This document shows positions 1-64,000 of a stretch of DNA of 64,000 bases, in pieces. The DNA is taken from contig CAWEPK010000012.1 in assembly GCA_963810935.1 (NCBI GenBank), forward strand, positions 160,001 to 224,000, read 5' to 3'. The DNA is from an uncultured delta proteobacterium. Lineage in GTDB: Bacteria; Desulfobacterota; Syntrophorhabdia; Syntrophorhabdales; WCHB1-27. Made by a program: the position numbers and the translations under genes. A model generated the notes under the pieces. The model saw only the letters and a program-made list of their open reading frames with translations. It was not told where the DNA came from and did not search any database. Position 1 is the first letter of the stretch. Each line of letters starts with the position of its first letter.

Positions 1-21
1 AACAATACTTAAACAAAGCTC

Positions 22-441
22 ATGGATACGAACGGCGCACAGGCAGTACTATGGCCACTGGCCGCCTATGCGGCGGCGGTCGTGCTGCTCGCCGCCTTTA
101 TGGTCGTCTCGTCGTATCTTCTCGGCCAGCGCCACATGGACGCGCAGACGGGTGAGCCGTACGAGTCGGGCATCAGGCCCACAGGCACGGCCTGGATCCA
201 TTTCGACGTTAAGTATTACCTGATCGCCATGTTCTTTGTGGTCTTCGACGTCGAGAGCGTCTTCATTTACGCGTGGGCCGTCGAGCTGCGCGAGGCCGGC
301 TGGCCGGGGTTTACCGCGATGTCCGTTTTCGTGGGGCTGCTCCTTGCCGCCCTCGCCTACCTGTGGCGTATGGGCGCTCTCGACTGGGCCGTTTACGGAA
401 AACGCGAAAGGCAGGCGGCCGTGGGAACAAGGCACATATGA
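22..441 (+). CDS. nuoA: NADH-quinone oxidoreductase subunit A
   Basis: Three hydrophobic segments; PYESG and FVVFDVE motifs; first gene of the nuo order. Confidence 0.95.
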   Translation: MDTNGAQAVLWPLAAYAAAVVLLAAFMVVSSYLLGQRHMDAQTGEPYESGIRPTGTAWIHFDVKYYLIAMFFVVFDVESVFIYAWAVELREAGWPGFTAMSVFVGLLLAALAYLWRMGALDWAVYGKRERQAAVGTRHI

Positions 442-453
442 AGGAGGTCCTGG

Positions 454-1059
454 GTGGATGTAAAGAAGAATATGCCCCCTGTAGACAGCGGGGCCGCCCC
501 AGGCGTCCTCCTCTCGCGGCTCTCCGACCTCGTCGCATGGGGTCGTAAGAACTCGCTCTGGCCCCTCAACTTCGGCTCGTCCTGCTGCTACATAGAGATG
601 GCGGCCGGCGTCACGCCCAGGCACGACATCGCCCGCTTCGGCGCCGAGGTGCTGCGTGGCAGCCCGCGCGAGGCGGACGTCCTCATCGTCGCAGGCACGG
701 TCTTCAAAAAGATCGCACCCGTCATACAACGCCTTTACGAGCAGATGATGGAGCCCCGCTGGGTCATCTCGATGGGCGCCTGCGCAAACTCCGGCGGCAT
801 GTACGACATCTACAGCGTAGTGCAGGGGGTGGACAGCTTCCTGCCCGTCGACGTCTACGTGCCCGGATGCCCGCCCCGGCCGGAAGCGCTCATGGAAGGG
901 CTGCTCATGCTCCGCGAGGTCGTGCAGGGCGAGAAGCGGCCCCTTAGCTGGGTCGCAGGCGCACAAGGCGTCTCAAAGGCGGAGATGCCTTCCAGAAGGG
1001 AGATGACGCGGGCGGCGCGCAGGGCGCAAGGCCGTTTACGCCCGCCCGACGAGATATGA
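454..1059 (+). CDS. nuoB: NADH-quinone oxidoreductase subunit B
   Basis: [15 protein letters not shown] and PGCPPRPE N2-cluster motifs. Confidence 0.97.
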
Positions 1060-2810
1060 ACGCGACCGCCGCCGACCCCGTCATAACAGAGCCTGGAAGG
1101 CCGCTTCGGGAAAGGCGCCCTTACCCCCCAGGCGACGAAGGACGGGCTTCCAACTCTCTGGGCGCCTGTCGCGTCTGCGGGCGACGTGCTCGCTTACCTG
1201 AAGAACGAGGCGGACCCGCCATACCGTATGCTCTGCGACCTGACCGCAATCGACGAGCGGACCAGGACGCACAAGCCCGGCCCGCCGGAGAGTGATTTCA
1301 CCGTCGTCTACCATCTCATGTCTTTCGGCCGCAACGCGGACGTCCGCATAAAGACCGGCCTTCGCGCAGGCGGTCTCTCGGTCCCGAGCGCCGTGAGCCT
1401 CTTCCCGAACGCAGGCTGGTACGAGCGCGAGGCGTTCGACATGTTCGGCATCGCATTTACGGGCCACCCGGACCTCCGGCGCATCCTGATGCCCCCGACC
1501 TGGGAGGGCCACCCCTTGCGCAAAGACCACCCCGCCAGGGCGACGGAGATGGGTCCCTTCGAGCTGCCCGAAGAGAAGGCGGACGCGGAACAGGAGGCCC
1601 TGCGGCTGCGTCCCGAGTCGTTCGGCATCACCCGCAGCAGGCGCGACACGGATTACATGTTCCTCAACTTCGGCCCGCACCATCCGGGCACGCACGGCAT
1701 CTTCCGCGTCATGCTCGAGCTGGACGGGGAGGAGATCGTCGGCGCTACGCCGGACATCGGCTACCACCACAGGGGCGCGGAAAAGATGGGCGAGCGCCAG
1801 TCCTGGCATACCTTTATCCCCTACACGGACCGCATTGACTACCTGGCGGGCGTAGCGAACGAGCTGCCCTACGTCCTCGCAGTCGAGCGCCTGGCAGGCA
1901 TCGAGGCGCCGGAGCGGGCGCAGGTGATAAGGGTCATGATGACAGAGCTTTTCCGCATCGCGAGCCATATCGTCTGGTACGGCACGTTCGCGCAGGACCT
2001 TGGCGCCCTTTCCCCTGTTTTCTACACGTTCGACGACAGGGAGGCGGTCTTCCGCGTGATAGAGGCGATTGCCGGCTATCGGATGCACCCCATCTGGTTC
2101 CGCATCGGCGGCGTGGCAGCCGACCTGCCGAAGGGATGGGACGGCCTCGTGCGCGACTTCCTCGCGTACATGCCGAAGCGGCTCAAGGAGTACGACACGA
2201 TTGTCATGAGGAACCGCATCGTCAAGGCGCGCACCATCGGCGTCGGCGCGATGACCCTGGACGATGCGGTCGAATGGGGCTACACCGGCCCGAATTTGCG
2301 GGCGTGCGGCATGGAGTGGGACTTCCGGAAGAAACGGCCCTACTCCGGCTACGAGCGGTTCACTTTTGACATACCCACGCGCAGCCGTGGCGACTGTTAC
2401 GACAGGGCCGCCGTCCGCGTGGAGGAGATGCGCCAGAGCCTGCGCATCATCGAACAGTGCCTCGAAAACATGCCGGGCGGGCCGTACAAGGCAGGCGAGA
2501 CGCGGGCCGTGCCGCCGCTGAAAGAGCGCACCATGCGCGACATAGAGACGCTCATCCACCATTTCCTGGAGGTAAGCTGGGGGCCGGTAGTTCCGCCGGG
2601 CGAGGCCACGGCAGGCACGGAGGGGCCGAAGGGCTACAGCAGCTACTACCTCGTGAGCGACGGCGAAACAGGCTCGTACAGGACGCGCATCAGGACGCCG
2701 TCGTTCGCCCATCTGCAAGCTGTTCCCTTCTTTGCCGGGGCGCTATGATTTCCGACTTGGTGGCGATACTGGGAAGCCTCGATTTTGTAATGGGAGACTG
2801 CGACCGCTGA
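1056..2810 (+). CDS. nuoCD: NADH-quinone oxidoreductase fused subunit C/D (apparent frameshifts near 1092 and 2735)
   Basis: NuoC motifs ([18 protein letters not shown]) in frame with NuoD motifs ([25 protein letters not shown]); C-terminus [13 protein letters not shown] lies in another frame ending at 2810. Confidence 0.93.
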
Positions 2811-2811
2811 C

Positions 2812-3276
2812 ATGCTGAGCGATGACGAGATAAAAACAATCGAGGAAGCCGTCCGCATCTATCCCCATCGCCGGGCGGGGTGCGTTGAGGCGATGAAAGC
2901 AGTGCAGGAGAAACGCGGCTGGGTGCCGGACGAGGAGATCGCCGAGATCGCCGGTTTGCTGGGCATGACTGCGGACGAGCTCGATGCTGTGGCCACGTTC
3001 TATCCCTTCATTTTCAGAAAGCCGGTCGGCAGGCACGTCGTCTGCGTCTGCGACAGCATCGCCTGTTGGGTCATGGGACACGAGGCCGTGCTGGAGGCGC
3101 TCAAAAAACATCTGGGCGTGGACTTAGGCGGCACCACGGGAGACGGCCGGTTTACCCTGTTGCCGATCTCCTGCATCGGCGCATGCGACCGGGCGCCCGC
3201 CATCATGGTGGACGCCGACCTCCACGGGCCTGTCGCGCCGGACGGACTCGCGGACATACTGGGCAGGTACACATGA
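2812..3276 (+). CDS. nuoE: NADH-quinone oxidoreductase subunit E
   Basis: VATFY motif; CDSIAC...CIGAC 2Fe-2S ligands. Confidence 0.95.
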
Positions 3277-4576
3277 GGGGCAGCACGGAGAAGCCGCTCA
3301 CAGGCGCAATGCGGCCGGACGGAAAGGCCCTGAGCCTCGCAGAATACGAAAAAACGGGCGGCTACGAAGCCCTCAAAAAAGTCCTGCGGCAAATGACGCC
3401 GAAAGAGGTGCAGGAAATCGTCAAGGCGGCCAACCTGCGCGGCCGTGGCGGCGCGGGGTTCCCGACAGGCGTAAAATGGGGATTCACGCCTATAGGCGAG
3501 GGGGCGCCGCGTCCCGAAGTTCCTCATCTCCAACTCGGACGAGATGGAGCCGGGGGCCTTCAAGGACCGCGTGCTTATGGAAGGCAACCCCCACCAGTTG
3601 ATCGAGGGGATGATCATAGCCGCTTACGCAATAGAGGCGGAGAACCGCCTACGTCTTCTTGCGATGGGGCTACGGCGCATCCGGCCGCCGGATCGCGGCA
3701 GCCATAAGGGAGGCATACGAGGCGGGCTACCTCGGCCCGTCCGTCGCAGGGTCGCGCTACGCGCTCGAAATGCACGTCCACGTGAGCGCAGGCCGCTATA
3801 TCTGCGGAGAAGAGACGGCTTTGCTCAACGCCCTCGAAGGGAAGCGGGCTATCCCAAGGGCCAAGCCCCCCTTCCCCGGCACTAACGGCCTGTGGGGGAA
3901 GCCGACCGTAGTCAACAACGCGGAGACCCTCGCGAATGTCCCCCATATCGTGAGGCACGGTCCGGAGTGGTACAAGGGCCTGAGTCTGTCGGACGACGGA
4001 GGCACGAAGGTCTACGCGGTGTCCGGGCGCGTGAAAAGGCCGGGCTGGTGGGAGCTGCCGATGGGGACGACGATACGGGAGCTTCTCGAAGAGCACGCGG
4101 GGGGCATGGTCGAAGGATACGCCGCGAAGGGCGTTATCCCCGGCGGCGGCTCGACGGAGTTCGTCCTGCCCGACCTTTTCGATACGCCCATGACTTTCGA
4201 CGTCATGGAAAAACAGGCGGGCAGCCGCATGGGGACGGGCACAATGATCGTCCTGGACGATGCGACCTGCCCAATCGGCATGGTCCGCAACCTCGAGGAG
4301 TTTTTTGCCCGCGAGTCGTGCGGCTGGTGCACCCCCTGCCGTGACGGCCTGCCCTGGATCGCCCGCATCCTGGGAGACATCGAGGAAGGCAGAGGGCGGC
4401 CCGAAGACCTGGAGGTCCTGGCCGACCACGCGTTGTCGCTCAGGATGGGCCGCACCTATTGTGCCCTCGCGCCGGGCGCGATAGAGCCGCTGGCGAGCGC
4501 GTTGAAGCTTTTCAAAGCAGAGTTCATCCGTCACATCGAAGAGAAAAGGTGCCCGTACAGGCATCGGGGCACATAG
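3273..4576 (+). CDS. nuoF: NADH-quinone oxidoreductase subunit F (apparent frameshifts near 3520 and 3645)
   Basis: [27 protein letters not shown] and [12 protein letters not shown] motifs spread over three frames. Confidence 0.93.
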
Positions 4577-4578
4577 CT

Positions 4579-7300
4579 ATGGCGACGATTTATATAGATA
4601 AAAAACCATACGAGGCAAAGGCGGGCGAGAACCTCCTGAAGACGTGCCTCGGCCTCGGGCTCGACCTGCCTTATTTCTGCTGGCACCCTGCCCTGCACTC
4701 CGTAGGCGCATGCCGCCAGTGCGCAGTGAAGCAGTTCAAGGACGAGCACGACACGGCGGGCCGCATCGTCATGGCCTGCCTTACGCCGGTCGAAAACGGG
4801 ATGCATATCTCCATCGACGACCCGGAGGCGAAGCGCTTCCGGCAAGGCGTCATCGAGTGGCTGATGACGAACCACCCCCACGACTGCCCGGTATGCGACG
4901 AAGGCGGCGAATGCCACCTCCAGGACATGACTGTGATGACGGGCCATTCGTACCGCAGGTATCGCGGCAAGAAGCGCACGTTCCCACACCAGGACCTCGG
5001 GCCGCTCCTCACGCACGAGATGAACAGGTGCATCGCGTGCTACAGGTGCACGCGGTTTTACAACGATTACGCGGGAGGCCGCGATTTCGGCGCTTTCGCG
5101 TCGCGCAACCGCGTCTTCTTCGGCCGCGCCGCTGCCGGCACCCTCGAAAGCCCCTTCGCCGGGAACCTCGCCGAGGTCTGCCCGACGGGTGTCTTTGACG
5201 ATAAGACTTTCTCGCGCCATTATACGCGCAAGTGGGACTTGCGCACTGCCCCGTCCGTCTGCGTCCACTGCGGCCTCGGGTGCAATACGATCCCAGGAGA
5301 GCGACTACGGCAGCCTGCGGCGTATTCGCAACAGGTACAACGGGTCGGTAAACGGCTATTTCCTCTGCGACAGGGGAAGGTACGGCTATGCGTTCGTCAA
5401 CGGCGAAAGGCGCATCCGCGAGCCGCGCCTGAGGCGCGAGAAAGCGCTGGGCCTCCATCCGGTATCCGCCGAAGAGGCGGTTTCCGCTGTCGCCGGGATA
5501 TTGGCGTCGGCCGGGCGCGTAGTCGGCATCGGCTCTCCGAGGGCTTCATTGGAGGCTAACTTCGCCCTCCGTACGCTTGTCGGCCCTGACGCCTTTTATG
5601 CAGGCGTCGCGGAAGACGAATGGAAATGCCTATCCCTGGCCGCAGAGTCGATGCAGCGGGAGGGCGCGCTCGCCCCGAGCCTTTCCGATATCGCCCGATG
5701 CGACGCGGTGCTCATTCTCGGCGAGGACATTTCGAATACTGCACCCATGCTCCATTTGCAGGTCTTGCAGTCGCAGCGCGTTTCGGCAATCGAAACCGCC
5801 GCAAAATTCCATATACACGAATGGGACGACACGGCAGTGCGCGTTGCGGCGGGCGGCGCGCGCAGTCCCCTCTTTATCGCAACGACGGGCGCGACTGACC
5901 TGGACGGCCGTGCGACTGCCACCTTCCGCTCGGCCCCGGCAGGCCTCGCCCGCACGGGCATGCACGCAGCGCACCTGATCGACGAAAGCGCACCGCCTGT
6001 TCCCGACCTTGGGGCTTCGGCCTCCCGCTTCGCCTCAGATGCGGCCTCGGCGCTCATCGCGGCCAAACGGCCTGTCATTATTACGGGGCCCGGCAGCCGG
6101 GACACACGCGTTATGGAGGCGGCTGCGAACATCGTATGCGCCCTGCGCAGGGCAGGCAAAGAAGCCTATTTCTGCCTTGCCGGCCACGAATGCAACAGCG
6201 CGGGCCTCGCCCTTATGGCGGACAAGGGCCTCGACCGGGCCGTAGCCGATGCGGAAGGCAGGGACGACGCAGTCGCCGTTATCCTGGAGAATGACTTATA
6301 CAGGCGCATGGACGCAGCCAGCCTCGAGCGTTTCTTCGGCGCGTTTCGCCATGTGATAGCGATCGACCATACCTTCCACCGGACGCTCCTTCGCGCAGAC
6401 GCGGCCCTTCCTGCGGCCACCTTTGCCGAAGGCAACGGGACGTTCGTCAACAATGAAGGCAGGGCGCAGCGCGCATTTCAGGTATTCCCTGCGCAAGGCG
6501 ACGTGCGGGAAAGCCGGCGATGGATTAAGGACGTCATGGACCGCATGGGGCGGCCGGAATCCGCTCGCTGGACTGGCCTAGACGGCCTTCTCGCGCATAT
6601 GGCCGAGGCGCTGCCGATCCTTGCCCCGGCGCTTCTTGCGGCCCCGTCCGCTTCCCTCCGCATAGCAGGCATGAAGGTCGCCCGCGAGGCGTCGCGATAC
6701 AGCGGAAGGACGGCGATGGACGCAGACAGGGCAATCCACGAGCCAAAGCCGTCTTCCGATAGCGATGCGCCTTTCACGTTTTCGATGGAAGGCTATCAGG
6801 GCGCGCCTCCGTCCGCCCTCATTCCGCGCTTCCGCGCGCCGGGCTGGAACTCTGCCCAGGCAGTCAGCAAATTCCAGCAGGAGATCGGCGGCCCCTTAGC
6901 CGGAGGCGACCCCGGCGTCCGACTGTTCGACGCGTCCGGGCCGGACGGCAACACACGTTATGTGACAGACGTGCCGGAACCCTTCGTCCCCAAAGACGGC
7001 CTCTTTCTCGTCGCGCCCTTCTATCACGTATTCGGCTCGGACGAGATGTCCCTCATGACGCCGGAGGTCAGGGAGCTGGCCCCGACGCCGTATGTAGCCC
7101 TTTGCGGGAAAGACATGGCGCGCCTGCACCTATCGAACAATGATGCGGCCGTGCTGACCGTCGGCGGTTCTTCTTTCAGGCTGGCAGTGAGAATGCACCC
7201 GGAGCTGCCGCCCGGCGTCGCCGCCGTTGCCCACGGCCTGCCGGACGCCCCGGTGATCGAATTTCCCGCCTGGGCGGAAGTGAAGAAGGCAGCGCCATGA
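4579..7300 (+). CDS. nuoG: NADH-quinone oxidoreductase subunit G (apparent frameshift near 5300)
   Basis: [36 protein letters not shown] and CVHCGLGC...LCDRGR motifs. Confidence 0.93.
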
Positions 7301-8253
7301 TACAGGTCGTCATTCACCTCGTCATCGTCATCGCAGTGATAGCCGTCGTGCTCGGCATCGCCGCAAACCTCATCTGGCTGGAACGCAGGCTCCTCGGCCT
7401 CTTCCAGGACCGATACGGGCCGAACAGGGTCGGCCCCTTCGGGCTCATGCAGCCCATCGCGGACATGGTCAAGATCTTCTTCAAGGAAGACTGGATACCA
7501 CCGTTCGCTGACAAGCCCGTCTTCGTCATCGCCCCTGCCGCAATCATCGTAACCGTGCTGATGGGCTTCGCCGTGGTCCCCTTCGCGCCGGGTATCGTGG
7601 CTGTCAGGCTCAACGTGGGCCTGCTTTTCTTCCTCGCCTTTTCATCACTCGGCGTTTACAGCATAGCCCTGGCCGGCTGGTCGTCCGGCAGCAAGTACGC
7701 GCTGCTCGGGGCCTTGCGGGGTGTCGCCCAGATGCTCAGCTATGAAGTTTTCATGGGGCTGTCGCTCGTCGGCGTAGTGATGATCGCAGGCTCCTTCGAC
7801 CTTTCCGCAATCGTGGATGCGCAACGGCGCGTCTGGTTCGTCATCCCCCAGATCGTAGGTTTCATGGCCTTCCTGATAGGCGGCGTGGCAGAGACGCGGC
7901 GCCTGCCCTTCGACCTGCCGGAGGCGGAGGCGGAGCTTGTCGCAGGGTATCACACGGAATATTCCTCCCTCAAATTCGGCATGTTCTTTGTCGGCGAATA
8001 TATGGGCGTCACTCTGGTGAGCGCGTTCATTACGCTCCTTTTCTTCGGCGGATGGCACGGTCCTTTCCTGCCCGGCATCGTCTGGTTTTTCATAAAGACC
8101 TTCGCCTTCGTCTGCCTTTTCATTTTGATGCGGGCGGCCCTTGCGCGGCCCCGCTACGACAGGCTAATGGCGTTCGCATGGAAGGTCCTTTTGCCCGTAT
8201 CGCTCGCCAACCTGCTGGCTACGGCGGCGATAACGCTCGCGTTTTTCCGGTGA
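7297..8253 (+). CDS. nuoH: NADH-quinone oxidoreductase subunit H
   Basis: QDRYGPNRVGP and PFDLPEAEAELVAGYHTEYS motifs. Confidence 0.97.
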   Translation: MIQVVIHLVIVIAVIAVVLGIAANLIWLERRLLGLFQDRYGPNRVGPFGLMQPIADMVKIFFKEDWIPPFADKPVFVIAPAAIIVTVLMGFAVVPFAPGIVAVRLNVGLLFFLAFSSLGVYSIALAGWSSGSKYALLGALRGVAQMLSYEVFMGLSLVGVVMIAGSFDLSAIVDAQRRVWFVIPQIVGFMAFLIGGVAETRRLPFDLPEAEAELVAGYHTEYSSLKFGMFFVGEYMGVTLVSAFITLLFFGGWHGPFLPGIVWFFIKTFAFVCLFILMRAALARPRYDRLMAFAWKVLLPVSLANLLATAAITLAFFR

Positions 8254-8259
8254 TGGCGC

Positions 8260-8775
8260 ATGTGGAGCATAATTAAAACCCTGTTCGCGGTCTTCCTTCA
8301 CGCCTTTCACAGGCGCTCGACCGTGCAATACCCGGAGGTCAAGCCGCGTCTGCCTGCGCGCTGGCGCGGGAGGATCGTCCTTACCCGCGACCCGTCGGGG
8401 GACGAGCGGTGCGTCGCCTGCTACCTCTGCGCGGCGGCCTGCCCCGTGGACTGCATAGCCTTACAGGCAGCCGAAAGGGAAGACGGGCGGCGCTATCCGG
8501 CATTCTTCCGCATCAATTTTTCACGGTGCATCTTCTGCGGGTTCTGCGAGGAGGCCTGCCCGACGTATGCCATCCAGCTCACGCCTGATTTCGAGATGGG
8601 CGAATGGCGCAGGCAGGACCTCGTTTACGAAAAAGAAGACCTTTTGATCGACGGGCCGGGCAAGTACCACGAATACGATTTCTACAAGGTGGCGGGCGTT
8701 TCGATCCGCGGCAAGGTGGCCGGAGAGGGCACAGAAGACGAGCCGCCCTCCGACATAAAGGACCTCTTGCCATGA
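8260..8775 (+). CDS. nuoI: NADH-quinone oxidoreductase subunit I
   Basis: Two CxxCxxCxxxCP ferredoxin motifs; operon position. Confidence 0.96.
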
Positions 8776-8790
8776 GGGGGAGCAGATAGA

Positions 8791-9308
8791 GTGGGCAATT
8801 ACGCGTTTTATATCCCGGCGGCAGTCGCGATAGCCGCTACCTTCATGGTAGTGACGAGCGGCAACGCGATCCATGCGTTGCTTTACCTCGTAGTATCGCT
8901 GCTTGCCGCGGCGGTCGTGCTTCTCGTCGCGGGCGCGCCCTTCGCCGCGGCCCTCGAAGTGATTATTTACGCAGGGGCGATCATGGTGCTCTTCATCTTC
9001 GTCATCATGATACTGGGCAGGGGGCCGCGGAAGCTGCGCACAGGGCCGCCCCCGGCAGCCTGGATCGGCCCCGGCATCCTGGCCGCCATCCTCGCAGCAG
9101 AGCTTGCGTACCTCGAAGCTAAAGGCGGCGCGGCAATGGGCGGGGCCGGGGTTGCACCGGCAGCGGTGGGCGCGTCTTTGATGGGAACGTACCTTCTCGG
9201 CGTCGAACTTGCCTCGGTGCTCCTTCTTGTCGGCCTTATAGGCGCGTTCCATCTGGGATACCGCCTCGGGTTAGAGGAGACACCGCGGATGACGGAGGCG
9301 GGCCATGA
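8791..9308 (+). CDS. nuoJ: NADH-quinone oxidoreductase subunit J (3' end uncertain; the ORF reads on to 9585, probably through an indel)
   Basis: EVIIYAGAIMVLFIFVIM and ELASVLLLVGLIGA motifs. Confidence 0.88.
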
Positions 9309-9628
9309 GCGTTGCCGGACCTCTGAATGTCCCCTTCGAGCACGCGATGATGTTTGCGGGCATACTTCTCATTCTCGGTCTCGCGGGGATCATCGTGCGG
9401 AGGGACACGATCTTTATCCTGCTTTCGCTCGAAGTCATGCTCAATGCGGCGGGCCTTGCCTTTGTGCTCGCTGCTGCGCGCTTCGCGAGCCCGGACGGCC
9501 AGGTGATGTTTATCTTCGTCCTTGCAGTCGCGGCTGCGGAGGTTTCCATAGGGCTTGCGCTCGTGCTCTGGCTTTATCACTATAAACGGACTGTCGATAT
9601 TGACAGGGCCCGCGACATGAGGGGATAG
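9305..9628 (+). CDS. nuoK: NADH-quinone oxidoreductase subunit K
   Basis: LEVMLNAA and VAAAEVSIGLA motifs. Confidence 0.95.
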   Translation: MSVAGPLNVPFEHAMMFAGILLILGLAGIIVRRDTIFILLSLEVMLNAAGLAFVLAAARFASPDGQVMFIFVLAVAAAEVSIGLALVLWLYHYKRTVDIDRARDMRG

Positions 9629-9629
9629 C

Positions 9630-11535
9630 GTGGCAGACCTTTTGTGGCTAATTCCGGCATTGCCGCTTGCAGGTTTCATGGTCCTGCTGTTTTTCGGCCG
9701 AAGGCTGACAGGACGCAGCCCGGCCGTGGTTGGCTGTTTGTCGGTCGGCCTCTCCATGGTCGCCGCCCTTGCGCTTGCGGCGGGGTTCATCAGCAGCGCC
9801 CCGCCCCGTCATGCAATCGCAAAAACGCTCTATACCTGGTTCAACGCAGGCGGGCTCATCACCTCGATCGGGTTTTACTTCGACGGCCTGTCGCTCATGA
9901 TGGTCGTCGTCATCACCGTCGTCGGCTTCCTCATCCATATATATTCTTCCGACTTCATGGCAGCCGATTCGAGCCTGCCGACTGCGGAAGATGGCCAGGG
10001 GTATGCCCGCTTCTTCGCCTACATGAACCTTTTCGTCGGCTCCATGCTCGTCCTCGTCCTCGCGGACAACCTGCTGTTGCTCTATCTCGGATGGGAAGGG
10101 AGTGGGCCTGTGCTCCTACCTTTTAATCGGCTTCTGGTACAAAGACCCCGCGAACGGGCGGGCGGCGGTCAAGGCATTCATGGTGACGCGCGTCGGCGAC
10201 GCATCCCTTGCAGTCGGCCTTTTCATCATCGCATGGAGCTTCAGCACCTTCGACATACAGGAGGCGGCCGCAAGGGCGGCTCACGCCTGGCCGCAAGGCT
10301 CCGCAATCGCTATTGCGGCGGCGGCATTGCTCCTGGGCGGCGCTATCGGCAAGTCCGCCCAGTTGCCGCTCCAGACGTGGCTCCCCGACGCGATGGCAGG
10401 CCCGACGCCCGTCTCCGCCCTGATCCATGCAGCCACGATGGTAACCGCAGGCGTCTATCTGATCGGCAGGACGCACGCTATTTTTGAGCTTGCCCCGCCC
10501 GTCCTTACAGCCGTCGCTGTCATAGGCGCGGCTACGCTTTTGATCGCGGGGGCGAGCGCCCTGGTCCAGCGCGACCTGAAGCGCATCCTCGCTTACTCGA
10601 CGATGAGCCAGATAGGCTATATGTTCTGCGCCCTCGGCGTGGGCGCGTGGTCTGCCGCTTTCTTCCACTTCATGACGCACGCATTTTTCAAGGCCCTTTT
10701 GTTCCTGTCGGCAGGGGTAGTCATAAAAGCGATGGATAACGAGCACGACATATTCAAAATGGGCGGACTCCGGTCACACTTACCCTCTGCATGGCGGGGC
10801 TTTCTCGTCGGTGCGGCGTCCCTTGCCGCGCTCCCGTACGTAACCGCGGGCTTCTACAGCAAGGACTTGATACTTTCCACCCTCCTCGCATCGAAGCAGG
10901 GCGGCATATGGCTCTGGGCCGCGGGGCTTCTCGGGGCGTTTCTGACGTCTATCTACGCCTTCCGCCCGGTCTTCGTCGTCTTCTTCGGAGAGGGACCGGG
11001 GCGCAAAACGGGGCGGGCAGGCCCGTTGATGGCTGCGCCCCTTTTCGTGCTGTCGATCTTTGCCATCGGGGCAGGGTGGCTCCTGCCGAACGGCTTTGCC
11101 GGGCCTTTCCTTTCCGGCCTCTTCGGCGCACTCCCCACGGGCGCGGCCGAAGAAAAAGGCGTGGGTCTTCTCGCTACGCTTGCGCCGCAGGTCGTTGTCG
11201 TCGCAGGCATCGTGCTTGCCGGGATGCTCTATCTCGCCCTGCCTCGGACAAGGAAGGCCCTCACCGGCAGCCCGGCGGGCGCGGCTGCCAACCGCTTCCT
11301 GTTTTCCGGCTGGGGCTTCGACAGGCTTTACGGCGTGCTTTTCGTCGCCCCTTTCATTTGGGCGGCGCGGATAAACAGGTCGGACATCATCGACCTGCCC
11401 TTCCGCGTCGTGGGCCTCATCGCTGAGTTCGCATCGCGCGGCCTCTCCCTTACCCAGTCGGGAAAGGTCCGCTGGTACGCCGCCGCAGTCGCCCTGGGCG
11501 GCGCGGTCTTTCTGGGACTGGCGGTGTTCCTGTGA
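9630..11535 (+). CDS. nuoL: NADH-quinone oxidoreductase subunit L (apparent frameshift near 10100)
   Basis: RFFAYMNLF, GWEG and GKSAQLPLQTWLPDAMAGPTPVSALIHAATMV motifs. Confidence 0.94.
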
Positions 11536-13021
11536 TCCTCGTCGCCATCATCTTCGTCCCCATTGCAGCGGGCCTTGCCGCCTGGCTCTCCGAGCGCATA
11601 AGCAGCCGGGCGCCCAGAGCGGTTTGCCTCTTCGGCTTCATAGTCGACTTCGCCCTCGTCGCATGGTTGTGGGCCGATGCCCCGCATGCGAGCGCCGCAG
11701 GCCCGTGGCTCGCGACGTTCCGGGCAGCGTGGCACCCCCTCCCTGCCGTGAGCTTCTACCTGGGGGCGGACGGGATCAGCCTCGTCCTCCTTGCCCTTAC
11801 GGCATTTCTGGGCTGCATCGCGACTGCCGCCTCGTGGAACGAGATAACCGAAAGGACAGGCTTCTTCCATTTATGCCTTTCGTGGACGGTCGCAGGCGTC
11901 GCTGCCGTTTTCTGCGCCCTCGATCTTTTCCTTTTCTATTTCGTCTGGGAGCTCGATGCTCGTGCCGATGTATTTCCTTATTGCCCTGTGGGGACACGAA
12001 GACCGCTTCCGGGCCGCAGTCAAATTCTTCATCTTCACGCAGGTGAGCGGCCTCCTCATGCTGGCAGCGATCTTCGGCCTCTATTTCAGCCACGCAAGCG
12101 CGGGCGGGACGCCGACCTTCGACTACCAGGCGCTTTTCGCAACGCCGCTCGCCCCATCCCTCGCGCTCCTTAATACAGGCAGGCTTCCTTTCAGCCTTTC
12201 TCGTGAAGCTCCCCGCCTTCCCGTTCCACACGTGGCTGCCCGACGCGCACACGCAGGCCCCGACGGCAGGCAGCGTCGTCCTCGCGGGCCTGCTTTTAAA
12301 AACAGGCGCGTACGGCATCATCCGATTTTCCGTGCCGCTGTTCGCCCAGGCAGGCGGGCAGCCGGCGTTCCTGCTCGCTGTGCTCGGCGTAGCAGGCATA
12401 CTATACGGCGCGCTCCTCGCTTTGGGGCAGACCGACATGAAGCGTCTCGTCGCCTACACGAGCGTAAGCCACATGGGGTTCGTACTTACGGGCATTGCCG
12501 TGGGGAACGAAATCGCCTTCCAGGGCGTGATGATACAGATCGTCTCCCACGGCCTCTCCACGGGCGCCTTGTTCGTCATGGCGGGCCTGCTCCAGGAGCG
12601 CCTGAAGACGCGCGACATGGAGCGCATGGGCGGCTTCTGGACAGACGCGCCGCGCATGGGCGGCATGGCGATGTTCTTTGCCCTTGCCTCGATGGGCCTG
12701 CCGGGCATCGGCAACTTCCTGGGCGAGTTCATGGTCGTCCTCGGCGCGTATAAAGTGAGCCCGGCCCTTGCCGCCGTGGCATCCGTCGGGTTCATATTCT
12801 CGACTGCCTATTCCCTGCGCCTCGTCCACCGGGTCTTCTTAGGCGAGCACAAGGAGGCGCAGCGGGTCTCCGACCTTTCGGCGCGCGAGACGGCCGTAAT
12901 GGTGCTCATGCTCCTTCCGCTTTTATGGCTCGGCCTCGCTCCGCAGGCGTTCATAGACAAAGTGAAAGTCGGAGGGACAGTGCAGACTGACGTTCGGCCG
13001 CCGCAGAAGGTGGCACGATGA
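11532..13021 (+). CDS. nuoM: NADH-quinone oxidoreductase subunit M (apparent frameshifts near 11955 and 12170-12200)
   Basis: FVWE, PFHTWLPDAHTQAPTAGS and KRLVAYTSVSHMG motifs. Confidence 0.93.
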
Positions 13022-14441
13022 GCCTCCTGCCCGTCCTGCCGATGGGGGTGCTCGTCTTTGGCTTGGCCCTGGCTATGATCGGCGTTGCCGTGCGGCGGAG
13101 TCACGCGGCGACGTTCGGCATCACCCTCGCGGCAATCATCGCGTCGGGCGTATCCGCCGCCGGCCTTGCCTCGTCCGTCCCCATGCAGGGCGGCCCGCTA
13201 TTCTTCGCAGACGGGTTCGCCCTGTTCTACGCGGGCCTGGTGCTTATCGCGGGCGCGTGCGTTGCTATCCTTGCCAGGGGCTACCTGAAAGGCCGCGCGG
13301 TCAGGCCCGAAGAATTCTATATGCTGCTTCTGGGCGCATTGACCGGGGCCTTAGCGCTCATTTTCTCCTGCCATTTCGCCTCGTTCTTTTTGGGCCTGGA
13401 GGTGCTCTCCGTCTCCCTTTACTGCCTTATCGCGTACCCGCGCTCGGATGCGCGCCAGACGGAAGGGGCGATCAAGTACCTGGTGCTCTCGGGTGCGTCG
13501 TCGGCCCTTCTGCTTTACGGCATGGCCATCGTCTACGGGCTGACCGGGGCGATGGGGTTCTCAGCCGTGTTTCAGGCGCTTGCAGGCTTAAAACACGGGC
13601 AGGCCGCAGTCTTCGCAGGGACTGCCTTCATCGTCACAGGGGTCGGCTTCAAGCTCGGCGTTGTGCCGTTCCACATGTGGACGCCCGACGTATATGAGGG
13701 CGCGCCCGCGCCGGTGACCGCCTTTATCGCGACGGCATCGAAAGGCGCGGTCTTCGCCATCGTCATGCGATTTTTCTCAGGCGGCGCGCTCTTCGGGGCA
13801 CCGTACCTGTTCGCACTCTTTTCCATCGTCGCGGTCGCGTCGATGCTCGCCGGGAACCTCCTCGCCCTCTTCCAGACGAACATAAAGCGCCTCCTCGCCT
13901 ACTCGTCGATTGCCCATTTCGGCTACCTGCTGATCGCGTTCCTCTCTGCCGGCCCGTACAGGATAACGGCAGTCACGTTCTACCTCGTCGCCTATTTCGT
14001 GACAATGCTGGGCGCATTCAGCGTGATGACCGCGTTGTCGGGCAAAGAAAGGGACGCGGACAGGATCGAGGATTACGAAGGCCTTTTCTACACCCGCCCA
14101 TGGCTGGCAGGCGCGTTTGCGTTCCAGTTGCTGTCGCTTGCAGGGCATGCCGCTGACTGCAGGTTTCATTGCGAAGATATACATAGTGGCTGCGGGGGTA
14201 AATTCCGCGCTTGCGGCTACTGGTGGCAGCGTTGATCGCAGGCAGCGGGATAAGCCTGTTCTATTACCTACGGGTAATCGTGGCCCTATTCCGCAAACCG
14301 GCAGCCGCCCCATACGCGCCGCCGGGGCGACTTGGCGCGCGGATCATGACTGCGGCCTTGTTCGTCCTCCTTGTCTGGTGGGGGATATTTCCCGGTCCGG
14401 TGTTATATGTGATAGGTCTTATAAAACCGATTGTGCCGTAA
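13018..14441 (+). CDS. nuoN: NADH-quinone oxidoreductase subunit N (apparent +1 indels near 14143 and 14210)
   Basis: FKLGVVPFHMWTPDVYEGAP and KRLLAYSSIAH motifs; the intact reading of the 3' end is shown by the copy at 21799-22233. Confidence 0.94.
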
Positions 14442-14449
14442 CGATGTCA

Positions 14450-14496
14450 ATTACATCTCACCCGCAGTTGCCGCAATTGGCCCCGGTCCAATTGCG
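14450..14496. repeat. Repeat family A, short copy (ATTACATCTCACCCGCAGTTG plus a CGCAATTGG..CCAATTGCG hairpin)
   Basis: Near-identical to 21744-21797 and 26106-26160. Confidence 0.85.
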
Positions 14497-14520
14497 AAAG
14501 CAGACGCTCGCAATCATTTG

Positions 14521-14540
14521 CAGGGGCCGGCAGGCCCCTG
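14521..14540. terminator. Possible terminator hairpin between the convergent nuoN and 14607 genes
   Basis: CAGGGGCC-ggca-GGCCCCTG perfect 8-bp stem; weak U-tract. Confidence 0.4.
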
Positions 14541-14606
14541 ATCTTTACCGGACCCTCAAGACCACGCGCCAACGGTTTAGACGCGCTTTCCCTGGTTCGC
14601 TCTACT

Positions 14607-15138
14607 CTATCCTTCGAGCTTTTCAATGGAGGTTGCAGTCGCGTCCGTATAGGTCACACTCAACCGGTCGCCATACTTCAAGCTTTCCAGGAGGTTGGGG
14701 TCTCCGACCTTCACGTTCAGAAACTGTCCTTCAGACCCTTTCAGCGTCACCATCGAGCGGCGAGGGTCGATGATCTGCACTATGCCGCTCATCGTGACGG
14801 GCTGGCGGCCGGGACCTGCCTCGTACGGGCGCCGGCGCGCTCATCAATTGCTGGCCGGGTTTTGCCATCTGCAGGACCCTGCCCTCCTGATATCGGACGG
14901 CTACCCGGTCGCCGGGGTTTAACTGGGAGAAATTCGTCACGCTCTCTCCGGCTATTACGCTGAAAACGCCGCCGTCCGTGTTTTTGAGCATAACCATGCG
15001 GGTTGTAGGGTCTAAAGATTCCACCATGGCGATGGTGCTGACTATCTCGGACCTTTCCTCCGTTTCCTGCCCCTTGACTATCGCCGCCCAGGACATCAGG
15101 CATATTGCGGCCATGCAAAGAATCATTACACGTTTCAT
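14607..15138 (-). CDS. Exported hypothetical protein with two repeated beta-rich domains (apparent frameshift near 14810)
   Basis: AGGAGG RBS and signal peptide; internal repeats VESLDPTTRMVMLK/VQIIDPRRSMVTLK and PGDRVAVRY/YGDRLSVTY. Confidence 0.7.
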
Positions 15139-15450
15139 AGCTTTCCTCCTTTTCAATCTCGCCTTTCCAGCAAAGTTGTCATGAATGGGGGTCTTGTCAA
15201 TGAGGAGGCCGTAATCGCAAGCGGGGGGATGATTAACAAGGGCGATTTCATGCTGGGAAAGGGTGGGATGGACATCATTCTTTCCTATGGACTTCCTGTC
15301 CAGTCAAAACGTAATGGACCTGTCCGTAAAGTCAAGGCCCCGCCGGCAGCTCCCCTTTCTTGTCTGGCCGTCTATCCTGCATTACGTTTCAATGATCGGA
15401 AGGTGCGCAGCGCCGTCCAGGGACCGGGGCAAGTGGAAGGAGACGACCGA

Positions 15451-16134
15451 ATGACCGGGACGACCCTCCCGTATACAGCACACACATCGGAAAACGGTGT
15501 TCAGACCGAGATATACCTGCCCAAGAAATGGTATTTTCAGCGCTTTGTATACGATACCCTGATAGAAGGCCTGAATCTCGATCACGTCAAGGATAGCCTC
15601 GTCCGGAATATTGAAGATGTGAGCGAACTGCTGAAAGATTTTGCGATAAGGCCGCTGGAAGGTAGATTGACAAAATCGAGAATCGAGCGCATGAACCCGT
15701 CGTTCTGGGGCTATTCCGTGTACGAAGTCGATAGGGTAGTCTGTGCGTCCCCTGCGAAAGGACCGGGGGTGGAAGTGGAAAAGATTCAGGTGCTCAGGGT
15801 CATGTTTCGAACGGACATAGAAGACATGCAGAAGGCCCTTGAAGCCGGGGGTATAGCAATCCCACCCGAAAAGATCAGGGCAATCATTTATGACCTGTAC
15901 CGTTCGAATATAAAAGAGCTCGAGGCCTTGCCGGAAAAGACGGGCGCATCGATCATCCGGCAGTATTTGAGAGACTGGCTCTGGGATATCCGGCTTTTTC
16001 TTTTCGGTTACGTAATCCGCGAAGTCTGTAACGCGATCAAAAGGCTGGGCGGAGGCGCAAAGCCCTCGGAAGAGATATGGGTAGTCTCTTTCTGGGACAC
16101 CAAAATCAGCCGGATCGTTCCGACGCCGGCTTAG
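15451..16134 (+). CDS. Hypothetical protein
   Basis: AAGGAG RBS before the ATG at 15451; 227-aa ORF with no recognised motif. Confidence 0.65.
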   Translation: MTGTTLPYTAHTSENGVQTEIYLPKKWYFQRFVYDTLIEGLNLDHVKDSLVRNIEDVSELLKDFAIRPLEGRLTKSRIERMNPSFWGYSVYEVDRVVCASPAKGPGVEVEKIQVLRVMFRTDIEDMQKALEAGGIAIPPEKIRAIIYDLYRSNIKELEALPEKTGASIIRQYLRDWLWDIRLFLFGYVIREVCNAIKRLGGGAKPSEEIWVVSFWDTKISRIVPTPA

Positions 16135-16152
16135 TAATCGATGGAGGACGAT

Positions 16153-16632
16153 ATGAGAAAGATCCTCTTGGCGATAGACGGTTCCGCCTGTTCTTCCCGT
16201 GCCGTCGCATATTGTGGGAAGCAGTTTGCCGGTGTACCGGATTTATCCGTCGCCCTCCTTCACGTCCTGCCGAACCTCCCGGCCCAGTTCTGGGACGACG
16301 GCCACATTCTATCGGAACAGGAGAAAGAGGCGCGAGAAACGGTCGTAGCCACGTGGCTGGAGAACCGGAAGCTGGCAGCGGAGCCTATGTTCCGGGCTGC
16401 AATGGAGGAGCTGGAGCAAAGCGGTATACGTCCGAAACAAATAGAAAGAAAAACCATTTATGATTCCACCGATGTCACGACAAGCATCCTCGAGGAGGCG
16501 AGGGACGGGGGCTACCTGACCCTGATACTGGGGCGGTGCGGCCCCTCCGGCATAGGTGGGCACCTCCTGGGGAGCACCACTGGCAGGATCGTTCAGCGGG
16601 GCGCCGACCTGACAATATGCGTGGTCGAATAG
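16153..16632 (+). CDS. Universal stress protein (UspA family)
   Basis: KILLAIDGS, LLHV and LILGRCG..LLGSTT motifs. Confidence 0.88.
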   Translation: MRKILLAIDGSACSSRAVAYCGKQFAGVPDLSVALLHVLPNLPAQFWDDGHILSEQEKEARETVVATWLENRKLAAEPMFRAAMEELEQSGIRPKQIERKTIYDSTDVTTSILEEARDGGYLTLILGRCGPSGIGGHLLGSTTGRIVQRGADLTICVVE

Positions 16633-16720
16633 GGATTCCTGGAAACGAATAAAGGCAGACTGCGGCTACTAAGACCGGTACGCCCACAAAGTGCTGAACG
16701 AACAAGGAGGTCTTGACGTG

Positions 16721-17734
16721 ATGGGGGAGAACAGACCGAGACACATGACGCTCGATCGCTTCTTAGTCGGGCAGCAGAGAGCACACCCCGGGGCCGGAGG
16801 CGAGCTGACGCGGGTCATGGACCAGGTCGGTACCGTGGGGAAGATTATCTCCAGCTACATGCGGCGTGCAGCCCTGGGAGCGATGACCGGCCTTACCGGC
16901 GCTGTGAACGTCCAGGGTGAAAAGGTGCAGAAGCTCGATGAGCTGGGCAACACGATCTTCGTCCAGGCATTCGAATACGTCGATATCGTCGGCGCCATAG
17001 TCTCCGAGGAGATGGCCGAGCCGCTGGTCGTCGAGCCCGGAAGGACCTCGGGGAAATACGTCGTGCTGGTAGACCCCATCGACGGTTCTTCCAACCTGGA
17101 CGTGGACTGTGCGGTCGGCTCCATCTTCTCCATACGGGACCTCAGAGGCTCCGTGGAAGAATCGATCCTTATGGAGGGAGCGCACCAGGTTGCGGCAGGC
17201 TACATCATGTACGGCATGTCGACGGTCCTCGTCTACACGGCCGGGGACGGCGTGCACAGCTTCGTTCTCGATGAAGAGATCGGGGAGTTCGTCCTGGACC
17301 ACGACAACATCCTGATGCCCGACCGGGGAAAGACCATGGCCTCCAATTTCGGCAATTACAAAATATGGGGCGAGCCGGCAAGGAAGTTCGTCGAGACCCT
17401 TTCCGCCGGAGAGAAGGGTTACTCCCTCCGTTACTCGGGGGCGCTCGTCGCCGACCTGCATCAAATCCTTCACAGAGGAGGCATCTACTTTTACCCGGAG
17501 GACAATAAAAGACCCAGGGGCAAGCTGCGGCTCCTTTACGAGTGCGCACCCCTTGCCATGATAGCCGAACAGGCAGGGGGCGGGGCGACCACGGGGAAGA
17601 TGAGGGTTATGGACATCCGGCCCGAAAGCGTCCACCAGCGCATACCCTTCGCTATCGGCAGCCGGCACGAGATAGGCGTGTATGAAGATGCCTATCGTAA
17701 TGTCGAAAAGGCTAAAGCGGCTCCGGGCGGATGA
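16721..17734 (+). CDS. fbp: Fructose-1,6-bisphosphatase class 1
   Basis: NVQGEKVQKLD, SEE, DPIDGSSNLD and GKLRLLYECAP motifs. Confidence 0.96.
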   Translation: MGENRPRHMTLDRFLVGQQRAHPGAGGELTRVMDQVGTVGKIISSYMRRAALGAMTGLTGAVNVQGEKVQKLDELGNTIFVQAFEYVDIVGAIVSEEMAEPLVVEPGRTSGKYVVLVDPIDGSSNLDVDCAVGSIFSIRDLRGSVEESILMEGAHQVAAGYIMYGMSTVLVYTAGDGVHSFVLDEEIGEFVLDHDNILMPDRGKTMASNFGNYKIWGEPARKFVETLSAGEKGYSLRYSGALVADLHQILHRGGIYFYPEDNKRPRGKLRLLYECAPLAMIAEQAGGGATTGKMRVMDIRPESVHQRIPFAIGSRHEIGVYEDAYRNVEKAKAAPGG

Positions 17735-17879
17735 GTTGTGGACCGATCGACTTCATGAAGGACACCTCGGCCGGAGAGAGACGCTGCTTGGTGGAGGTTT
17801 TCATTCGGTCGAAAAATGGCGGCCTGCAATTGCAGCATCGACCGTATCCGATAAGAAGTAAGGATTACCGAGAGGAAGG

Positions 17880-20800
17880 TCACTCAGGGAGGGCCGCGGA
17901 TATACGATCCCGGGCGTGCAGCACCCGGCTTACCGTCTCAGCCAGATCCCTTGCGACCACCGGCTTATAGAGGAACTCCGCTATGCCCGCCGCCTTTGCC
18001 TTCTGGGGCGACACTGTCTCGCTGTACCCAGTGAAGAGGATTATGGGCATGTCCTTTCTGAGCTCAAGCATCTTCTCGGCGAGTCTCATGCCTGTGAGGT
18101 CGGGCATTACGTGGTCGGTAAGGACGAGATCGAAGTCTCCAGGCGCCTTCTCGAACTTCTCCCACCCCTCATGCCCACTGCCCGCAGTCGTTACCTGATA
18201 GCCGAGGCGTTTCAGGGTGTCCGAGGTCATCTCTACGACGGCCGGTTCGTCATCAACGACGAGCACTCTCTCTGTACCCTTGAGGAGGGCAGCCTGCTGG
18301 ATGGGCTCTTCCTGCACGGCCTCCTGATGGGATGGGAAGAACACCTTGAAGGTGGTCCCCTTGCCCGGCCTGCTCTTCACGGTGATCGCCCCGTTATGGG
18401 CCTTTACGATGCCGAAGACAACGGCAAGACCCATGCCTGAACCCTTGCCCTGTTCCTTGGTCGTGAAAAACGGCTCGAATATCCTGCAGAGCACCTGCTT
18501 CGGCATGCCGGCCCCAGTGTCGCGGACCGTAAGCACCACGTATCTTCCCGTCTGCATGTCGGGGTCGGGCTTCGGGTCTTTCTCCCCGAAGACCGCGTCC
18601 GATACGCCCATGAAGAGGAGGCCCCCATCTTCGTTGATTGCGTCGGCCGCGTTGGTCGAGAGGTTCATTATTACCTGCTGGACCTGGGAGACGTCGGCAA
18701 GGACCGCATCAAGGTCGCTGCGGGTGTCGACTTCGATCTTTATCATGCTCGGCAGGGAGCCCCGAAGGAAATTGGCTGTCTCTTGCACCAAGGGACCGAG
18801 CTTGAACGGCTTTCTCCGCCCCTGGCTCTTCCTGCTGAAGGCGAGAATCTCCTTTACCAGATCCCTTGCTCTTTGGGAAGCCATCAGTATCTGTTTGATC
18901 CTGTGATCGGCCCCGTCCGAGCCGTCGCCGATGTCATCAAGGGCAAGCTCCGCGTTGCCGATGATGACGGCGAGCATGTTGTTGAAGTCGTGGGCTATGC
19001 CACCTGCGAGTGTTCCGAGGGCCTCCATCTTCTGAGCTTGACGGAGTTGCTCCTCAAGGCGCATTCGTTCCTCTTCAGCTCTTCGGGACTCGGTCAAGTC
19101 GATCACAATGCCTCGTACGCCGGTTACCTTTCCGTTACGCTCAGTCCGGCTGGCGCGGATGAAAACGGGAAATTCGCTTCCGTCATTCCGTCTCACCGTA
19201 TATTCACCGCCCGGCAGGGCCTCCCCTTTCAAAATCCTGTTCATATTTTGTTTTATCCTGCCGTAGTCCTTCTCTGCTACCAAATCTCTTATATAGAGAC
19301 CCTCTCGGAGCTTCTCGGAAGTGACGCCAAAGGTTTCGATGGCTTGGCGGTTGGCGTATGTATACCTCTCGTTCAAATCCGTCTCGAACACTATCTCCGG
19401 CAGCAGCTCCACCAGCGTATGGAACCTTTCATTTGATTCTTCCAGTTCTGCTGTTCTCTCCCAAACCCGCTGCTCAAGCCCGTTACGGGAGCGGCGAAGC
19501 TCTTCCTCCATCCGCTTGCGTTCCGTAATGTCACGTAGTGCGGTAAGCCTCACTTTCCGGCCATGATGCGTCTCGGTCTTACCGTGTGCCTCGACTGTGA
19601 CGGGTTGCCCGTCTCGTTTTATCATCCCATGCTCGACTATTACTTCCAGCCCCTGTAGGATGTTGTCCATAACTTTCGCGCGGTCTTCAGGGACAATGAA
19701 TTCTGAGACCTCCCTGCCCACCATCTCTTCCCGGCGGTAGCCGAGCATACTGAATAACTGATCGTTGCCGTCTACAAACCTCCCTTGCTCGGTAATTGCC
19801 ACGCCCTCGAAGGTTGCCTGCGTGAGGATTTTGAACCTCTCCTCGCTTTCCCGTAAAGCTTCCTCGGCCCGCTTGCGCTCGGTGACGTCCCGGAAAATCA
19901 CCACCACCCCGCTGGTGTTGCCGGCCTCATCTTTTATCGGAGCACCGCTATCGTCTATGGGGACCTCCGATCCGTCTTTTTTCATGAGGACCGTATGGTT
20001 CGCAAGACCGACAGTCATTCCTTCCCGGAGCACCTTCGTTACGGGGTTCTCAACCTGATTACGGGTCTGCTCGTTGATGATGCTAAAGACTTCTGTCACT
20101 GGTCTCGCCGCGGCTTCTTGGAGGGTCCAGCCGGTCAACCCCTCCGCAACGGCGTTCATGAACGTGATCTTTCCTTCAACGTCCGTGGCTATGACTGCAT
20201 CGCCGATGCTCGAAAGGGTGGTGGCCCAGCGTTGCTCGCTCGCGCGAAGGGCAGCCTTTTCTTGAATCAAACGCTCTGCCATGCTATCGAATGCGCGCGC
20301 CACTTCTCCAAGCTCGCCGCCTTTCACAATGGAAGCCACATTCACGTTATCAACGCCCGCAGCCAATCGCCCGGCTGCCTTCTTCAACGCCGTAGCAGGG
20401 TTTACGATGAGACGACTTCCGATAAGCCAGGCCAGGAACAACCCGATAATAAACAACGACACAAATACCGCCAGGTTACTGAACATTGTGATGTTCGCCT
20501 TTGAAATGGCTGAGGCCAGCGGTATGCTTGAACGGATGTAAAGATAGGGTTCCGATTCATTGGGCAGGCGGAGTTTTTTGTAGGCGGCAAGGCGGGGCTT
20601 CTCGTCATTTCCGATAGCTTCGTATGTTCCTTCGTCAGCCCCCTCCCTCATCCTGGTGAAGAGGTCTTGCCTGATGTCGCGCCCGCCGATGAGTTTCCCC
20701 GAGAGGGGATCGTTGAGACTCCTCATGAGGATAGTCCCCTGGTCGTCAAGCAAGGCGAATAATGAACCCGGCGGCAGGTTAAGGTGTTCGAACATATGCC

Positions 20801-21350
20801 GGATGTAATCCAGGTCAAGGGTAATCCCTATTACGGCTATTAGCTTATTCGCCGTCTGCTTCACCGGGTATCCGAAGGTAATGATGGGTCTTTTCACTAT
20901 GCGGGCCATTGCGTATTCACCGGGCGAAAACATCCCGGTACGGGCTGCCTTTTGAAAGAATGTCCGGTCAGCCAGCGACACCTTCCCCTCAGTGGGTATT
21001 GCCGATGCCCGGACGAGACCGGATTTGTCGCAGACGATGATATTGGCATACTGAGGATTCTTTCTCAAAAGCTCAGAAAGAAGGGGAGTGGCGGTAACGG
21101 GATTTAGGGACCGTATCGGGGAAAGCAAAGAAAGTGCGGTTGCCAGTTGCTCCGCACCCGCGGCTATGGCCTGCTGCTGACCGGCGACATCATTGACGAA
21201 CTTCAGACACTCAGCCTTGCCATCGGCTATCGCTTCGTGCCGCTCGGCTATTCCTGAGTAGACGATCAGGCCTATGGACGGCACCGCCAATACGGCGATT
21301 AAAATTGCTAAATGTGCGCGTATGGGCCACGAGAAGAACCCTTTTCTCAT
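17880..21350 (-). CDS. Hybrid sensor histidine kinase/response regulator (Cache-like, HAMP, three PAS, HisKA, HATPase, REC)
   Basis: Two TM segments; GIAHDFNNML H-box; FEPFFTTK..GSGMGL; C-terminal VVDDE..TDHVMP receiver. Confidence 0.93.
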   Translation of the reverse strand: MRKGFFSWPIRAHLAILIAVLAVPSIGLIVYSGIAERHEAIADGKAECLKFVNDVAGQQQAIAAGAEQLATALSLLSPIRSLNPVTATPLLSELLRKNPQYANIIVCDKSGLVRASAIPTEGKVSLADRTFFQKAARTGMFSPGEYAMARIVKRPIITFGYPVKQTANKLIAVIGITLDLDYIRHMFEHLNLPPGSLFALLDDQGTILMRSLNDPLSGKLIGGRDIRQDLFTRMREGADEGTYEAIGNDEKPRLAAYKKLRLPNESEPYLYIRSSIPLASAISKANITMFSNLAVFVSLFIIGLFLAWLIGSRLIVNPATALKKAAGRLAAGVDNVNVASIVKGGELGEVARAFDSMAERLIQEKAALRASEQRWATTLSSIGDAVIATDVEGKITFMNAVAEGLTGWTLQEAAARPVTEVFSIINEQTRNQVENPVTKVLREGMTVGLANHTVLMKKDGSEVPIDDSGAPIKDEAGNTSGVVVIFRDVTERKRAEEALRESEERFKILTQATFEGVAITEQGRFVDGNDQLFSMLGYRREEMVGREVSEFIVPEDRAKVMDNILQGLEVIVEHGMIKRDGQPVTVEAHGKTETHHGRKVRLTALRDITERKRMEEELRRSRNGLEQRVWERTAELEESNERFHTLVELLPEIVFETDLNERYTYANRQAIETFGVTSEKLREGLYIRDLVAEKDYGRIKQNMNRILKGEALPGGEYTVRRNDGSEFPVFIRASRTERNGKVTGVRGIVIDLTESRRAEEERMRLEEQLRQAQKMEALGTLAGGIAHDFNNMLAVIIGNAELALDDIGDGSDGADHRIKQILMASQRARDLVKEILAFSRKSQGRRKPFKLGPLVQETANFLRGSLPSMIKIEVDTRSDLDAVLADVSQVQQVIMNLSTNAADAINEDGGLLFMGVSDAVFGEKDPKPDPDMQTGRYVVLTVRDTGAGMPKQVLCRIFEPFFTTKEQGKGSGMGLAVVFGIVKAHNGAITVKSRPGKGTTFKVFFPSHQEAVQEEPIQQAALLKGTERVLVVDDEPAVVEMTSDTLKRLGYQVTTAGSGHEGWEKFEKAPGDFDLVLTDHVMPDLTGMRLAEKMLELRKDMPIILFTGYSETVSPQKAKAAGIAEFLYKPVVARDLAETVSRVLHARDRISAALPE

Positions 21351-21501
21351 GCTCCGGACCCTCCAATCCATCATCCAGGTCGGTGAGCCGAAGATTCTGT
21401 GAAGTATAATAGATATTAGTGTTTATCTTGGAAACTACAAGCCCCCATCCGTTGCCGCTCGTAATGGCGCAGAGAGACCTGATGCGAGAAAACCGACCCA
21501 A

Positions 21502-21590
21502 GAAGTACACCTTTCGCCGCTTTTCTCTATGAAATATCAGCCTTACACGGCAGGACGCGACGAGGCAACATGAGCGCCCCGCGCTCGTTA
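21502..21590. repeat. Repeat B, copy 1 (about 88 bp direct repeat)
   Basis: GAAGTACACCTTTCGC..TCTCTATGAAATATCAGCCTTAC.CGGCAGGACGCGACGAGGCAAC.TGAGCGCCCC is also at 25885-25974. Confidence 0.9.
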
Positions 21591-21602
21591 TTCCCCTCCT
21601 CC

Positions 21603-21681
21603 GTCACCCTGGCGGGAGCCGGGGTCCAGGGTTGTCTCTGCGTCACCTGAAGTGCCGGATGCCGGCTTTCGCCGGCATGAC
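21603..21681. repeat. REP-like palindromic doublet
   Basis: GTCACCCTGGCGGGAGCCGGGGTCCAG...CCGGATGCCGGCTTTCGCCGGCATGAC: two inverted short hairpin units bounded by GTCA/TGAC. Confidence 0.65.
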
Positions 21682-21743
21682 GCAAGAAGAATAGGGCCAG
21701 GGGGGAGCGGATCGCTCTAACGCCTTTCAGCCCGAAGTCAATG

Positions 21744-21797
21744 ATTACATCTCACCCGCGGTTGCCGCAATTGGCCCTCGGCCCAATTGCGGCCGTG
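21744..21797. repeat. Repeat family A, short copy abutting the nuoN fragment
   Basis: ATTACATCTCACCCGCGGTTGCCGCAATTGG..CCAATTGCGGCCGTG. Confidence 0.85.
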
Positions 21798-22233
21798 AAT
21801 GCTGGGCGCATTCAGCGTGATGACCGCACTGTCGGGCAAAGAAAGGGACGCGGACAGGATAGAGGATTACGAAGGCCTTTTCTACACCCGCCCGTGGCTC
21901 GCAGGCGCGTTCGCGTTCCAGTTGCTGTCGCTTGCGGGAATGCCGCTGACTGCGGGGTTCATCGCGAAGATATACATAGTGGCTGCCGGTGTAGATTCCG
22001 CCCTGCGGCTGCTGGTGGCAGCGCTGATCGCAGGCAGCGGGATAAGCCTGTTCTATTACCTCCGGGTAATCGCGGCCCTATTCCGCAAGCCGGCAGCAGC
22101 TCCGTATGCGCCGCCGGGGCGCCTGGGTGCGCGGATCATGACTGCGGCCTTGTTCGTCCTCCTTGTCTGGTGGGGGATATTTCCAGGGCCGGTGCTGTAT
22201 GTGATAGGTCTTATAAAGCCTATTGTGCCGTAG
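21798..22233 (+). pseudogene. nuoN: Second copy of the nuoN 3' end (last 144 codons)
   Basis: Aligns to 14004-14441 with about 34 substitutions by manual count, only 2 non-synonymous; lacks the 5' two-thirds of nuoN. Confidence 0.93.
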
Positions 22234-22400
22234 TGACGTTCCCCCGTCACACGAATCAATGAAAACCCAAAATGCGAACAAAAGACTGACCTAATATAGA
22301 TGGCAGGCTTATTTGTACCGACATTCGGACATTACGGTCCGGTCTGTGCAATCCGCATGTCCTCGTCACTGGAGCATCAGGCCGAGAGGTGTGAATAACA

Positions 22401-23595
22401 TGTAAAAGTCAACCTCTCGCCGGACAGTCAGCCCCTCATTCGGGCATGATGGTCATGCCGCTTGTTCAGCCATCTGAGCCTTTACCTTTTTACCTTCCTC
22501 TATGGTCTCGATAGGCCTCTTTCCCATGTTCCGGTATCCCCGGTGAGGTCTTTCGTTGTTGTAGTAAGCAAGCCAGGTGTCGAGGTCCGCCTGGAGCTCT
22601 TCTAAGGTCAGGTAAAGCTTTGTACGGAACGTCTCCCTGAAGAATTCATCAAGGATCGTACGGTTGAACCGCTCTACAAAGCCGTTGCTCCTTGGATTCG
22701 CCACTTTCGTCCGCCTGTGCTCGATATCGTTAAGCTCCAAGAATATCTGGTAAGGATGGATCATCGGCCTTCCGCAGTACTCTCGCCCGTTGTCTGTAAG
22801 GATATGTTCGACCTTAAGGCCGTGTTCCTCATAGAAGGGCAGTACCTTGTCGTAAAGGATGTCTGCGGCGGTCTCGGGTATCTTCGAGGTGTAGAGCTTC
22901 CCGAAGGCATAGGAACCGTACGTATCGACCACCGCCTGGAGATAGACCCGTCCCACCCCCTTGATGCTTCCAACCATGAAGGTGTCCTGGCTTAAGAGGT
23001 ATCCCGGATACAGGCTCTCAACCTTCCGCTCTCTGAAGCAGGGGTTAGCCTTCTCAATAAGCCTTATCTGCTCTTCCGTCAGATCGATCTGGGCGCCGGA
23101 GCGTTCTTCTTCGAGCTTGAGGATGCGCTTGTATCTTGTCTCCAATCCTTCCCGCATCCAAATGTTCCGTACTGTCGAGGGACTTACCGAGACGCCTTCC
23201 AGCCGGAGCTGATCCGATACCCTCAGTTGGCCCCACGCAGGATGGGCGATGGAGAGGCCGATCACCTTTTCTTTGATTTCAGAGGGCGTCTCGTTCGGAA
23301 AGGACTTCGGTACGGGAGGCCGGTCTATGAGGCCCTGTAATCCCTGTTCCTGGAATGCCCGTTTATACTCGTAGAACTGGCTCCGGCAGACGCCCCGCCT
23401 CCGGCATGCCTCGGAGACGTTCCTCAACCGCTCCGCTAGCTGTAGCAATGTCATCTTCCCCTGTGCTATCTTTGATTCGGCAGTCATGCGTTCCTCCTTG
23501 GGTGGTGTTTTTTGGGCAAAAACATCCTACCCGAAGAGAATGCTGACTGCCAACTGCTTTCTTAGAAAGTGTTCGGGAAGAGGTTAACTTTTACA
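22401..23595 (-). mobile_element. IS481-family insertion sequence
   Basis: TGT...ACA ends; imperfect terminal inverted repeats of about 26 bp (TGTAAAAGTCAACCTCTCGCCGGACA / TGTAAAAGTTAACCTCTTCCCGAACA); flanking direct repeat AATAACA at 22394-22400 and 23596-23602. Confidence 0.93.
22453..23487 (-). CDS. IS481-family DDE transposase
   Basis: N-terminal HTH (NVSEACRRRGVCRSQFY); integrase-core SQDT, TDNGREY and NGFVERFNRT; YNNERPH. Confidence 0.95.
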   Translation of the reverse strand: MTAESKIAQGKMTLLQLAERLRNVSEACRRRGVCRSQFYEYKRAFQEQGLQGLIDRPPVPKSFPNETPSEIKEKVIGLSIAHPAWGQLRVSDQLRLEGVSVSPSTVRNIWMREGLETRYKRILKLEEERSGAQIDLTEEQIRLIEKANPCFRERKVESLYPGYLLSQDTFMVGSIKGVGRVYLQAVVDTYGSYAFGKLYTSKIPETAADILYDKVLPFYEEHGLKVEHILTDNGREYCGRPMIHPYQIFLELNDIEHRRTKVANPRSNGFVERFNRTILDEFFRETFRTKLYLTLEELQADLDTWLAYYNNERPHRGYRNMGKRPIETIEEGKKVKAQMAEQAA

Positions 23596-23618
23596 AATAA
23601 CACATTAGCGCCGAAAGA

Positions 23619-23680
23619 TGATAATGCGGGCGTCACCCGGAGCCGGCTGCTTCGCGCGCGGGTGCACGCGATGGTTGGGC
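23619..23680 (-). other. Degenerate attC-like (integron cassette) site
   Basis: Minus strand reads GCCCAAC-CATCG-CGTGCACCCG...CGGGTGACG-CCCGC-ATTATCA: RYYYAAC box, paired L boxes with one extra base, degenerate far R box. Confidence 0.45.
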
Positions 23681-23794
23681 AATCATAGTCTCCCCGCTTC
23701 TCTCGGCGGCCCTTCACGAGAATTTGATAATTCAATGGGCGCCCCTCACTCCCTACTCACTTCCTACCCTCCGCAAATAGCTTAGATTCCGAAG

Positions 23795-25727
23795 TTATTG
23801 GCCAGAGAGGATTTCAAGAACTTTTCTTAGGCATATAACGAATACTTTATCTTGGTTTTCCGTCATCAAATGCGTAACGCCGTGATATTCTCTACGATTC
23901 ACCTGTGCCGCTTCTGTAATGTCAATGATCCCAATGCCCTCCGCGACGTGCTTTGAACCAATCTCCCAGCAAACCAACCATTTGATATCTTGAAGTCTTT
24001 TGTATCCGCTCCGCACATCCCTTACCAGACCATCCGTGTCGTATTTGAATTCTAAAAAGCAGCGGTTAGGAGAAACAGCTTTGCCGTCCCTAAACTTATC
24101 TTGTGCAATCCCAAGCCGATTAGTCGTGTGATGGTACGTAGTTGTGGCATCTGCTCCCAATGCAAACCTGCCTACCCCATCATAAGTTCTTGAAATATGA
24201 GTTGTAAACACTTCATATCCTTTGAGTTTGCCTGTTCCCAAAAGGTTAAAGAATAGTGCAACCACATCTTGCTCTTCAGACGGAATTTTCTTTAGGCTAA
24301 CCCAACTCACACCTATGTCAGGTTTTGCGATAGCATTGTCCTTCATTGCGTCCAAATCAGCTTCTTGGCCCTCATCAAACGGACCAGGGCTCGGCTTAAG
24401 ACAATCATCTTCGATAGTAAACTTCGTCCTTTGAATCGCATTTGCAAAGAAATTTCCGAATTCTCCAATCTCTTCCGGCAGGCTTTTTCTCCCCACGTCG
24501 CTTTTTAGTGGCCCGCATGCTCAGTAAAACAAAGAATCTGCTAAAGTCACCAGACCTGAACGTAAAATCAATTCGCTTCTGCTCACCTATCTTCTGGGTT
24601 TTAGTCGCAAAAACTATACCGTGATTCAGTTGCGCATCCCTCTCGGGTCCCCAAATTTGGTTGTTTCTATCCTGCCAGAATTCCGAGCCGTAGGTAAAAC
24701 ATACATAAGCCTCGGGTTTGTGCACATTCAGGATTCTCGATAGCCTCTCGCGCTTTACTTGCCGCAAATATGACACTGTTTCCATTCTTCTTGTCACTAA
24801 CTCACTCACCTGATCGTATGTAAATGTCTCCCATAGAACATCCATGTCACGCTGAGCTTCAGGAAGACGTCCTCTCGCATCACGACTCAATGACGTTAAC
24901 CTTATGTTGGCCTCAGTTGCCAGGTGTGGATAAAGGTATCCTATTTTCATAAGTGCCGACTGAGGATTTCCCGTCTTATCAACCACCGTCAAAGTTGCTC
25001 TGACCGCTTTAAAGAAAGTATCGTTGGCATCAAAGTCAACATATCCCAACGCCGTATGAAGCCGCAAAATAGCTTCCCATTGAGATAAATCCTCACCCTG
25101 TTCCGACAACACCTTCATATTAGTCTCATTGTCGAACCAAATCGAAACAACGGTTCCGTGATCCGCTGGCGCCTCCGGATGGCACGCCATAGGATTTACC
25201 TTCGGCATAGGTAATAATACAATTTCCTTCCGGCACCATTTCAATGCATCGCGTAGCTCCCCAGATGTGAGTTCACCCGTGTCTTGAGCCACAGTGCTCA
25301 CACAAATTCTATTCGATCCGTATGACAAGAAAGTCGAACCAACCCCCTTCTCGCCCCTCTGCCTGTCCTCAGAATCAGCCTTCAAGGTAGCATAGGGAGT
25401 GAAAAAGTATTTCAGCACCACGCTTTTGGGCATCCCCAATCCGTTATCCACAACTGTGAAGCTGTTCTCTTTGAGATCGACTATTACTCTTATTGAAGGA
25501 GTATAGTCCGCACTCGCCCCTTCTGCCTCTGCCTTCCTGAATGCCCTCTCACACGCATCCATTGCATTTTGAACGGACTCATAAAAGTGGTCGAATTGGT
25601 GATGATAACTACTAATTATTTCGGCTACTTTATTTCTCATTAATTCCGCTGCATATCTATCTCCTTCCCCCTCTTCCTCAATTACTTGCAGAGGATTAAA
25701 GGCTTCCGTTAACGAATTTTCAGCCAT
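23795..25727 (-). CDS. GHKL (Hsp90/MORC-like) ATPase with a putative C-terminal PD-(D/E)xK-type nuclease domain (apparent frameshift near 24510)
   Basis: ESVQNAMDA, DNGLGM and GEKGVGS GHKL motifs; C-terminal EEQDVVALF..YDG..LEFKY; visibly AT-rich compared with its flanks. Confidence 0.72.
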
Positions 25728-25884
25728 TACCTTCCCCCCTTTCAAGGCTTTCTGTTTCCTTTAACATACTATACTACTCGCTTTTCCCTTGCCCTTCCCG
25801 AATAGCTTATTTCCCCCATTCCAGCAATCATTACCGATTGTAACACTTGCAATCGGCTCGGTCGAGGAAAATCTATCCTTTCAG

Positions 25885-25974
25885 GAAGTACACCTTTCGC
25901 ACTCTTCTCTATGAAATATCAGCCTTACGCGGCAGGACGCGACGAGGCAACGTGAGCGCCCCCGCGTTGCGTTA
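25885..25974. repeat. Repeat B, copy 2
   Basis: Direct repeat of 21502-21590 with a few substitutions and indels. Confidence 0.9.
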
Positions 25975-26105
25975 CGAACGATCCACAAGAGGCATAGAGT
26001 ATCGGAAGTAAAAAATGACTGAACCGTTTTTGGAAGTAAAACGTGTCAAAAGCGGTCAGTCTTTAGTCCGCCCCACACGTAAATAAGCCGAATAGCAGCC
26101 TTGCG

Positions 26106-26298
26106 ATTATATCTCACCCGCAGTTGCAGCAATTGGCCCGCGGTCCAATTGCTGCCGTGGTCGGAGGAGCCGCATGGAGGATGCTTCATATGCGGATGCA
26201 ATGGGAGCCGTGGCGGCCGGAGATCGTACATTCGTACATCGGAGGCCCCACGGCGAGCAGGGCGCCGCAGAGGGAGCATCCTTCATGCGGCGAGTCCA
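26106..26298. repeat. Repeat family A, long copy (CAATTG hairpin plus a long GCCGCATG...CATGCGGC hairpin with a GTAC-containing apex)
   Basis: 5' part matches 14450 and 21744; 3' part matches 33900-34042. Confidence 0.88.
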
Positions 26299-26370
26299 AA
26301 CCTTGCCACACCATCCGCCCTTGCCTTTTCACCTCACACCACCTCGGGTTCCTGACACGCACACCCCTAC

Positions 26371-27239
26371 TTACCTCGCTATCACATACACCGCCGTCGC
26401 CTCCGTCCACTCTGATGGCGTCCAGCCTGCCTAGCCTTTTTACCAGGTCGCTTATCATGCCGGTTTTCGATGCGTCGAATACTTCGTACTTGCCTTCCTG
26501 AAAACCCAAGGGGACGAGGTCTTCCTTTTTCAGGGTTGCTATCACCTTGATCTTTTCCTCGACCGTGGCCGCCTTCGTGCCGGGGAGCCTGCGCGCGACC
26601 AGCTTTACGGGGCTGCCCGCTGGTGGGAACTCGCGTGCTTCGTTGGCTAAGACCCGGTTGTCGGGGTGAGCGAAATTGGGCAGGAGCACGGTCACGGAGC
26701 CGTCGGCAGCTACGGAAAAAATGTAGATGTAGCAGTTCCTCGTCGGCTGGTAAACGATGCGCGCAGATTCGCCCTCGCGCAGGTCCGCCTTCGCCATGGC
26801 CACGTTCAGGGCAAACCCCGCGCGGTGCGGCCGGACGGGCTCTACGAGTACCTTGAGGTGTACCTTGTAGACCCACCTGTCGCTGCCGTCCCACCCCTGC
26901 CGCACGGGTATTATGCTTGCCGCCCTCCCCTGCACGGAGGCGTAGATGAGGTCTTCCGCCAGTTGGCCGTTGGAGACAAGGACATGCGATTTAACGAAGA
27001 TGCCCCGTGCCTGCTCGATGGCTTTTGCAACGGCCTTCCGTTTGGCCGTCTCCATTACTTCCTTGGGCGTCTCGACGTCGCCTAAGGTCGCCTCCCCTTC
27101 CGCCTCCACCCAGACCGGCGCATCTGCCGGCGCAGGCGCGGGACCGGCGGCCAGGCATGCCCCCGGCATGGCCCACAAGCACATAAGTGCGGCCGCGAGG
27201 CTGACGGCTGGAAAAAGGATGCACTTTTATGCCGCGCAT
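26371..27239 (-). CDS. Exported DUF4384-like protein (apparent frameshifts near 27228 and 26417)
   Basis: Signal peptide; CYIYIFSVAADGSVTVLLPN..FP..EEKIKVIAT pattern; C-terminus EWTEATAVYVIAR in a shifted frame. Confidence 0.7.
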
Positions 27240-27242
27240 GCC

Positions 27243-29048
27243 TCACCTCGCAAGGACGAAGCGCCCCTTGATGCGCTCGACGGGCGGCATCAGGCCGGGC
27301 GTCTGATCGACGTTCTGCCTTTTCGCCTCGTCCTGCACAAGGGGTCTGATATATTCGTAGATATCGCCCATGCTCTTCCTGCCTTCTCTGATGGCCCTTA
27401 AGAAATAATAGGTCAGGATACCGTGCTCCCTCTCGTCCGCGGAGGCGGAGATCTGGCTGCCCGTGGTGGCGGAGAGGACCGCCAGTCCCGGCGGCAAAGA
27501 AGGCGCGTCAGCCATTAATACGAGGGGCCGTGTCCCTTTAGCCACGACGCTCCTGCCGCCCGAGCCTGTGAAACAGGCGTCGAGCACCACGATCGTCTCC
27601 CTCGCGCGCACCTTCCCCAGCATTTCGTAAAGCCTGCTCAGGGGATAACCCGTGTCCTGCAGATAGGACGGGTCCCCGTCGTAAGGCAGCAGGTAAGCTG
27701 TCCCGCTGGCAGGGTCGGGCGCGCCGTGGCCCGAATAGTAGAAAAATACCCTGCTCTCTTTTTTCACCATGTTGGGGAGCATATGCTCGACGCACTTCTG
27801 GATGCCGCTGCGCGTCGCCTCGTCATCTTTAAGGAATTCTATGTTCCTAGGGGCAAAGCCGAGCGCCTCTATGTATGCCTTGACCAGCCTCGCGTCGTTG
27901 TAAGAGTAATCCGACTTGGGAATGCCCCTGTGGTATTGCTCTATGCCGACGATAATGGCCACGTCCAGCGGCCCGAAGACCTTCTGTTCCCTGCGCAGCG
28001 CAGGCAGGAGGTCGATATTGAACCCGTCGAAGTTCCTGACTGCGGCTTGCCTGGGGGTCTCCTTCGGCATGACCCTGGTCACGCTCATCGCCTGCGCCTC
28101 TTCGTTCAGCACGAGGCTTATGCGCGGCTTCAGGGAGAAGCGCGGCCTCTCCTCGTCGACGGCGAAGGAGACAGGGAGCAGGCCGGGGCCGTCGTAGCGG
28201 CGCGTGACGTTCAGGGAGAAGGCGGCCTTTTTCGACTCACCGGGGTTCAGGCTGCCGAGCAGTACCTTCTCATCGCCGAGGATCGCCACGCTTTTTTTCG
28301 CCGATTCGATCCGGCCCGTGACGCCCCTGGCAGGGCCGCCGCCCGAATTACGCACGGTCAAAATGACCGTCACTTCCTTACCTTTCGTGATGATCCGCCT
28401 GCCGTCAACGTCGAGGATCTCGACCATCGAGACTACGAGCGCAGGCGGTGCGAGCGGGCCTGTTCTGAAGGAGACAGCCGCAGGGGGTGAATCGAACCCG
28501 CCGTCCTCCCGGAGGACCGTGCGCAGCAGCACCTCCTGGCTCTGGACGCGCTCCGAGGCCGCGATGGGAACGCGCAGGAACCTTTCTTCTCCCGGCCCAA
28601 GCGTGCCTATCGCATATTCCCGCTCGAAGGTGACGCCCGAGACGCTGCGGGGCTTCCCCGCCCTGTCGATCGTGTCGAGCAGCAGCCTGACGTCGTGCGC
28701 CTCGCCTTGTCCGTTATTCCGCGCCTTCAATGCAAGGGCGCCCTGCTCCTCCGCGTCGAGTATATTGTTGCCTGACGGCTCCGTAAAAAGCAGGGAGGTT
28801 ACAGAAAGCCGGGGATAGGACGACGCAGTTTTCGGGCCTTCGGCAGGCAGGGTTTGCGCCCTGTTCCACGGCACCTGCCAGGTCTGCACCTGGGCGAGCC
28901 GCAGGGGCGCTACGTCAATGTTTAAACCGATATCGGGGTTGGGGGAAACATAGCCGGGCTCCGTCGCAGACATGGCGACAGCGTGGGGGCCGATCCCCGG
29001 ACACAAAAACAGTAGAGCAGCAATCAATACGATTGAGCCATGGCGCAT
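27243..29048 (-). CDS. Exported caspase-like (peptidase C14) protein with Ig/CARDB-like N-terminal domains
   Basis: Signal peptide; IIVGIEQY, FFYYSGHG (catalytic His) and VLDACFTG (catalytic Cys). Confidence 0.85.
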   Translation of the reverse strand: MRHGSIVLIAALLFLCPGIGPHAVAMSATEPGYVSPNPDIGLNIDVAPLRLAQVQTWQVPWNRAQTLPAEGPKTASSYPRLSVTSLLFTEPSGNNILDAEEQGALALKARNNGQGEAHDVRLLLDTIDRAGKPRSVSGVTFEREYAIGTLGPGEERFLRVPIAASERVQSQEVLLRTVLREDGGFDSPPAAVSFRTGPLAPPALVVSMVEILDVDGRRIITKGKEVTVILTVRNSGGGPARGVTGRIESAKKSVAILGDEKVLLGSLNPGESKKAAFSLNVTRRYDGPGLLPVSFAVDEERPRFSLKPRISLVLNEEAQAMSVTRVMPKETPRQAAVRNFDGFNIDLLPALRREQKVFGPLDVAIIVGIEQYHRGIPKSDYSYNDARLVKAYIEALGFAPRNIEFLKDDEATRSGIQKCVEHMLPNMVKKESRVFFYYSGHGAPDPASGTAYLLPYDGDPSYLQDTGYPLSRLYEMLGKVRARETIVVLDACFTGSGGRSVVAKGTRPLVLMADAPSLPPGLAVLSATTGSQISASADEREHGILTYYFLRAIREGRKSMGDIYEYIRPLVQDEAKRQNVDQTPGLMPPVERIKGRFVLAR

Positions 29049-29266
29049 TTTCGAGCCCCTCCTGTCAGACGATCTATCTCGCCGCGTCGAATCCGCACCT
29101 GTGCCCGGCCAGCTTTATCCCGGCCCGGCTATAATACATGCAAATTGTGTATCACAAAGGGGACGAAAGTAAAGAAAATTTTGGAGGATGACCGTGCTAT
29201 ATTACATCAGATGTTGCGGACAACATACCGGGAGAGCAGAGGATACGACGCACAGCGCCGCGTGAG

Positions 29267-30002
29267 TCACCTGGCCCGGAGGCCCTCATAAAGCCAGGCC
29301 GCGCCGAAGGTCAGCTTGTGCCTCCGTACTTCAGTCATGCCCGCCTCCTCCATCATCGCACAGAACCGGTCGGCCGGGGGGAAGTTCATGATGGAATCGG
29401 CGAGGTAATAATATGCGCCGGGGTTGAGGGAAAAGCGGGAGGCGATGGCCGGCAGCAGGCGGTTCAGATAGGAGTGGTAGAGCAGACTCCGAGAACCAGT
29501 TGCGCGTAAAGCCCATTTCGAGCACCATGACCTGCCCGCCGGGGACGACCACCCGTGTCATCTCCTTCAGGGCGCGCGCCTTGTCCGGTATGTTCCTGAT
29601 GCCGAAGGCTATGCCCGCGACGTCGAACGAGCCGTCTGCGAAAGGCAACGCCAGCGCGTCGGCCCGCATCAGGCGCACCCTGTCCGAAAGCCCAATTCCT
29701 GTCACTTTGGGCCGCCCCGCCTCCAGCATCTCGGCGGAGAAATCGACGCCCGCCACCGTTATGGCGGGATAGCGCAAGGCAGCGCCTATGGCAAGGTCGG
29801 CCGTCCCTGTCGCGACGTCGAGGAAGCGCATAGTCCGGCCGAACGACATCCGCCGTATCGTAAAGCGCCGCCAGGCAATGTCGCGTCGTAAGCTCAAAAA
29901 ATGGTTAAGGAAATCATAGCGGGGGGTCACGGTCGAGAAGATGTCCTTCACCATCGCCACGCGCTGGGCGTCCGTCGCCTCCCGGACGGGGATATATTTC
30001 AT
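29267..30002 (-). CDS. ubiE: UbiE/MenG-family quinone C-methyltransferase (apparent frameshift near 29490)
   Basis: YDFLNHFLSL..D..WRR, LDVATGTAD, DALALPF, FGIRN and YYYLADSI motifs. Confidence 0.88.
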
Positions 30003-30061
30003 CACGCGGCCTTCTTCGCGGGGGGACGCATCGTTATGTATGGAGGGTGTAGGGTCAGGCA

Positions 30062-30601
30062 TCAGGCCACAGCCGGAATGAGGCCGCCGAACTTCTCGAA
30101 GCGGTCCTTCTTGACCTTGCAGATGGGGCACACCTCGGGCGGTTCCTCGCGGGCGCAGAGGTATCCGCAGACACGGCACCGCCAGACGGGGGGTGACGCG
30201 GCAGCGGCGGCAGGCCCGGATGAGGCGGCCTGCCGTACAGGCTGCGTGGACTGGCCGGCATCGATCGCGCACCTGCGCTCCGGGATGGGCACGATCCGCG
30301 ACGGGTCTTTTGCTGCTGCCTCCGACACGTAGAGCGCGCAGTAACAGGCGCCGTAGTCCGCGATATCCTGGTCGCGGTAGTCGCAGGGGCAGACGATGTC
30401 CCGGTCGGCCTCTGCCCGGCATGAGGCGAGCCTGCACGGGCAGGAGGCATAGCCGTATCGCTTCAGGTTTGCCAGAAGTCCCGCAGCAAGCTCCCGTACA
30501 AACGCCTCGTCGGGATTCAGAAAATACCCGGACGCCTTTGCGTCTGCCGAAAGCCGGGTCAGAAAGACCCCTGTCTCGTCGCGCCGTTCGTCTGCTTTCA
30601 A
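30062..30601 (-). CDS. Ferredoxin:thioredoxin reductase catalytic-subunit homolog fused to a C-terminal rubredoxin domain
   Basis: CPC..CPC..CYC FTR motif; WRCRVCGY..CPIC rubredoxin motif; TTG start overlaps the upstream stop. Confidence 0.88.
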   Translation of the reverse strand: MKADERRDETGVFLTRLSADAKASGYFLNPDEAFVRELAAGLLANLKRYGYASCPCRLASCRAEADRDIVCPCDYRDQDIADYGACYCALYVSEAAAKDPSRIVPIPERRCAIDAGQSTQPVRQAASSGPAAAAASPPVWRCRVCGYLCAREEPPEVCPICKVKKDRFEKFGGLIPAVA

Positions 30602-30873
30602 GCGGGTTGCAGCGCCTCCCTGATTTTTTTCTCCTCGAAGCCCACGATGCACTGGCCGTTTATGACGATGGACGGAAAGGAGCAGCGCGGGTTGACCGCC
30701 CGCACCTCCTGCATGGTCCTCTCCCTCTCCTCCCCTTCGAGCAGGTCGACATCCGTATATTCGTAGCCGACATCCAACTCTTTCAGGAGGCCTTTCATCT
30801 TCTTGCACCAGACGCACGTGCTCAACGTGTACAGCCTAACCGAGCCACGGTCGCTTCCTTCCACGCGCTGCAT
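30598..30873 (-). CDS. Glutaredoxin-like (NrdH-type) protein
   Basis: STCVWCKK CxxC motif; SFPSI..IVGF cis-Pro motif. Confidence 0.88.
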   Translation of the reverse strand: MQRVEGSDRGSVRLYTLSTCVWCKKMKGLLKELDVGYEYTDVDLLEGEERERTMQEVRAVNPRCSFPSIVINGQCIVGFEEKKIREALQPA

Positions 30874-31049
30874 GGCAAATCTCCTTAATAGCGGCTTTTG
30901 GTACAATATAACACAGTGGCCCCTCAATTTCAGCCTTGACCGGCAGGGCGGACGGTCAAAAAGGCTGTCCGGCGAAGGCCAATAAATGTCTTGTAGTCCC
31001 CCGCCCAAATCTGTTACGGTACTAGACACAATCCATAAGGAGGGTTCAA

Positions 31050-32561
31050 ATGGGTAAGGTCACGGCCGTTTTCGCTTTATCCCTGCTGTTTTTCGCCGCC
31101 GCCGCGTTTTCGCCGCTTTGTGCAGCCGAGCCTGCGCCGGCCGTGAAGACGGCGGTTTCCTGGATAGACCAGAACAGGGCTACTTATAACGAGATCGCCG
31201 GGTACATCTGGAATAACCCGGAGCTGAGCCTCGTAGAGTTCAAGTCGTCGGCAAAGCTCCAGCAGTACCTCGAAGCGAACGGCTTCAAGGTCGAGAAAGG
31301 CGTCGCGGGCATGTCTACGGCCTTCGTAGCCACCTATGGCTCGGGCAAGCCGGTAATCGGCTTGATGGCCGAGTTCGACGCCCTGCCCAACCTATCGCAG
31401 AAAAAGGGCGTGGTCAGCCCCGCCCCGATTACGCCTGGCGCGTCCGGCCACGGATGCGGGCATGACCTTTTCGGTACTGCGAGCGCAACCGCGGGCATAG
31501 CCATAGCCAAGGCCATGCAGAAACACGGCATCAAGGGGACCGTAAAGGTCTTCGGCACGCCGGCGGAGGAGACGCTCGTCGGCAAGATCTATATGAACAG
31601 GGACGGCGTGTTCGACGGCACGGACGTCATGATCACCTGGCACCCGTGGGATACGAACGAGGTCAATTACACCTCCAACCTCGCCATGGACAACCTAAAG
31701 TTCCGCTTCTACGGCAAGTCGGCACACGCTGCGGCATTCCCCGAAGCCGGGAGGAGCGCCCTCGACGGAGTCGAGTTGATGGACGTGGCCGCTAACTACA
31801 TGCGGGAGCACGTGACGCAGGAGGCGAGGATCCATTACGTAATCCCGAAGGGCGGCGAGGCCCCCAACGTAGTGCCCAACTTCGCGGAGGTCTGGTATTT
31901 CGTCCGCTCTCCCCGGAGGGCCGATGTAGACAAGATGAGGGCATGGCTGATCGACATCTCGAAAGGCGCGGCCATGATGACCCAGACCAGGACGGATTAC
32001 CGGATACTGACGGCCTGCTACGAGTACCTGCCTAACCGGACCCTCGCCAAAAAGGGCGACGAGCTGGTGAAGATGCTCGGTGCGCCTGCCTTTACGGCCG
32101 AGGAGCAGCAATTCGGCGCAAGCGTAATTAAGGCCATGGGAAAGAAAATCGAAGGGGACCCGTTCAGCACGAAGGTCGCGTCGCCCGATTTCACCCGCAA
32201 CTTCCCGGATGTGCCGGTCAGTAAAGGGTCTTCGGACGTTAACTTTAGCTGGAGGTTCCCGTCGGTAGAGTTCCATGCGGCAGCCATCGTCCAGACGACC
32301 CCTCTCCACTCGTGGCTCGCGGTCTGCCAGACGGGGACCGAGCCCGCGATGAAGGCGGGAATGCAGGCGGCCAAATATATGGCGGCCTTCGGGCTGACTG
32401 CCCTGTCCGACCCGAAGCTCATAGCAGACGCATGGGTCGAGCTTCGCGAGAGCGTGGCCCGCTTCGGATACGCCGAGCCGGTACCCAAAGACGTCAAAGT
32501 CCCGACGTTTACGGACCTGTACGGCATAGACCCGAGCGCGGTTCCGGGTGTGGGAAAGTAA
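31050..32561 (+). CDS. M20-family amidohydrolase (AbgB-like) with a signal peptide
   Basis: NPELSLVE, EFDALP, GHGCGH, GTPAEE and GKSAHAA motifs. Confidence 0.88.
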   Translation: MGKVTAVFALSLLFFAAAAFSPLCAAEPAPAVKTAVSWIDQNRATYNEIAGYIWNNPELSLVEFKSSAKLQQYLEANGFKVEKGVAGMSTAFVATYGSGKPVIGLMAEFDALPNLSQKKGVVSPAPITPGASGHGCGHDLFGTASATAGIAIAKAMQKHGIKGTVKVFGTPAEETLVGKIYMNRDGVFDGTDVMITWHPWDTNEVNYTSNLAMDNLKFRFYGKSAHAAAFPEAGRSALDGVELMDVAANYMREHVTQEARIHYVIPKGGEAPNVVPNFAEVWYFVRSPRRADVDKMRAWLIDISKGAAMMTQTRTDYRILTACYEYLPNRTLAKKGDELVKMLGAPAFTAEEQQFGASVIKAMGKKIEGDPFSTKVASPDFTRNFPDVPVSKGSSDVNFSWRFPSVEFHAAAIVQTTPLHSWLAVCQTGTEPAMKAGMQAAKYMAAFGLTALSDPKLIADAWVELRESVARFGYAEPVPKDVKVPTFTDLYGIDPSAVPGVGK

Positions 32562-32567
32562 TAACTT

Positions 32568-33644
32568 ATGCCTAAGCGTAAAACCGGCCAGACGCACCGA
32601 ATAGCGGTGATACCGGGGGACGGCATCGGCAAGGAGGTCGTCCCGGAAGGCATCAGGGTCCTGGAGGCTGCCGGCCGCAGGTTCGGCTTCAACTGGACCT
32701 GGGAGACACTGCCCTGGAGCTGCGAATACTATACAGCCACGGGCCGGATGATGCCCGAGGACGGCCTCGACATTTTGAAGGGCTTCGAGGCAATCTTTCT
32801 GGGAGCTGTAGGCGCGCCGGGCGTAGAAGACCACGTGTCGCTCTGGGGCCTGCTCATCCCTATAAGGCGCACTTTTCAGCAGTACGTAAATCTCAGGCCG
32901 GTAAAGAACATGAAGGGCGTGGTCAGCCCCCTGCGGGGGGTCAAGCCCGGCGATATAGACTTTTTCGTCGTCAGGGAGAACAACGAGGGCGAGTACTCGA
33001 ACGTGGGCGGCATGATGTACGCCGGGACGGAAATGGAGTTCGTGACGCAGGAAACCATCTTCTCCCGCGTAGGCATGGAGAGGATCATGCGGTTCTCCTT
33101 CGAGCTTGCCCGCAAAAGGAAAAAGAAGCAGGTCACATCGGCCACCAAGTCGAACGGCATCATCTTCACGATGCCTTACTGGGACGAAACGTTCGCGCGC
33201 ATATCACGCGAGTACCCGGACGTGTCGGCCGAGCAGTTCCATATCGACGCCCTGGCCGCCCTCTTCGTCCAGCACCCGGAGCGGTTCGACGTAGTGGTGG
33301 CAAGCAACCTCTTCGGGGATATACTTTCGGACCTGGGCCCCGCAGTCGCAGGGGGCCTCGGCATCGCCCCTTCGGCCGCCCTGAACCCCGAAAGGAACTA
33401 CCCGTCCACGTTCGAGCCTGTCCACGGGTCCGCCCCGGACATAGCGGGCAAGGGGATAGCAAACCCCATCGGCCAGATACTCTCAGGCGCCATGATGCTC
33501 GACCACCTGGGCCACCCGGAGGCTGCGGCCGCAGTCGAGAAGGCCGTTGAGGCTACGGCGGGCGACAAGGGCATCAAGACGCGGGACCTGGGCGGCACTG
33601 CGTCGACGCAAGATGTGGGTAAAGCGGTTGCTGATTATCGATGA
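32568..33644 (+). CDS. Tartrate dehydrogenase / D-malate dehydrogenase (decarboxylating)
   Basis: IPGDGIGKEV, DHVSLWGLL, RENNEGEYS, ATKSNG, SNLFGDILSD and EPVHGSAPDIAG motifs. Confidence 0.92.
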   Translation: MPKRKTGQTHRIAVIPGDGIGKEVVPEGIRVLEAAGRRFGFNWTWETLPWSCEYYTATGRMMPEDGLDILKGFEAIFLGAVGAPGVEDHVSLWGLLIPIRRTFQQYVNLRPVKNMKGVVSPLRGVKPGDIDFFVVRENNEGEYSNVGGMMYAGTEMEFVTQETIFSRVGMERIMRFSFELARKRKKKQVTSATKSNGIIFTMPYWDETFARISREYPDVSAEQFHIDALAALFVQHPERFDVVVASNLFGDILSDLGPAVAGGLGIAPSAALNPERNYPSTFEPVHGSAPDIAGKGIANPIGQILSGAMMLDHLGHPEAAAAVEKAVEATAGDKGIKTRDLGGTASTQDVGKAVADYR

Positions 33645-33865
33645 CGACTAATTCAAAGGCGCACGAACGGTCTACCTGCCAGGGGCCAGTTGATTCTGAG
33701 ATTCTAAGTGAGAAAGCAGACAAATAGCGACCAAGCCGCTTAGTCGTAATTGTCCGTTCCGGCGGACAATTACGGTCACGCGGCTAACTCAAACAATAAA
33801 GGGTTTATTGCGTTTTTTCCGGCGATAGCCGGCAGTAAAGATTTGCTGATTCCGACCATCCTATC

Positions 33866-34042
33866 ACAGCAATTGTCCGTTCCGGCGGACAATTGATGTC
33901 GTGGACGGAGGAGCCGCATGGAGGATGCTTCATATGCGGATGCAATGTGAGCCGCGTCGGCCGCAGGCGTACATGCCGTACGCCGGAGGGCCCGCGGCGA
34001 GCAGGGCGCCGCAGAGGGAGTATCCTCCATGCGGCGAGTCCA
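33866..34042. repeat. Repeat family A, long copy; an extra partial hairpin copy lies at 33746-33775
   Basis: CAATTGTCCG-ttccgg-CGGACAATTG followed by GGAGGAGCCGCATGGAGGATGCTTCATATGCGGATGCAATG...CATGCGGCGAGTCCA, shared with 26163-26298. Confidence 0.88.
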
Positions 34043-34099
34043 AGTCACCCACACACGCCGTTTTGTATTTTTCACACCGCACGTGCGGTAGACACAACC

Positions 34100-34834
34100 C
34101 TAGTACTTGACTTCCCGCAGAAATAACCCATGCGGCGGCGCAGTCGGCCCTGCTTCTTCGCGCATCCCCGACTCCATCGCCGCCTTCAGGCCCTCCGGCT
34201 CCATCCTTCCCTGCCCCACTTCCAGCAGCGTCCCCACGATATTCCTCACCATATACCGCAAAAACCCCGTCGCCTCGATCATGACGTAGACCATATCGCC
34301 CCGCGTCGCGATCCCCGCCCTCTTTACTTCCCGCACCGTGCTCTTATACGCCTCGTCCTTCTTTTTGAAGGCCGAAAAATCGTGTTCCCCGACAACTGCC
34401 CGGATGGCAACCTTCATCGAGCCCATGTCGAGGGAATGCGGTAAATGGAGCACATATCTGGACAGGAAAGGCGAGTTGTCCTGCCTGTTGAGGATGCAGT
34501 AGACGTAGGTCTTGCTCTTAGTGGAATACCTTGCGTGGAAGGTCTCGTCCGCGTCGGCCGCGTCGAGCACCCTGATATCGCGCGGGAGCAGGCTGTTCAG
34601 GCCGCGCCGCAGCGAGGTGCAGTCGATCCCCTTCTCCGTCCCGAAGTTGACCACCTGCCCCATGGCGTGGACGCCCGCGTCCGTCCTCGCGGCCGCGCTC
34701 ATCCGGACCTCGTGGTCGAGTATCCTGCCTGCGGCCGCACCGAAGGCCTCTTCCACGGTCAGCGCGTTCGGCTGGCGCTGCCACCCGTGGTAGCCCGTGC
34801 CGTCATAAGAAACGGTAAGGCGGAGGTTCCTCAC
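34100..34834 (-). CDS. truA: tRNA pseudouridine(38-40) synthase
   Basis: YDGTGYHGWQRQ, RTDAGVHA, GFLRYMVRNIVG and PTAPPHGL motifs. Confidence 0.96.
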   Translation of the reverse strand: MRNLRLTVSYDGTGYHGWQRQPNALTVEEAFGAAAGRILDHEVRMSAAARTDAGVHAMGQVVNFGTEKGIDCTSLRRGLNSLLPRDIRVLDAADADETFHARYSTKSKTYVYCILNRQDNSPFLSRYVLHLPHSLDMGSMKVAIRAVVGEHDFSAFKKKDEAYKSTVREVKRAGIATRGDMVYVMIEATGFLRYMVRNIVGTLLEVGQGRMEPEGLKAAMESGMREEAGPTAPPHGLFLREVKY

Positions 34835-34837
34835 GGC

Positions 34838-35191
34838 CTATATCGGGGGTTGCTGTCTTTTGTAAGGCTGCGGGGCTTCACTTTTGGGCTTCGGCTTGTC
34901 GTTCCTGCCCTGCCCGTTCAGAGGCTGGTCCTTTTTCTGCGGCAGTGCCTGGGCCTTCTTCTGGGCGTCCGCAGCATCCCCCGGGGCGGAAGCAGCCCCG
35001 GCAGCTTCGTTCTGACGGCCGGCGACGTCTTCCAGCTCCTTCTTCATCCCTATGATCTCGGCCTTCAGGTAGTTGTTCTCCTCGCGGAGGAGCTTAACTT
35101 CGTCCTTCAGCCTGTTGTTCTCTTTCTCACAGGTATTGCAGGAGACAAGAAGAAGCAGAAGGGGCAAACAAAGGATTACTAAACGCTTCAT
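34838..35191 (-). CDS. Hypothetical lipoprotein with a coiled coil
   Basis: Lipobox-like LLVSC; heptad-like ENNRLKDEVKLLREENNYLKAEI. Confidence 0.65.
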   Translation of the reverse strand: MKRLVILCLPLLLLLVSCNTCEKENNRLKDEVKLLREENNYLKAEIIGMKKELEDVAGRQNEAAGAASAPGDAADAQKKAQALPQKKDQPLNGQGRNDKPKPKSEAPQPYKRQQPPI

Positions 35192-35276
35192 GGCCACTAT
35201 TTTCCACCCTGCCGCTCCAATTGTCAACGCATTGTTCTTATGGTAGAGTATTGCTCACCGAAAGACAAGGAGAGTT

Positions 35277-37695
35277 ATGCCTACTGCTACTGTGATACCG
35301 ATAGAAAACGAGATGCGCAGGTCCTATCTGGACTATGCGATGAGCACGATCATAGGCAGGGCGCTGCCCGATGCCCGCGACGGCCTCAAGCCCGTACACC
35401 GCAGGATCCTCTTCGCCATGTACGAGCTGAACAATACGCACGACAAGCCGTACAAGAAGTCTGCCAGGGTCGTCGGAGACGTTATAGGCAAGTACCATCC
35501 GCACGGCGACCAGGCGGTCTACGACGCCATCACCAGGATGGTGCAGGACTTCTCCATGAGGTACCCCCTCATCGACGGCCAGGGCAACTTCGGCTCCATA
35601 GACGGCGATGCCCCGGCTGCCATGCGTTACACGGAGGTGCGCCTCTCAAGGATCGCAGAGGAGATACTGGCCGACATAGAGAAGGACACCGTCGGTTTCA
35701 AGGTAAATTACGACGAGTCCCTGAAAGAGCCCATCGTAATGCCCTCGCGCATCCCCAACCTGCTGATAAACGGCTCGTCCGGCATCGCGGTCGGCATGGC
35801 CACCAATATCCCGCCCCACAACCTGACCGAGGTGGTGAACGCCACGATAGCCTTCATCGACAAACCGGATATCACCATCCCCGAATTGATGGAGCATATA
35901 CCCGGCCCCGATTTCCCCACGCAGGCATTAATTTACGGCAGGAAGGGCATCAAGGACGCTTACGAGACCGGGCGCGGCCACATACTCCTGCGGGCGACCA
36001 CGAACATCGAGAAGGGGAAGAAGGACGGCCGGGAATCGATCATCATCACGCAGCTTCCCTACCAGGTGAACAAGGCGCGCCTCATCGAGAACATCGTCGA
36101 GCTCGTCAACCAGAAGAAGATCGAGGGCATATCGAACATCCGCGACGAGTCGAACCGGGAAGGCATCCGGGTCGTCATCGAGTTAAAGCGGAATGAGATG
36201 GCCATGCCCATACTCAATAAGCTCTATAAGCAGACGCAGCTCCAGACGACATTCGGCATCATATTCCTGACCATCGTCAACAACCAGCCCAAGTACCTGA
36301 CCCTGAAGGAGATGATAAGCCACTTCGTCAACTTCAGGAAGGAAGTCGTAACCCGCCGCTCCACCTTCGAGTCTGAACAAGGCCCAGGACCGCCTGCACA
36401 TACTCGAAGGGCTGAAGATCGCCCTCGACAACATCGACCAGGTGGTCGCGATCATCAGGCGCGCGAAGAACACCGAAGAGGCGAGAAACGGTTTGATGAG
36501 CGCCTTTTCCCTCTCCGAGAGGCAGGCACAGAGCATCCTCGACATGCGCCTTGCCCGCCTCACGTCGCTCGAGCGCAACAAGATAACCGACGAGCTTGCA
36601 GCCGTCACCGAAGAGATAAAGCGGCTCTCGGCCATCCTGAAGGAAGAGCGCCTTCTCATGGAAGTCATAAAGAAGGAACTTACCGAAATCAGGGACAAGT
36701 ACGGCGACGGCAGGCTGACGGACATAGTGGACGAGCTGCCCGAGATTACGATCGAGGACATGATAAAGGAAGAAGAAGTCGTCGTCACGATCACTTACGG
36801 CGGCTATATAAAGAGGACCCCCCTCGACCTGTACAAGCAGCAGTTGCGCGGCGGCAAGGGCAAGATAGGCATCGCCGTGCGGGATGACGATTTCGTCAAC
36901 CAGCTCTACATCGCCTCGACCCACTCATATATTATCCTGTTTACGACCGCCGGCAGGGCGCATATCAGGAAGGTCCATACCATACCGGAAGCCCATCTTA
37001 CCGCGAAGGGAAAGCCGGTGATAAACCTCATCAAGGCGGAGAAGGACGAGAAGATCACGGCGGTAACGCACGTGAGGGATTTTCCGGAGGACAGGTACCT
37101 CTTCATCGCGACGAAAAAGGGCCGTGTGAAGAAGATCAGCATGGCCCTGCTCAAGAACGTGCGGCAGCCGGGCATAAAAGTGATCGACCTTCCCGACGAC
37201 GACCACCTGATGGACGTGCTTCCCGTCAACCCCGGCTCGGACCTCGTCCTCGGCACGAAGAAAGGCATGACCATCAGGTTCAGGGAAGAAGACGTGAGGC
37301 CGATGAGCAGGATAGCTTACGGGGTCATCGGCGTGCGCCTGCGCAAGGGCGACGAGCTTGTCTCCGTGGACGTGATGAACGACGCCTGCTCGCTCTTTAC
37401 GGTTACTGACAAAGGGTTTGGCAAGCGCGTAGACTGCAAAGAGTATAAGAACCAGGCCAGGGGCGGCATCGGCCTCATAAACGTGAAGTGCGAGCAGAAG
37501 AACGGCGAGGTGGTCGGCGCCAAGAGCGTGGGCCCCAGCGATGCCGTTATACTGGTGACGAATACGGGCAGGACCATAAGGTTCAACTCCGCCGAGATCC
37601 CCGTCCACTTCAGGGGCGGCCTCGGCGTGAAGCTCATGGGCCTGAAGGACGAGGAAGAAAGAATCAGCGGGTTCGGGATTATAAGCGAAGACTAG
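35277..37695 (+). CDS. gyrA: DNA gyrase subunit A (apparent frameshift near 36372)
   Basis: [16 protein letters not shown] and AAMRYTE motifs; GyrA-box-like QLRGGKG; C-terminal pinwheel repeats. Confidence 0.96.
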
Positions 37696-37713
37696 AGCGC
37701 AATGGAAAGCCCT

Positions 37714-37791
37714 AATGCCTCTTCCTTTTCATGAGGGGGAGGCTCCGGCGGCTGATGCAGCCGGAGGGGGCGACGCGAGCCCCGATAATTG
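37714..37791. repeat. Repeat family R, copy 1 (GGGGAGGCTCC-stem-GGAGGGGGCGACGC.AGCCCC..AATTG)
   Basis: Five related copies in the window; this one lies between two copies of the gyrA terminal 26 bp. Confidence 0.88.
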
Positions 37792-37824
37792 TGGTTCGGG
37801 ATTATAAGCGAGGACTAAGACAGA

Positions 37825-38817
37825 ATGAACCTGGCGGTAATCGGCGCAGGGGCATGGGGAACAGCCTTCTCGATGCAGCTTGCCTCCGCCGGCCACAAAG
37901 TCCTTCTCTGGGTCTATGAGCCGGACCTGCTTGAAATCATACGGACAACAAGAGAAAACACCTACTACCTGCCGGGCGTCCCACTGCCGGAAAATATCGA
38001 TTTCACGGGCGACCTCGAAGCTGCCGCCACATTCAGTGACGATATTGTTATAGCCACGCCTTCATTCGCCCTGCGGCCGGTGGTCGGCGCCATAGCAGGG
38101 GCGCTTTCGGCCAGGCGGCTCCTTGTGATAACCAAGGGGCTGGAACGCGCTACGCTCTTTACGATGAGTCGCATTGTGGCCGACGTCGAAGGTCAGGGCA
38201 CGCAAGTCGCGGTCCTGTCCGGCCCCTCGTTCGCACTCGAAGTAGCCAGGGGCTGTTTCACCTCCGTAGTCATAGCATCCGCAGACAAATCGCTCGCGCG
38301 CCGCTTCCAGGAGATAAGCCACACGGGCGCTTTTCGCGTCTACACGACCGACGACACGGCCGGCGTGGAGCTGGGCGGGGCGCTCAAGAACGTCATGGCC
38401 ATAGGGGCGGGCATCATCGAGGGCCTGGGCCTCGGAAGCAACACGCTTGCCGCGTACATGACGCGGGCGCTGGCGGAGATCAAGCGCCTCGGGGGCAGGA
38501 TGGGAGCGCGGGAGACGACGTTCATGGGGCTTTCGGGCATGGGGGACCTGATACTCACCTGCACCGGCCCCCTGAGCAGGAACAGGACATTCGGCATCGA
38601 GCTGGCGAAGGGAGGCGTCCCCGCCGCCCTGATCGCGTCACGCAAGGCCGTAGTCGAAGGATATTACACGATTGCGGCCGCACAGAGGCTTTCGCGCGAG
38701 GTAGGCGTGGAGATGCCCATCACGAGCGAGCTGCACCAGGTACTTTACGCAGGCAAGGACATAAGGACCGCCTTCGAGGACATAAGAAAGCGGGACACCA
38801 AGGATGAAGACGCCTGA
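37825..38817 (+). CDS. gpsA: NAD(P)H-dependent glycerol-3-phosphate dehydrogenase
   Basis: GAGAWGTA, TKGLE, SGPSFA, GGALKNV and GDLILTCT..SRN motifs. Confidence 0.96.
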   Translation: MNLAVIGAGAWGTAFSMQLASAGHKVLLWVYEPDLLEIIRTTRENTYYLPGVPLPENIDFTGDLEAAATFSDDIVIATPSFALRPVVGAIAGALSARRLLVITKGLERATLFTMSRIVADVEGQGTQVAVLSGPSFALEVARGCFTSVVIASADKSLARRFQEISHTGAFRVYTTDDTAGVELGGALKNVMAIGAGIIEGLGLGSNTLAAYMTRALAEIKRLGGRMGARETTFMGLSGMGDLILTCTGPLSRNRTFGIELAKGGVPAALIASRKAVVEGYYTIAAAQRLSREVGVEMPITSELHQVLYAGKDIRTAFEDIRKRDTKDEDA

Positions 38818-38835
38818 TCGGCGTCACCGGCCCGT

Positions 38836-39309
38836 CTATTCAAACGAAAAATCGAGGAACAGCTTCTCCGGCCCGTTGTCCGTCTCGAAGGTGAACGACA
38901 GGGAGATTACGGGCAGCTTCGTTATGAAGTTGATCTCCACGTTCTGGCCGATGATGACCGTCGGCAGGGCCGCCTTGAGATTGAAGCCCAGCTTTTCGAT
39001 CTCCAGCCTTGTCTGCCCGGATATGATGTTCGTAAGCTCGCCGATCGCGTCCACTACGTCGGGGGTCACCGACGCCGCCTCTTCGTCGACAAACCTCTTG
39101 TAGATGTAAGCCGCGCCTTTCTTGCTGAACGACAGGCTGAACGTGCCCTTCCTGTCCCCGGCAAAGCCGATCACGCCGGTCACGTCGCCCGAGCTGTAAT
39201 TGTCCTTCTTCAATACCGGCTTGCCCATCACGATATCGAGGGACAGCATCTTTTTGAAGACGTTCTGGACGGCTGCCAGGTACGCGTTTACAAATCCCGC
39301 TTCCATCAT
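38836..39309 (-). CDS. cheX: Chemotaxis phosphatase CheX
   Basis: GDVTGVIG and DAIGELTNIISG (ExxN) motifs; follows cheY. Confidence 0.88.
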   Translation of the reverse strand: MMEAGFVNAYLAAVQNVFKKMLSLDIVMGKPVLKKDNYSSGDVTGVIGFAGDRKGTFSLSFSKKGAAYIYKRFVDEEAASVTPDVVDAIGELTNIISGQTRLEIEKLGFNLKAALPTVIIGQNVEINFITKLPVISLSFTFETDNGPEKLFLDFSFE

Positions 39310-39695
39310 GCCGCCTGCCGGCTCTTGGCCTTCGCCACGGCCTTCTGGATGGCCTCCTGAAGCCTGTCGGGCGTAAACGGCTTGACAATATAGTTATCGA
39401 CGCCGTTCTTGATGGCCTCCATGACGCTGTCCTTCTGCGCCTCGGCCGTCACCATGATGAAGGGGATATTCTTGACCGCGTCGTCTTCCTTGCATATTTT
39501 TAGGAACTCTATGCCCGTCATCTCGGGCATGATCCAGTCGCTGACGATCAACTCGAAGCTCGAGTCTTTCTTCAGTATCTCGAACGCCTGACGGCCGTTC
39601 TCCGCCTCCGTCACATCCGTGATGTCGATCTGCCTCAGCACGTTCTTAATGATCTTCCTCATGGTAGCAAAATCATCGACTACCAGCGTCTTCAT
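39306..39695 (-). CDS. cheY: CheY-type response regulator
   Basis: VVDDFATMRKI, SDWIMP, MVTAEA and YIVKPFT motifs. Confidence 0.92.
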   Translation of the reverse strand: MKTLVVDDFATMRKIIKNVLRQIDITDVTEAENGRQAFEILKKDSSFELIVSDWIMPEMTGIEFLKICKEDDAVKNIPFIMVTAEAQKDSVMEAIKNGVDNYIVKPFTPDRLQEAIQKAVAKAKSRQAA

Positions 39696-40024
39696 AGCTC
39701 CTCCTGTAACAAGCTCGCTATTAGCGGGGATAGGCAAAACAACCGCCGCCATCGTCCTCCCCGCTCCCCTAACCCGGCTCTAAGTGATTAATCGGCAAAA
39801 AGGGAGTATTACTTAACACCTTTCACTAAAATCGGGTATTTTTACCCAGGCCCCAGTTTTAAGGGGGGAAGGGCGCTATGAACAGGCAGCGGTTTCTTAT
39901 AATTGTCAAATAAATTTGTTCGTGCTATCATCGTATTATCTTCATACTGCTGGGGCAGTCCACTAAGCTAATTAAACCCGTTTCTGTGAGAAGCAAAGTC
40001 TTTTGACAACGGAGAGACGCGCCT

Positions 40025-40414
40025 ATGGCGGAAACTTCATCCTCCGATAAAGAGCATATCCTGTTGGTAGACGACGAACCCGATGTCTTGGAGACTCAGG
40101 CACAGGTTCTCAGACGTATCGGATACTCTGTAGAGACGAGCGCAGATCCCATCGAGGCGATCAGTGTCTTCGAGGAAAACCCGAACCGATTCAAACTTGT
40201 AATAACGGACGAGATGATGCCGCATATGCGCGGTACAGGGATGGCAGCCCGGATGAAGGCTGTGCGCCCCGATCTCCCCTTCATTATAGTCACTGCCGGT
40301 CTTGACCTTGAAAGGACTCTAAAAGAAGCGGAAGCCATGCAAATCGATCACGTCCTTATGAAGCCGCTAAACATGCTATCCTTTGAGGCGGCTATCAAGA
40401 CGATCCTATCTTAA
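40025..40414 (+). CDS. Single-domain response regulator
   Basis: LVDDE, TDEMMP and MKP motifs. Confidence 0.88.
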   Translation: MAETSSSDKEHILLVDDEPDVLETQAQVLRRIGYSVETSADPIEAISVFEENPNRFKLVITDEMMPHMRGTGMAARMKAVRPDLPFIIVTAGLDLERTLKEAEAMQIDHVLMKPLNMLSFEAAIKTILS

Positions 40415-40432
40415 AGCAATCAGAATATCTTG

Positions 40433-42578
40433 TTATCCGTCAAAAGCCTTCTTCCGGCTGTCGAGTACCTGCCGCACCGTCTTTGCCAGTTTGCTCGCAG
40501 CCACAGGCTTCATGAGGAATTCGGCAATACCCGCTTGCTTTGCCTTCTTTGGCGACAAAGTGTCGCTATAGCCGGTAAAAAGGATTATGGGGAGATCGTT
40601 CCTGACCGCCACGATCTTCTCGGCGAGCTTCACGCCCGTCAGTTCGGGCATCACGTGGTCGGTGACGACCAGATCGAAGGCTCCGGGCTTGCTCTTAAAC
40701 TTCTTCAACCCTTCTCTTCCATTCTTGGCTGTAGTCACCTGATAGCCGAGACGTTCAAGTATCTTAGAAAGCATCTCGACGACGTCCGGCTCGTCGTCAA
40801 CGATTAGCACCCTCTCGTTGCCTCTAGGAAGGGAGCCTTCTTTGGCCCTTTCCTCTTTGGCTGCTCCCTCGTGCAACGGGAGAAACACCCTGAAGGTCGA
40901 GCCTTTGCCTATTTTCGTATCAACGGTAATGCCGCCGCCATGGCTCTTGACGATGCCGAATACGACCGCAAGCCCCATGCCCGTTCCCTTACTCTTGTCC
41001 TTCGTCGTAAAGAACGGCTCGAATATCCTGTCACGAATCTTCCTGGGTATGCCTGTGCCTGTGTCGCTCACGGTAAGGACGACGTACCGTCCGGACTGCA
41101 TGTCCTCATCAGGCTTCGGGTCGTTCTGCCCTATGGTGACATCGGATACGCCTATTGTAAGGACGCCGCCGTCTTCTCTCATTACGTGATCGGCATTGGT
41201 CGACAGGTTCATTATAACTTGCTGCAATTGAGAAGGGTCGGCTAGGACGGTATCAAAGTCGGTTACGGCATCGACCTTGATCTCGATGGTGCTGGGCAGC
41301 GTGCCTCGTAGCATCTTGGTGGTCTCTTTTACGAGAGGGATTAGACTGAACGGTCTTTTTGCCCCCTGTTGCTTCCTGCTGAAGGCCAGAATCTGCTTCA
41401 CAAGGTCGCTCGCCCGGCGAGATGCCTTAAGTATCTGATCAAGTTGATGCCCGATCCCGTTCATGCTGTTGCCTACCTCATCATGAGCAAGCTCGGCATT
41501 GCCCATGATGACGGCAAGCATGTTGTTGAAGTCATGGGCTATGCCTCCGGCGAGGGTGCCGACGGCTTCCATCTTCTGAGATTGCGCTAACCGTTCTTCT
41601 ATCTGCTGCCGTTGTTTGGTCTCTTCTATCAGTTTGTCGTAGGCATCCCGTAGCTCCACGGTGCGATCCTCAACCCGTTGTTCAAGCTCGTCACGGGAAC
41701 GACGGAGCTCTTCTTCTATCCGCTTTCGCTCCGTGACGTCTATCTGAACGCCGATCATGCGGACAGCCTTCCGCTGCTTGCCCTCTCCCTGAAAGTAGAC
41801 CTGTCCTTTACCCAGAGTCCAATGGACGGAGCCGTCGTCCCATATGATACGGTATTCACCCTCGTAACGGCCGTTCGCACCGGGCGTCAAAGATTCCCTG
41901 ACAGACTGCCTGAGCCGGGCGCGGTCGTCGGGATGAATACACTCTATGAGCCGGGCATAGTCAAGTTTCTCGTTTTCGCCTACGTCCCACATCCGCCGCA
42001 TGTTTGCGTCCCATGCTATCTCACCCGTGACAACATTGTAATCGAACGTGCCTATCTGAGCAGAATCGAGTGCAACGCGAGACCGCTTTTCCGTATCCCT
42101 AAGCACCTTCTCAAGTTCTCTTTGCCCGGTAATGTCTTTGAACAGGGCATGCAGGAACTTTCCGGTCGCAACAGTCTCCATTGATGAGGAGACGAGAAGG
42201 AAGAGCAGGGAGCCGTCGTCAAGGACAATCTTCATCTCCTCGTCCTTGACATACTCTCCTTTCAGGAGAGAGCGCATAAAGGGCCAGTCATCTGCGGCGT
42301 ATTCGGTTCCGTCGGTACGGAAGGCTTTGAATTGAGTGAACTGGGCAAAGCCGGCGAGGGGCGAGAACTTTGTTCGAAACATCTTGCTGGCAGTATTAGT
42401 AACACTGAGATACTTTGTATCGCTCCTAAAGAGCAGGCTACCTGTTCGCAGGGCCGGGAATCGTTCGGCGCTCTCAGAGGAACTTACAGGGGGGGGAGCC
42501 TTCTGGTGTCAAAGGGTTGTCCCTATTCTTTGCTGTGGAGGATTGCCTGTCAGAGGGATCGGTTCTTCTCTTTCTCAT
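40433..42578 (-). CDS. Cytoplasmic PAS-domain hybrid histidine kinase/response regulator (continuous ORF from 42382; probable start 42578 across a G8 run)
   Basis: PAS/PAC (IHPDDR), GIAHDFNNML, FEPFFTTK and REC motifs; removing one base from G8 (42489-42496) joins an upstream ATG frame. Confidence 0.85.
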
Positions 42579-43140
42579 GCCCTGTCCTGTTATATTAATC
42601 GTTGTGAGAAGAGACTGCGCAAGGAAGCCGTGGCGTCCGTATGGGCCGGCAAAACGGCTGGTCTTTTCACGAATAATTATACAGAGCCGTTTGAAATCCG
42701 TCAAGGATAGCAGATGTTTAGCATTTTCTGTACGTCGGTGGTCTATTCCCGTACAGGGGCTAAATGTTTCGAGGATGGAGCGGCAGATATCCTCTGGGCA
42801 CACCCGCTTCTCGGCATTATTTGTTTCACTACAGGCTCGCCCGGCTCTTTGATAGAGTTGCGGGATCGCTGACATGAGGCACCGACAAGATAGCACCCGG
42901 TAAGCAGGTTATAAGCACCTTGTTTTTGCTGATATTTCAGCAACACAAAAATAAGCATTTTAATATCGGTGCATCAAGGCCGGTGACCTTGCCTTCATAA
43001 CCCTGAGACATTACTATGTTTATACGTCTGTCCGGAGGGCCAATGGCCCGGATGCCGGATCATCCCATTAAATTATCCTCCGACCTGTTGTACGAACTGG
43101 CAGTCAGGGAGTGCCGTCGGAGGAAAGGGAGCAGGTGCCC

Positions 43141-43539
43141 ATGAAAGAAAAAGTATGTCTCGTCATCGTAGTCGATGACGAAAAAGAGGTGGAGGAGTGC
43201 CTACAAACAGTACTCGGAAGGCTGGGTTACGATGATGTCTCCTTCTACGATCCCTTGAAGGCTATTGAATACCTGCGTGACAGTGACGGGAGCATCGATC
43301 TTATCCTGAGCGATATAGCCATGCCCGGAATTGACGGAATCGAGCTAGCAAGAAGGGCGGGGGAGATAAAGCCGGATGTACCGGTTATCCTTTTGAGCGG
43401 CTATTCGGAAAGATTCCCTGAAGCAGCCGCCCTTCCAAATGTGAAAGGCGTCCTGCACAAGCCCGTTCTCAGGGCTGATCTTGCCGAAGCAGTCGAGAAT
43501 GTCATCAAGGGTTGCGGACACCGGAATAAGAGAATATAG
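43141..43539 (+). CDS. Single-domain response regulator
   Basis: VVDDE, SDIAMP and HKP motifs. Confidence 0.88.
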   Translation: MKEKVCLVIVVDDEKEVEECLQTVLGRLGYDDVSFYDPLKAIEYLRDSDGSIDLILSDIAMPGIDGIELARRAGEIKPDVPVILLSGYSERFPEAAALPNVKGVLHKPVLRADLAEAVENVIKGCGHRNKRI

Positions 43540-43624
43540 AAAATTAGCCGGCGCCATAGGCAACGACCGTGGCCTTCGAAGGTTCTCCCTTGAACTATCG
43601 CTATAGCAGGTCTACTATTTATTC

Positions 43625-44011
43625 ATGGGCTTCCCGCAGCTTGTGATGGTAGTTGACGACGAGCATATGATTGAACAAATGATCGAGGCCCACCTTAAAA
43701 AAAAGGGCTATGAACATGTTTCATTCCACGACGCCCTCGCAGCCATGGAATTTTTTCGTGACAACTATGACAACATCGGTCTCGCCATCATCGACCTTAC
43801 CATGCCGGCCTTAAACGGCGATGAAATGGCGGCGCGGATGCGCGTATTAGCTCCCAAACTGCCTATCATAATCATGACGGGCCACTTGGACATTCAAAAC
43901 ATCGACCACAATGTCAACATGTTCCTATCCAAGCCCGTAGAGAGAGCAGACCTCCTCAAGGCAATCGACGAGTTAATTGGCCCGGCCTGTCGGTCGGAGG
44001 ACAATCGTTGA
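43625..44011 (+). CDS. Single-domain response regulator
   Basis: VVDDE, IDLTMP and SKP motifs. Confidence 0.88.
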   Translation: MGFPQLVMVVDDEHMIEQMIEAHLKKKGYEHVSFHDALAAMEFFRDNYDNIGLAIIDLTMPALNGDEMAARMRVLAPKLPIIIMTGHLDIQNIDHNVNMFLSKPVERADLLKAIDELIGPACRSEDNR

Positions 44012-44317
44012 GATAGCCCTCTATTCCCTCGTTTCTTTCGCTCTCTTTGTCTTTAAAGAATACACCTGCTTTCCTCGGTCGGCGTCGTCATGGCGCGACA
44101 CCGGGGCGACGTGTTCGGCCCCTATCATCCCCATACACTGTTGCAATTACAGGGGATACAGGGTTTCACTATGCGGGCTTGAATCCCGCCGGATCGAAGG
44201 GTTTTGCTCGGCCGGATATAGTGTGAAACGGACTTATGGAATGCTTATACTGTACAACAGGTGGCGGTGACGGGCGTAGAATCCTCTCTTGACATTAAAA
44301 TGAGCTGTGGAGGAAGC

Positions 44318-44626
44318 ATGAAAGACCTGCACGAGATATTTACGGTCTTCAAGAAAGACTTTCCGGCTGTCTATGAAGAGTACGAAGCCTTTGGCAAGGT
44401 AATACATGAACAATCAGGACCGTTGCCTGAAAAGGTCCGCTGGCTGATCAAGATAGCCGTCTCGGGGGCCAGCGGCCACAGACTTGCTCTCGAAACCCAC
44501 ATAGCAAAGGCGAGGGAGGCGGGGGTAAAGGAAGACGAGATCAAACATGCCTTGCTTCTGATCATACAGACAACGGGATTCCCCATGTTCATGGAAGCCT
44601 ACTCCGTTTATAAAAAGGTGAAATAG
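44318..44626 (+). CDS. Carboxymuconolactone decarboxylase/AhpD-like family protein
   Basis: GPLPEK..LIKIAV...H..KAREAGV..DEI..A......GFP pattern; GGAGG RBS. Confidence 0.8.
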   Translation: MKDLHEIFTVFKKDFPAVYEEYEAFGKVIHEQSGPLPEKVRWLIKIAVSGASGHRLALETHIAKAREAGVKEDEIKHALLLIIQTTGFPMFMEAYSVYKKVK

Positions 44627-44726
44627 CCGGGCCTTTTTAAATACGGCCTTCCTGATCGCCCCGTTCGTTCTGTTCGCTTTAGCAGTTTCTACCTCTTAGC
44701 TTTTTATCCAAAACGCGATAATGGAA

Positions 44727-45782
44727 TTAAACGATCACCCCGCCGCCAAGCACCCTCTCGTGATCGTACAGCACTACCGCCTGGCCCGGCGCTATTCCCC
44801 ACACCGGCTCGCGGAACGTCACGTCCAGCACGCCGTCCCGCAAAGCATACTCGCACGGCTCCTCCTTCTGCCTGTACCGCACCTTCGCCCACGCCTCCCC
44901 CTGCGCCGGCCCGCCGAGCATATTCACGTCCTCCGCCGTGAGGCGCGTCCGCAGCAGCGCCTCCCTGGGGCCGACGACCACCACGTTCTCCGACGCCCTG
45001 ATGCCCACCACGTACAGCGCCTCTTTGTAAGGCACGCCGATCCCCCTTCTCTGCCCGATGGTATAAAGGTGCGTCCCTGCGTGGGCCCCCACTTCCCTGC
45101 CGTCCGCTGTTACGATGGGGCCCCTCTTGCCGACGATGCGCTCCTTGAGGAAGGCCCGGTAGTCGTTGCCGGGGACGAAGCAGATGTCCTGGCTCTCCAC
45201 CGGCGCCTTGCAGCCGCCTTCCGCGCCGAAGGCCGCGGCAAAGCCTGCGCGCACCTCGGCCTTCCTGTAGGAGGCCAGGGGGAAGACGAGCCGGGGGAGG
45301 TCTTTTCGCCGGACCGGGTAAAGGAAATACGACTGGTCCTTCAATACGTCCTTACCCTTTTTCAGGACATGCCCCTCGGGCGTTGCCTCCACGGCCGCGT
45401 AATGGCCGGTAGCTACGAGGTCTGCGCCCATCGCAGCCGCCTTATCGAGGAACGAGCCGAACTTGACGTACCTGTTGCAGAGGATGCACGGGTTGGGCGT
45501 CCGCCCCGCCGCGTAGTCGTCCACGAACGGAGCGATGACGTGCGTCTCGAAGGCCTCGCGCATGTTCATGACGTAATGCGGGATAGAAAAGGCGTCCGCC
45601 ACCTTCCGCGCCCTGTCCATCTGGACGGCCGAGCAGCACATCCTGGGGTTGGACGCGCTCCTCATGCCCGACGGCAGGAGGTCGAACGTAATGCCGACCA
45701 CGTTTAGGTCGCTGCCTTTCAGCAGCCAGGCCGCATACGAGCTGTCGATGCCGCCGCTCATCGCCACGAATACCGTTTCCAT
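44727..45782 (-). CDS. mnmA: tRNA-specific 2-thiouridylase
   Basis: AMSGGIDSS, TPNPCILCN, ATGHY, KDQSYFL, ESQDICF, YTIGQRRG and PGQAVV motifs. Confidence 0.96.
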   Translation of the reverse strand: METVFVAMSGGIDSSYAAWLLKGSDLNVVGITFDLLPSGMRSASNPRMCCSAVQMDRARKVADAFSIPHYVMNMREAFETHVIAPFVDDYAAGRTPNPCILCNRYVKFGSFLDKAAAMGADLVATGHYAAVEATPEGHVLKKGKDVLKDQSYFLYPVRRKDLPRLVFPLASYRKAEVRAGFAAAFGAEGGCKAPVESQDICFVPGNDYRAFLKERIVGKRGPIVTADGREVGAHAGTHLYTIGQRRGIGVPYKEALYVVGIRASENVVVVGPREALLRTRLTAEDVNMLGGPAQGEAWAKVRYRQKEEPCEYALRDGVLDVTFREPVWGIAPGQAVVLYDHERVLGGGVIV

Positions 45783-45966
45783 ACCTGAATATAACATTAT
45801 TTTAGGCGGAGGCGACGACCAAATCATGCCCGCTTCCCTGCCCGCGCCGCAATCCGGGGAAGCAAATCTTTGCCCTGCCCCTTGAATCCGCGACAGAAGC
45901 GAATGACAATAAATGACCCTGCTGTACACAGCAGGGTAACCAGGCCACGAGCGAAAGCGAGTTTTT

Positions 45967-46023
45967 GAGGGGGAGGCTCCGCGAGCTTTGCTCGTGGAGG
46001 GGGCGACGCTAGCCCCCAACTTG
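45967..46023. repeat. Repeat family R, copy 2
   Basis: GAGGGGGAGGCTCC-GCGAGC-ttt-GCTCGT-GGAGGGGGCGACGCTAGCCCC. Confidence 0.88.
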
Positions 46024-46081
46024 AAACTAAGCGAAATTTCTGGTATTATGAGTTTGGTTTTCCATAAGGAGGTTCAAACTC

Positions 46082-47434
46082 ATGGGCAAAAAGTTACGGT
46101 TCTCGTTAGGGATCCTCCTGACGGTCATTTTCGTCCTCGGCTTCCTGGCCGGAGCGCACGGGAACAAGATAGTCAGGAGCGCCCAAGGACAGGAGGTGTA
46201 TGAATACCTGAAAACACTCTCCGACGTCCTCGACATAGTAAAGAACAACTATGTCGATAAGGTAAATGACCGAGACCTTATCTACGCGGGCGTGAAGGGG
46301 ATGGTCGAGTCCCTCGACCCGCACTCCTCTTTTCTGACACCCGACATGTACAAGGAAATGCAGACCGAGACCAAAGGGGAGTTCGGCGGCATCGGTATCG
46401 AGATCACGCTAAAAGACGGTTTTCCGACGGTAATAACGGCAATAGAGGACACGCCCGCTTACAAGGCCGGCCTCAAGTCCTCAGACCAGGTCGTAAAAAT
46501 CGATAGCAAGCCTACGAAAAATATGGGTCTCGTCGACGTCGTCAAGCTCATCAGGGGCCAAAAGGGCAAGTCGGTAACGCTGACAATAATGCGCGAGGGC
46601 TTCAATATACCCAAGGATTTTCAGGTCAAGCGCGATATTATCACCGTCAAGAGCGTCAAATACAGGATGCTCGACGATAACTACGGCTACGTGCGCATCA
46701 CCCAGTTCCAGGAAAGGACGGGGAAAGACCTGAGCGCAGCAATCAAAGAGCTTACAAGACTGGCCAAGGGCGGCAACCTGAAAGGCGTACTCCTCGACCT
46801 GCGGAGCAACCCGGGCGGGCTGCTCGACCAGGCGGTGGACGTTTCCGATAAGTTCCTGAGCGACGGCCTCATCACCTACATAGAGGGCAGGAAGCCCGAA
46901 GAGAAGGTGAAATTCTCGGCGCACAACAACAAGTCCGATTACACGGGGCCGCTCGTAGTCCTCGTGAACGAGGGGAGCGCCAGCGGCTCGGAGATCGTGG
47001 CCGGAGCGCTTCAGGACACGAAAAGGGCCATAATCGTAGGGACGAAGACCTTCGGCAAGGGGTCCGTGCAGACGATCATACCCCTGCCGGACGGCTCGGC
47101 GGTGCGCCTCACGACGGCCAAGTATTACACACCCGCAGGCCGCTCGATCCAGGCGGACGGCATCAACCCGGACATCGTGGTCGAGAACGACCTGACCCGG
47201 ACGAAGGGCGAGAAATATACGCCGATAAAGGAAAAAGACCTCGACAGGCACCTGGAGGGCGCGAAGAAATCGGTGGAGCCGCAGGTGGAGCCGCCTAAGC
47301 TGGAAGAGAAGAAACACGAGGAAAGCGCACCGGCCGTCGACGGCCTGGGGCTCGCAAAGACGGATGAAGACGATATCCAGCTTGCAATGGGGCGCCAGAT
47401 ACTGAAGAGCTGGCAGGCACTCAGGGGCAAATAG
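46082..47434 (+). CDS. ctpA: Carboxyl-terminal processing protease (S41A, PDZ)
   Basis: LDPHS, GEFGGIGI, DLRSNPGG, SASGSEI and TFGKGSVQ motifs. Confidence 0.93.
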   Translation: MGKKLRFSLGILLTVIFVLGFLAGAHGNKIVRSAQGQEVYEYLKTLSDVLDIVKNNYVDKVNDRDLIYAGVKGMVESLDPHSSFLTPDMYKEMQTETKGEFGGIGIEITLKDGFPTVITAIEDTPAYKAGLKSSDQVVKIDSKPTKNMGLVDVVKLIRGQKGKSVTLTIMREGFNIPKDFQVKRDIITVKSVKYRMLDDNYGYVRITQFQERTGKDLSAAIKELTRLAKGGNLKGVLLDLRSNPGGLLDQAVDVSDKFLSDGLITYIEGRKPEEKVKFSAHNNKSDYTGPLVVLVNEGSASGSEIVAGALQDTKRAIIVGTKTFGKGSVQTIIPLPDGSAVRLTTAKYYTPAGRSIQADGINPDIVVENDLTRTKGEKYTPIKEKDLDRHLEGAKKSVEPQVEPPKLEEKKHEESAPAVDGLGLAKTDEDDIQLAMGRQILKSWQALRGK

Positions 47435-47476
47435 AGAAACGCAACCGGGATACGGCTTTTACGGAGAACCAACGAA

Positions 47477-47580
47477 GGGGTGATGTTAGCCCCGGTATTT
47501 GAAAATGCCTTTTCCTTTTTATGAGGGGGAGGCTCCGCCGGCTTTGCCGGGGGAGGGGGCGACGCTAGCCCCAGTAATTG
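47477..47580. repeat. Repeat family R, copy 3 (47504-47580) preceded by a partial copy (47477-47501)
   Basis: Same AATGCC.TTTCCTTTT.ATGAGGGGGAGGCTCC leader as copy 1; flanked by ACCAACG at 47468-47474 and 47582-47588. Confidence 0.85.
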
Positions 47581-47971
47581 CACCAACGGGGGAGGCGACG
47601 AGCCTCCCCTTCCATTCTGCCGGAATGCGCCTGGGCTTCCCCGACGCATCGACACAAACCATCAACGTCTCTCCGTCGGCGATCGGCCTGCCGCCCTTGG
47701 ATACAGCGTGGTGCAGGGAAAACTGGGCGTTCTTAACCACAACGACGGACGTCTCCAGATCGACCTCGTCCCCATACCGCAGCTTTTCGTTCAAATCCAC
47801 CCGGGCGGACTTGACCATAAGGTAGACGCCTTTCTCCTCCCATTCAGGCAGCGAAATGCCGAGGGACAATAAATGCTCGTACCAGGATTTTTCAAAGAGC
47901 TTAAGATAGTTGGCGAAGTAAACAACGCCCCCGGCGTCGGTGTCCTGGTAGTATATCCGCGTGCGGTACAT
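47519..47971 (-). CDS. YbgC/4HBT-family acyl-CoA thioesterase
   Basis: YYQDTDAGGVVYFANYL motif. Confidence 0.9.
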   Translation of the reverse strand: MYRTRIYYQDTDAGGVVYFANYLKLFEKSWYEHLLSLGISLPEWEEKGVYLMVKSARVDLNEKLRYGDEVDLETSVVVVKNAQFSLHHAVSKGGRPIADGETLMVCVDASGKPRRIPAEWKGRLVASPVGAITGASVAPSPGKAGGASPS

Positions 47972-48464
47972 ATGTTGTGAGACGATAGCATGTGTGGAGG
48001 CGCGGGGTCAATCGGCGGATGAAAAATCGGTGGGTAGAGAGTGACTGCTTTTGATACATCTTGCTTCCATGAAGGTCCCCGCCGTCTTTTGCATACAATG
48101 CCGCCGTTTTCGGGGTAATCATACGATGCTGGGAGGTTGTAATCTACACACATCGTCGTCGCTTCGCGCCCGTGAGCTTCCTGTAGTCGAGGTTTTGGTA
48201 TTTTCCTTGAGAATGCAACATTTGAAATGCAAATCTTCAATTTGTGCTTGAAAACCGGGGCTATTTCCATGGGCAAGTTTCCACTTGACTCTCCATTCCC
48301 AAAAGAGTATTTTTCGATTGTCAGATTCCACGTGTTTCTGATTAACCCAGCACGCTAGCCTCAACTTTTATTGCGTGTCGTAGAGAAAGAGCTTCAGAAG
48401 GTGCCCAAGTGGATGAAAACGAAGGCAATCACCTATCGCCTGCAAAAACCGGAAGGGGAATGAA

Positions 48465-49790
48465 ATGGCTCTAAGCATGAAGGACCGGCTGGATGGTTTA
48501 CCGCTGTCCCGCTGGCATTGGAACGTGATGCTGATATGTTCACTGGGATTTTTGTTTGACGGTATGGACAACATGATGATTTCATTTGCCCTTCCGGTAT
48601 TGATCAGTACCTGGAAACTTACTTCCCGACAAGCCGGGATAATCGGAAGTGCCGGCGTTGTCGGTATGGTGATAGGATCGTTCGTTTTTGGAATTTTGGC
48701 CGATTACCGGGGCAGAAGATATGTCTTTCAGACGACTATACTCGTGTATAGTCTTTTCACTGGCTTCTGCGCATTATCTGCGAATTGGGTAATGCTCATT
48801 GTCTTTCGCCTGATTGTCGGGACTGGGGTTGGAGGCCTTATTCCGGTTGACACCGCATACCTGACAGAGATGACTCCTCCCAAATACCGTGGAAAATTCC
48901 TTAGCCTCTTTAACGGAGCATGGCCAATTGGAGCCGCGGTCGCGGGTCTCCTTTCTTATTTTTTGGTTCCGGTTTTTGGTTGGCGGATTCTGTTCGTAAT
49001 AGGCGTATTGCCGGCCTTGATAGTTTTTTGGATCCGAAGATCCCTTCCCGAATCTCCCCGTTACCTTGTAAGCAGGAAGAAATTTGAGGAAGCCAAAAGA
49101 GAAATCTTTAAGATTGAAAAAAGAGTGCTGGGCAAAACGTCAGAAGAGGAAATAGTTTTTGATACGAACGTAGAGCAGCCCCCCCGCTCCAGTTTTGCAG
49201 AACTTTGGACCAGGCGCTTGCTAAAATCTACAATCGTCTCGATGATTCTCTGGTGGTGTCTGTCGTTTGCCTATTTTGGTATTTTTATTTGGTTGCCCAC
49301 TTTACTGACCAAAATGGGCGTACCTGTGGCCCGAGGGTACCTTTTAACAACCATCACCCTTCTAAGCGCAATTCCCGGTTTCGTAGCCGCCGCCTATTCC
49401 GTGGAGATCTTCGGGAGGAAAAAGACCCTTGTCGTATCATTCATCCTTTTTGCCTTTTTCACTTACATGTTTTTCCATGCAACCACCCAGGGAACGGCGT
49501 TAGCTGCTTTAATGCCACTCTCTTTCTTCAACGAAGTCGCCTGGTGTGCAGTATACGCTTATACTCCGGAATTATTTCCGACGCGAGCAAGAGGTACGGG
49601 AGGGGGTTGGGCTTCCACTTTTGGCCGTACGGGGTCGATTATCGCTCCATCTATTGTCGGCTTTTTTGTTGATATAAGCCGGACCACAGTAATGTGGGTA
49701 TTTGTCGGCGTGCTGATTCTTGCTGCCGTAACTACCTTGGTGGGTATCGAAACAAAAGGTAAACGTTTGGAAGACCTTTGGCCGGATTAA
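48465..49790 (+). CDS. MFS transporter (aromatic acid/metabolite:H+ symporter-like)
   Basis: FDGMD, GILADYRGRR, PESPRYL and ELFPTRARG motifs; AT-rich. Confidence 0.9.
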   Translation: MALSMKDRLDGLPLSRWHWNVMLICSLGFLFDGMDNMMISFALPVLISTWKLTSRQAGIIGSAGVVGMVIGSFVFGILADYRGRRYVFQTTILVYSLFTGFCALSANWVMLIVFRLIVGTGVGGLIPVDTAYLTEMTPPKYRGKFLSLFNGAWPIGAAVAGLLSYFLVPVFGWRILFVIGVLPALIVFWIRRSLPESPRYLVSRKKFEEAKREIFKIEKRVLGKTSEEEIVFDTNVEQPPRSSFAELWTRRLLKSTIVSMILWWCLSFAYFGIFIWLPTLLTKMGVPVARGYLLTTITLLSAIPGFVAAAYSVEIFGRKKTLVVSFILFAFFTYMFFHATTQGTALAALMPLSFFNEVAWCAVYAYTPELFPTRARGTGGGWASTFGRTGSIIAPSIVGFFVDISRTTVMWVFVGVLILAAVTTLVGIETKGKRLEDLWPD

Positions 49791-49844
49791 CAGCCTGACC
49801 TAACCGTTCTGATTGTTATTGACGCACAGAATGATTTTTGTGCT
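49791..49844 (+). pseudogene. Remnant of a cysteine hydrolase (isochorismatase-family) N-terminus
   Basis: Translates to QPDLTVLIVIDAQNDFCA, matching the IDxQNDF motif; no start codon and no continuation. Confidence 0.5.
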
Positions 49845-49900
49845 ACATCAGCGACAAGGAAAAGTAGATCGAACGAAATACAGGCGGGAGGAAGCGGAAG

Positions 49901-51247
49901 ATGATAGATGACTTGAGAACCCAACTGGAAGCCGTGGAAAACTGGGGAGAGGTGTTGCACATCCGGAAGGAGGTAAACCCCCGGTTTGAGCTTCCGGCGA
50001 TTTGCAAGAAACTCGAGGCGGGAAAAGCAGTGATCTTCGAAAAGGTAAAGGGATATTCCATGCCCGTGGTGGTGGGCCTGGACAACAGCCGTTCCCGAAT
50101 GGCCCGCGTCCTGGGCACCGATGACTTCGGCCTGACTCCCCGATATCTGGAGGCGATCCGCAATCCCTTACCCCCGGTGGTCGTGAAAGACGGGCCCGTC
50201 AAGGAAGTAAAGATTACACGGGACATCGACCTCCTGAAGACCCTGCCGGTCATCACCCACTACGAAAAAGACGGGGGACCCTATATCACCGCCGGGGTGG
50301 TCATAGCCGAAGACAAGAACCGGGGCGTTCGCAATATCTCCTACCAGCGGATGCAAATCACGGGGAAAGATGAGATCGGGCTTCTCATTCAGCCCCGGCA
50401 CCTCTGGAAGCTCTACACGGACAGAGAAAAAGAGAACCAACCTTTAGAAGTGGCCGTGGCCATCGGGCTGGATACCGGCATCCGCCTCGCCGGGGCGACC
50501 TGGGGTTCCCTGATCCCCCTGGGTTTCGATGAACTCTCCATTGCCGGAGCCCTGAGACAGAAGGCCGTGGAGATCGTACCCTGCGAAACCGTGGGGGTCA
50601 TGGTCCCCGCCCGGGCGGAGATCGTCCTGGAAGGAGAAATCCTGCCGGGGACGCGAAAGACCGAAGGCCCTTTTGCGGAGTTCACCGGGACCTACGGTGA
50701 CGTCTGGGAGAATCCCGTTCTCCGGGTGAAAGCCATAACCCACCGGAGGGAGCCGATCTATCAGGACCTCTTAACCTTCACGCCCGAACATCATCTGCTC
50801 CTGGGCGTCCCCTATGAGCCCGTGGTCTACCAGGCAGTCAGGACCTATGTCCCCGGAACAAGGGCGGTGCATATTACCCCGTCCGGTTGTGGCAAGTTTC
50901 ATGTCGTAATCTGCATCCGGAAGGAACATGAGGGAGACGGCAAGGACGCGATCCTGGCCGGCCTCTACAGCGTCCGGGACATCAAGCTGGTCACGGTGGT
51001 GGATGAGGACGTGGACCCTTTTAACCCCCGGGACGTGGAGTGGGCGGTGGCCACGCGATTTCAGGCAGACAGAGACCTGGTTGTAATTTCCGGGGCCAAA
51101 GGTAATGAGCTGGACCCGTCCTGCCCCCAGTTGGCCCTGACAGCCAAGATGGGGATTGATGCCACCAAGCCCTTAGCCCGGAGCGAGCGGTTCGAGAAGA
51201 TCCGCATCCCCGGGGTTGAAGACCTCAAGGTCCAGGATTATTTATGA
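49901..51247 (+). CDS. UbiD-family (prFMN-dependent) decarboxylase/carboxylase
   Basis: DGGPYITAG, EIVLEG, EGPFAEFTG and VVDEDVDP..VEWAVATRFQ motifs. Confidence 0.92.
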   Translation: MIDDLRTQLEAVENWGEVLHIRKEVNPRFELPAICKKLEAGKAVIFEKVKGYSMPVVVGLDNSRSRMARVLGTDDFGLTPRYLEAIRNPLPPVVVKDGPVKEVKITRDIDLLKTLPVITHYEKDGGPYITAGVVIAEDKNRGVRNISYQRMQITGKDEIGLLIQPRHLWKLYTDREKENQPLEVAVAIGLDTGIRLAGATWGSLIPLGFDELSIAGALRQKAVEIVPCETVGVMVPARAEIVLEGEILPGTRKTEGPFAEFTGTYGDVWENPVLRVKAITHRREPIYQDLLTFTPEHHLLLGVPYEPVVYQAVRTYVPGTRAVHITPSGCGKFHVVICIRKEHEGDGKDAILAGLYSVRDIKLVTVVDEDVDPFNPRDVEWAVATRFQADRDLVVISGAKGNELDPSCPQLALTAKMGIDATKPLARSERFEKIRIPGVEDLKVQDYL

Positions 51248-51294
51248 CCCGGAGGCCATTCATTCCGTAACCATGACCGGTGCTTCCGACGCCG

Positions 51295-51350
51295 GGCGGG
51301 GAGGCTCCGCAGGCTTTGCCCGTGGAGGGGGTGCTGAACCCCAATAATTG
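51295..51350. repeat. Repeat family R, copy 4
   Basis: GGGGAGGCTCC-GCAGGC-ttt-GCCCGT-GGAGGGGGTGCTGAACCCC-AATAATTG; abuts the stop of the rhodanese gene. Confidence 0.82.
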
Positions 51351-51351
51351 T

Positions 51352-51783
51352 TTACTTCGGCTCGGTGGGATAGCCCGCTTTTACCCAGCCGGACCACCCG
51401 CCTTTGAGGGCATAAACTTTTGAGTAACCTTTTTTGGAGAAGAGGAGCGCCATACTGGCGCTCGTCGCTTCGTGGAGTCAGTCGCAGTAGAAAACGAGCG
51501 TCTTGTCCTTTGGGACCTTCTCCATCATGGCCTTGGCGCTCGATGGGTTCAGCCTGACCGCCCCTTTGATCTTATTGGAGCTATCGTTCCATTCACTGTC
51601 TATCCGGGAGTCGAGAATGACTACGTCCGGATTTCCCAACATGGACTTCAACTGTTCCGCAGTCATGCGCGGCACCTTGTCGGCCGAAGTTATCGCCGAC
51701 ATGGCGATACCGGCTGCTACAAGCCCCGCGACGAGTATAATCGCAAGCCATTTCACGACACTAACCCCACTCGCATGTGTCAT
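51352..51783 (-). CDS. Rhodanese-like selenoprotein (Sec at TGA 51480-51478); start uncertain
   Basis: Frame continues past TGA as LVFYCD-U-LHEATSASMALLLSKKGYSKVYALKGGWSGWVKAGYPTEPK, completing a rhodanese domain; SECIS-like hairpin follows; N-terminal signal/TM segment. Confidence 0.88.
51445..51463 (-). promoter_or_regulatory. Candidate bacterial SECIS hairpin
   Basis: GAGCGCCA-GTA-TGGCGCTC 8-bp stem starting 14 nt after UGA; loop begins with GU. Confidence 0.75.
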
Positions 51784-51901
51784 ATTATAAGTGTAAGTGC
51801 GGCTGATGTCAGGCGCAAGCGGGAGCGGCTGGAAAGGACAGGTCCGTCCGGTATAGACTATGGCGCCGGGCGGGCAAAAACAAACGCGCAAGGAGACGAC
51901 C

Positions 51902-52870
51902 GTGAATACCGATATATGCAGCTTCGAGACGCTGGCTCCGGAAGTGAAGAAATTCCTCAAGCTGATGAAGGATATCCCCCAGCCGCCCATATCGATGAAG
52001 ACCTACAAGGCCATTCGCCAATTCATGGCGTCCACGGTCAAAAACGTTGAAAGGCAGAGCTTCTCCGGCACCGTGGAGGACATAACTATACCCGGCCCCG
52101 CAAGACCCATCCCGGTCCGCGTCTACCGGCCCGATTCAGCGAAAGATCCCCTGCCCCTCCTGCTCTATTTCCACGGCGGAGGGTTTGTCCTGGGAGACCT
52201 AGATATGGAAGAAGACACTTGCATTGCCCTTGGCTGGCAGACGCCGTGTGTCGTCGTCTCGGTCGATTACGCCCTGGCGCCTGAGCACCCATCCCCGGCC
52301 GCGCGCGAGGAAGCTTACGCAGCCCTCCTCTGGGCAGCCGGACACGCAGGCGAGATAGGGGCGGACGCAGGAAGGATTGCAGTCGCAGGCCAGAGCGCGG
52401 GGGGCAACCTGGCGGCAGTCATCTCCATCATGTCGAGGGACCTGGGAGGACCGACTATCGCCTTCCAGGCGCTTTTCTATCCTGCAACGGACCTCGCAGC
52501 CGGCGCCAGCCCGTCGCGTCGCGATTTCAGTAAAGGGTTTTTCCTGGACGCACGCGATATGGAAGGGGTCGTTTCCATGTATGTCCCTGACGAGAAGGAC
52601 CGCCTGCACCCCTATGTCTCACCGCTGCGCGTCCAGGACGCCTCCCGCCTGCCCCCTGCCCTCGTGGTAACCGCAGGATGCGACCCCTTGCGGGACGAGG
52701 GGGAGGCATACGCAAGAAGGCTGTCCGATGCAGGCGTAAAAGCGGAAATCTTCCGGCTCGGCGACATGATCCATGCCTTCCTTTACCTCTTCAAATCGGC
52801 CGGCAGCACCAGGCGCGTAATCGAGACCACAGCCGCCCGGCTGCGGGAGGCATTCGGCCCCCGCACTTGA
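51902..52870 (+). CDS. Alpha/beta hydrolase (HSL/Aes-type esterase)
   Basis: HGGGF, VDYALAPEHP, GQSAG, DPLRDEG and H motifs. Confidence 0.92.
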   Translation: MNTDICSFETLAPEVKKFLKLMKDIPQPPISMKTYKAIRQFMASTVKNVERQSFSGTVEDITIPGPARPIPVRVYRPDSAKDPLPLLLYFHGGGFVLGDLDMEEDTCIALGWQTPCVVVSVDYALAPEHPSPAAREEAYAALLWAAGHAGEIGADAGRIAVAGQSAGGNLAAVISIMSRDLGGPTIAFQALFYPATDLAAGASPSRRDFSKGFFLDARDMEGVVSMYVPDEKDRLHPYVSPLRVQDASRLPPALVVTAGCDPLRDEGEAYARRLSDAGVKAEIFRLGDMIHAFLYLFKSAGSTRRVIETTAARLREAFGPRT

Positions 52871-52911
52871 GCCGCAATGATTGTAATAAAGCAAGCGTAT
52901 GCGCCGAGCCG

Positions 52912-52967
52912 AGCGGGGTGGCTCCGCGAGCTTCGCTCGTGGAGGGGGCGCTGAGCCCCATTGATTG
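52912..52967. repeat. Repeat family R, copy 5
   Basis: GGGGTGGCTCC-GCGAGC-ttc-GCTCGT-GGAGGGGGCGCTGAGCCCC-ATTGATTG; followed directly by a copy of the esterase 3' end. Confidence 0.85.
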
Positions 52968-53218
52968 AGACCACAGCCGCCCGGCTGCGGGAGGCATTAG
53001 GCCCGGCCTGAGATCCAAGGCCGAGGTCGCGTCTTGTCGGGCGAGACGCCTGTCTTTCCACTCAAGACTTCTGTCTTCCGCCGTAAGACCCGCCCTGCTC
53101 CGCTGCGCCATCTTTAGGCGCTTTTTCGCCGCTGTAACCATATGGGGCGAAAGGCACGCTTCTTGTAACAAGTCAGAGGATCGCACAAATAAAACCGGCC
53201 GGCGCCTAGCAGGAGAGC

Positions 53219-54061
53219 ATGCGGGTCTTCACTCGTCAGGGACGGAAACGCATTTTCGGAAGCCCGACGTCTTGCGCGGCAGCGGCCTTACTCTCTTTTC
53301 TCTTTGCCCTTCTTTCATGCCTTTTTTTATTTCCCACTCCGGCAGGCGCGGTCACAGAGCTCGGCCCTCCCGAACCGATGGCGCGCTACGGGAACTGGTC
53401 GGTCGCAGTGGGGGGCTTTTATTACGAAGACAAGCTAATCACGAAATCGCCGACCGTCTTCGAGAATACTAAAACGGTGCAAAACCGCCTCTACTTCGAA
53501 TACGTTGAAGCAACCTACGGCTTCCTGCCCAACTGGGAGGTTTACGCCCAGGCGGGGGACGTAGATGTGCGGGTCAAGCGCGCCTTTGAATACGAGGACT
53601 TCCAGGACACGAAACGTCCCTTCGGCCTGATGGGCTTCAGGGGGTCGGTTTACCAGAACGGGCGATTCTCGTTTGGGCCTTTTATCGAGGCGACCATCTA
53701 CAGCGATTACGACAGCCGCCTTTCAGGGATAGGCGCTGTCAACGGCCAAAGCGTCAACTTTACGGCAGACGTCCACTACCAGAACCCGTGGGACGCGACA
53801 GCAGGCGTAAGCGCCGTGTACAGAGAAAAGCGTTTCGCCGTGTACGGCGGCGCTTTTGGCTACGTGTACAGGGTAAGCATCACGGGCCCGGTCCAGAGCA
53901 CAACCTTCAACGGCAACCTCCACATCGACTACCAGGAAGAGACCAACGTCGGCGGCTACGTCGGCGTGCGCCTGCTGCTGCCGGAGGGCTTCAGCGCGGG
54001 CATCGAGGCCCAGTACAGGGAGAGGTATTCCTTCGGCGTCTCCCTGCATAAATCGTTCTGA
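53219..54061 (+). CDS. Putative outer-membrane beta-barrel protein
   Basis: Signal peptide; alternating aromatic/Gly beta strands; C-terminal Phe. Confidence 0.65.
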   Translation: MRVFTRQGRKRIFGSPTSCAAAALLSFLFALLSCLFLFPTPAGAVTELGPPEPMARYGNWSVAVGGFYYEDKLITKSPTVFENTKTVQNRLYFEYVEATYGFLPNWEVYAQAGDVDVRVKRAFEYEDFQDTKRPFGLMGFRGSVYQNGRFSFGPFIEATIYSDYDSRLSGIGAVNGQSVNFTADVHYQNPWDATAGVSAVYREKRFAVYGGAFGYVYRVSITGPVQSTTFNGNLHIDYQEETNVGGYVGVRLLLPEGFSAGIEAQYRERYSFGVSLHKSF

Positions 54062-54147
54062 CCGCAAAAACTCCTCCTTCTTCCGTTCCGCGCCTTTCGG
54101 CCTTCCTATTGACAACCGCCTTTCGGCCGTGAAACACTACGACGAGG

Positions 54148-55429
54148 GTGTGCATGCACTATGCGTGGGTCATAGCCGGCGCCGGGGCGGTCATCGTTCT
54201 CTTCGCGCACGGCCTGGCAAGGATGTCCTACGGGGTGATCCTTCCGTTCATGAAGGAGCAGCTCGCCCTCAACTTACACCCAGATCGGCCTGATTGCGAC
54301 GGGCAACTTCATAGGCTACCTGCTGTTTACAACGTTCGGCGGCTTTCTGGCGGCCCGCTTCGGCACCCGCAAGGTCATAACGATATCGCTCTTCATTACG
54401 GGTTTCTTCCTGTTCATCACCGGCTTCGCGAATTCTTTTTCATTCGCCTTCGTCGCCCGGCTGATAACGGGTATAGGCAACGGCGGCTGCTTCGTGCCGA
54501 TGATGAGTCTGCCCGCCGCCTGGTTCGTTGCGAGGAAGCGCGGCATGGCTATGGGTATAGTCAACATAGGGGTATGCATGGGCCTCGTCCTCTCCGGGTT
54601 CTTGCTGCCCTCCTGCATAAGCTTCTTCGGCGCCGAAGGGTGGCGCTGGGCGTGGCGCTTCATAGGCATCGGCGTCGTCGCCTGCGCCTTCCTTTGCTGG
54701 GTAGTCATAAGGAACAACCCGGCCGAGAAAGGGCTTTCCATGTACGGGGCATCGGCCGGCGACGCGCAGCCTCCCCAAGTGTTGACGCTTTTCGCCGCCT
54801 TCCGCCGCGTAGTCGGTGAAAAGGAGGTCTGGAAGCTTAGCTGCGTCTATCTGACCTACGGCTTTTCTTACATCATCTACGTGACGTTCTTCGTAGCCTT
54901 CCTTACGAAAGAGGCGGGGATGACCACTGCCCAGGCGGGCGCCATCTTTGCGACGATAGGCGTAATCGCCATTTTCGGCGGGCTCCTTACCGGCATGCTT
55001 TCAGACGTCATCGGCAGGCGGTATGCCTGCATCTGCGTTTACCTGACCCTCGCTCTCGCCTACGCCCTGCCCGCCTTCTTCAGCGGGAAGGCGATCTTTT
55101 ACGTGTCGGCGGTGCTGTTCGGCCTCGCCTTCTCCGTGCCGGTGCTCATGGCCGCCGCGGCGGGCGATGCGGTTGGCGGCCGGCTCGCCCCGGCAGCCCT
55201 TGGCCTCACCACGCTCGTTTTCGCCATCGGCCAGATATTCGGGCCTTACGTGGGCGGCTACATCAAGGACGCGACAGGCACGTTCACATATTCCTTCATG
55301 CTTTGCTCCGCCGTTGCCGTAGCAGGGGCGCTCTTCTCTTTGCTCCTTAAAAAGAAGGCACAACCGGAGACCGAAAGGGGCCTCGCCAAAAGAGGGCCGG
55401 ATGAGGAGAAATCGCCATCTTTGGCTTGA
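54148..55429 (+). CDS. MFS transporter, YbfB/YjiJ-like (apparent frameshift near 54272)
   Basis: GLARMSYGVILPFM, WF..RKRGMAMG, YGFSYIIY and SDVIGRR motifs. Confidence 0.82.
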
Positions 55430-55500
55430 CATTCCGTCTTGTTTATCCTACCGTCAAATAATAACGTCCACATTTTCCGAAAGAAATAACGGGGGGAGCC

Positions 55501-56520
55501 ATGGACAGTAGCAGAAGGGATTTTCTGAAGGGCGCGTGCGCCGTCGCAGTCGTGGCAGCGTCGCTGGGAGGCGTAAAGCCGAAAGAAGCGCACGCCGCAC
55601 CCGAAGCAGGGTCCAAAAGCGGACTGGCAACAGGCCTGACGCTCCTGACGATGAGCCACAGCGACGAATACCGCCTGGGCGCCAAAACTGAAAAGGGTGT
55701 CCTCGACGTGCACAAGGCGGCCACGCTGCTCCGTATGCGCGCCCCTGTCACGATGGACGATATGCTACAGAACGAGGAAGGGGCAGCCGTGAACGCAGTC
55801 GTGGCGGCAGCCCTCAAGTCGGAATCCGCGCGGACTGCCTTCGCCCCTGAGTACACCGTCGGTTACGGACCGGTAGTTACGCGGCCGGAGAAGATCATCT
55901 GCGTCGACCTCAACTACAGGCGGCACGCGGCGGAAGTCGGCGCGCCCATACCGAAGGCGCCCGTTCTCTTCAACAAATACAATACCGCCCTCAACTGTCA
56001 CAAGGGCTTCATAAAGCTGCCGGTGGAGGTCGCGAAGAAATTCGACTACGAGTGCGAGCTGGTCATCGTAATGGGACGCACGGCGAAGAATGTAAGCGAG
56101 GCGGACGCCCTGTCATACGTCGCCGGCTACTGCACGGGTAACGACTTCACCGCCCGCGACCTCCAGAACGAGATGGGCGGCCAGTGGATGCTCGGCAAGA
56201 CGCCGGACCAGTTCGCCCCGCTCGGGCCTTACCTCGTCACTGCCGACCAGGTCGACCCCGATAAGCTGAAGGTCGAGCTGCGCGTCAACGGCGAGCTCCG
56301 CCAGTCGTCGAACACGAGCGACATGATCTTCAACACCCGGAAGATAATCAGCTTCATCTCCCGGTATATCACAATGAAGCCGGGGGACATCATCTTCACG
56401 GGCACGCCGGAAGGCGTGATCGCGGGCAAGCCGCCTGCCCACCAGGTATGGCTAAAGCCCGGCGACAAGATCGCGTGCAGCCTCGAAAAGCTGGGCGAGC
56501 TGCGGTTTGACCTGACATAG
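55501..56520 (+). CDS. Fumarylacetoacetate hydrolase-family protein with a twin-arginine signal
   Basis: SRRDFLKG; KIICV.LNY, DYECEL, NDFTARDLQ and GDIIFTGTPEG motifs. Confidence 0.9.
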   Translation: MDSSRRDFLKGACAVAVVAASLGGVKPKEAHAAPEAGSKSGLATGLTLLTMSHSDEYRLGAKTEKGVLDVHKAATLLRMRAPVTMDDMLQNEEGAAVNAVVAAALKSESARTAFAPEYTVGYGPVVTRPEKIICVDLNYRRHAAEVGAPIPKAPVLFNKYNTALNCHKGFIKLPVEVAKKFDYECELVIVMGRTAKNVSEADALSYVAGYCTGNDFTARDLQNEMGGQWMLGKTPDQFAPLGPYLVTADQVDPDKLKVELRVNGELRQSSNTSDMIFNTRKIISFISRYITMKPGDIIFTGTPEGVIAGKPPAHQVWLKPGDKIACSLEKLGELRFDLT

Positions 56521-56668
56521 GGAATCGATCACCGCTTAGGTCTGTTTTGCATCTTTCCGGCGCAAACCGGCATGGAAAGTCACGTCAGGTTGCAGCCGGC
56601 CTTCCGGGTAATTACACTTAGACAAACAGCTACGGTCTTCATATACGTCCGACAACGGAGGTCGCAAG

Positions 56669-58099
56669 ACGGCTTCACCCTTCAGGCTGCTCATAGTCCG
56701 CCTGCCATGCAGGAAAATCTATCCGGTGGGGCCGGTCTACGTCGCATCCGCGATCCGGCGGGCCGCGCCCGACCTGCCTGTACGCCTGCTCGACCTGGCG
56801 GCAGTGCAGGCTGCGCCATCAGCCAAAAGGCGTCTTCTTGCTACGGTGATACGCGAATTCCGGCCGGACGCGATCGCCTTCTCCTGGCGTGACCTCCAGG
56901 TCTTTGCCCCACAGGACATGGACCACGGACTAAGGCACGCCTTCACGTTCTTTTACGACCCGTCGCTTACAAGGAGAGCCGCCGCAGCCGTCGCGGGCCT
57001 CGGCGACATCATTCATTACAAAAGCGCCCTTTCCGAAGGGCTTAGCCTCATGCGGGCAGCCTGCGCAGCAGCCCCGGCAGCGCAAATTGCCGCAGGCGGG
57101 CCGGCGATAACAATATTCGGAGACCAGCTCAAGCCGCGCGTGCCCGCGCAGGTACGCCTGATCTCCGACCTGCCGGAGCTCTTCCCTTTCCTCGGCCTTA
57201 CCCCCCCGGACGACCCCTTCGAGCCGATGCTCGACCTTTCGGCGATCGAGCAGGTCTTCCCGCAGTGGACCGCTTATACGGACAACGAGATAGGCGTGCA
57301 GACGAAACGCGGCTGCCCACAGCATTGCCTGTACTGCCTCTATGGCTACCTCGAAGGCAGGCAGGTGAGGCGCAGGCCGCCGGAGCGCGTCGTGCAGGAG
57401 ATCGCCGGCTACTGCGAAAGGTGGGGTACGCGCCGCTTCTGGCTTGCGGACGCGCAGCTCCTCTCGGGTCCTGCCGATGAAAACCACCTGTCGGAGCTTC
57501 TCGGCCGCGTCATCAGTCGCAGGCTCGACCTGACGTGGTCCGGCTATATCAGGGTCAACGGATTGAAAGAACGACTCGCGCGGCTCATGGTCGAATCGGG
57601 CCTGTGGGACATCGAGGTAGCCCTCAACTCAGGCGCACAGGGCGTGCTCGACGAGCTTCGGATGGGCTTTTCCGCCGATGACGTAATTGCGGGGCTCGCC
57701 GCGCTTGCGCAGGCAGGCTACAGGGGGAAGGTGAAGCTCGATATCTCCCTGAACAGCCCAGGCGAGACGGAAGATACGCTCCGCGAGACGATAAGCGTCG
57801 TCCGGAGGATAAAGGCAATGTTCGGCCCGGACCGCGTACTCCCCGTCATTTTCTTCCTCGCAGTCCAGCCGCACACCGGCCTGGAGAAGAGGGCCCTCGC
57901 GGACGGCGCGCTGAAGGCAGGATACGACCCGTTGAGCGTCTGGCCCTGGGACGTGCGCAAGCTGATCTACAACCCCCCGCCGCTCGATGCCGTCATAGGA
58001 CGCTCGTGCGCCCTTGCCTTCCGCAATCAGGCGTCCGAGTGCGGAGACGTTATCATGCAAAACCTGGAAGCGGCCCTTTTCGGCCAAGGAGGTGCTTAA
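56669..58099 (+). CDS. B12-binding-like radical SAM protein resembling the cyanobacterial Slr0320 family
   Basis: LIVRLPCRKIYPVGPVY, FSWRDLQVFAP, GVQTKRGCPQHCLYCLY (CxxxCxxC) and LAVQPHTGLE; family assignment is from recalled motifs, not a search. Confidence 0.78.
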   Translation, partial: TASPFRLLIVRLPCRKIYPVGPVYVASAIRRAAPDLPVRLLDLAAVQAAPSAKRRLLATVIREFRPDAIAFSWRDLQVFAPQDMDHGLRHAFTFFYDPSLTRRAAAAVAGLGDIIHYKSALSEGLSLMRAACAAAPAAQIAAGGPAITIFGDQLKPRVPAQVRLISDLPELFPFLGLTPPDDPFEPMLDLSAIEQVFPQWTAYTDNEIGVQTKRGCPQHCLYCLYGYLEGRQVRRRPPERVVQEIAGYCERWGTRRFWLADAQLLSGPADENHLSELLGRVISRRLDLTWSGYIRVNGLKERLARLMVESGLWDIEVALNSGAQGVLDELRMGFSADDVIAGLAALAQAGYRGKVKLDISLNSPGETEDTLRETISVVRRIKAMFGPDRVLPVIFFLAVQPHTGLEKRALADGALKAGYDPLSVWPWDVRKLIYNPPPLDAVIGRSCALAFRNQASECGDVIMQNLEAALFGQGGA

Positions 58100-59021
58100 A
58101 TGCCGGGCACAGGCATTGTCGCCGGTAAGGTAAAGGTCTATTTCGGCTTCTCGCGGATGTCCCATTCGGTGCTCGATATCGGCCACCCGGCAGTGGCGGC
58201 GCTGCTCATGCTTGGGCGCATGGCCGCACTACCCTACGCTCATACTCGGCCTCGTCGCCGCCTTTTCCGGTTACACGGCCGTCTTCGCCCTCAACGACCT
58301 GATGGACTTCAAGGTGGACACTGAACGGATCGAGCAGGCGCGCAGGGACTTCACCGCCTTCGACCTGGACGTACTCGGCGTCCGCCACCCCATCGCGCAA
58401 AAAGTGCTCACTTTCCGGCAGGGCCTTGCCTGGGTGCTCTTCTGGGGCATCATCTCCCTCGCCGCCGCCTTCATGCTCAGCCCCCTTTGCTTCCTCATGC
58501 TGCTCATCTCTATCGGGTTGGAGATGACTTACTGCGCCCTGCTGCGGTTAAGCCACTGGAAGGCCGCGCTCTCCGGTCTGATGGTGGGGGCCGGGGCGCT
58601 CGCGGGCGTCTTCGCGGTCGACAACACGCCGTCTATCTCTTTCAGCTTCCTGATATTCATGTGGTCGTTCTGCTGGGAGGTAGGGGCGCGGAATATCCCG
58701 AACGACTGGACCGACCTTGAGGAGGACACGCACCTGGGGATAAGGACGTTCCCCGTTCGCTACGGCCGGGCAATCTCTGCGCGGGTATCCTTCTGCCTAA
58801 CATCACTTGCAGTGCTCGCCAGCGTCCTGCTCCCCGTCTACGGCTCCTGTTCGAACCCGGTGCTCTACGAGGCCGGGGCCCTTGCCGCCGGCGCTTTCCT
58901 GATGGTGGGGCCTGCGCTCAAATGGCTCCGCGAAGGCACGGTAACAAGCGCCATAGCGCTGTTCAACCGGGCGTGCTTTTATCCGGCGGCCATGCTGGGT
59001 ATCGCGATAATAGCTATATAG
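58100..59021 (+). CDS. UbiA-family prenyltransferase (apparent frameshift near 58212)
   Basis: Asp-rich motifs NDLMDFKVD and NDWTDLEED..LG; multiple TM segments; ATG directly follows the radical SAM stop. Confidence 0.85.
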
Positions 59022-59461
59022 CAAGTATGTGAGGGCGGCCGGGATTAATTTCGCGCCTTTCGCGTCGTTTTCCCAGGCGCGAGCTCTCACTTGCCACCCG
59101 CCCGACCGCCTGGCGATGCCGCAAGCTTGGAGCGCGGGTACCCGGCTACCGTTTTATATGCTCCGGCTCGCTTCCTCGAAAAGCAACACGAAATCCATCG
59201 AAAATCTCCCGTCTGCCGAAGAGTTTGGCACCTCTTACACCTACGAGGCGTTGAGTTGGCGGTTAGGCTGGAACAAGGATTACCGCAGGAAAGGGCGATC
59301 CTCCACCGGACAGACAACATATAGAGCCAAGTCCTCATCTCCTTTGGAGTTACTTGTTTACGGCTGTCCGCTATTCCCCCCTTTCACGGTTGCTTCAGCA
59401 TGAGACTCGATTCTTCTTTTTTGGTCCGCTCTCACATGAATTTACTTTTCCGGACCCACCG

Positions 59462-59479
59462 CTGTAGCAATCGCTACAG
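59462..59479. promoter_or_regulatory. Candidate Crp/Fnr-family operator (GTA-N8-TAC type)
   Basis: Perfect inverted repeat CTGTAGC-aatc-GCTACAG; TATAAT at 59503-59508; AGGAGG RBS of the next gene. Confidence 0.6.
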
Positions 59480-59549
59480 ACGCCGTCGATCTTTCGATGT
59501 TTTATAATATCCATGGGATTGCAGGCCCACTATCTATAAGGAGGAACCA

Positions 59550-59969
59550 ATGTCGACGGACCTGAAAGCGTATTTCAACAAGATGCCCCGGTTGGGGTTT
59601 CTTGCCACTGCGGGCAAGGACGGAAAGATACATGCCGCCTACTTCGGATCGGCGCAGATGATAGACGAAAAAACGATATTCATGGGCTGCGGCAAGAACC
59701 GGACCTTTTCTTATCTCCAGGAGAATCCTTACGCTCTATTCGCTATTATGGAGCCCGGTCAGACCCCGCCCGAATGGAAGGGAGTAAGGATTTATCTGAG
59801 AATGACTGAGTGTCAGACGTCCGGCGAGAGGCTCGATTCTTTGAAGGCCCAGCTTAGGGCAAAAGCGGGAGAGTCCGCCGCGAACATGATGCACGCAGCC
59901 ATCACCTTTGAGGTACAGGAGGTAAGACCCTTCGCCGACTTCGGACAGGGCTGGGAGAAATCGATATAG
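59550..59969 (+). CDS. Pyridoxamine 5'-phosphate oxidase-like FMN-binding protein
   Basis: FLATAGKDG..HAA, NRT...LQENPYA and KGVRIYL pattern; strong RBS. Confidence 0.78.
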   Translation: MSTDLKAYFNKMPRLGFLATAGKDGKIHAAYFGSAQMIDEKTIFMGCGKNRTFSYLQENPYALFAIMEPGQTPPEWKGVRIYLRMTECQTSGERLDSLKAQLRAKAGESAANMMHAAITFEVQEVRPFADFGQGWEKSI

Positions 59970-60201
59970 GCCAAGCCGCACGGAAAGGCGAGTCATGCCG
60001 GCCATTCTAATCGCCTATAGGATCCTGGAGAAGGAGATCGTCCATTCTCTCCCACCGGATGCCAACGAAGATCGATCTGGCCATATTTCGTGAACTCCTT
60101 TCGAACCTTCTCGACGAGACGAGCAGCAAGGCACGGGCAGGTAAGCAGCGGATAACGGTAGGTAGGTGCGGCCCTTGTGCTATAATGAAGCGGGAGGCCC
60201 G

Positions 60202-60910
60202 GTGAGAGAGAAAAAGCCTTTATGCCCTTGCACCGAGATACCCGTCTCGGGGACCAGTTCGGGGTTGTGCCTGGGGCGCGTCTGGCTCTTCGAGAGCCTC
60301 GAGCCTCCTGATTTGCAGGCCCTCATAGGTTCGGCGGTGAGGAACGTCTATGCGCCGGGCCAGCCGATTTTCGTTCAGGCCAATCCTACCGACCGGATGT
60401 TCCTCATCAAGGCAGGGAGGGTTAGGCTGAGCAAGCTCCTTGAAGACGGAACGGAGCTTACCCTCGACATAAGGAAAGCGGGCGATTTCCTGGGCGAGAA
60501 CATGCTCGGGGAAGAGACCGTCTACCCGGTGACGGCATTGTGCATGGAGGAGACCCTGACCTGCGGATTTACGAAGGAAGGGTTCGAGAAGCTGGTCCTT
60601 GGCCACCCGCGCATCGGACTTCAGGTAATGAGAAATCTGAGCAAGCGCATATCATCTCTGTCCAGCCGCATAGAGGCCATGTCCCTCACCCACCTGAGCG
60701 AGCGCCTGTACCAGGTGCTTCGCCACGTGGCGCTGGAACACGGGGTCAAAAGCCAGGCCGGTCTGGTCATAGAGTTCCCCCTCACCCATGATGACCTCGG
60801 CGTTCCTCGTTGGCGCCCACCGGGTGAGCGTCACGAGGGCGCTCAAGGAATTGAAAAGAACGGGGAGCGTCTCCCAGCAGAAGAGACGCCTGGTGGTACG
60901 GGGGGATTAA
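60202..60910 (+). CDS. Crp/Fnr-family transcriptional regulator with a Cys-rich N-terminus (apparent frameshift near 60801)
   Basis: cNMP-binding fold (GRVRL, GDFLGE); HTH LTHDDLGFLVGAHRVSVTRAL after a one-base shift. Confidence 0.88.
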
Positions 60911-60922
60911 AAAGGAGGTTCT

Positions 60923-61390
60923 ATGGGAGAAGTCATCCACACATCGCGCATCAGGATCGTGAGGGAGAAGGGCCCCACGCGGAAGGCAGTCATAGAGGGG
61001 TTCAACGAGCCGGTATACTACGGCGTCCATAGCGGCATCAAGAAGTTCTACGGCGTCGAACCGGAGAAGGAATATCCCGCCACCCTCGATCATATCATCG
61101 CCGCTACGGCCGGCTGAATGATGGGAACACTGGCCGCGGCGCTGGCCAGAAAAGAGATAAACACGAGGGGCGACCTTTACCGGGCAGAAGTAGAGGGTGA
61201 CATAGAGAACGTTAACGGAGTATTGAAGATCACTCAGATTCGAGTCGACTACCACTTGACGGCAAAAGACGAAAAGGCGCAAGGGGCCCGCGATGCCTTT
61301 GCCTCCTACATTGCCTCATGCCCTGCCGCCCAAAGCGTGATCGGCTGCATTGGTATAAAGGACAACCTGATCTTTCACGCAGAGAACTGA
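60923..61390 (+). CDS. OsmC-like selenoprotein (Sec at TGA 61115-61117)
   Basis: Two in-frame ORFs joined by one TGA: TLDHIIAATAG-U-MMGTLAAAL...SCPAAQSV, the OsmC/Ohr two-Cys layout; hairpin follows. Confidence 0.88.
61130..61149 (+). promoter_or_regulatory. Candidate bacterial SECIS hairpin
   Basis: CTGGCC-GCGGCGCT-GGCCAG starting 12 nt after UGA. Confidence 0.6.
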
Positions 61391-61422
61391 CAAACCCGGA
61401 AGGGAAGAACAAGGAGACACGA

Positions 61423-62121
61423 ATGGAAGCGTTCGGCAGGAGTTTTCTCGACGAAATGAAGGCGCGGTTCGAGATTGATCTGGCTGGGGTGACGACCATC
61501 GAGAGCGCCCGTTCCCCGGAGTTGGAGAAGAGGGTTCATCCCCTCCTGCCCACTGCGCGGTCGGTCGTGGTCTTTGCCAAGGAGATATACTCTGAAGTCG
61601 TAGACCTACTGAGGCCTTCAAACGAGGCCGGCGAGGCGCACGGCGGGGTACTCCTACCCGTGCATTCGGAGTACCTAAACGGAAGGCTCAACAGGGGAGT
61701 GCATGAGCTGGCCGTACACTTCCGGCGACGAGGTTATCGCTCCCTGCCCCTTCCCGCCGTCGCCCCAACAGACCCGCGTTTCTTGGAAGCCCTTATCTCG
61801 TACAAGCACGTCGCAGAGCTCGCCGGCATGGGAAAGATCGGTTGGCACAGCCTGTTGATCACGGAGGAGTTTGGGCCACGGGTCAGGCTCGCCTGCCTGC
61901 TCACTGAGGCCGACATGGAGCCCTCGCCCCGCACCTTCGACGATCTCTGCTCGGGGTGCGGCGCCTGTGTGACACACTGCCCCGCAAAATCTTTGGAGGT
62001 TCCCGCTAATGACACGGCCTATGCCATGAACAAGTTCTCTTGCCGCGCATATCGACAGGCAGGGCTCACCTGCTCCGTCTGCATGAAGGTTTGCGATGAG
62101 GCCCTGGGCGGGCGACGGTAA
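61423..62121 (+). CDS. QueG/reductive-dehalogenase-like Fe-S protein
   Basis: SYKHVAELAGMGKIG...GPRVRL, CSGCGACVTHCP and C..CSVCMKVC motifs. Confidence 0.82.
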   Translation: MEAFGRSFLDEMKARFEIDLAGVTTIESARSPELEKRVHPLLPTARSVVVFAKEIYSEVVDLLRPSNEAGEAHGGVLLPVHSEYLNGRLNRGVHELAVHFRRRGYRSLPLPAVAPTDPRFLEALISYKHVAELAGMGKIGWHSLLITEEFGPRVRLACLLTEADMEPSPRTFDDLCSGCGACVTHCPAKSLEVPANDTAYAMNKFSCRAYRQAGLTCSVCMKVCDEALGGRR

Positions 62122-62344
62122 TGGCCTTTGCTTCTTTGTTCTTAAATTAGAGAAGTTTACCAGAGAGCCAAATCTTACTTGGCATGGGCTATATCTGCCA
62201 CCGATTGCCACTGGAACCGTTCATCTTCTCTGTTGAGGGGGCAATAAACGCCTTCAGGAAGAAGCAACTGAAAACCGCTTTACCGAAAAAGGGGCCGGAA
62301 GGTTTTCGTCGGGGCACCCGCCCGACGTGAGGAGGGGAGGGTCG

Positions 62345-62425
62345 TTCGCGTTGTTTTTCGAAGGCGCGCGGCGGAGCGTACTCTTTGTGTACGTGAGCAC
62401 GCCGCGCCAAGAAAAACAACGCGAA
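62345..62425. repeat. Long palindromic element with a CGTAC..GTACG apex
   Basis: TTCGCGTTGTTTTTC...GAAAAACAACGCGAA outer stem, GCGCGGCG/CGCCGCGC inner stem, apex GCGTACtctttgtGTACGT. Confidence 0.75.
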
Positions 62426-62456
62426 AGGCGCGGAAAGATCCCGGCCCCCCACCCTC

Positions 62457-63877
62457 TTACCCCGGCTCTATGTGGATTACGCCCGGCTCAGACCTCTTGA
62501 CGCGCTCCTTCAGCGCCTTCTCCAGGTCTCCGTTGCCTCGCGCACTGCCGCCGCCCCTTCTTCCGGCCGCATTGTGCAATGCACCGTCACCATGAATTCG
62601 CCCGGCCCCTCTTCTTCTATCGACACTCGCGTGCAGCCGATAATGCCCTTCCTCTCCCTTACAACCGCCTGCACCGCGCGCGCGAGGCCCTTGTCCTTCC
62701 ACACGGATACGTCCCTTACCGCCCCGGTCCGCCAGTCGATATGCGTGTTGATCTCCCTGATCGCCGGGTTGTCCCGCCGTATGCGCGCCTCCAGGTCGTC
62801 GGCCATCGCGTGCGCCTGCGCGAGCGTCATCTCGCCCTCCATCTCCAGGTCGAGGTCCGCGTGCATCCTGCCTGCGTCGTCATGCACCATGATGTGGTGC
62901 ACGTTGAAGCCGCCCTGCGCGCCCACCGCCCTGATGCGCTCCACGATGTCTTCGGCCTCCTTCGGCACGGGCCGCACGGTCGCCGTGACGTCCGCGTCCC
63001 CGATATGCTCCTTGATCGTCTCCTCGACGCGCCGGCGGATCGAGTAGCCCGTCTCCACGTCCAGGTTCCTGTCGATATCGACGGTCAGGTCCACGAATGT
63101 CTGCTTGCCAGCCTCGCGGGTACGCACGTTCTCCACGTCGATCACTTCCGGCATGCCGGAGACGATGTCCTTGATTTGCTCAGTCCTGTGCGGCGACGTC
63201 CGGTCGAGCAGCACGCCCGCCGCCTTCCCCACGATGCGCAGCACCATGCGCACCACGATGACGAGGATGAGGCAGGTGGTGGCGATATCGATCACGGAAT
63301 AGACCGCGCCGTAGGCCAAGGGGGGCCGCCCCGACGCAGCAGCGTATGCGCGTGCGGCATACGTTGCAAGAACGCCCGCCAGTGCGATGGACGAGGTGAG
63401 GAAATCCGCGCTGAAGTGGACCGCGTCCGCCTCGATCGCCGCGCTTTTGTATCGTCCCGCTATTTTTGCAAGCGCGCGCGAGCGCTGCATGTCGCACAGG
63501 ATGGAGACAACGAGCACGCAAGCCGCCCAGATGTTCGGCTCGATAAGGACGGCCTTGAAAAAGAGCCTCTCGATCACCTCTCTGAGGATAAGGGCGATGG
63601 CGAAGAAGAGCAGGAGCGACTCGGTGAAGGCGGCCAGGTTCTCCGCCTTGCCGTGGCCGTAGGGATGGTCCGCGTCAGCCGGTTTCTCCGCATACCTGAT
63701 GGCGAAAAAGGTGACGAGGGTGATGAGGGCGTCGAGGGCGGAATGGAGCGCCTCGGAAAGGAGCGTCAGGTACCCTGTCGCAAGCCCGACCGAAAGCTTC
63801 AGGACCACGAGGAGAAGGGCCGTAGCCAGTGAAACGACGGTTACCCTTCTCTTTTCCGCCTGCTCGGTCATGATCAT
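62457..63877 (-). CDS. Cation diffusion facilitator transporter with repeated C-terminal dimerisation domains (apparent frameshift near 62530)
   Basis: SEALHSALD, DADHPYGHGKAE and ADAVHFSAD motifs; C-terminus VIHIEPG in a shifted frame. Confidence 0.9.
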
Positions 63878-63910
63878 TTAATGTAATCGCCGGACGACTT
63901 GCCCGCCCCT

Positions 63911-64000
63911 TCAGAAGGCATATCCGAGCGTCCCGCCTACGGACACCCGCGCCGTGAACTGCATCTCCAGGCCCAGCCGCAGGCGGTCTATCCCCATCAC
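63911..64000 (-). CDS. 3' end of a gene running off the window, possibly an outer-membrane protein
   Basis: Open frame ...RLGLEMQFTARVSVGGTLGYAF-stop ending in Y-x-F. Confidence 0.45.
   Translation of the reverse strand: MMGIDRLRLGLEMQFTARVSVGGTLGYAF

Follow-up and report, generated by a model that had tools for sequence, protein, structure and literature searches.

Within the 64-kb window, by which we mean the whole stretch of DNA analysed, the 3′ end of gyrA is present twice. The upstream copy (37670..37695, + strand), which is functional and presumed to be the incoming one, ends in TAG and is supported by a short-read contig. It is followed by an insert (37696..37792, +) consisting of a 19-nt unique spacer, a leader, a copy of a repeat that we call R and one additional T after the terminal ATTG of the repeat. 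The downstream copy (37793..37818, +), a displaced gyrA end, begins 1 nt after ATTG, ends in TAA and runs into the start of gpsA. The two copies differ by one synonymous change and by their stop codons. The insert is absent in a sister genome, G002, and R with a duplication is found at gyrA or its equivalents in five other genomes, with differing junctions. The same layout is observed at an esterase (alpha/beta hydrolase) gene, where an upstream 3′ end with new last codons and a new stop (52824..52870, +) precedes an insert made of a degenerate R end, a leader and R ending in ATTG (52871..52967, +; absent in G002). The displaced esterase end (52968..53011, +) begins 0 nt after ATTG and its last codons are similar to the gene end in G001; the copies share an identical core of ~32 bp, with 47 bp to the stop, and both carry host-specific changes relative to G002.

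In the ctpA-ybgC spacer the duplication is only 7 bp long, with the upstream copy (47468..47474, +) directly after GA, an insert of degenerate R end, leader and R (47475..47581, +), and a downstream copy (47582..47588, +) that starts 1 nt after ATTG and is continuous with the ybgC coding sequence. These 7 bp are single-copy in G002, which is empty at this site, and so represent a true duplication. The ybgC gene lies on the minus strand, opposite to R, and has lost its last codons and stop, gaining a new 18-residue C-terminus. The original prediction that the gene is restored with the donor allele therefore does not always hold, as ybgC, the esterase and a hemG-like gene have all gained new C-termini. 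A further R copy (45963..46024, +) has no duplication, is common to G002 and is absent in G001, and another (51291..51351, +) forms the right boundary of an MFS and UbiD cargo (~48.0-51.3 kb), a locus at which G002 carries other cargo and homology restarts at 51352. All coordinates first proposed for gyrA, the esterase, ybgC and nuoN were confirmed. Short-read contigs from four runs of one study, possibly of the source sample, cover the gyrA end to R (37149-37739) with 0 differences and the esterase end to R with 4 differences. The left junctions at these two genes are thus covered by contigs; the ybgC junction was reached with only 27 nt on one side, below the 31-nt threshold of the search. 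One run carries an extra-G variant at position 37792.

R is a non-coding, REP-like hairpin repeat with ~160 copies in the source genome, G000 (148 matches at E < 1e-3; 164 scorable ends). As seen in the gyrA insert, it follows a pyrimidine-rich leader and consists of an inner hairpin, a terminal hairpin and an 8-nt tail ending in ATTG, and in general its 3′ end is the terminal hairpin plus 8-9 nt, ...ATTG(C/T). It is the top strand that folds (459/555 Watson-Crick, 55 G-T and 8 A-C pairs) and the covariation of the stems exceeds that of all 500 shuffles. A scan of the window against Rfam gave 0 matches at the gathering threshold, and matches in 6 loci were all sub-threshold. The copies are mostly singlets in direct arrays, the inserts are 50-320 nt long and non-coding, and the unique spacers beside R were not seen next to other R copies in the genome. 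R has the same orientation as the upstream gene at 118/164 ends, compared to a background of 43%, and duplication is commoner in this orientation (24/118 vs 2/45, p=0.015). The active strand lies on the lagging-strand template in 36 copies and the other way in 49, among the 85/164 that could be scored and with a weak skew. The inner loop of R is similar to the end hairpins of local IS200 elements, R is a target for both IS110 and IS200 elements, and some copies are carried within a non-autonomous unit with IS200-like ends, which inserts without duplication.

A second repeat, family A, had been noted as having the same layout at nuoN. Here two copies of the nuoN 3′ part (14004..14440, +, flanked by family A, and 21798..22233, +, with the junction inside a family-A repeat) enclose a 7.3-kb cargo encoding Usp, FBPase and a PAS histidine kinase between two family-A repeat pieces (14449..21797, no strand assigned). 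The duplication is ~435 bp long and the copies differ at 30 codons synonymously and 2 non-synonymously, so that gyrA and nuoN do both differ almost only synonymously, as first noted. However, the nuoN junction does not coincide with an ATTG end, and its position in G002, which also has the cargo (G001 lacks it), is ~85 nt away. We found a duplication at 0/11 and 0/13 family-A motif ends. The nuoN locus is a different case from R. No integrase had been noticed in the intervals, and a Pfam search of the five nuoN-cargo reading frames and the other interval frames scanned gave 0 integrase or transposase matches; a DDE (rve) gene lies just outside the nuoN interval (22453-23487). None of eight tyrosine-recombinase matches fell on this contig, C12, or in the interval frames. 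We rejected a tyrosine or serine recombinase att-site element, given that the direct repeats are locus-specific and variable and no integrase match is linked to them.

Across the genome, an upstream copy of the sequence beginning 0-2 nt after ATTG was found at 26/164 R ends, scored by ungapped identity, which favours young, similar pairs. Random sites gave 3/2991, anchors shifted by 200-1000 nt gave 0, 0, 2 and 0 of 163-164, and the opposite end of R gave 1/164. The 26 duplications fall at 19 gene or tRNA loci and three plain arrays, and measure 7-105 bp. In other genomes the figure was 48/208, arrays included, against 1/207 in the control; loci and genomes in these counts are non-independent. 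The predicted association of a structured repeat with a displaced second gene end is therefore genome-wide and extends to relatives. It is not restricted to gene 3′ ends, as had been supposed, since two events, at ddl and one small gene, double gene starts with their promoters, on the antisense strand. Arrays of 2-3 units also exist, in which the tandem units start exactly at the junction.

We compared 62 loci that are full in only one of two sister genomes, the other being empty. Homology restarts 0-3 nt after ATTG in 43/62, with overlaps from +100 to -875, in line with the fixed junction that was predicted, and the empty sites reveal either duplications or replacements at the same end. The junction is fixed at the R 3′ end and the left end is variable. 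Replacements, in which 4-875 bp of resident DNA are exchanged, outnumber duplications (34 vs 10 loci). GA is found at 13/32 junctions, compared to 8.5% expected (p=8e-7), with G at -1 in 19/32, A at 0 in 16/32 and G at +1 in 15/32, and C|T is required on neither strand. None of the 10 duplication loci has a junction overlap of more than 1 nt; in 8/34 replacements it is at least 2 nt. Mismatch upstream of the junction is 4-9%, similar to that downstream, with no clear long divergent tract upstream. At the best locus 50 nt are free of mismatches, so the anchoring homology may extend no further than the duplication itself. The gene-side anchor initially envisaged need not be long, as at one locus sequence that looks foreign begins right at the junction.

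The two copies differ like alleles. Between them pN/pS is 0.16 (20 synonymous changes at 222 sites vs 11 non-synonymous at 753; p=0.002), where neutral decay of a plain duplicate would give 0.5. Of those duplications that reach a stop codon, 20/24 end -2 to +7 nt from it, compared to 25% in simulations of a variable duplication filtered by selection (p=3e-9). Where an empty allele is available, 20 of its informative sites agree with the downstream copy and 8 with the upstream one (13 vs 1 without two alignment-ambiguous loci; 4 vs 2 at dsrB), a polarity that is indirect where it is read from G002, a different species (~95%). This agrees with the prediction that the old gene end is left behind R. 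In one case copies of 16 bp differ by ACC/ACT, AGG/AGA and TAA/TAG, the downstream one being the empty allele, and one G002 locus has two different foreign ends in tandem followed by the resident end, with a foreign end similar to the G003 allele. At the hemG-like locus a second-haplotype contig of the same assembly is a mosaic, with two upstream-like and two downstream-like sites. Taken together, it is most likely that R arrives with the tail of the neighbouring gene, taken from another strain. A resident R to which DNA of an empty strain became joined would likewise be expected to have an empty-like downstream copy.

Our preferred reading, to which we give a probability of roughly 0.6, is that incoming DNA with R at its end finds its partner by homology and is then joined with next to no microhomology, often after GA. 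During horizontal exchange the R 3′ end would provide a DNA strand end at a defined position. DNA from a strain carrying R beside a gene may enter single-stranded (ComEC is present in 5/5 genomes), and the strand would be cut, or its degradation halted, at the R 3′ end, most likely by a site-specific single-strand nuclease acting in trans, HUH- or Ssn-like. The homologous gene end would pair with the chromosome, displacing the resident strand, and the R end would be joined to that strand nearby, often just after GA and with an overlap of at most 1 nt. Where the joint falls short of the point at which homology ends, usually the stop codon, the old gene end would remain after R as a second copy, 7-105 bp long; a joint beyond that point would replace resident spacer DNA. 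Repeated rounds could refresh the downstream copy and build small arrays, and the net effect would be that R homes from full to empty alleles, exchanging gene termini.

The 7-bp ybgC case is hard to reconcile with a donor allele, because the donor ybgC would already be broken. It would suit a different process, in which R inserts de novo and the variable target-site duplication is copied from the recipient by a staggered or replicative route, the synonymous differences coming later through ordinary recombination with other strains or as the direct repeats expand and contract (concerted evolution). The shared host-specific changes of the esterase copies and the arrays of 2-3 units are consistent with this, as are the 17/32 pairs without a scored coding difference, though for recent events every model would predict such pairs. 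Homogenisation could also account for copies that track their host at shared junctions. We take such copies as support for the preferred reading. At one junction common to G012, G009 and G021, with a homologous spacer, both copies have mostly host-specific synonymous states (distances of 2, 0 and 1 within genomes vs 1-7 between), and a tldD-like junction gives 0 and 0 within vs 4 between; against it, for gyrA in G009 the within-genome distance (2) equals that between genomes. However, de novo insertion predicts neither the stop-codon ends, nor the low pN/pS, nor the 34 replacements from the same fixed end, nor 16-bp copies with several synonymous differences of which the downstream one is the empty allele, and we consider it unlikely.

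The foreign-like sequence starting at the junction of the best-resolved locus, the recurrence of one junction across species and the tandem units that start exactly at the junction could point to a small single-stranded circle, running from an upstream GA through gene end and spacer to the R 3′ end. Such a circle would be excised by a HUH-type enzyme, as in rolling-circle termination, move between cells and re-enter a homologous site by junction re-cleavage or short-repeat crossover; TnpA-REP can cut and join away from its hairpin, as far as the available part of that report describes (PMC3333891). Yet replacements of 4-875 bp at the same end are left unexplained, crossovers would be poorly supported by repeats of 7-16 bp that differ at several positions, and no HUH gene linked to R was found. 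No circle joint was listed in the four short-read runs, although their low-depth contigs drop rare forms. We regard this reading as decidedly improbable. Target-primed reverse transcription of a read-through transcript of gene end and R, with resolution by homology as in retroposons whose duplications vary and whose 5′ ends are truncated, would fit the fixed 3′ end (0-2 nt jitter), the ragged 5′ side, the co-orientation of R and its duplications with the upstream gene, and the RT genes in 17/21 family genomes. It is very unlikely, as a search found no RT in G000 or G002 (93% and 66% complete, respectively), each of which has recent R events, gene starts and promoters were duplicated on the antisense strand in two cases, and a cell's own transcript cannot provide a foreign allele. 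G000 is a long-read metagenome bin with 7% contamination, frameshift-type errors and second-haplotype contigs, but an assembly or strain-mixing artefact is already largely refuted and can practically be discounted, since the layout recurs with different junctions in many independently assembled genomes, left junctions are covered by short-read contigs, and an artefact would favour neither one position after ATTG nor synonymous changes.

Under the preferred mechanism of joining at the R end, there is close to an even chance that the agent is a nuclease of Ssn-like or other type, or that host enzymes join an end protected by a protein; a HUH enzyme is somewhat less probable, and anything else is unlikely. 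The predicted tie to a HUH (RAYT/TnpA-like) nuclease did not emerge, as none of 30 Y1 loci from 18 genomes is an R-flanked HUH or RAYT gene. The 28 Y1 loci of relatives (fetched Y1 matches; genomes 66-98% complete) have no full R beside them, with two weak partial matches, and those of G000 are IS200 copies only. The latter use the R tail merely as a target, cutting ~3 nt upstream of the R junction, and the guide pairing, by what we take to be its rule, fits the IS200's own ends, ~3 nt from that junction. Small GIY-YIG loci in family genomes have other repeats or none, and the match in G000 is UvrC-sized only. Thus no RAYT, Ssn or RT gene was found tied to R in these searches. It is possible, and we offer this tentatively, that a dedicated single-strand cut-and-join enzyme recognises the terminal hairpin and tail of R and joins them to GA sites in the displaced homologous strand. 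R would then be a homing element guided by the host gene end, needing as little as tens of bases of homology, crossing species and exchanging protein termini and gene starts.

The footprint of R makes the spread of such repeats testable, as dozens of independent events give testable rules: a fixed end, a preferred target dinucleotide, a length set by the end of homology and a resident allele downstream. If the mechanism is correct, apparent target-site duplications can record past replacement of alleles between strains and species, housekeeping proteins would have their ends rewritten (C-termini of ybgC, the esterase and the hemG-like gene; a new ddl start), and repeats could enter tight operons with both genes intact. 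An activity that joins single strands under the direction of a hairpin would, in addition, be useful as a tool.

We know of no described class that joins a fixed hairpin end with homology-chosen targets. R resembles insertion with long target duplication in its variable, imperfect direct repeats, often over a start or stop codon, in the lack of an integrase, and in that such insertions are known mostly from naturally competent species and their mechanism is unresolved. The cargo there consists of RM genes, whereas R inserts are short and non-coding, there are dozens of R events and tests of the copies indicate two alleles; nuoN is closer to that class than R is, though its cargo has no restriction-modification match. 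In the part of the source available no mechanism is shown (PMC2853133) and no fixed element end is described, whereas the R junction is fixed to 0-2 nt. With REP, BIME and REPIN sequences and their TnpA-REP (RAYT), R shares >100 intergenic hairpin copies, arrays, strain polymorphism, a strand-asymmetric fold and targeting by IS110 and IS200 elements, and the available parts of those reports describe neighbouring gene ends captured between REPs and no anchored long duplications (PMC2817692, PMC3333891, PMC3116915, PMC8266576). R differs in having no R-flanked tnpA-REP among the loci searched, in being mostly a singlet in direct arrays rather than an inverted doublet, and in a junction unlike the TnpA-REP C|T site or guide-matched dinucleotide near the hairpin. 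The Ssn nucleases with NTS/SRM repeats are similar in their hairpin repeat of hundreds of copies, which fixes a single-stranded DNA cut a few nt from the stem, and in acting on transforming DNA. SsnA, however, cuts upstream of its hairpin and lowers integration, and no joining or duplication is described in the available part of that work (PMC11893778); the small GIY-YIG genes of this family come with distinct repeats of their own, and no such gene turned up in G000. IS200/IS605 elements, with their non-autonomous derivatives, likewise combine a hairpin with a fixed single-strand cut, but, going by the available portions of the reports, insert without duplication (PMC2817692, PMC3333891), whereas R gives duplications of 7-105 bp or replacements. 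A retroposon or TPRT element differs from R in the RT that G000 and G002 were found to lack and in the antisense gene-start cases.

In homology-facilitated illegitimate recombination the joints are reportedly not tied to a sequence element and show several bases of microhomology, whereas the R joint is fixed, has an overlap of at most 1 nt in duplications and prefers GA. The available part of the source describes segment replacement in competent bacteria in which one side pairs by homology and the other is joined without it (PMC2884548). R is alike in these respects, as pN/pS, stop-codon ends and polarity indicate one-sided homology and a replaced tract that carries the donor allele.

The small non-coding hairpin repeat R marks one end of a footprint in which the end of the neighbouring gene is present twice, once upstream of the repeat and once as a displaced copy starting 0-2 nt past its terminal ATTG. 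An HMM built from the five window copies located R at 170 places in the 4.06-Mb source assembly (G000), 148 of them at E<1e-3. The repeat consists of a variable leader, a purine box, an inner hairpin, a terminal hairpin and an 8-nt tail, after which conservation stops abruptly; ATTG is present in 89 of 164 ends, the next base is C or T, and nothing is conserved beyond. Although its sequence varies, the inner stem is paired in 459 of 555 cells, and the excess of G-T over A-C combinations (55 vs 8) identifies the ATTG-bearing strand as the one that folds. Covariation among 25 copies was higher than in every one of 500 shuffles and higher than in any slid control, a figure inflated by related sequences. 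A search of Rfam gave no match to R.

Taking a match score of at least 12 and an upstream copy no more than 400 nt away, we found that 26 of the 164 R ends in G000 have an upstream match to the sequence starting 0-2 nt past ATTG. Shifted anchors gave 0, 0, 2 and 0 matches, random sites 3 in 2991, and the other end of R 1 in 164. When the start position was freed between -6 and +29, 17 of 42 matches began at +1. The positive ends come from 19 loci, each a gene or a tRNA, and from 3 plain R arrays; three of the loci have 2-3 tandem units. An unbiased search gave 31 hits for doubled gene ends, of which 13 have R at the junction and one more has an IS200 in the tail of R. The other hairpin families of G000 gave no anchored duplication (0/8, 0/8, 0/11, 0/13, 0/1 and 0/1). 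Of 208 ends in other genomes, 48 were positive, arrays counted, vs 1 in about 200 for each control. At gyrA the related genomes G001, G003, G021 and G009 each have a duplication of their own (12, 20, 61 and 46 bp, respectively), and the sister genome G002 is empty.

The two copies are allele-like. From 397 distinct R ends we obtained 61 candidates and, from these, 32 coding loci; the other 29 rows were non-coding or tRNA copies, array-internal units or repeats of the same locus. Across the 32 loci there are 20 differences at 222 synonymous sites and 11 at 753 non-synonymous sites, giving a pN/pS of 0.16 vs 0.5 expected for neutral decay of the downstream copy (p=0.002), and the mostly synonymous divergence first noticed in the window is thereby borne out. 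No coding difference was scored in 17 of the pairs. Among 24 copies that reach the stop codon, 20 end within -2 to +7 nt of it, compared with 25% in simulated variable duplications filtered by selection (p=3e-9), as expected if the copy end marks the limit of donor-recipient likeness.

At differing sites the empty allele, which has no R insert, agrees with the downstream copy at 20 and with the upstream copy at 8; two ambiguously aligned loci contribute 7 sites each way, and the balance is 13 vs 1 once they are dropped. For dsrB the empty allele favours the downstream copy by 4 sites to 2, and at a hemG-like locus the second haplotype within the G000 assembly is mosaic. Second haplotypes of 91-99% identity occur in this assembly in contig C14 against C12:275-288 kb, C14 being empty at the hemG-like R locus, and also in C6/C4/C11 and C13/C8. 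In one locus of G002, two different foreign ends stand in tandem ahead of the resident end, and each is accompanied by R. The first foreign end resembles the G003 allele and the 45 nt 5' of the junction are those of G000, which places the start of the foreign tract at or near the junction. The full/empty comparison showed no long divergent donor tract. Three genomes of another genus have a common junction and a homologous spacer, and both copies mostly carry the synonymous states of their own host, so the downstream copy is renewed, either through repeated homing or through concerted evolution.

In G000, two dsrAB paralogues (G000:C8:662340-664680 and C10:306031-308374) have 2.3 kb in common at 98.8% identity, ending exactly at the 3' end of R with different old ends behind; paralogue conversion explains this block equally well. 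A second pair of paralogous blocks (G000:C8:175641-178052 and C17:157497-159909) ends at a stop codon just 5' of an R, and the two pairs span 2.3-2.4 kb at 98.8-99.5% identity. Gene identities in the window come from Pfam on 20 ORFs; the dsrAB, hemG-like, ddl, tldD-like and IS110 labels, outside the window, are our own reading of protein sequences, and Ku was assigned by family search.

Re-reading the window upheld the duplications in the original prediction. The last 26 bp of gyrA are repeated starting 1 nt past ATTG, the last codons of the esterase gene 0 nt past it and 7 bp at ctpA/ybgC 1 nt past it, and about 435 bp of nuoN are present again 7.8 kb further on. Among the 20 ORFs checked with Pfam, none in an interval is an integrase or transposase. 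Contrary to the proposal, the gene is not always restored: ybgC lost its last codons to the insert and its coding frame now runs into R. At nuoN, the case involving the larger composite repeat, family A, nearly all differences between the copies are indeed synonymous (30 vs 2), but the claim of a junction at a fixed end did not hold. The junction lies inside the composite repeat. With the same cargo, G002 has its junction about 85 nt off, and nuoN is single-copy in G001. Family-A ends elsewhere show no anchored duplication, and nuoN is best classed with long-target-duplication insertions. A DDE (rve) transposase gene lies just 3' of the second nuoN copy (window 22453-23487), and the composite repeat, with about 10 genome copies, bounds a further 7.7-kb interval (26100-26300 and 33890-34043). 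An MFS transporter and a UbiD-family decarboxylase form cargo whose right end is exactly at an R copy (47990-51351); G002 has unrelated cargo at this site. Apparent frameshifts in gyrA (36360) and the upstream nuoN copy (14140-14215) are probably long-read indel errors.

Full and empty sites were compared between G000 and G002 (3.6-Mb assembly) over about 2.2 Mb of tiles, overlaps included. Of 66 G000 arrays mapped, 21 are empty in G002, and 41 of 84 G002 arrays are empty in G000. Homology with the empty allele resumes 0-3 nt past ATTG at 43 of 62 full/empty loci. The overlap ranges from +100 to -875: one end is variable, and the right end is fixed alike for 10 duplications and for 34 events that are near-clean or replace DNA. 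Eight of these 34 have a 2-6 nt overlap, and later loss in the other genome may account for the replacements. Large cargo is seldom tied to R, with only 4 of 100 synteny breaks of at least 400 bp ending at a copy. At several others of the 62 loci homology resumes at about 56 nt, owing to a separate R-carrying unit with IS200-like ends and clean insertion. This non-autonomous unit of about 167 bp (G000:C12:103870-104012; G002 loci L190, L203 and L217) has a copy of R inside IS200-like terminal hairpins, inserts with a 0-6 bp change, and its ends resemble IS200 elements of G004, not those of G000.

The target shows a weak preference for GA directly 5' of the junction, found in 13 of 32 loci vs 8.5% (p=8e-7), with jitter of about 1 nt at other loci. 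The duplications have no microhomology, the overlap between R tail and target being at most 1 nt in 10 of 10 loci. In 118 of 164 cases R points the same way as the upstream gene, and duplication is commoner in this orientation (24/118 vs 2/45, one array dropped; p=0.015). Counts by replication strand gave no clear direction.

We suggest, with a probability of about 0.6, that DNA is taken up as a single strand, that an end is generated at R, that the incoming strand pairs within the gene terminus and that the R end is joined to the displaced strand. The uptake step is proposed on the basis of ComEC, present in 5 of 5 genomes. De novo duplication with recombination afterwards is unlikely overall; the ybgC case looks more like a fresh 7-bp duplication. 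A circular intermediate seems less probable again, and no circle or excision joint was found in low-depth short-read contigs. Among the RNA data sets listed, none contains this DNA. Reverse transcription is very improbable: the two opposite-orientation duplications double a gene start with its promoter, which argues for a DNA donor rather than a sense-RNA donor, and no reverse transcriptase was found in the incomplete G000 and G002 assemblies. End joining by NHEJ is probably not required: Ku is present in 16 of 22 genomes, but the search did not detect it in G009, a 98% complete genome with duplications that look fresh. In G000 an R copy and a LigD-like start come after a Ku gene (C12:369629-370600).

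A dedicated new enzyme system may underlie the footprint, though we lean against it. The HUH (RAYT/TnpA-like) nuclease gene bounded by R, envisaged originally, did not emerge: the Y1 genes found in the incomplete G000 assembly are 7 near-identical IS200 copies only, and none of the Y1 genes examined in relatives, whose assemblies are incomplete too, is R-flanked. These IS200 copies (L001-L009, e.g. G000:C12:368507) target a TAAT motif, 4 of 7 inside the tail of R, and presumably cut about 3 nt 5' of the R junction by the guide-pairing rule. By eye, a screen of 3755 predicted proteins for the H-hydrophobic-H motif yielded only IS200 as HUH-like; a search for IS91-type Y2 proteins gave 0 matches in 5 genomes, and its controls gave no match either. 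Clustering 2778 ORFs near R revealed no recurring nuclease in the 45 largest clusters, and DUF559 matched in 1 of 5 genomes. The small GIY-YIG (Ssn-like) genes examined are bounded by other repeats, none being R-flanked; one, with its own hairpin repeats, lies 3' of gyrA in G008 (L447), in the gyrA-gpsA spacer that houses R in other genomes.

IS110 elements were rejected as agents, as they insert inside the leader of R or family A and not at the junction. One IS110-like element (G000:C10:159279, C7:218154, C18:9796 and C20:7) occupies the same point of the leader in the 3 copies with an intact left flank; a second (C5:83373, C7:15873, C17:104561 and C17:17173) lies within the family-A composite in 2 of 4 copies. 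Three R copies follow an orphan Cas6-like gene (G000:C17:88704-89384) that belongs to the operon for anaerobic ribonucleotide reductase. With its hairpin and 8-nt tail, R is reminiscent of the end of a CRISPR repeat; a search of G000 for CRISPR-like arrays was negative. This gene has R no more than 1.5 kb away in 7 of 20 genomes, and the place varies. This link is weak and Cas6 enzymes cut RNA, so it too was set aside.

The exact R pattern occurs in at least 109 stretches, and the matches listed, 80 in all, are Syntrophorhabdales, Syntrophaceae and deltaproteobacterial records; it was present in 3 genomes of a phylum-wide sample of 121 and in one phage contig. There (L363/L364) two R copies lie 5' of genes for portal-like and scaffold-like proteins, and after each copy comes a similar 25-nt motif, seen too after some chromosomal R copies. 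The core of R also occurs, with differing tails, in lower-GC metagenome contigs. A set of 35 metagenome loci, mostly from lower-GC lineages with variable tails, gave 1 clear non-array duplication in 32 scored ends; the strong footprint may thus be limited to lineages with the ATTG tail.

Repeat-anchored allele replacement is a real, recurrent footprint and apparently an undescribed one; full-text searches, which covered few subscription journals and no supplements, gave no paper in which the end of a repeat serves as the fixed junction of duplications with allele-like copies. The anatomy of R is like that of REP elements (PMC2817692, PMC3333891, PMC3116915, PMC8266576) and of the SRM/Ssn system (PMC11893778), but we found no linked TnpA-REP or Ssn. 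In its working R is closer to insertion with long target duplication, except that R lacks the RM cargo of that class (PMC2853133). It also works like homology-facilitated illegitimate recombination (PMC2884548), but the joint at R is fixed and forms without microhomology.
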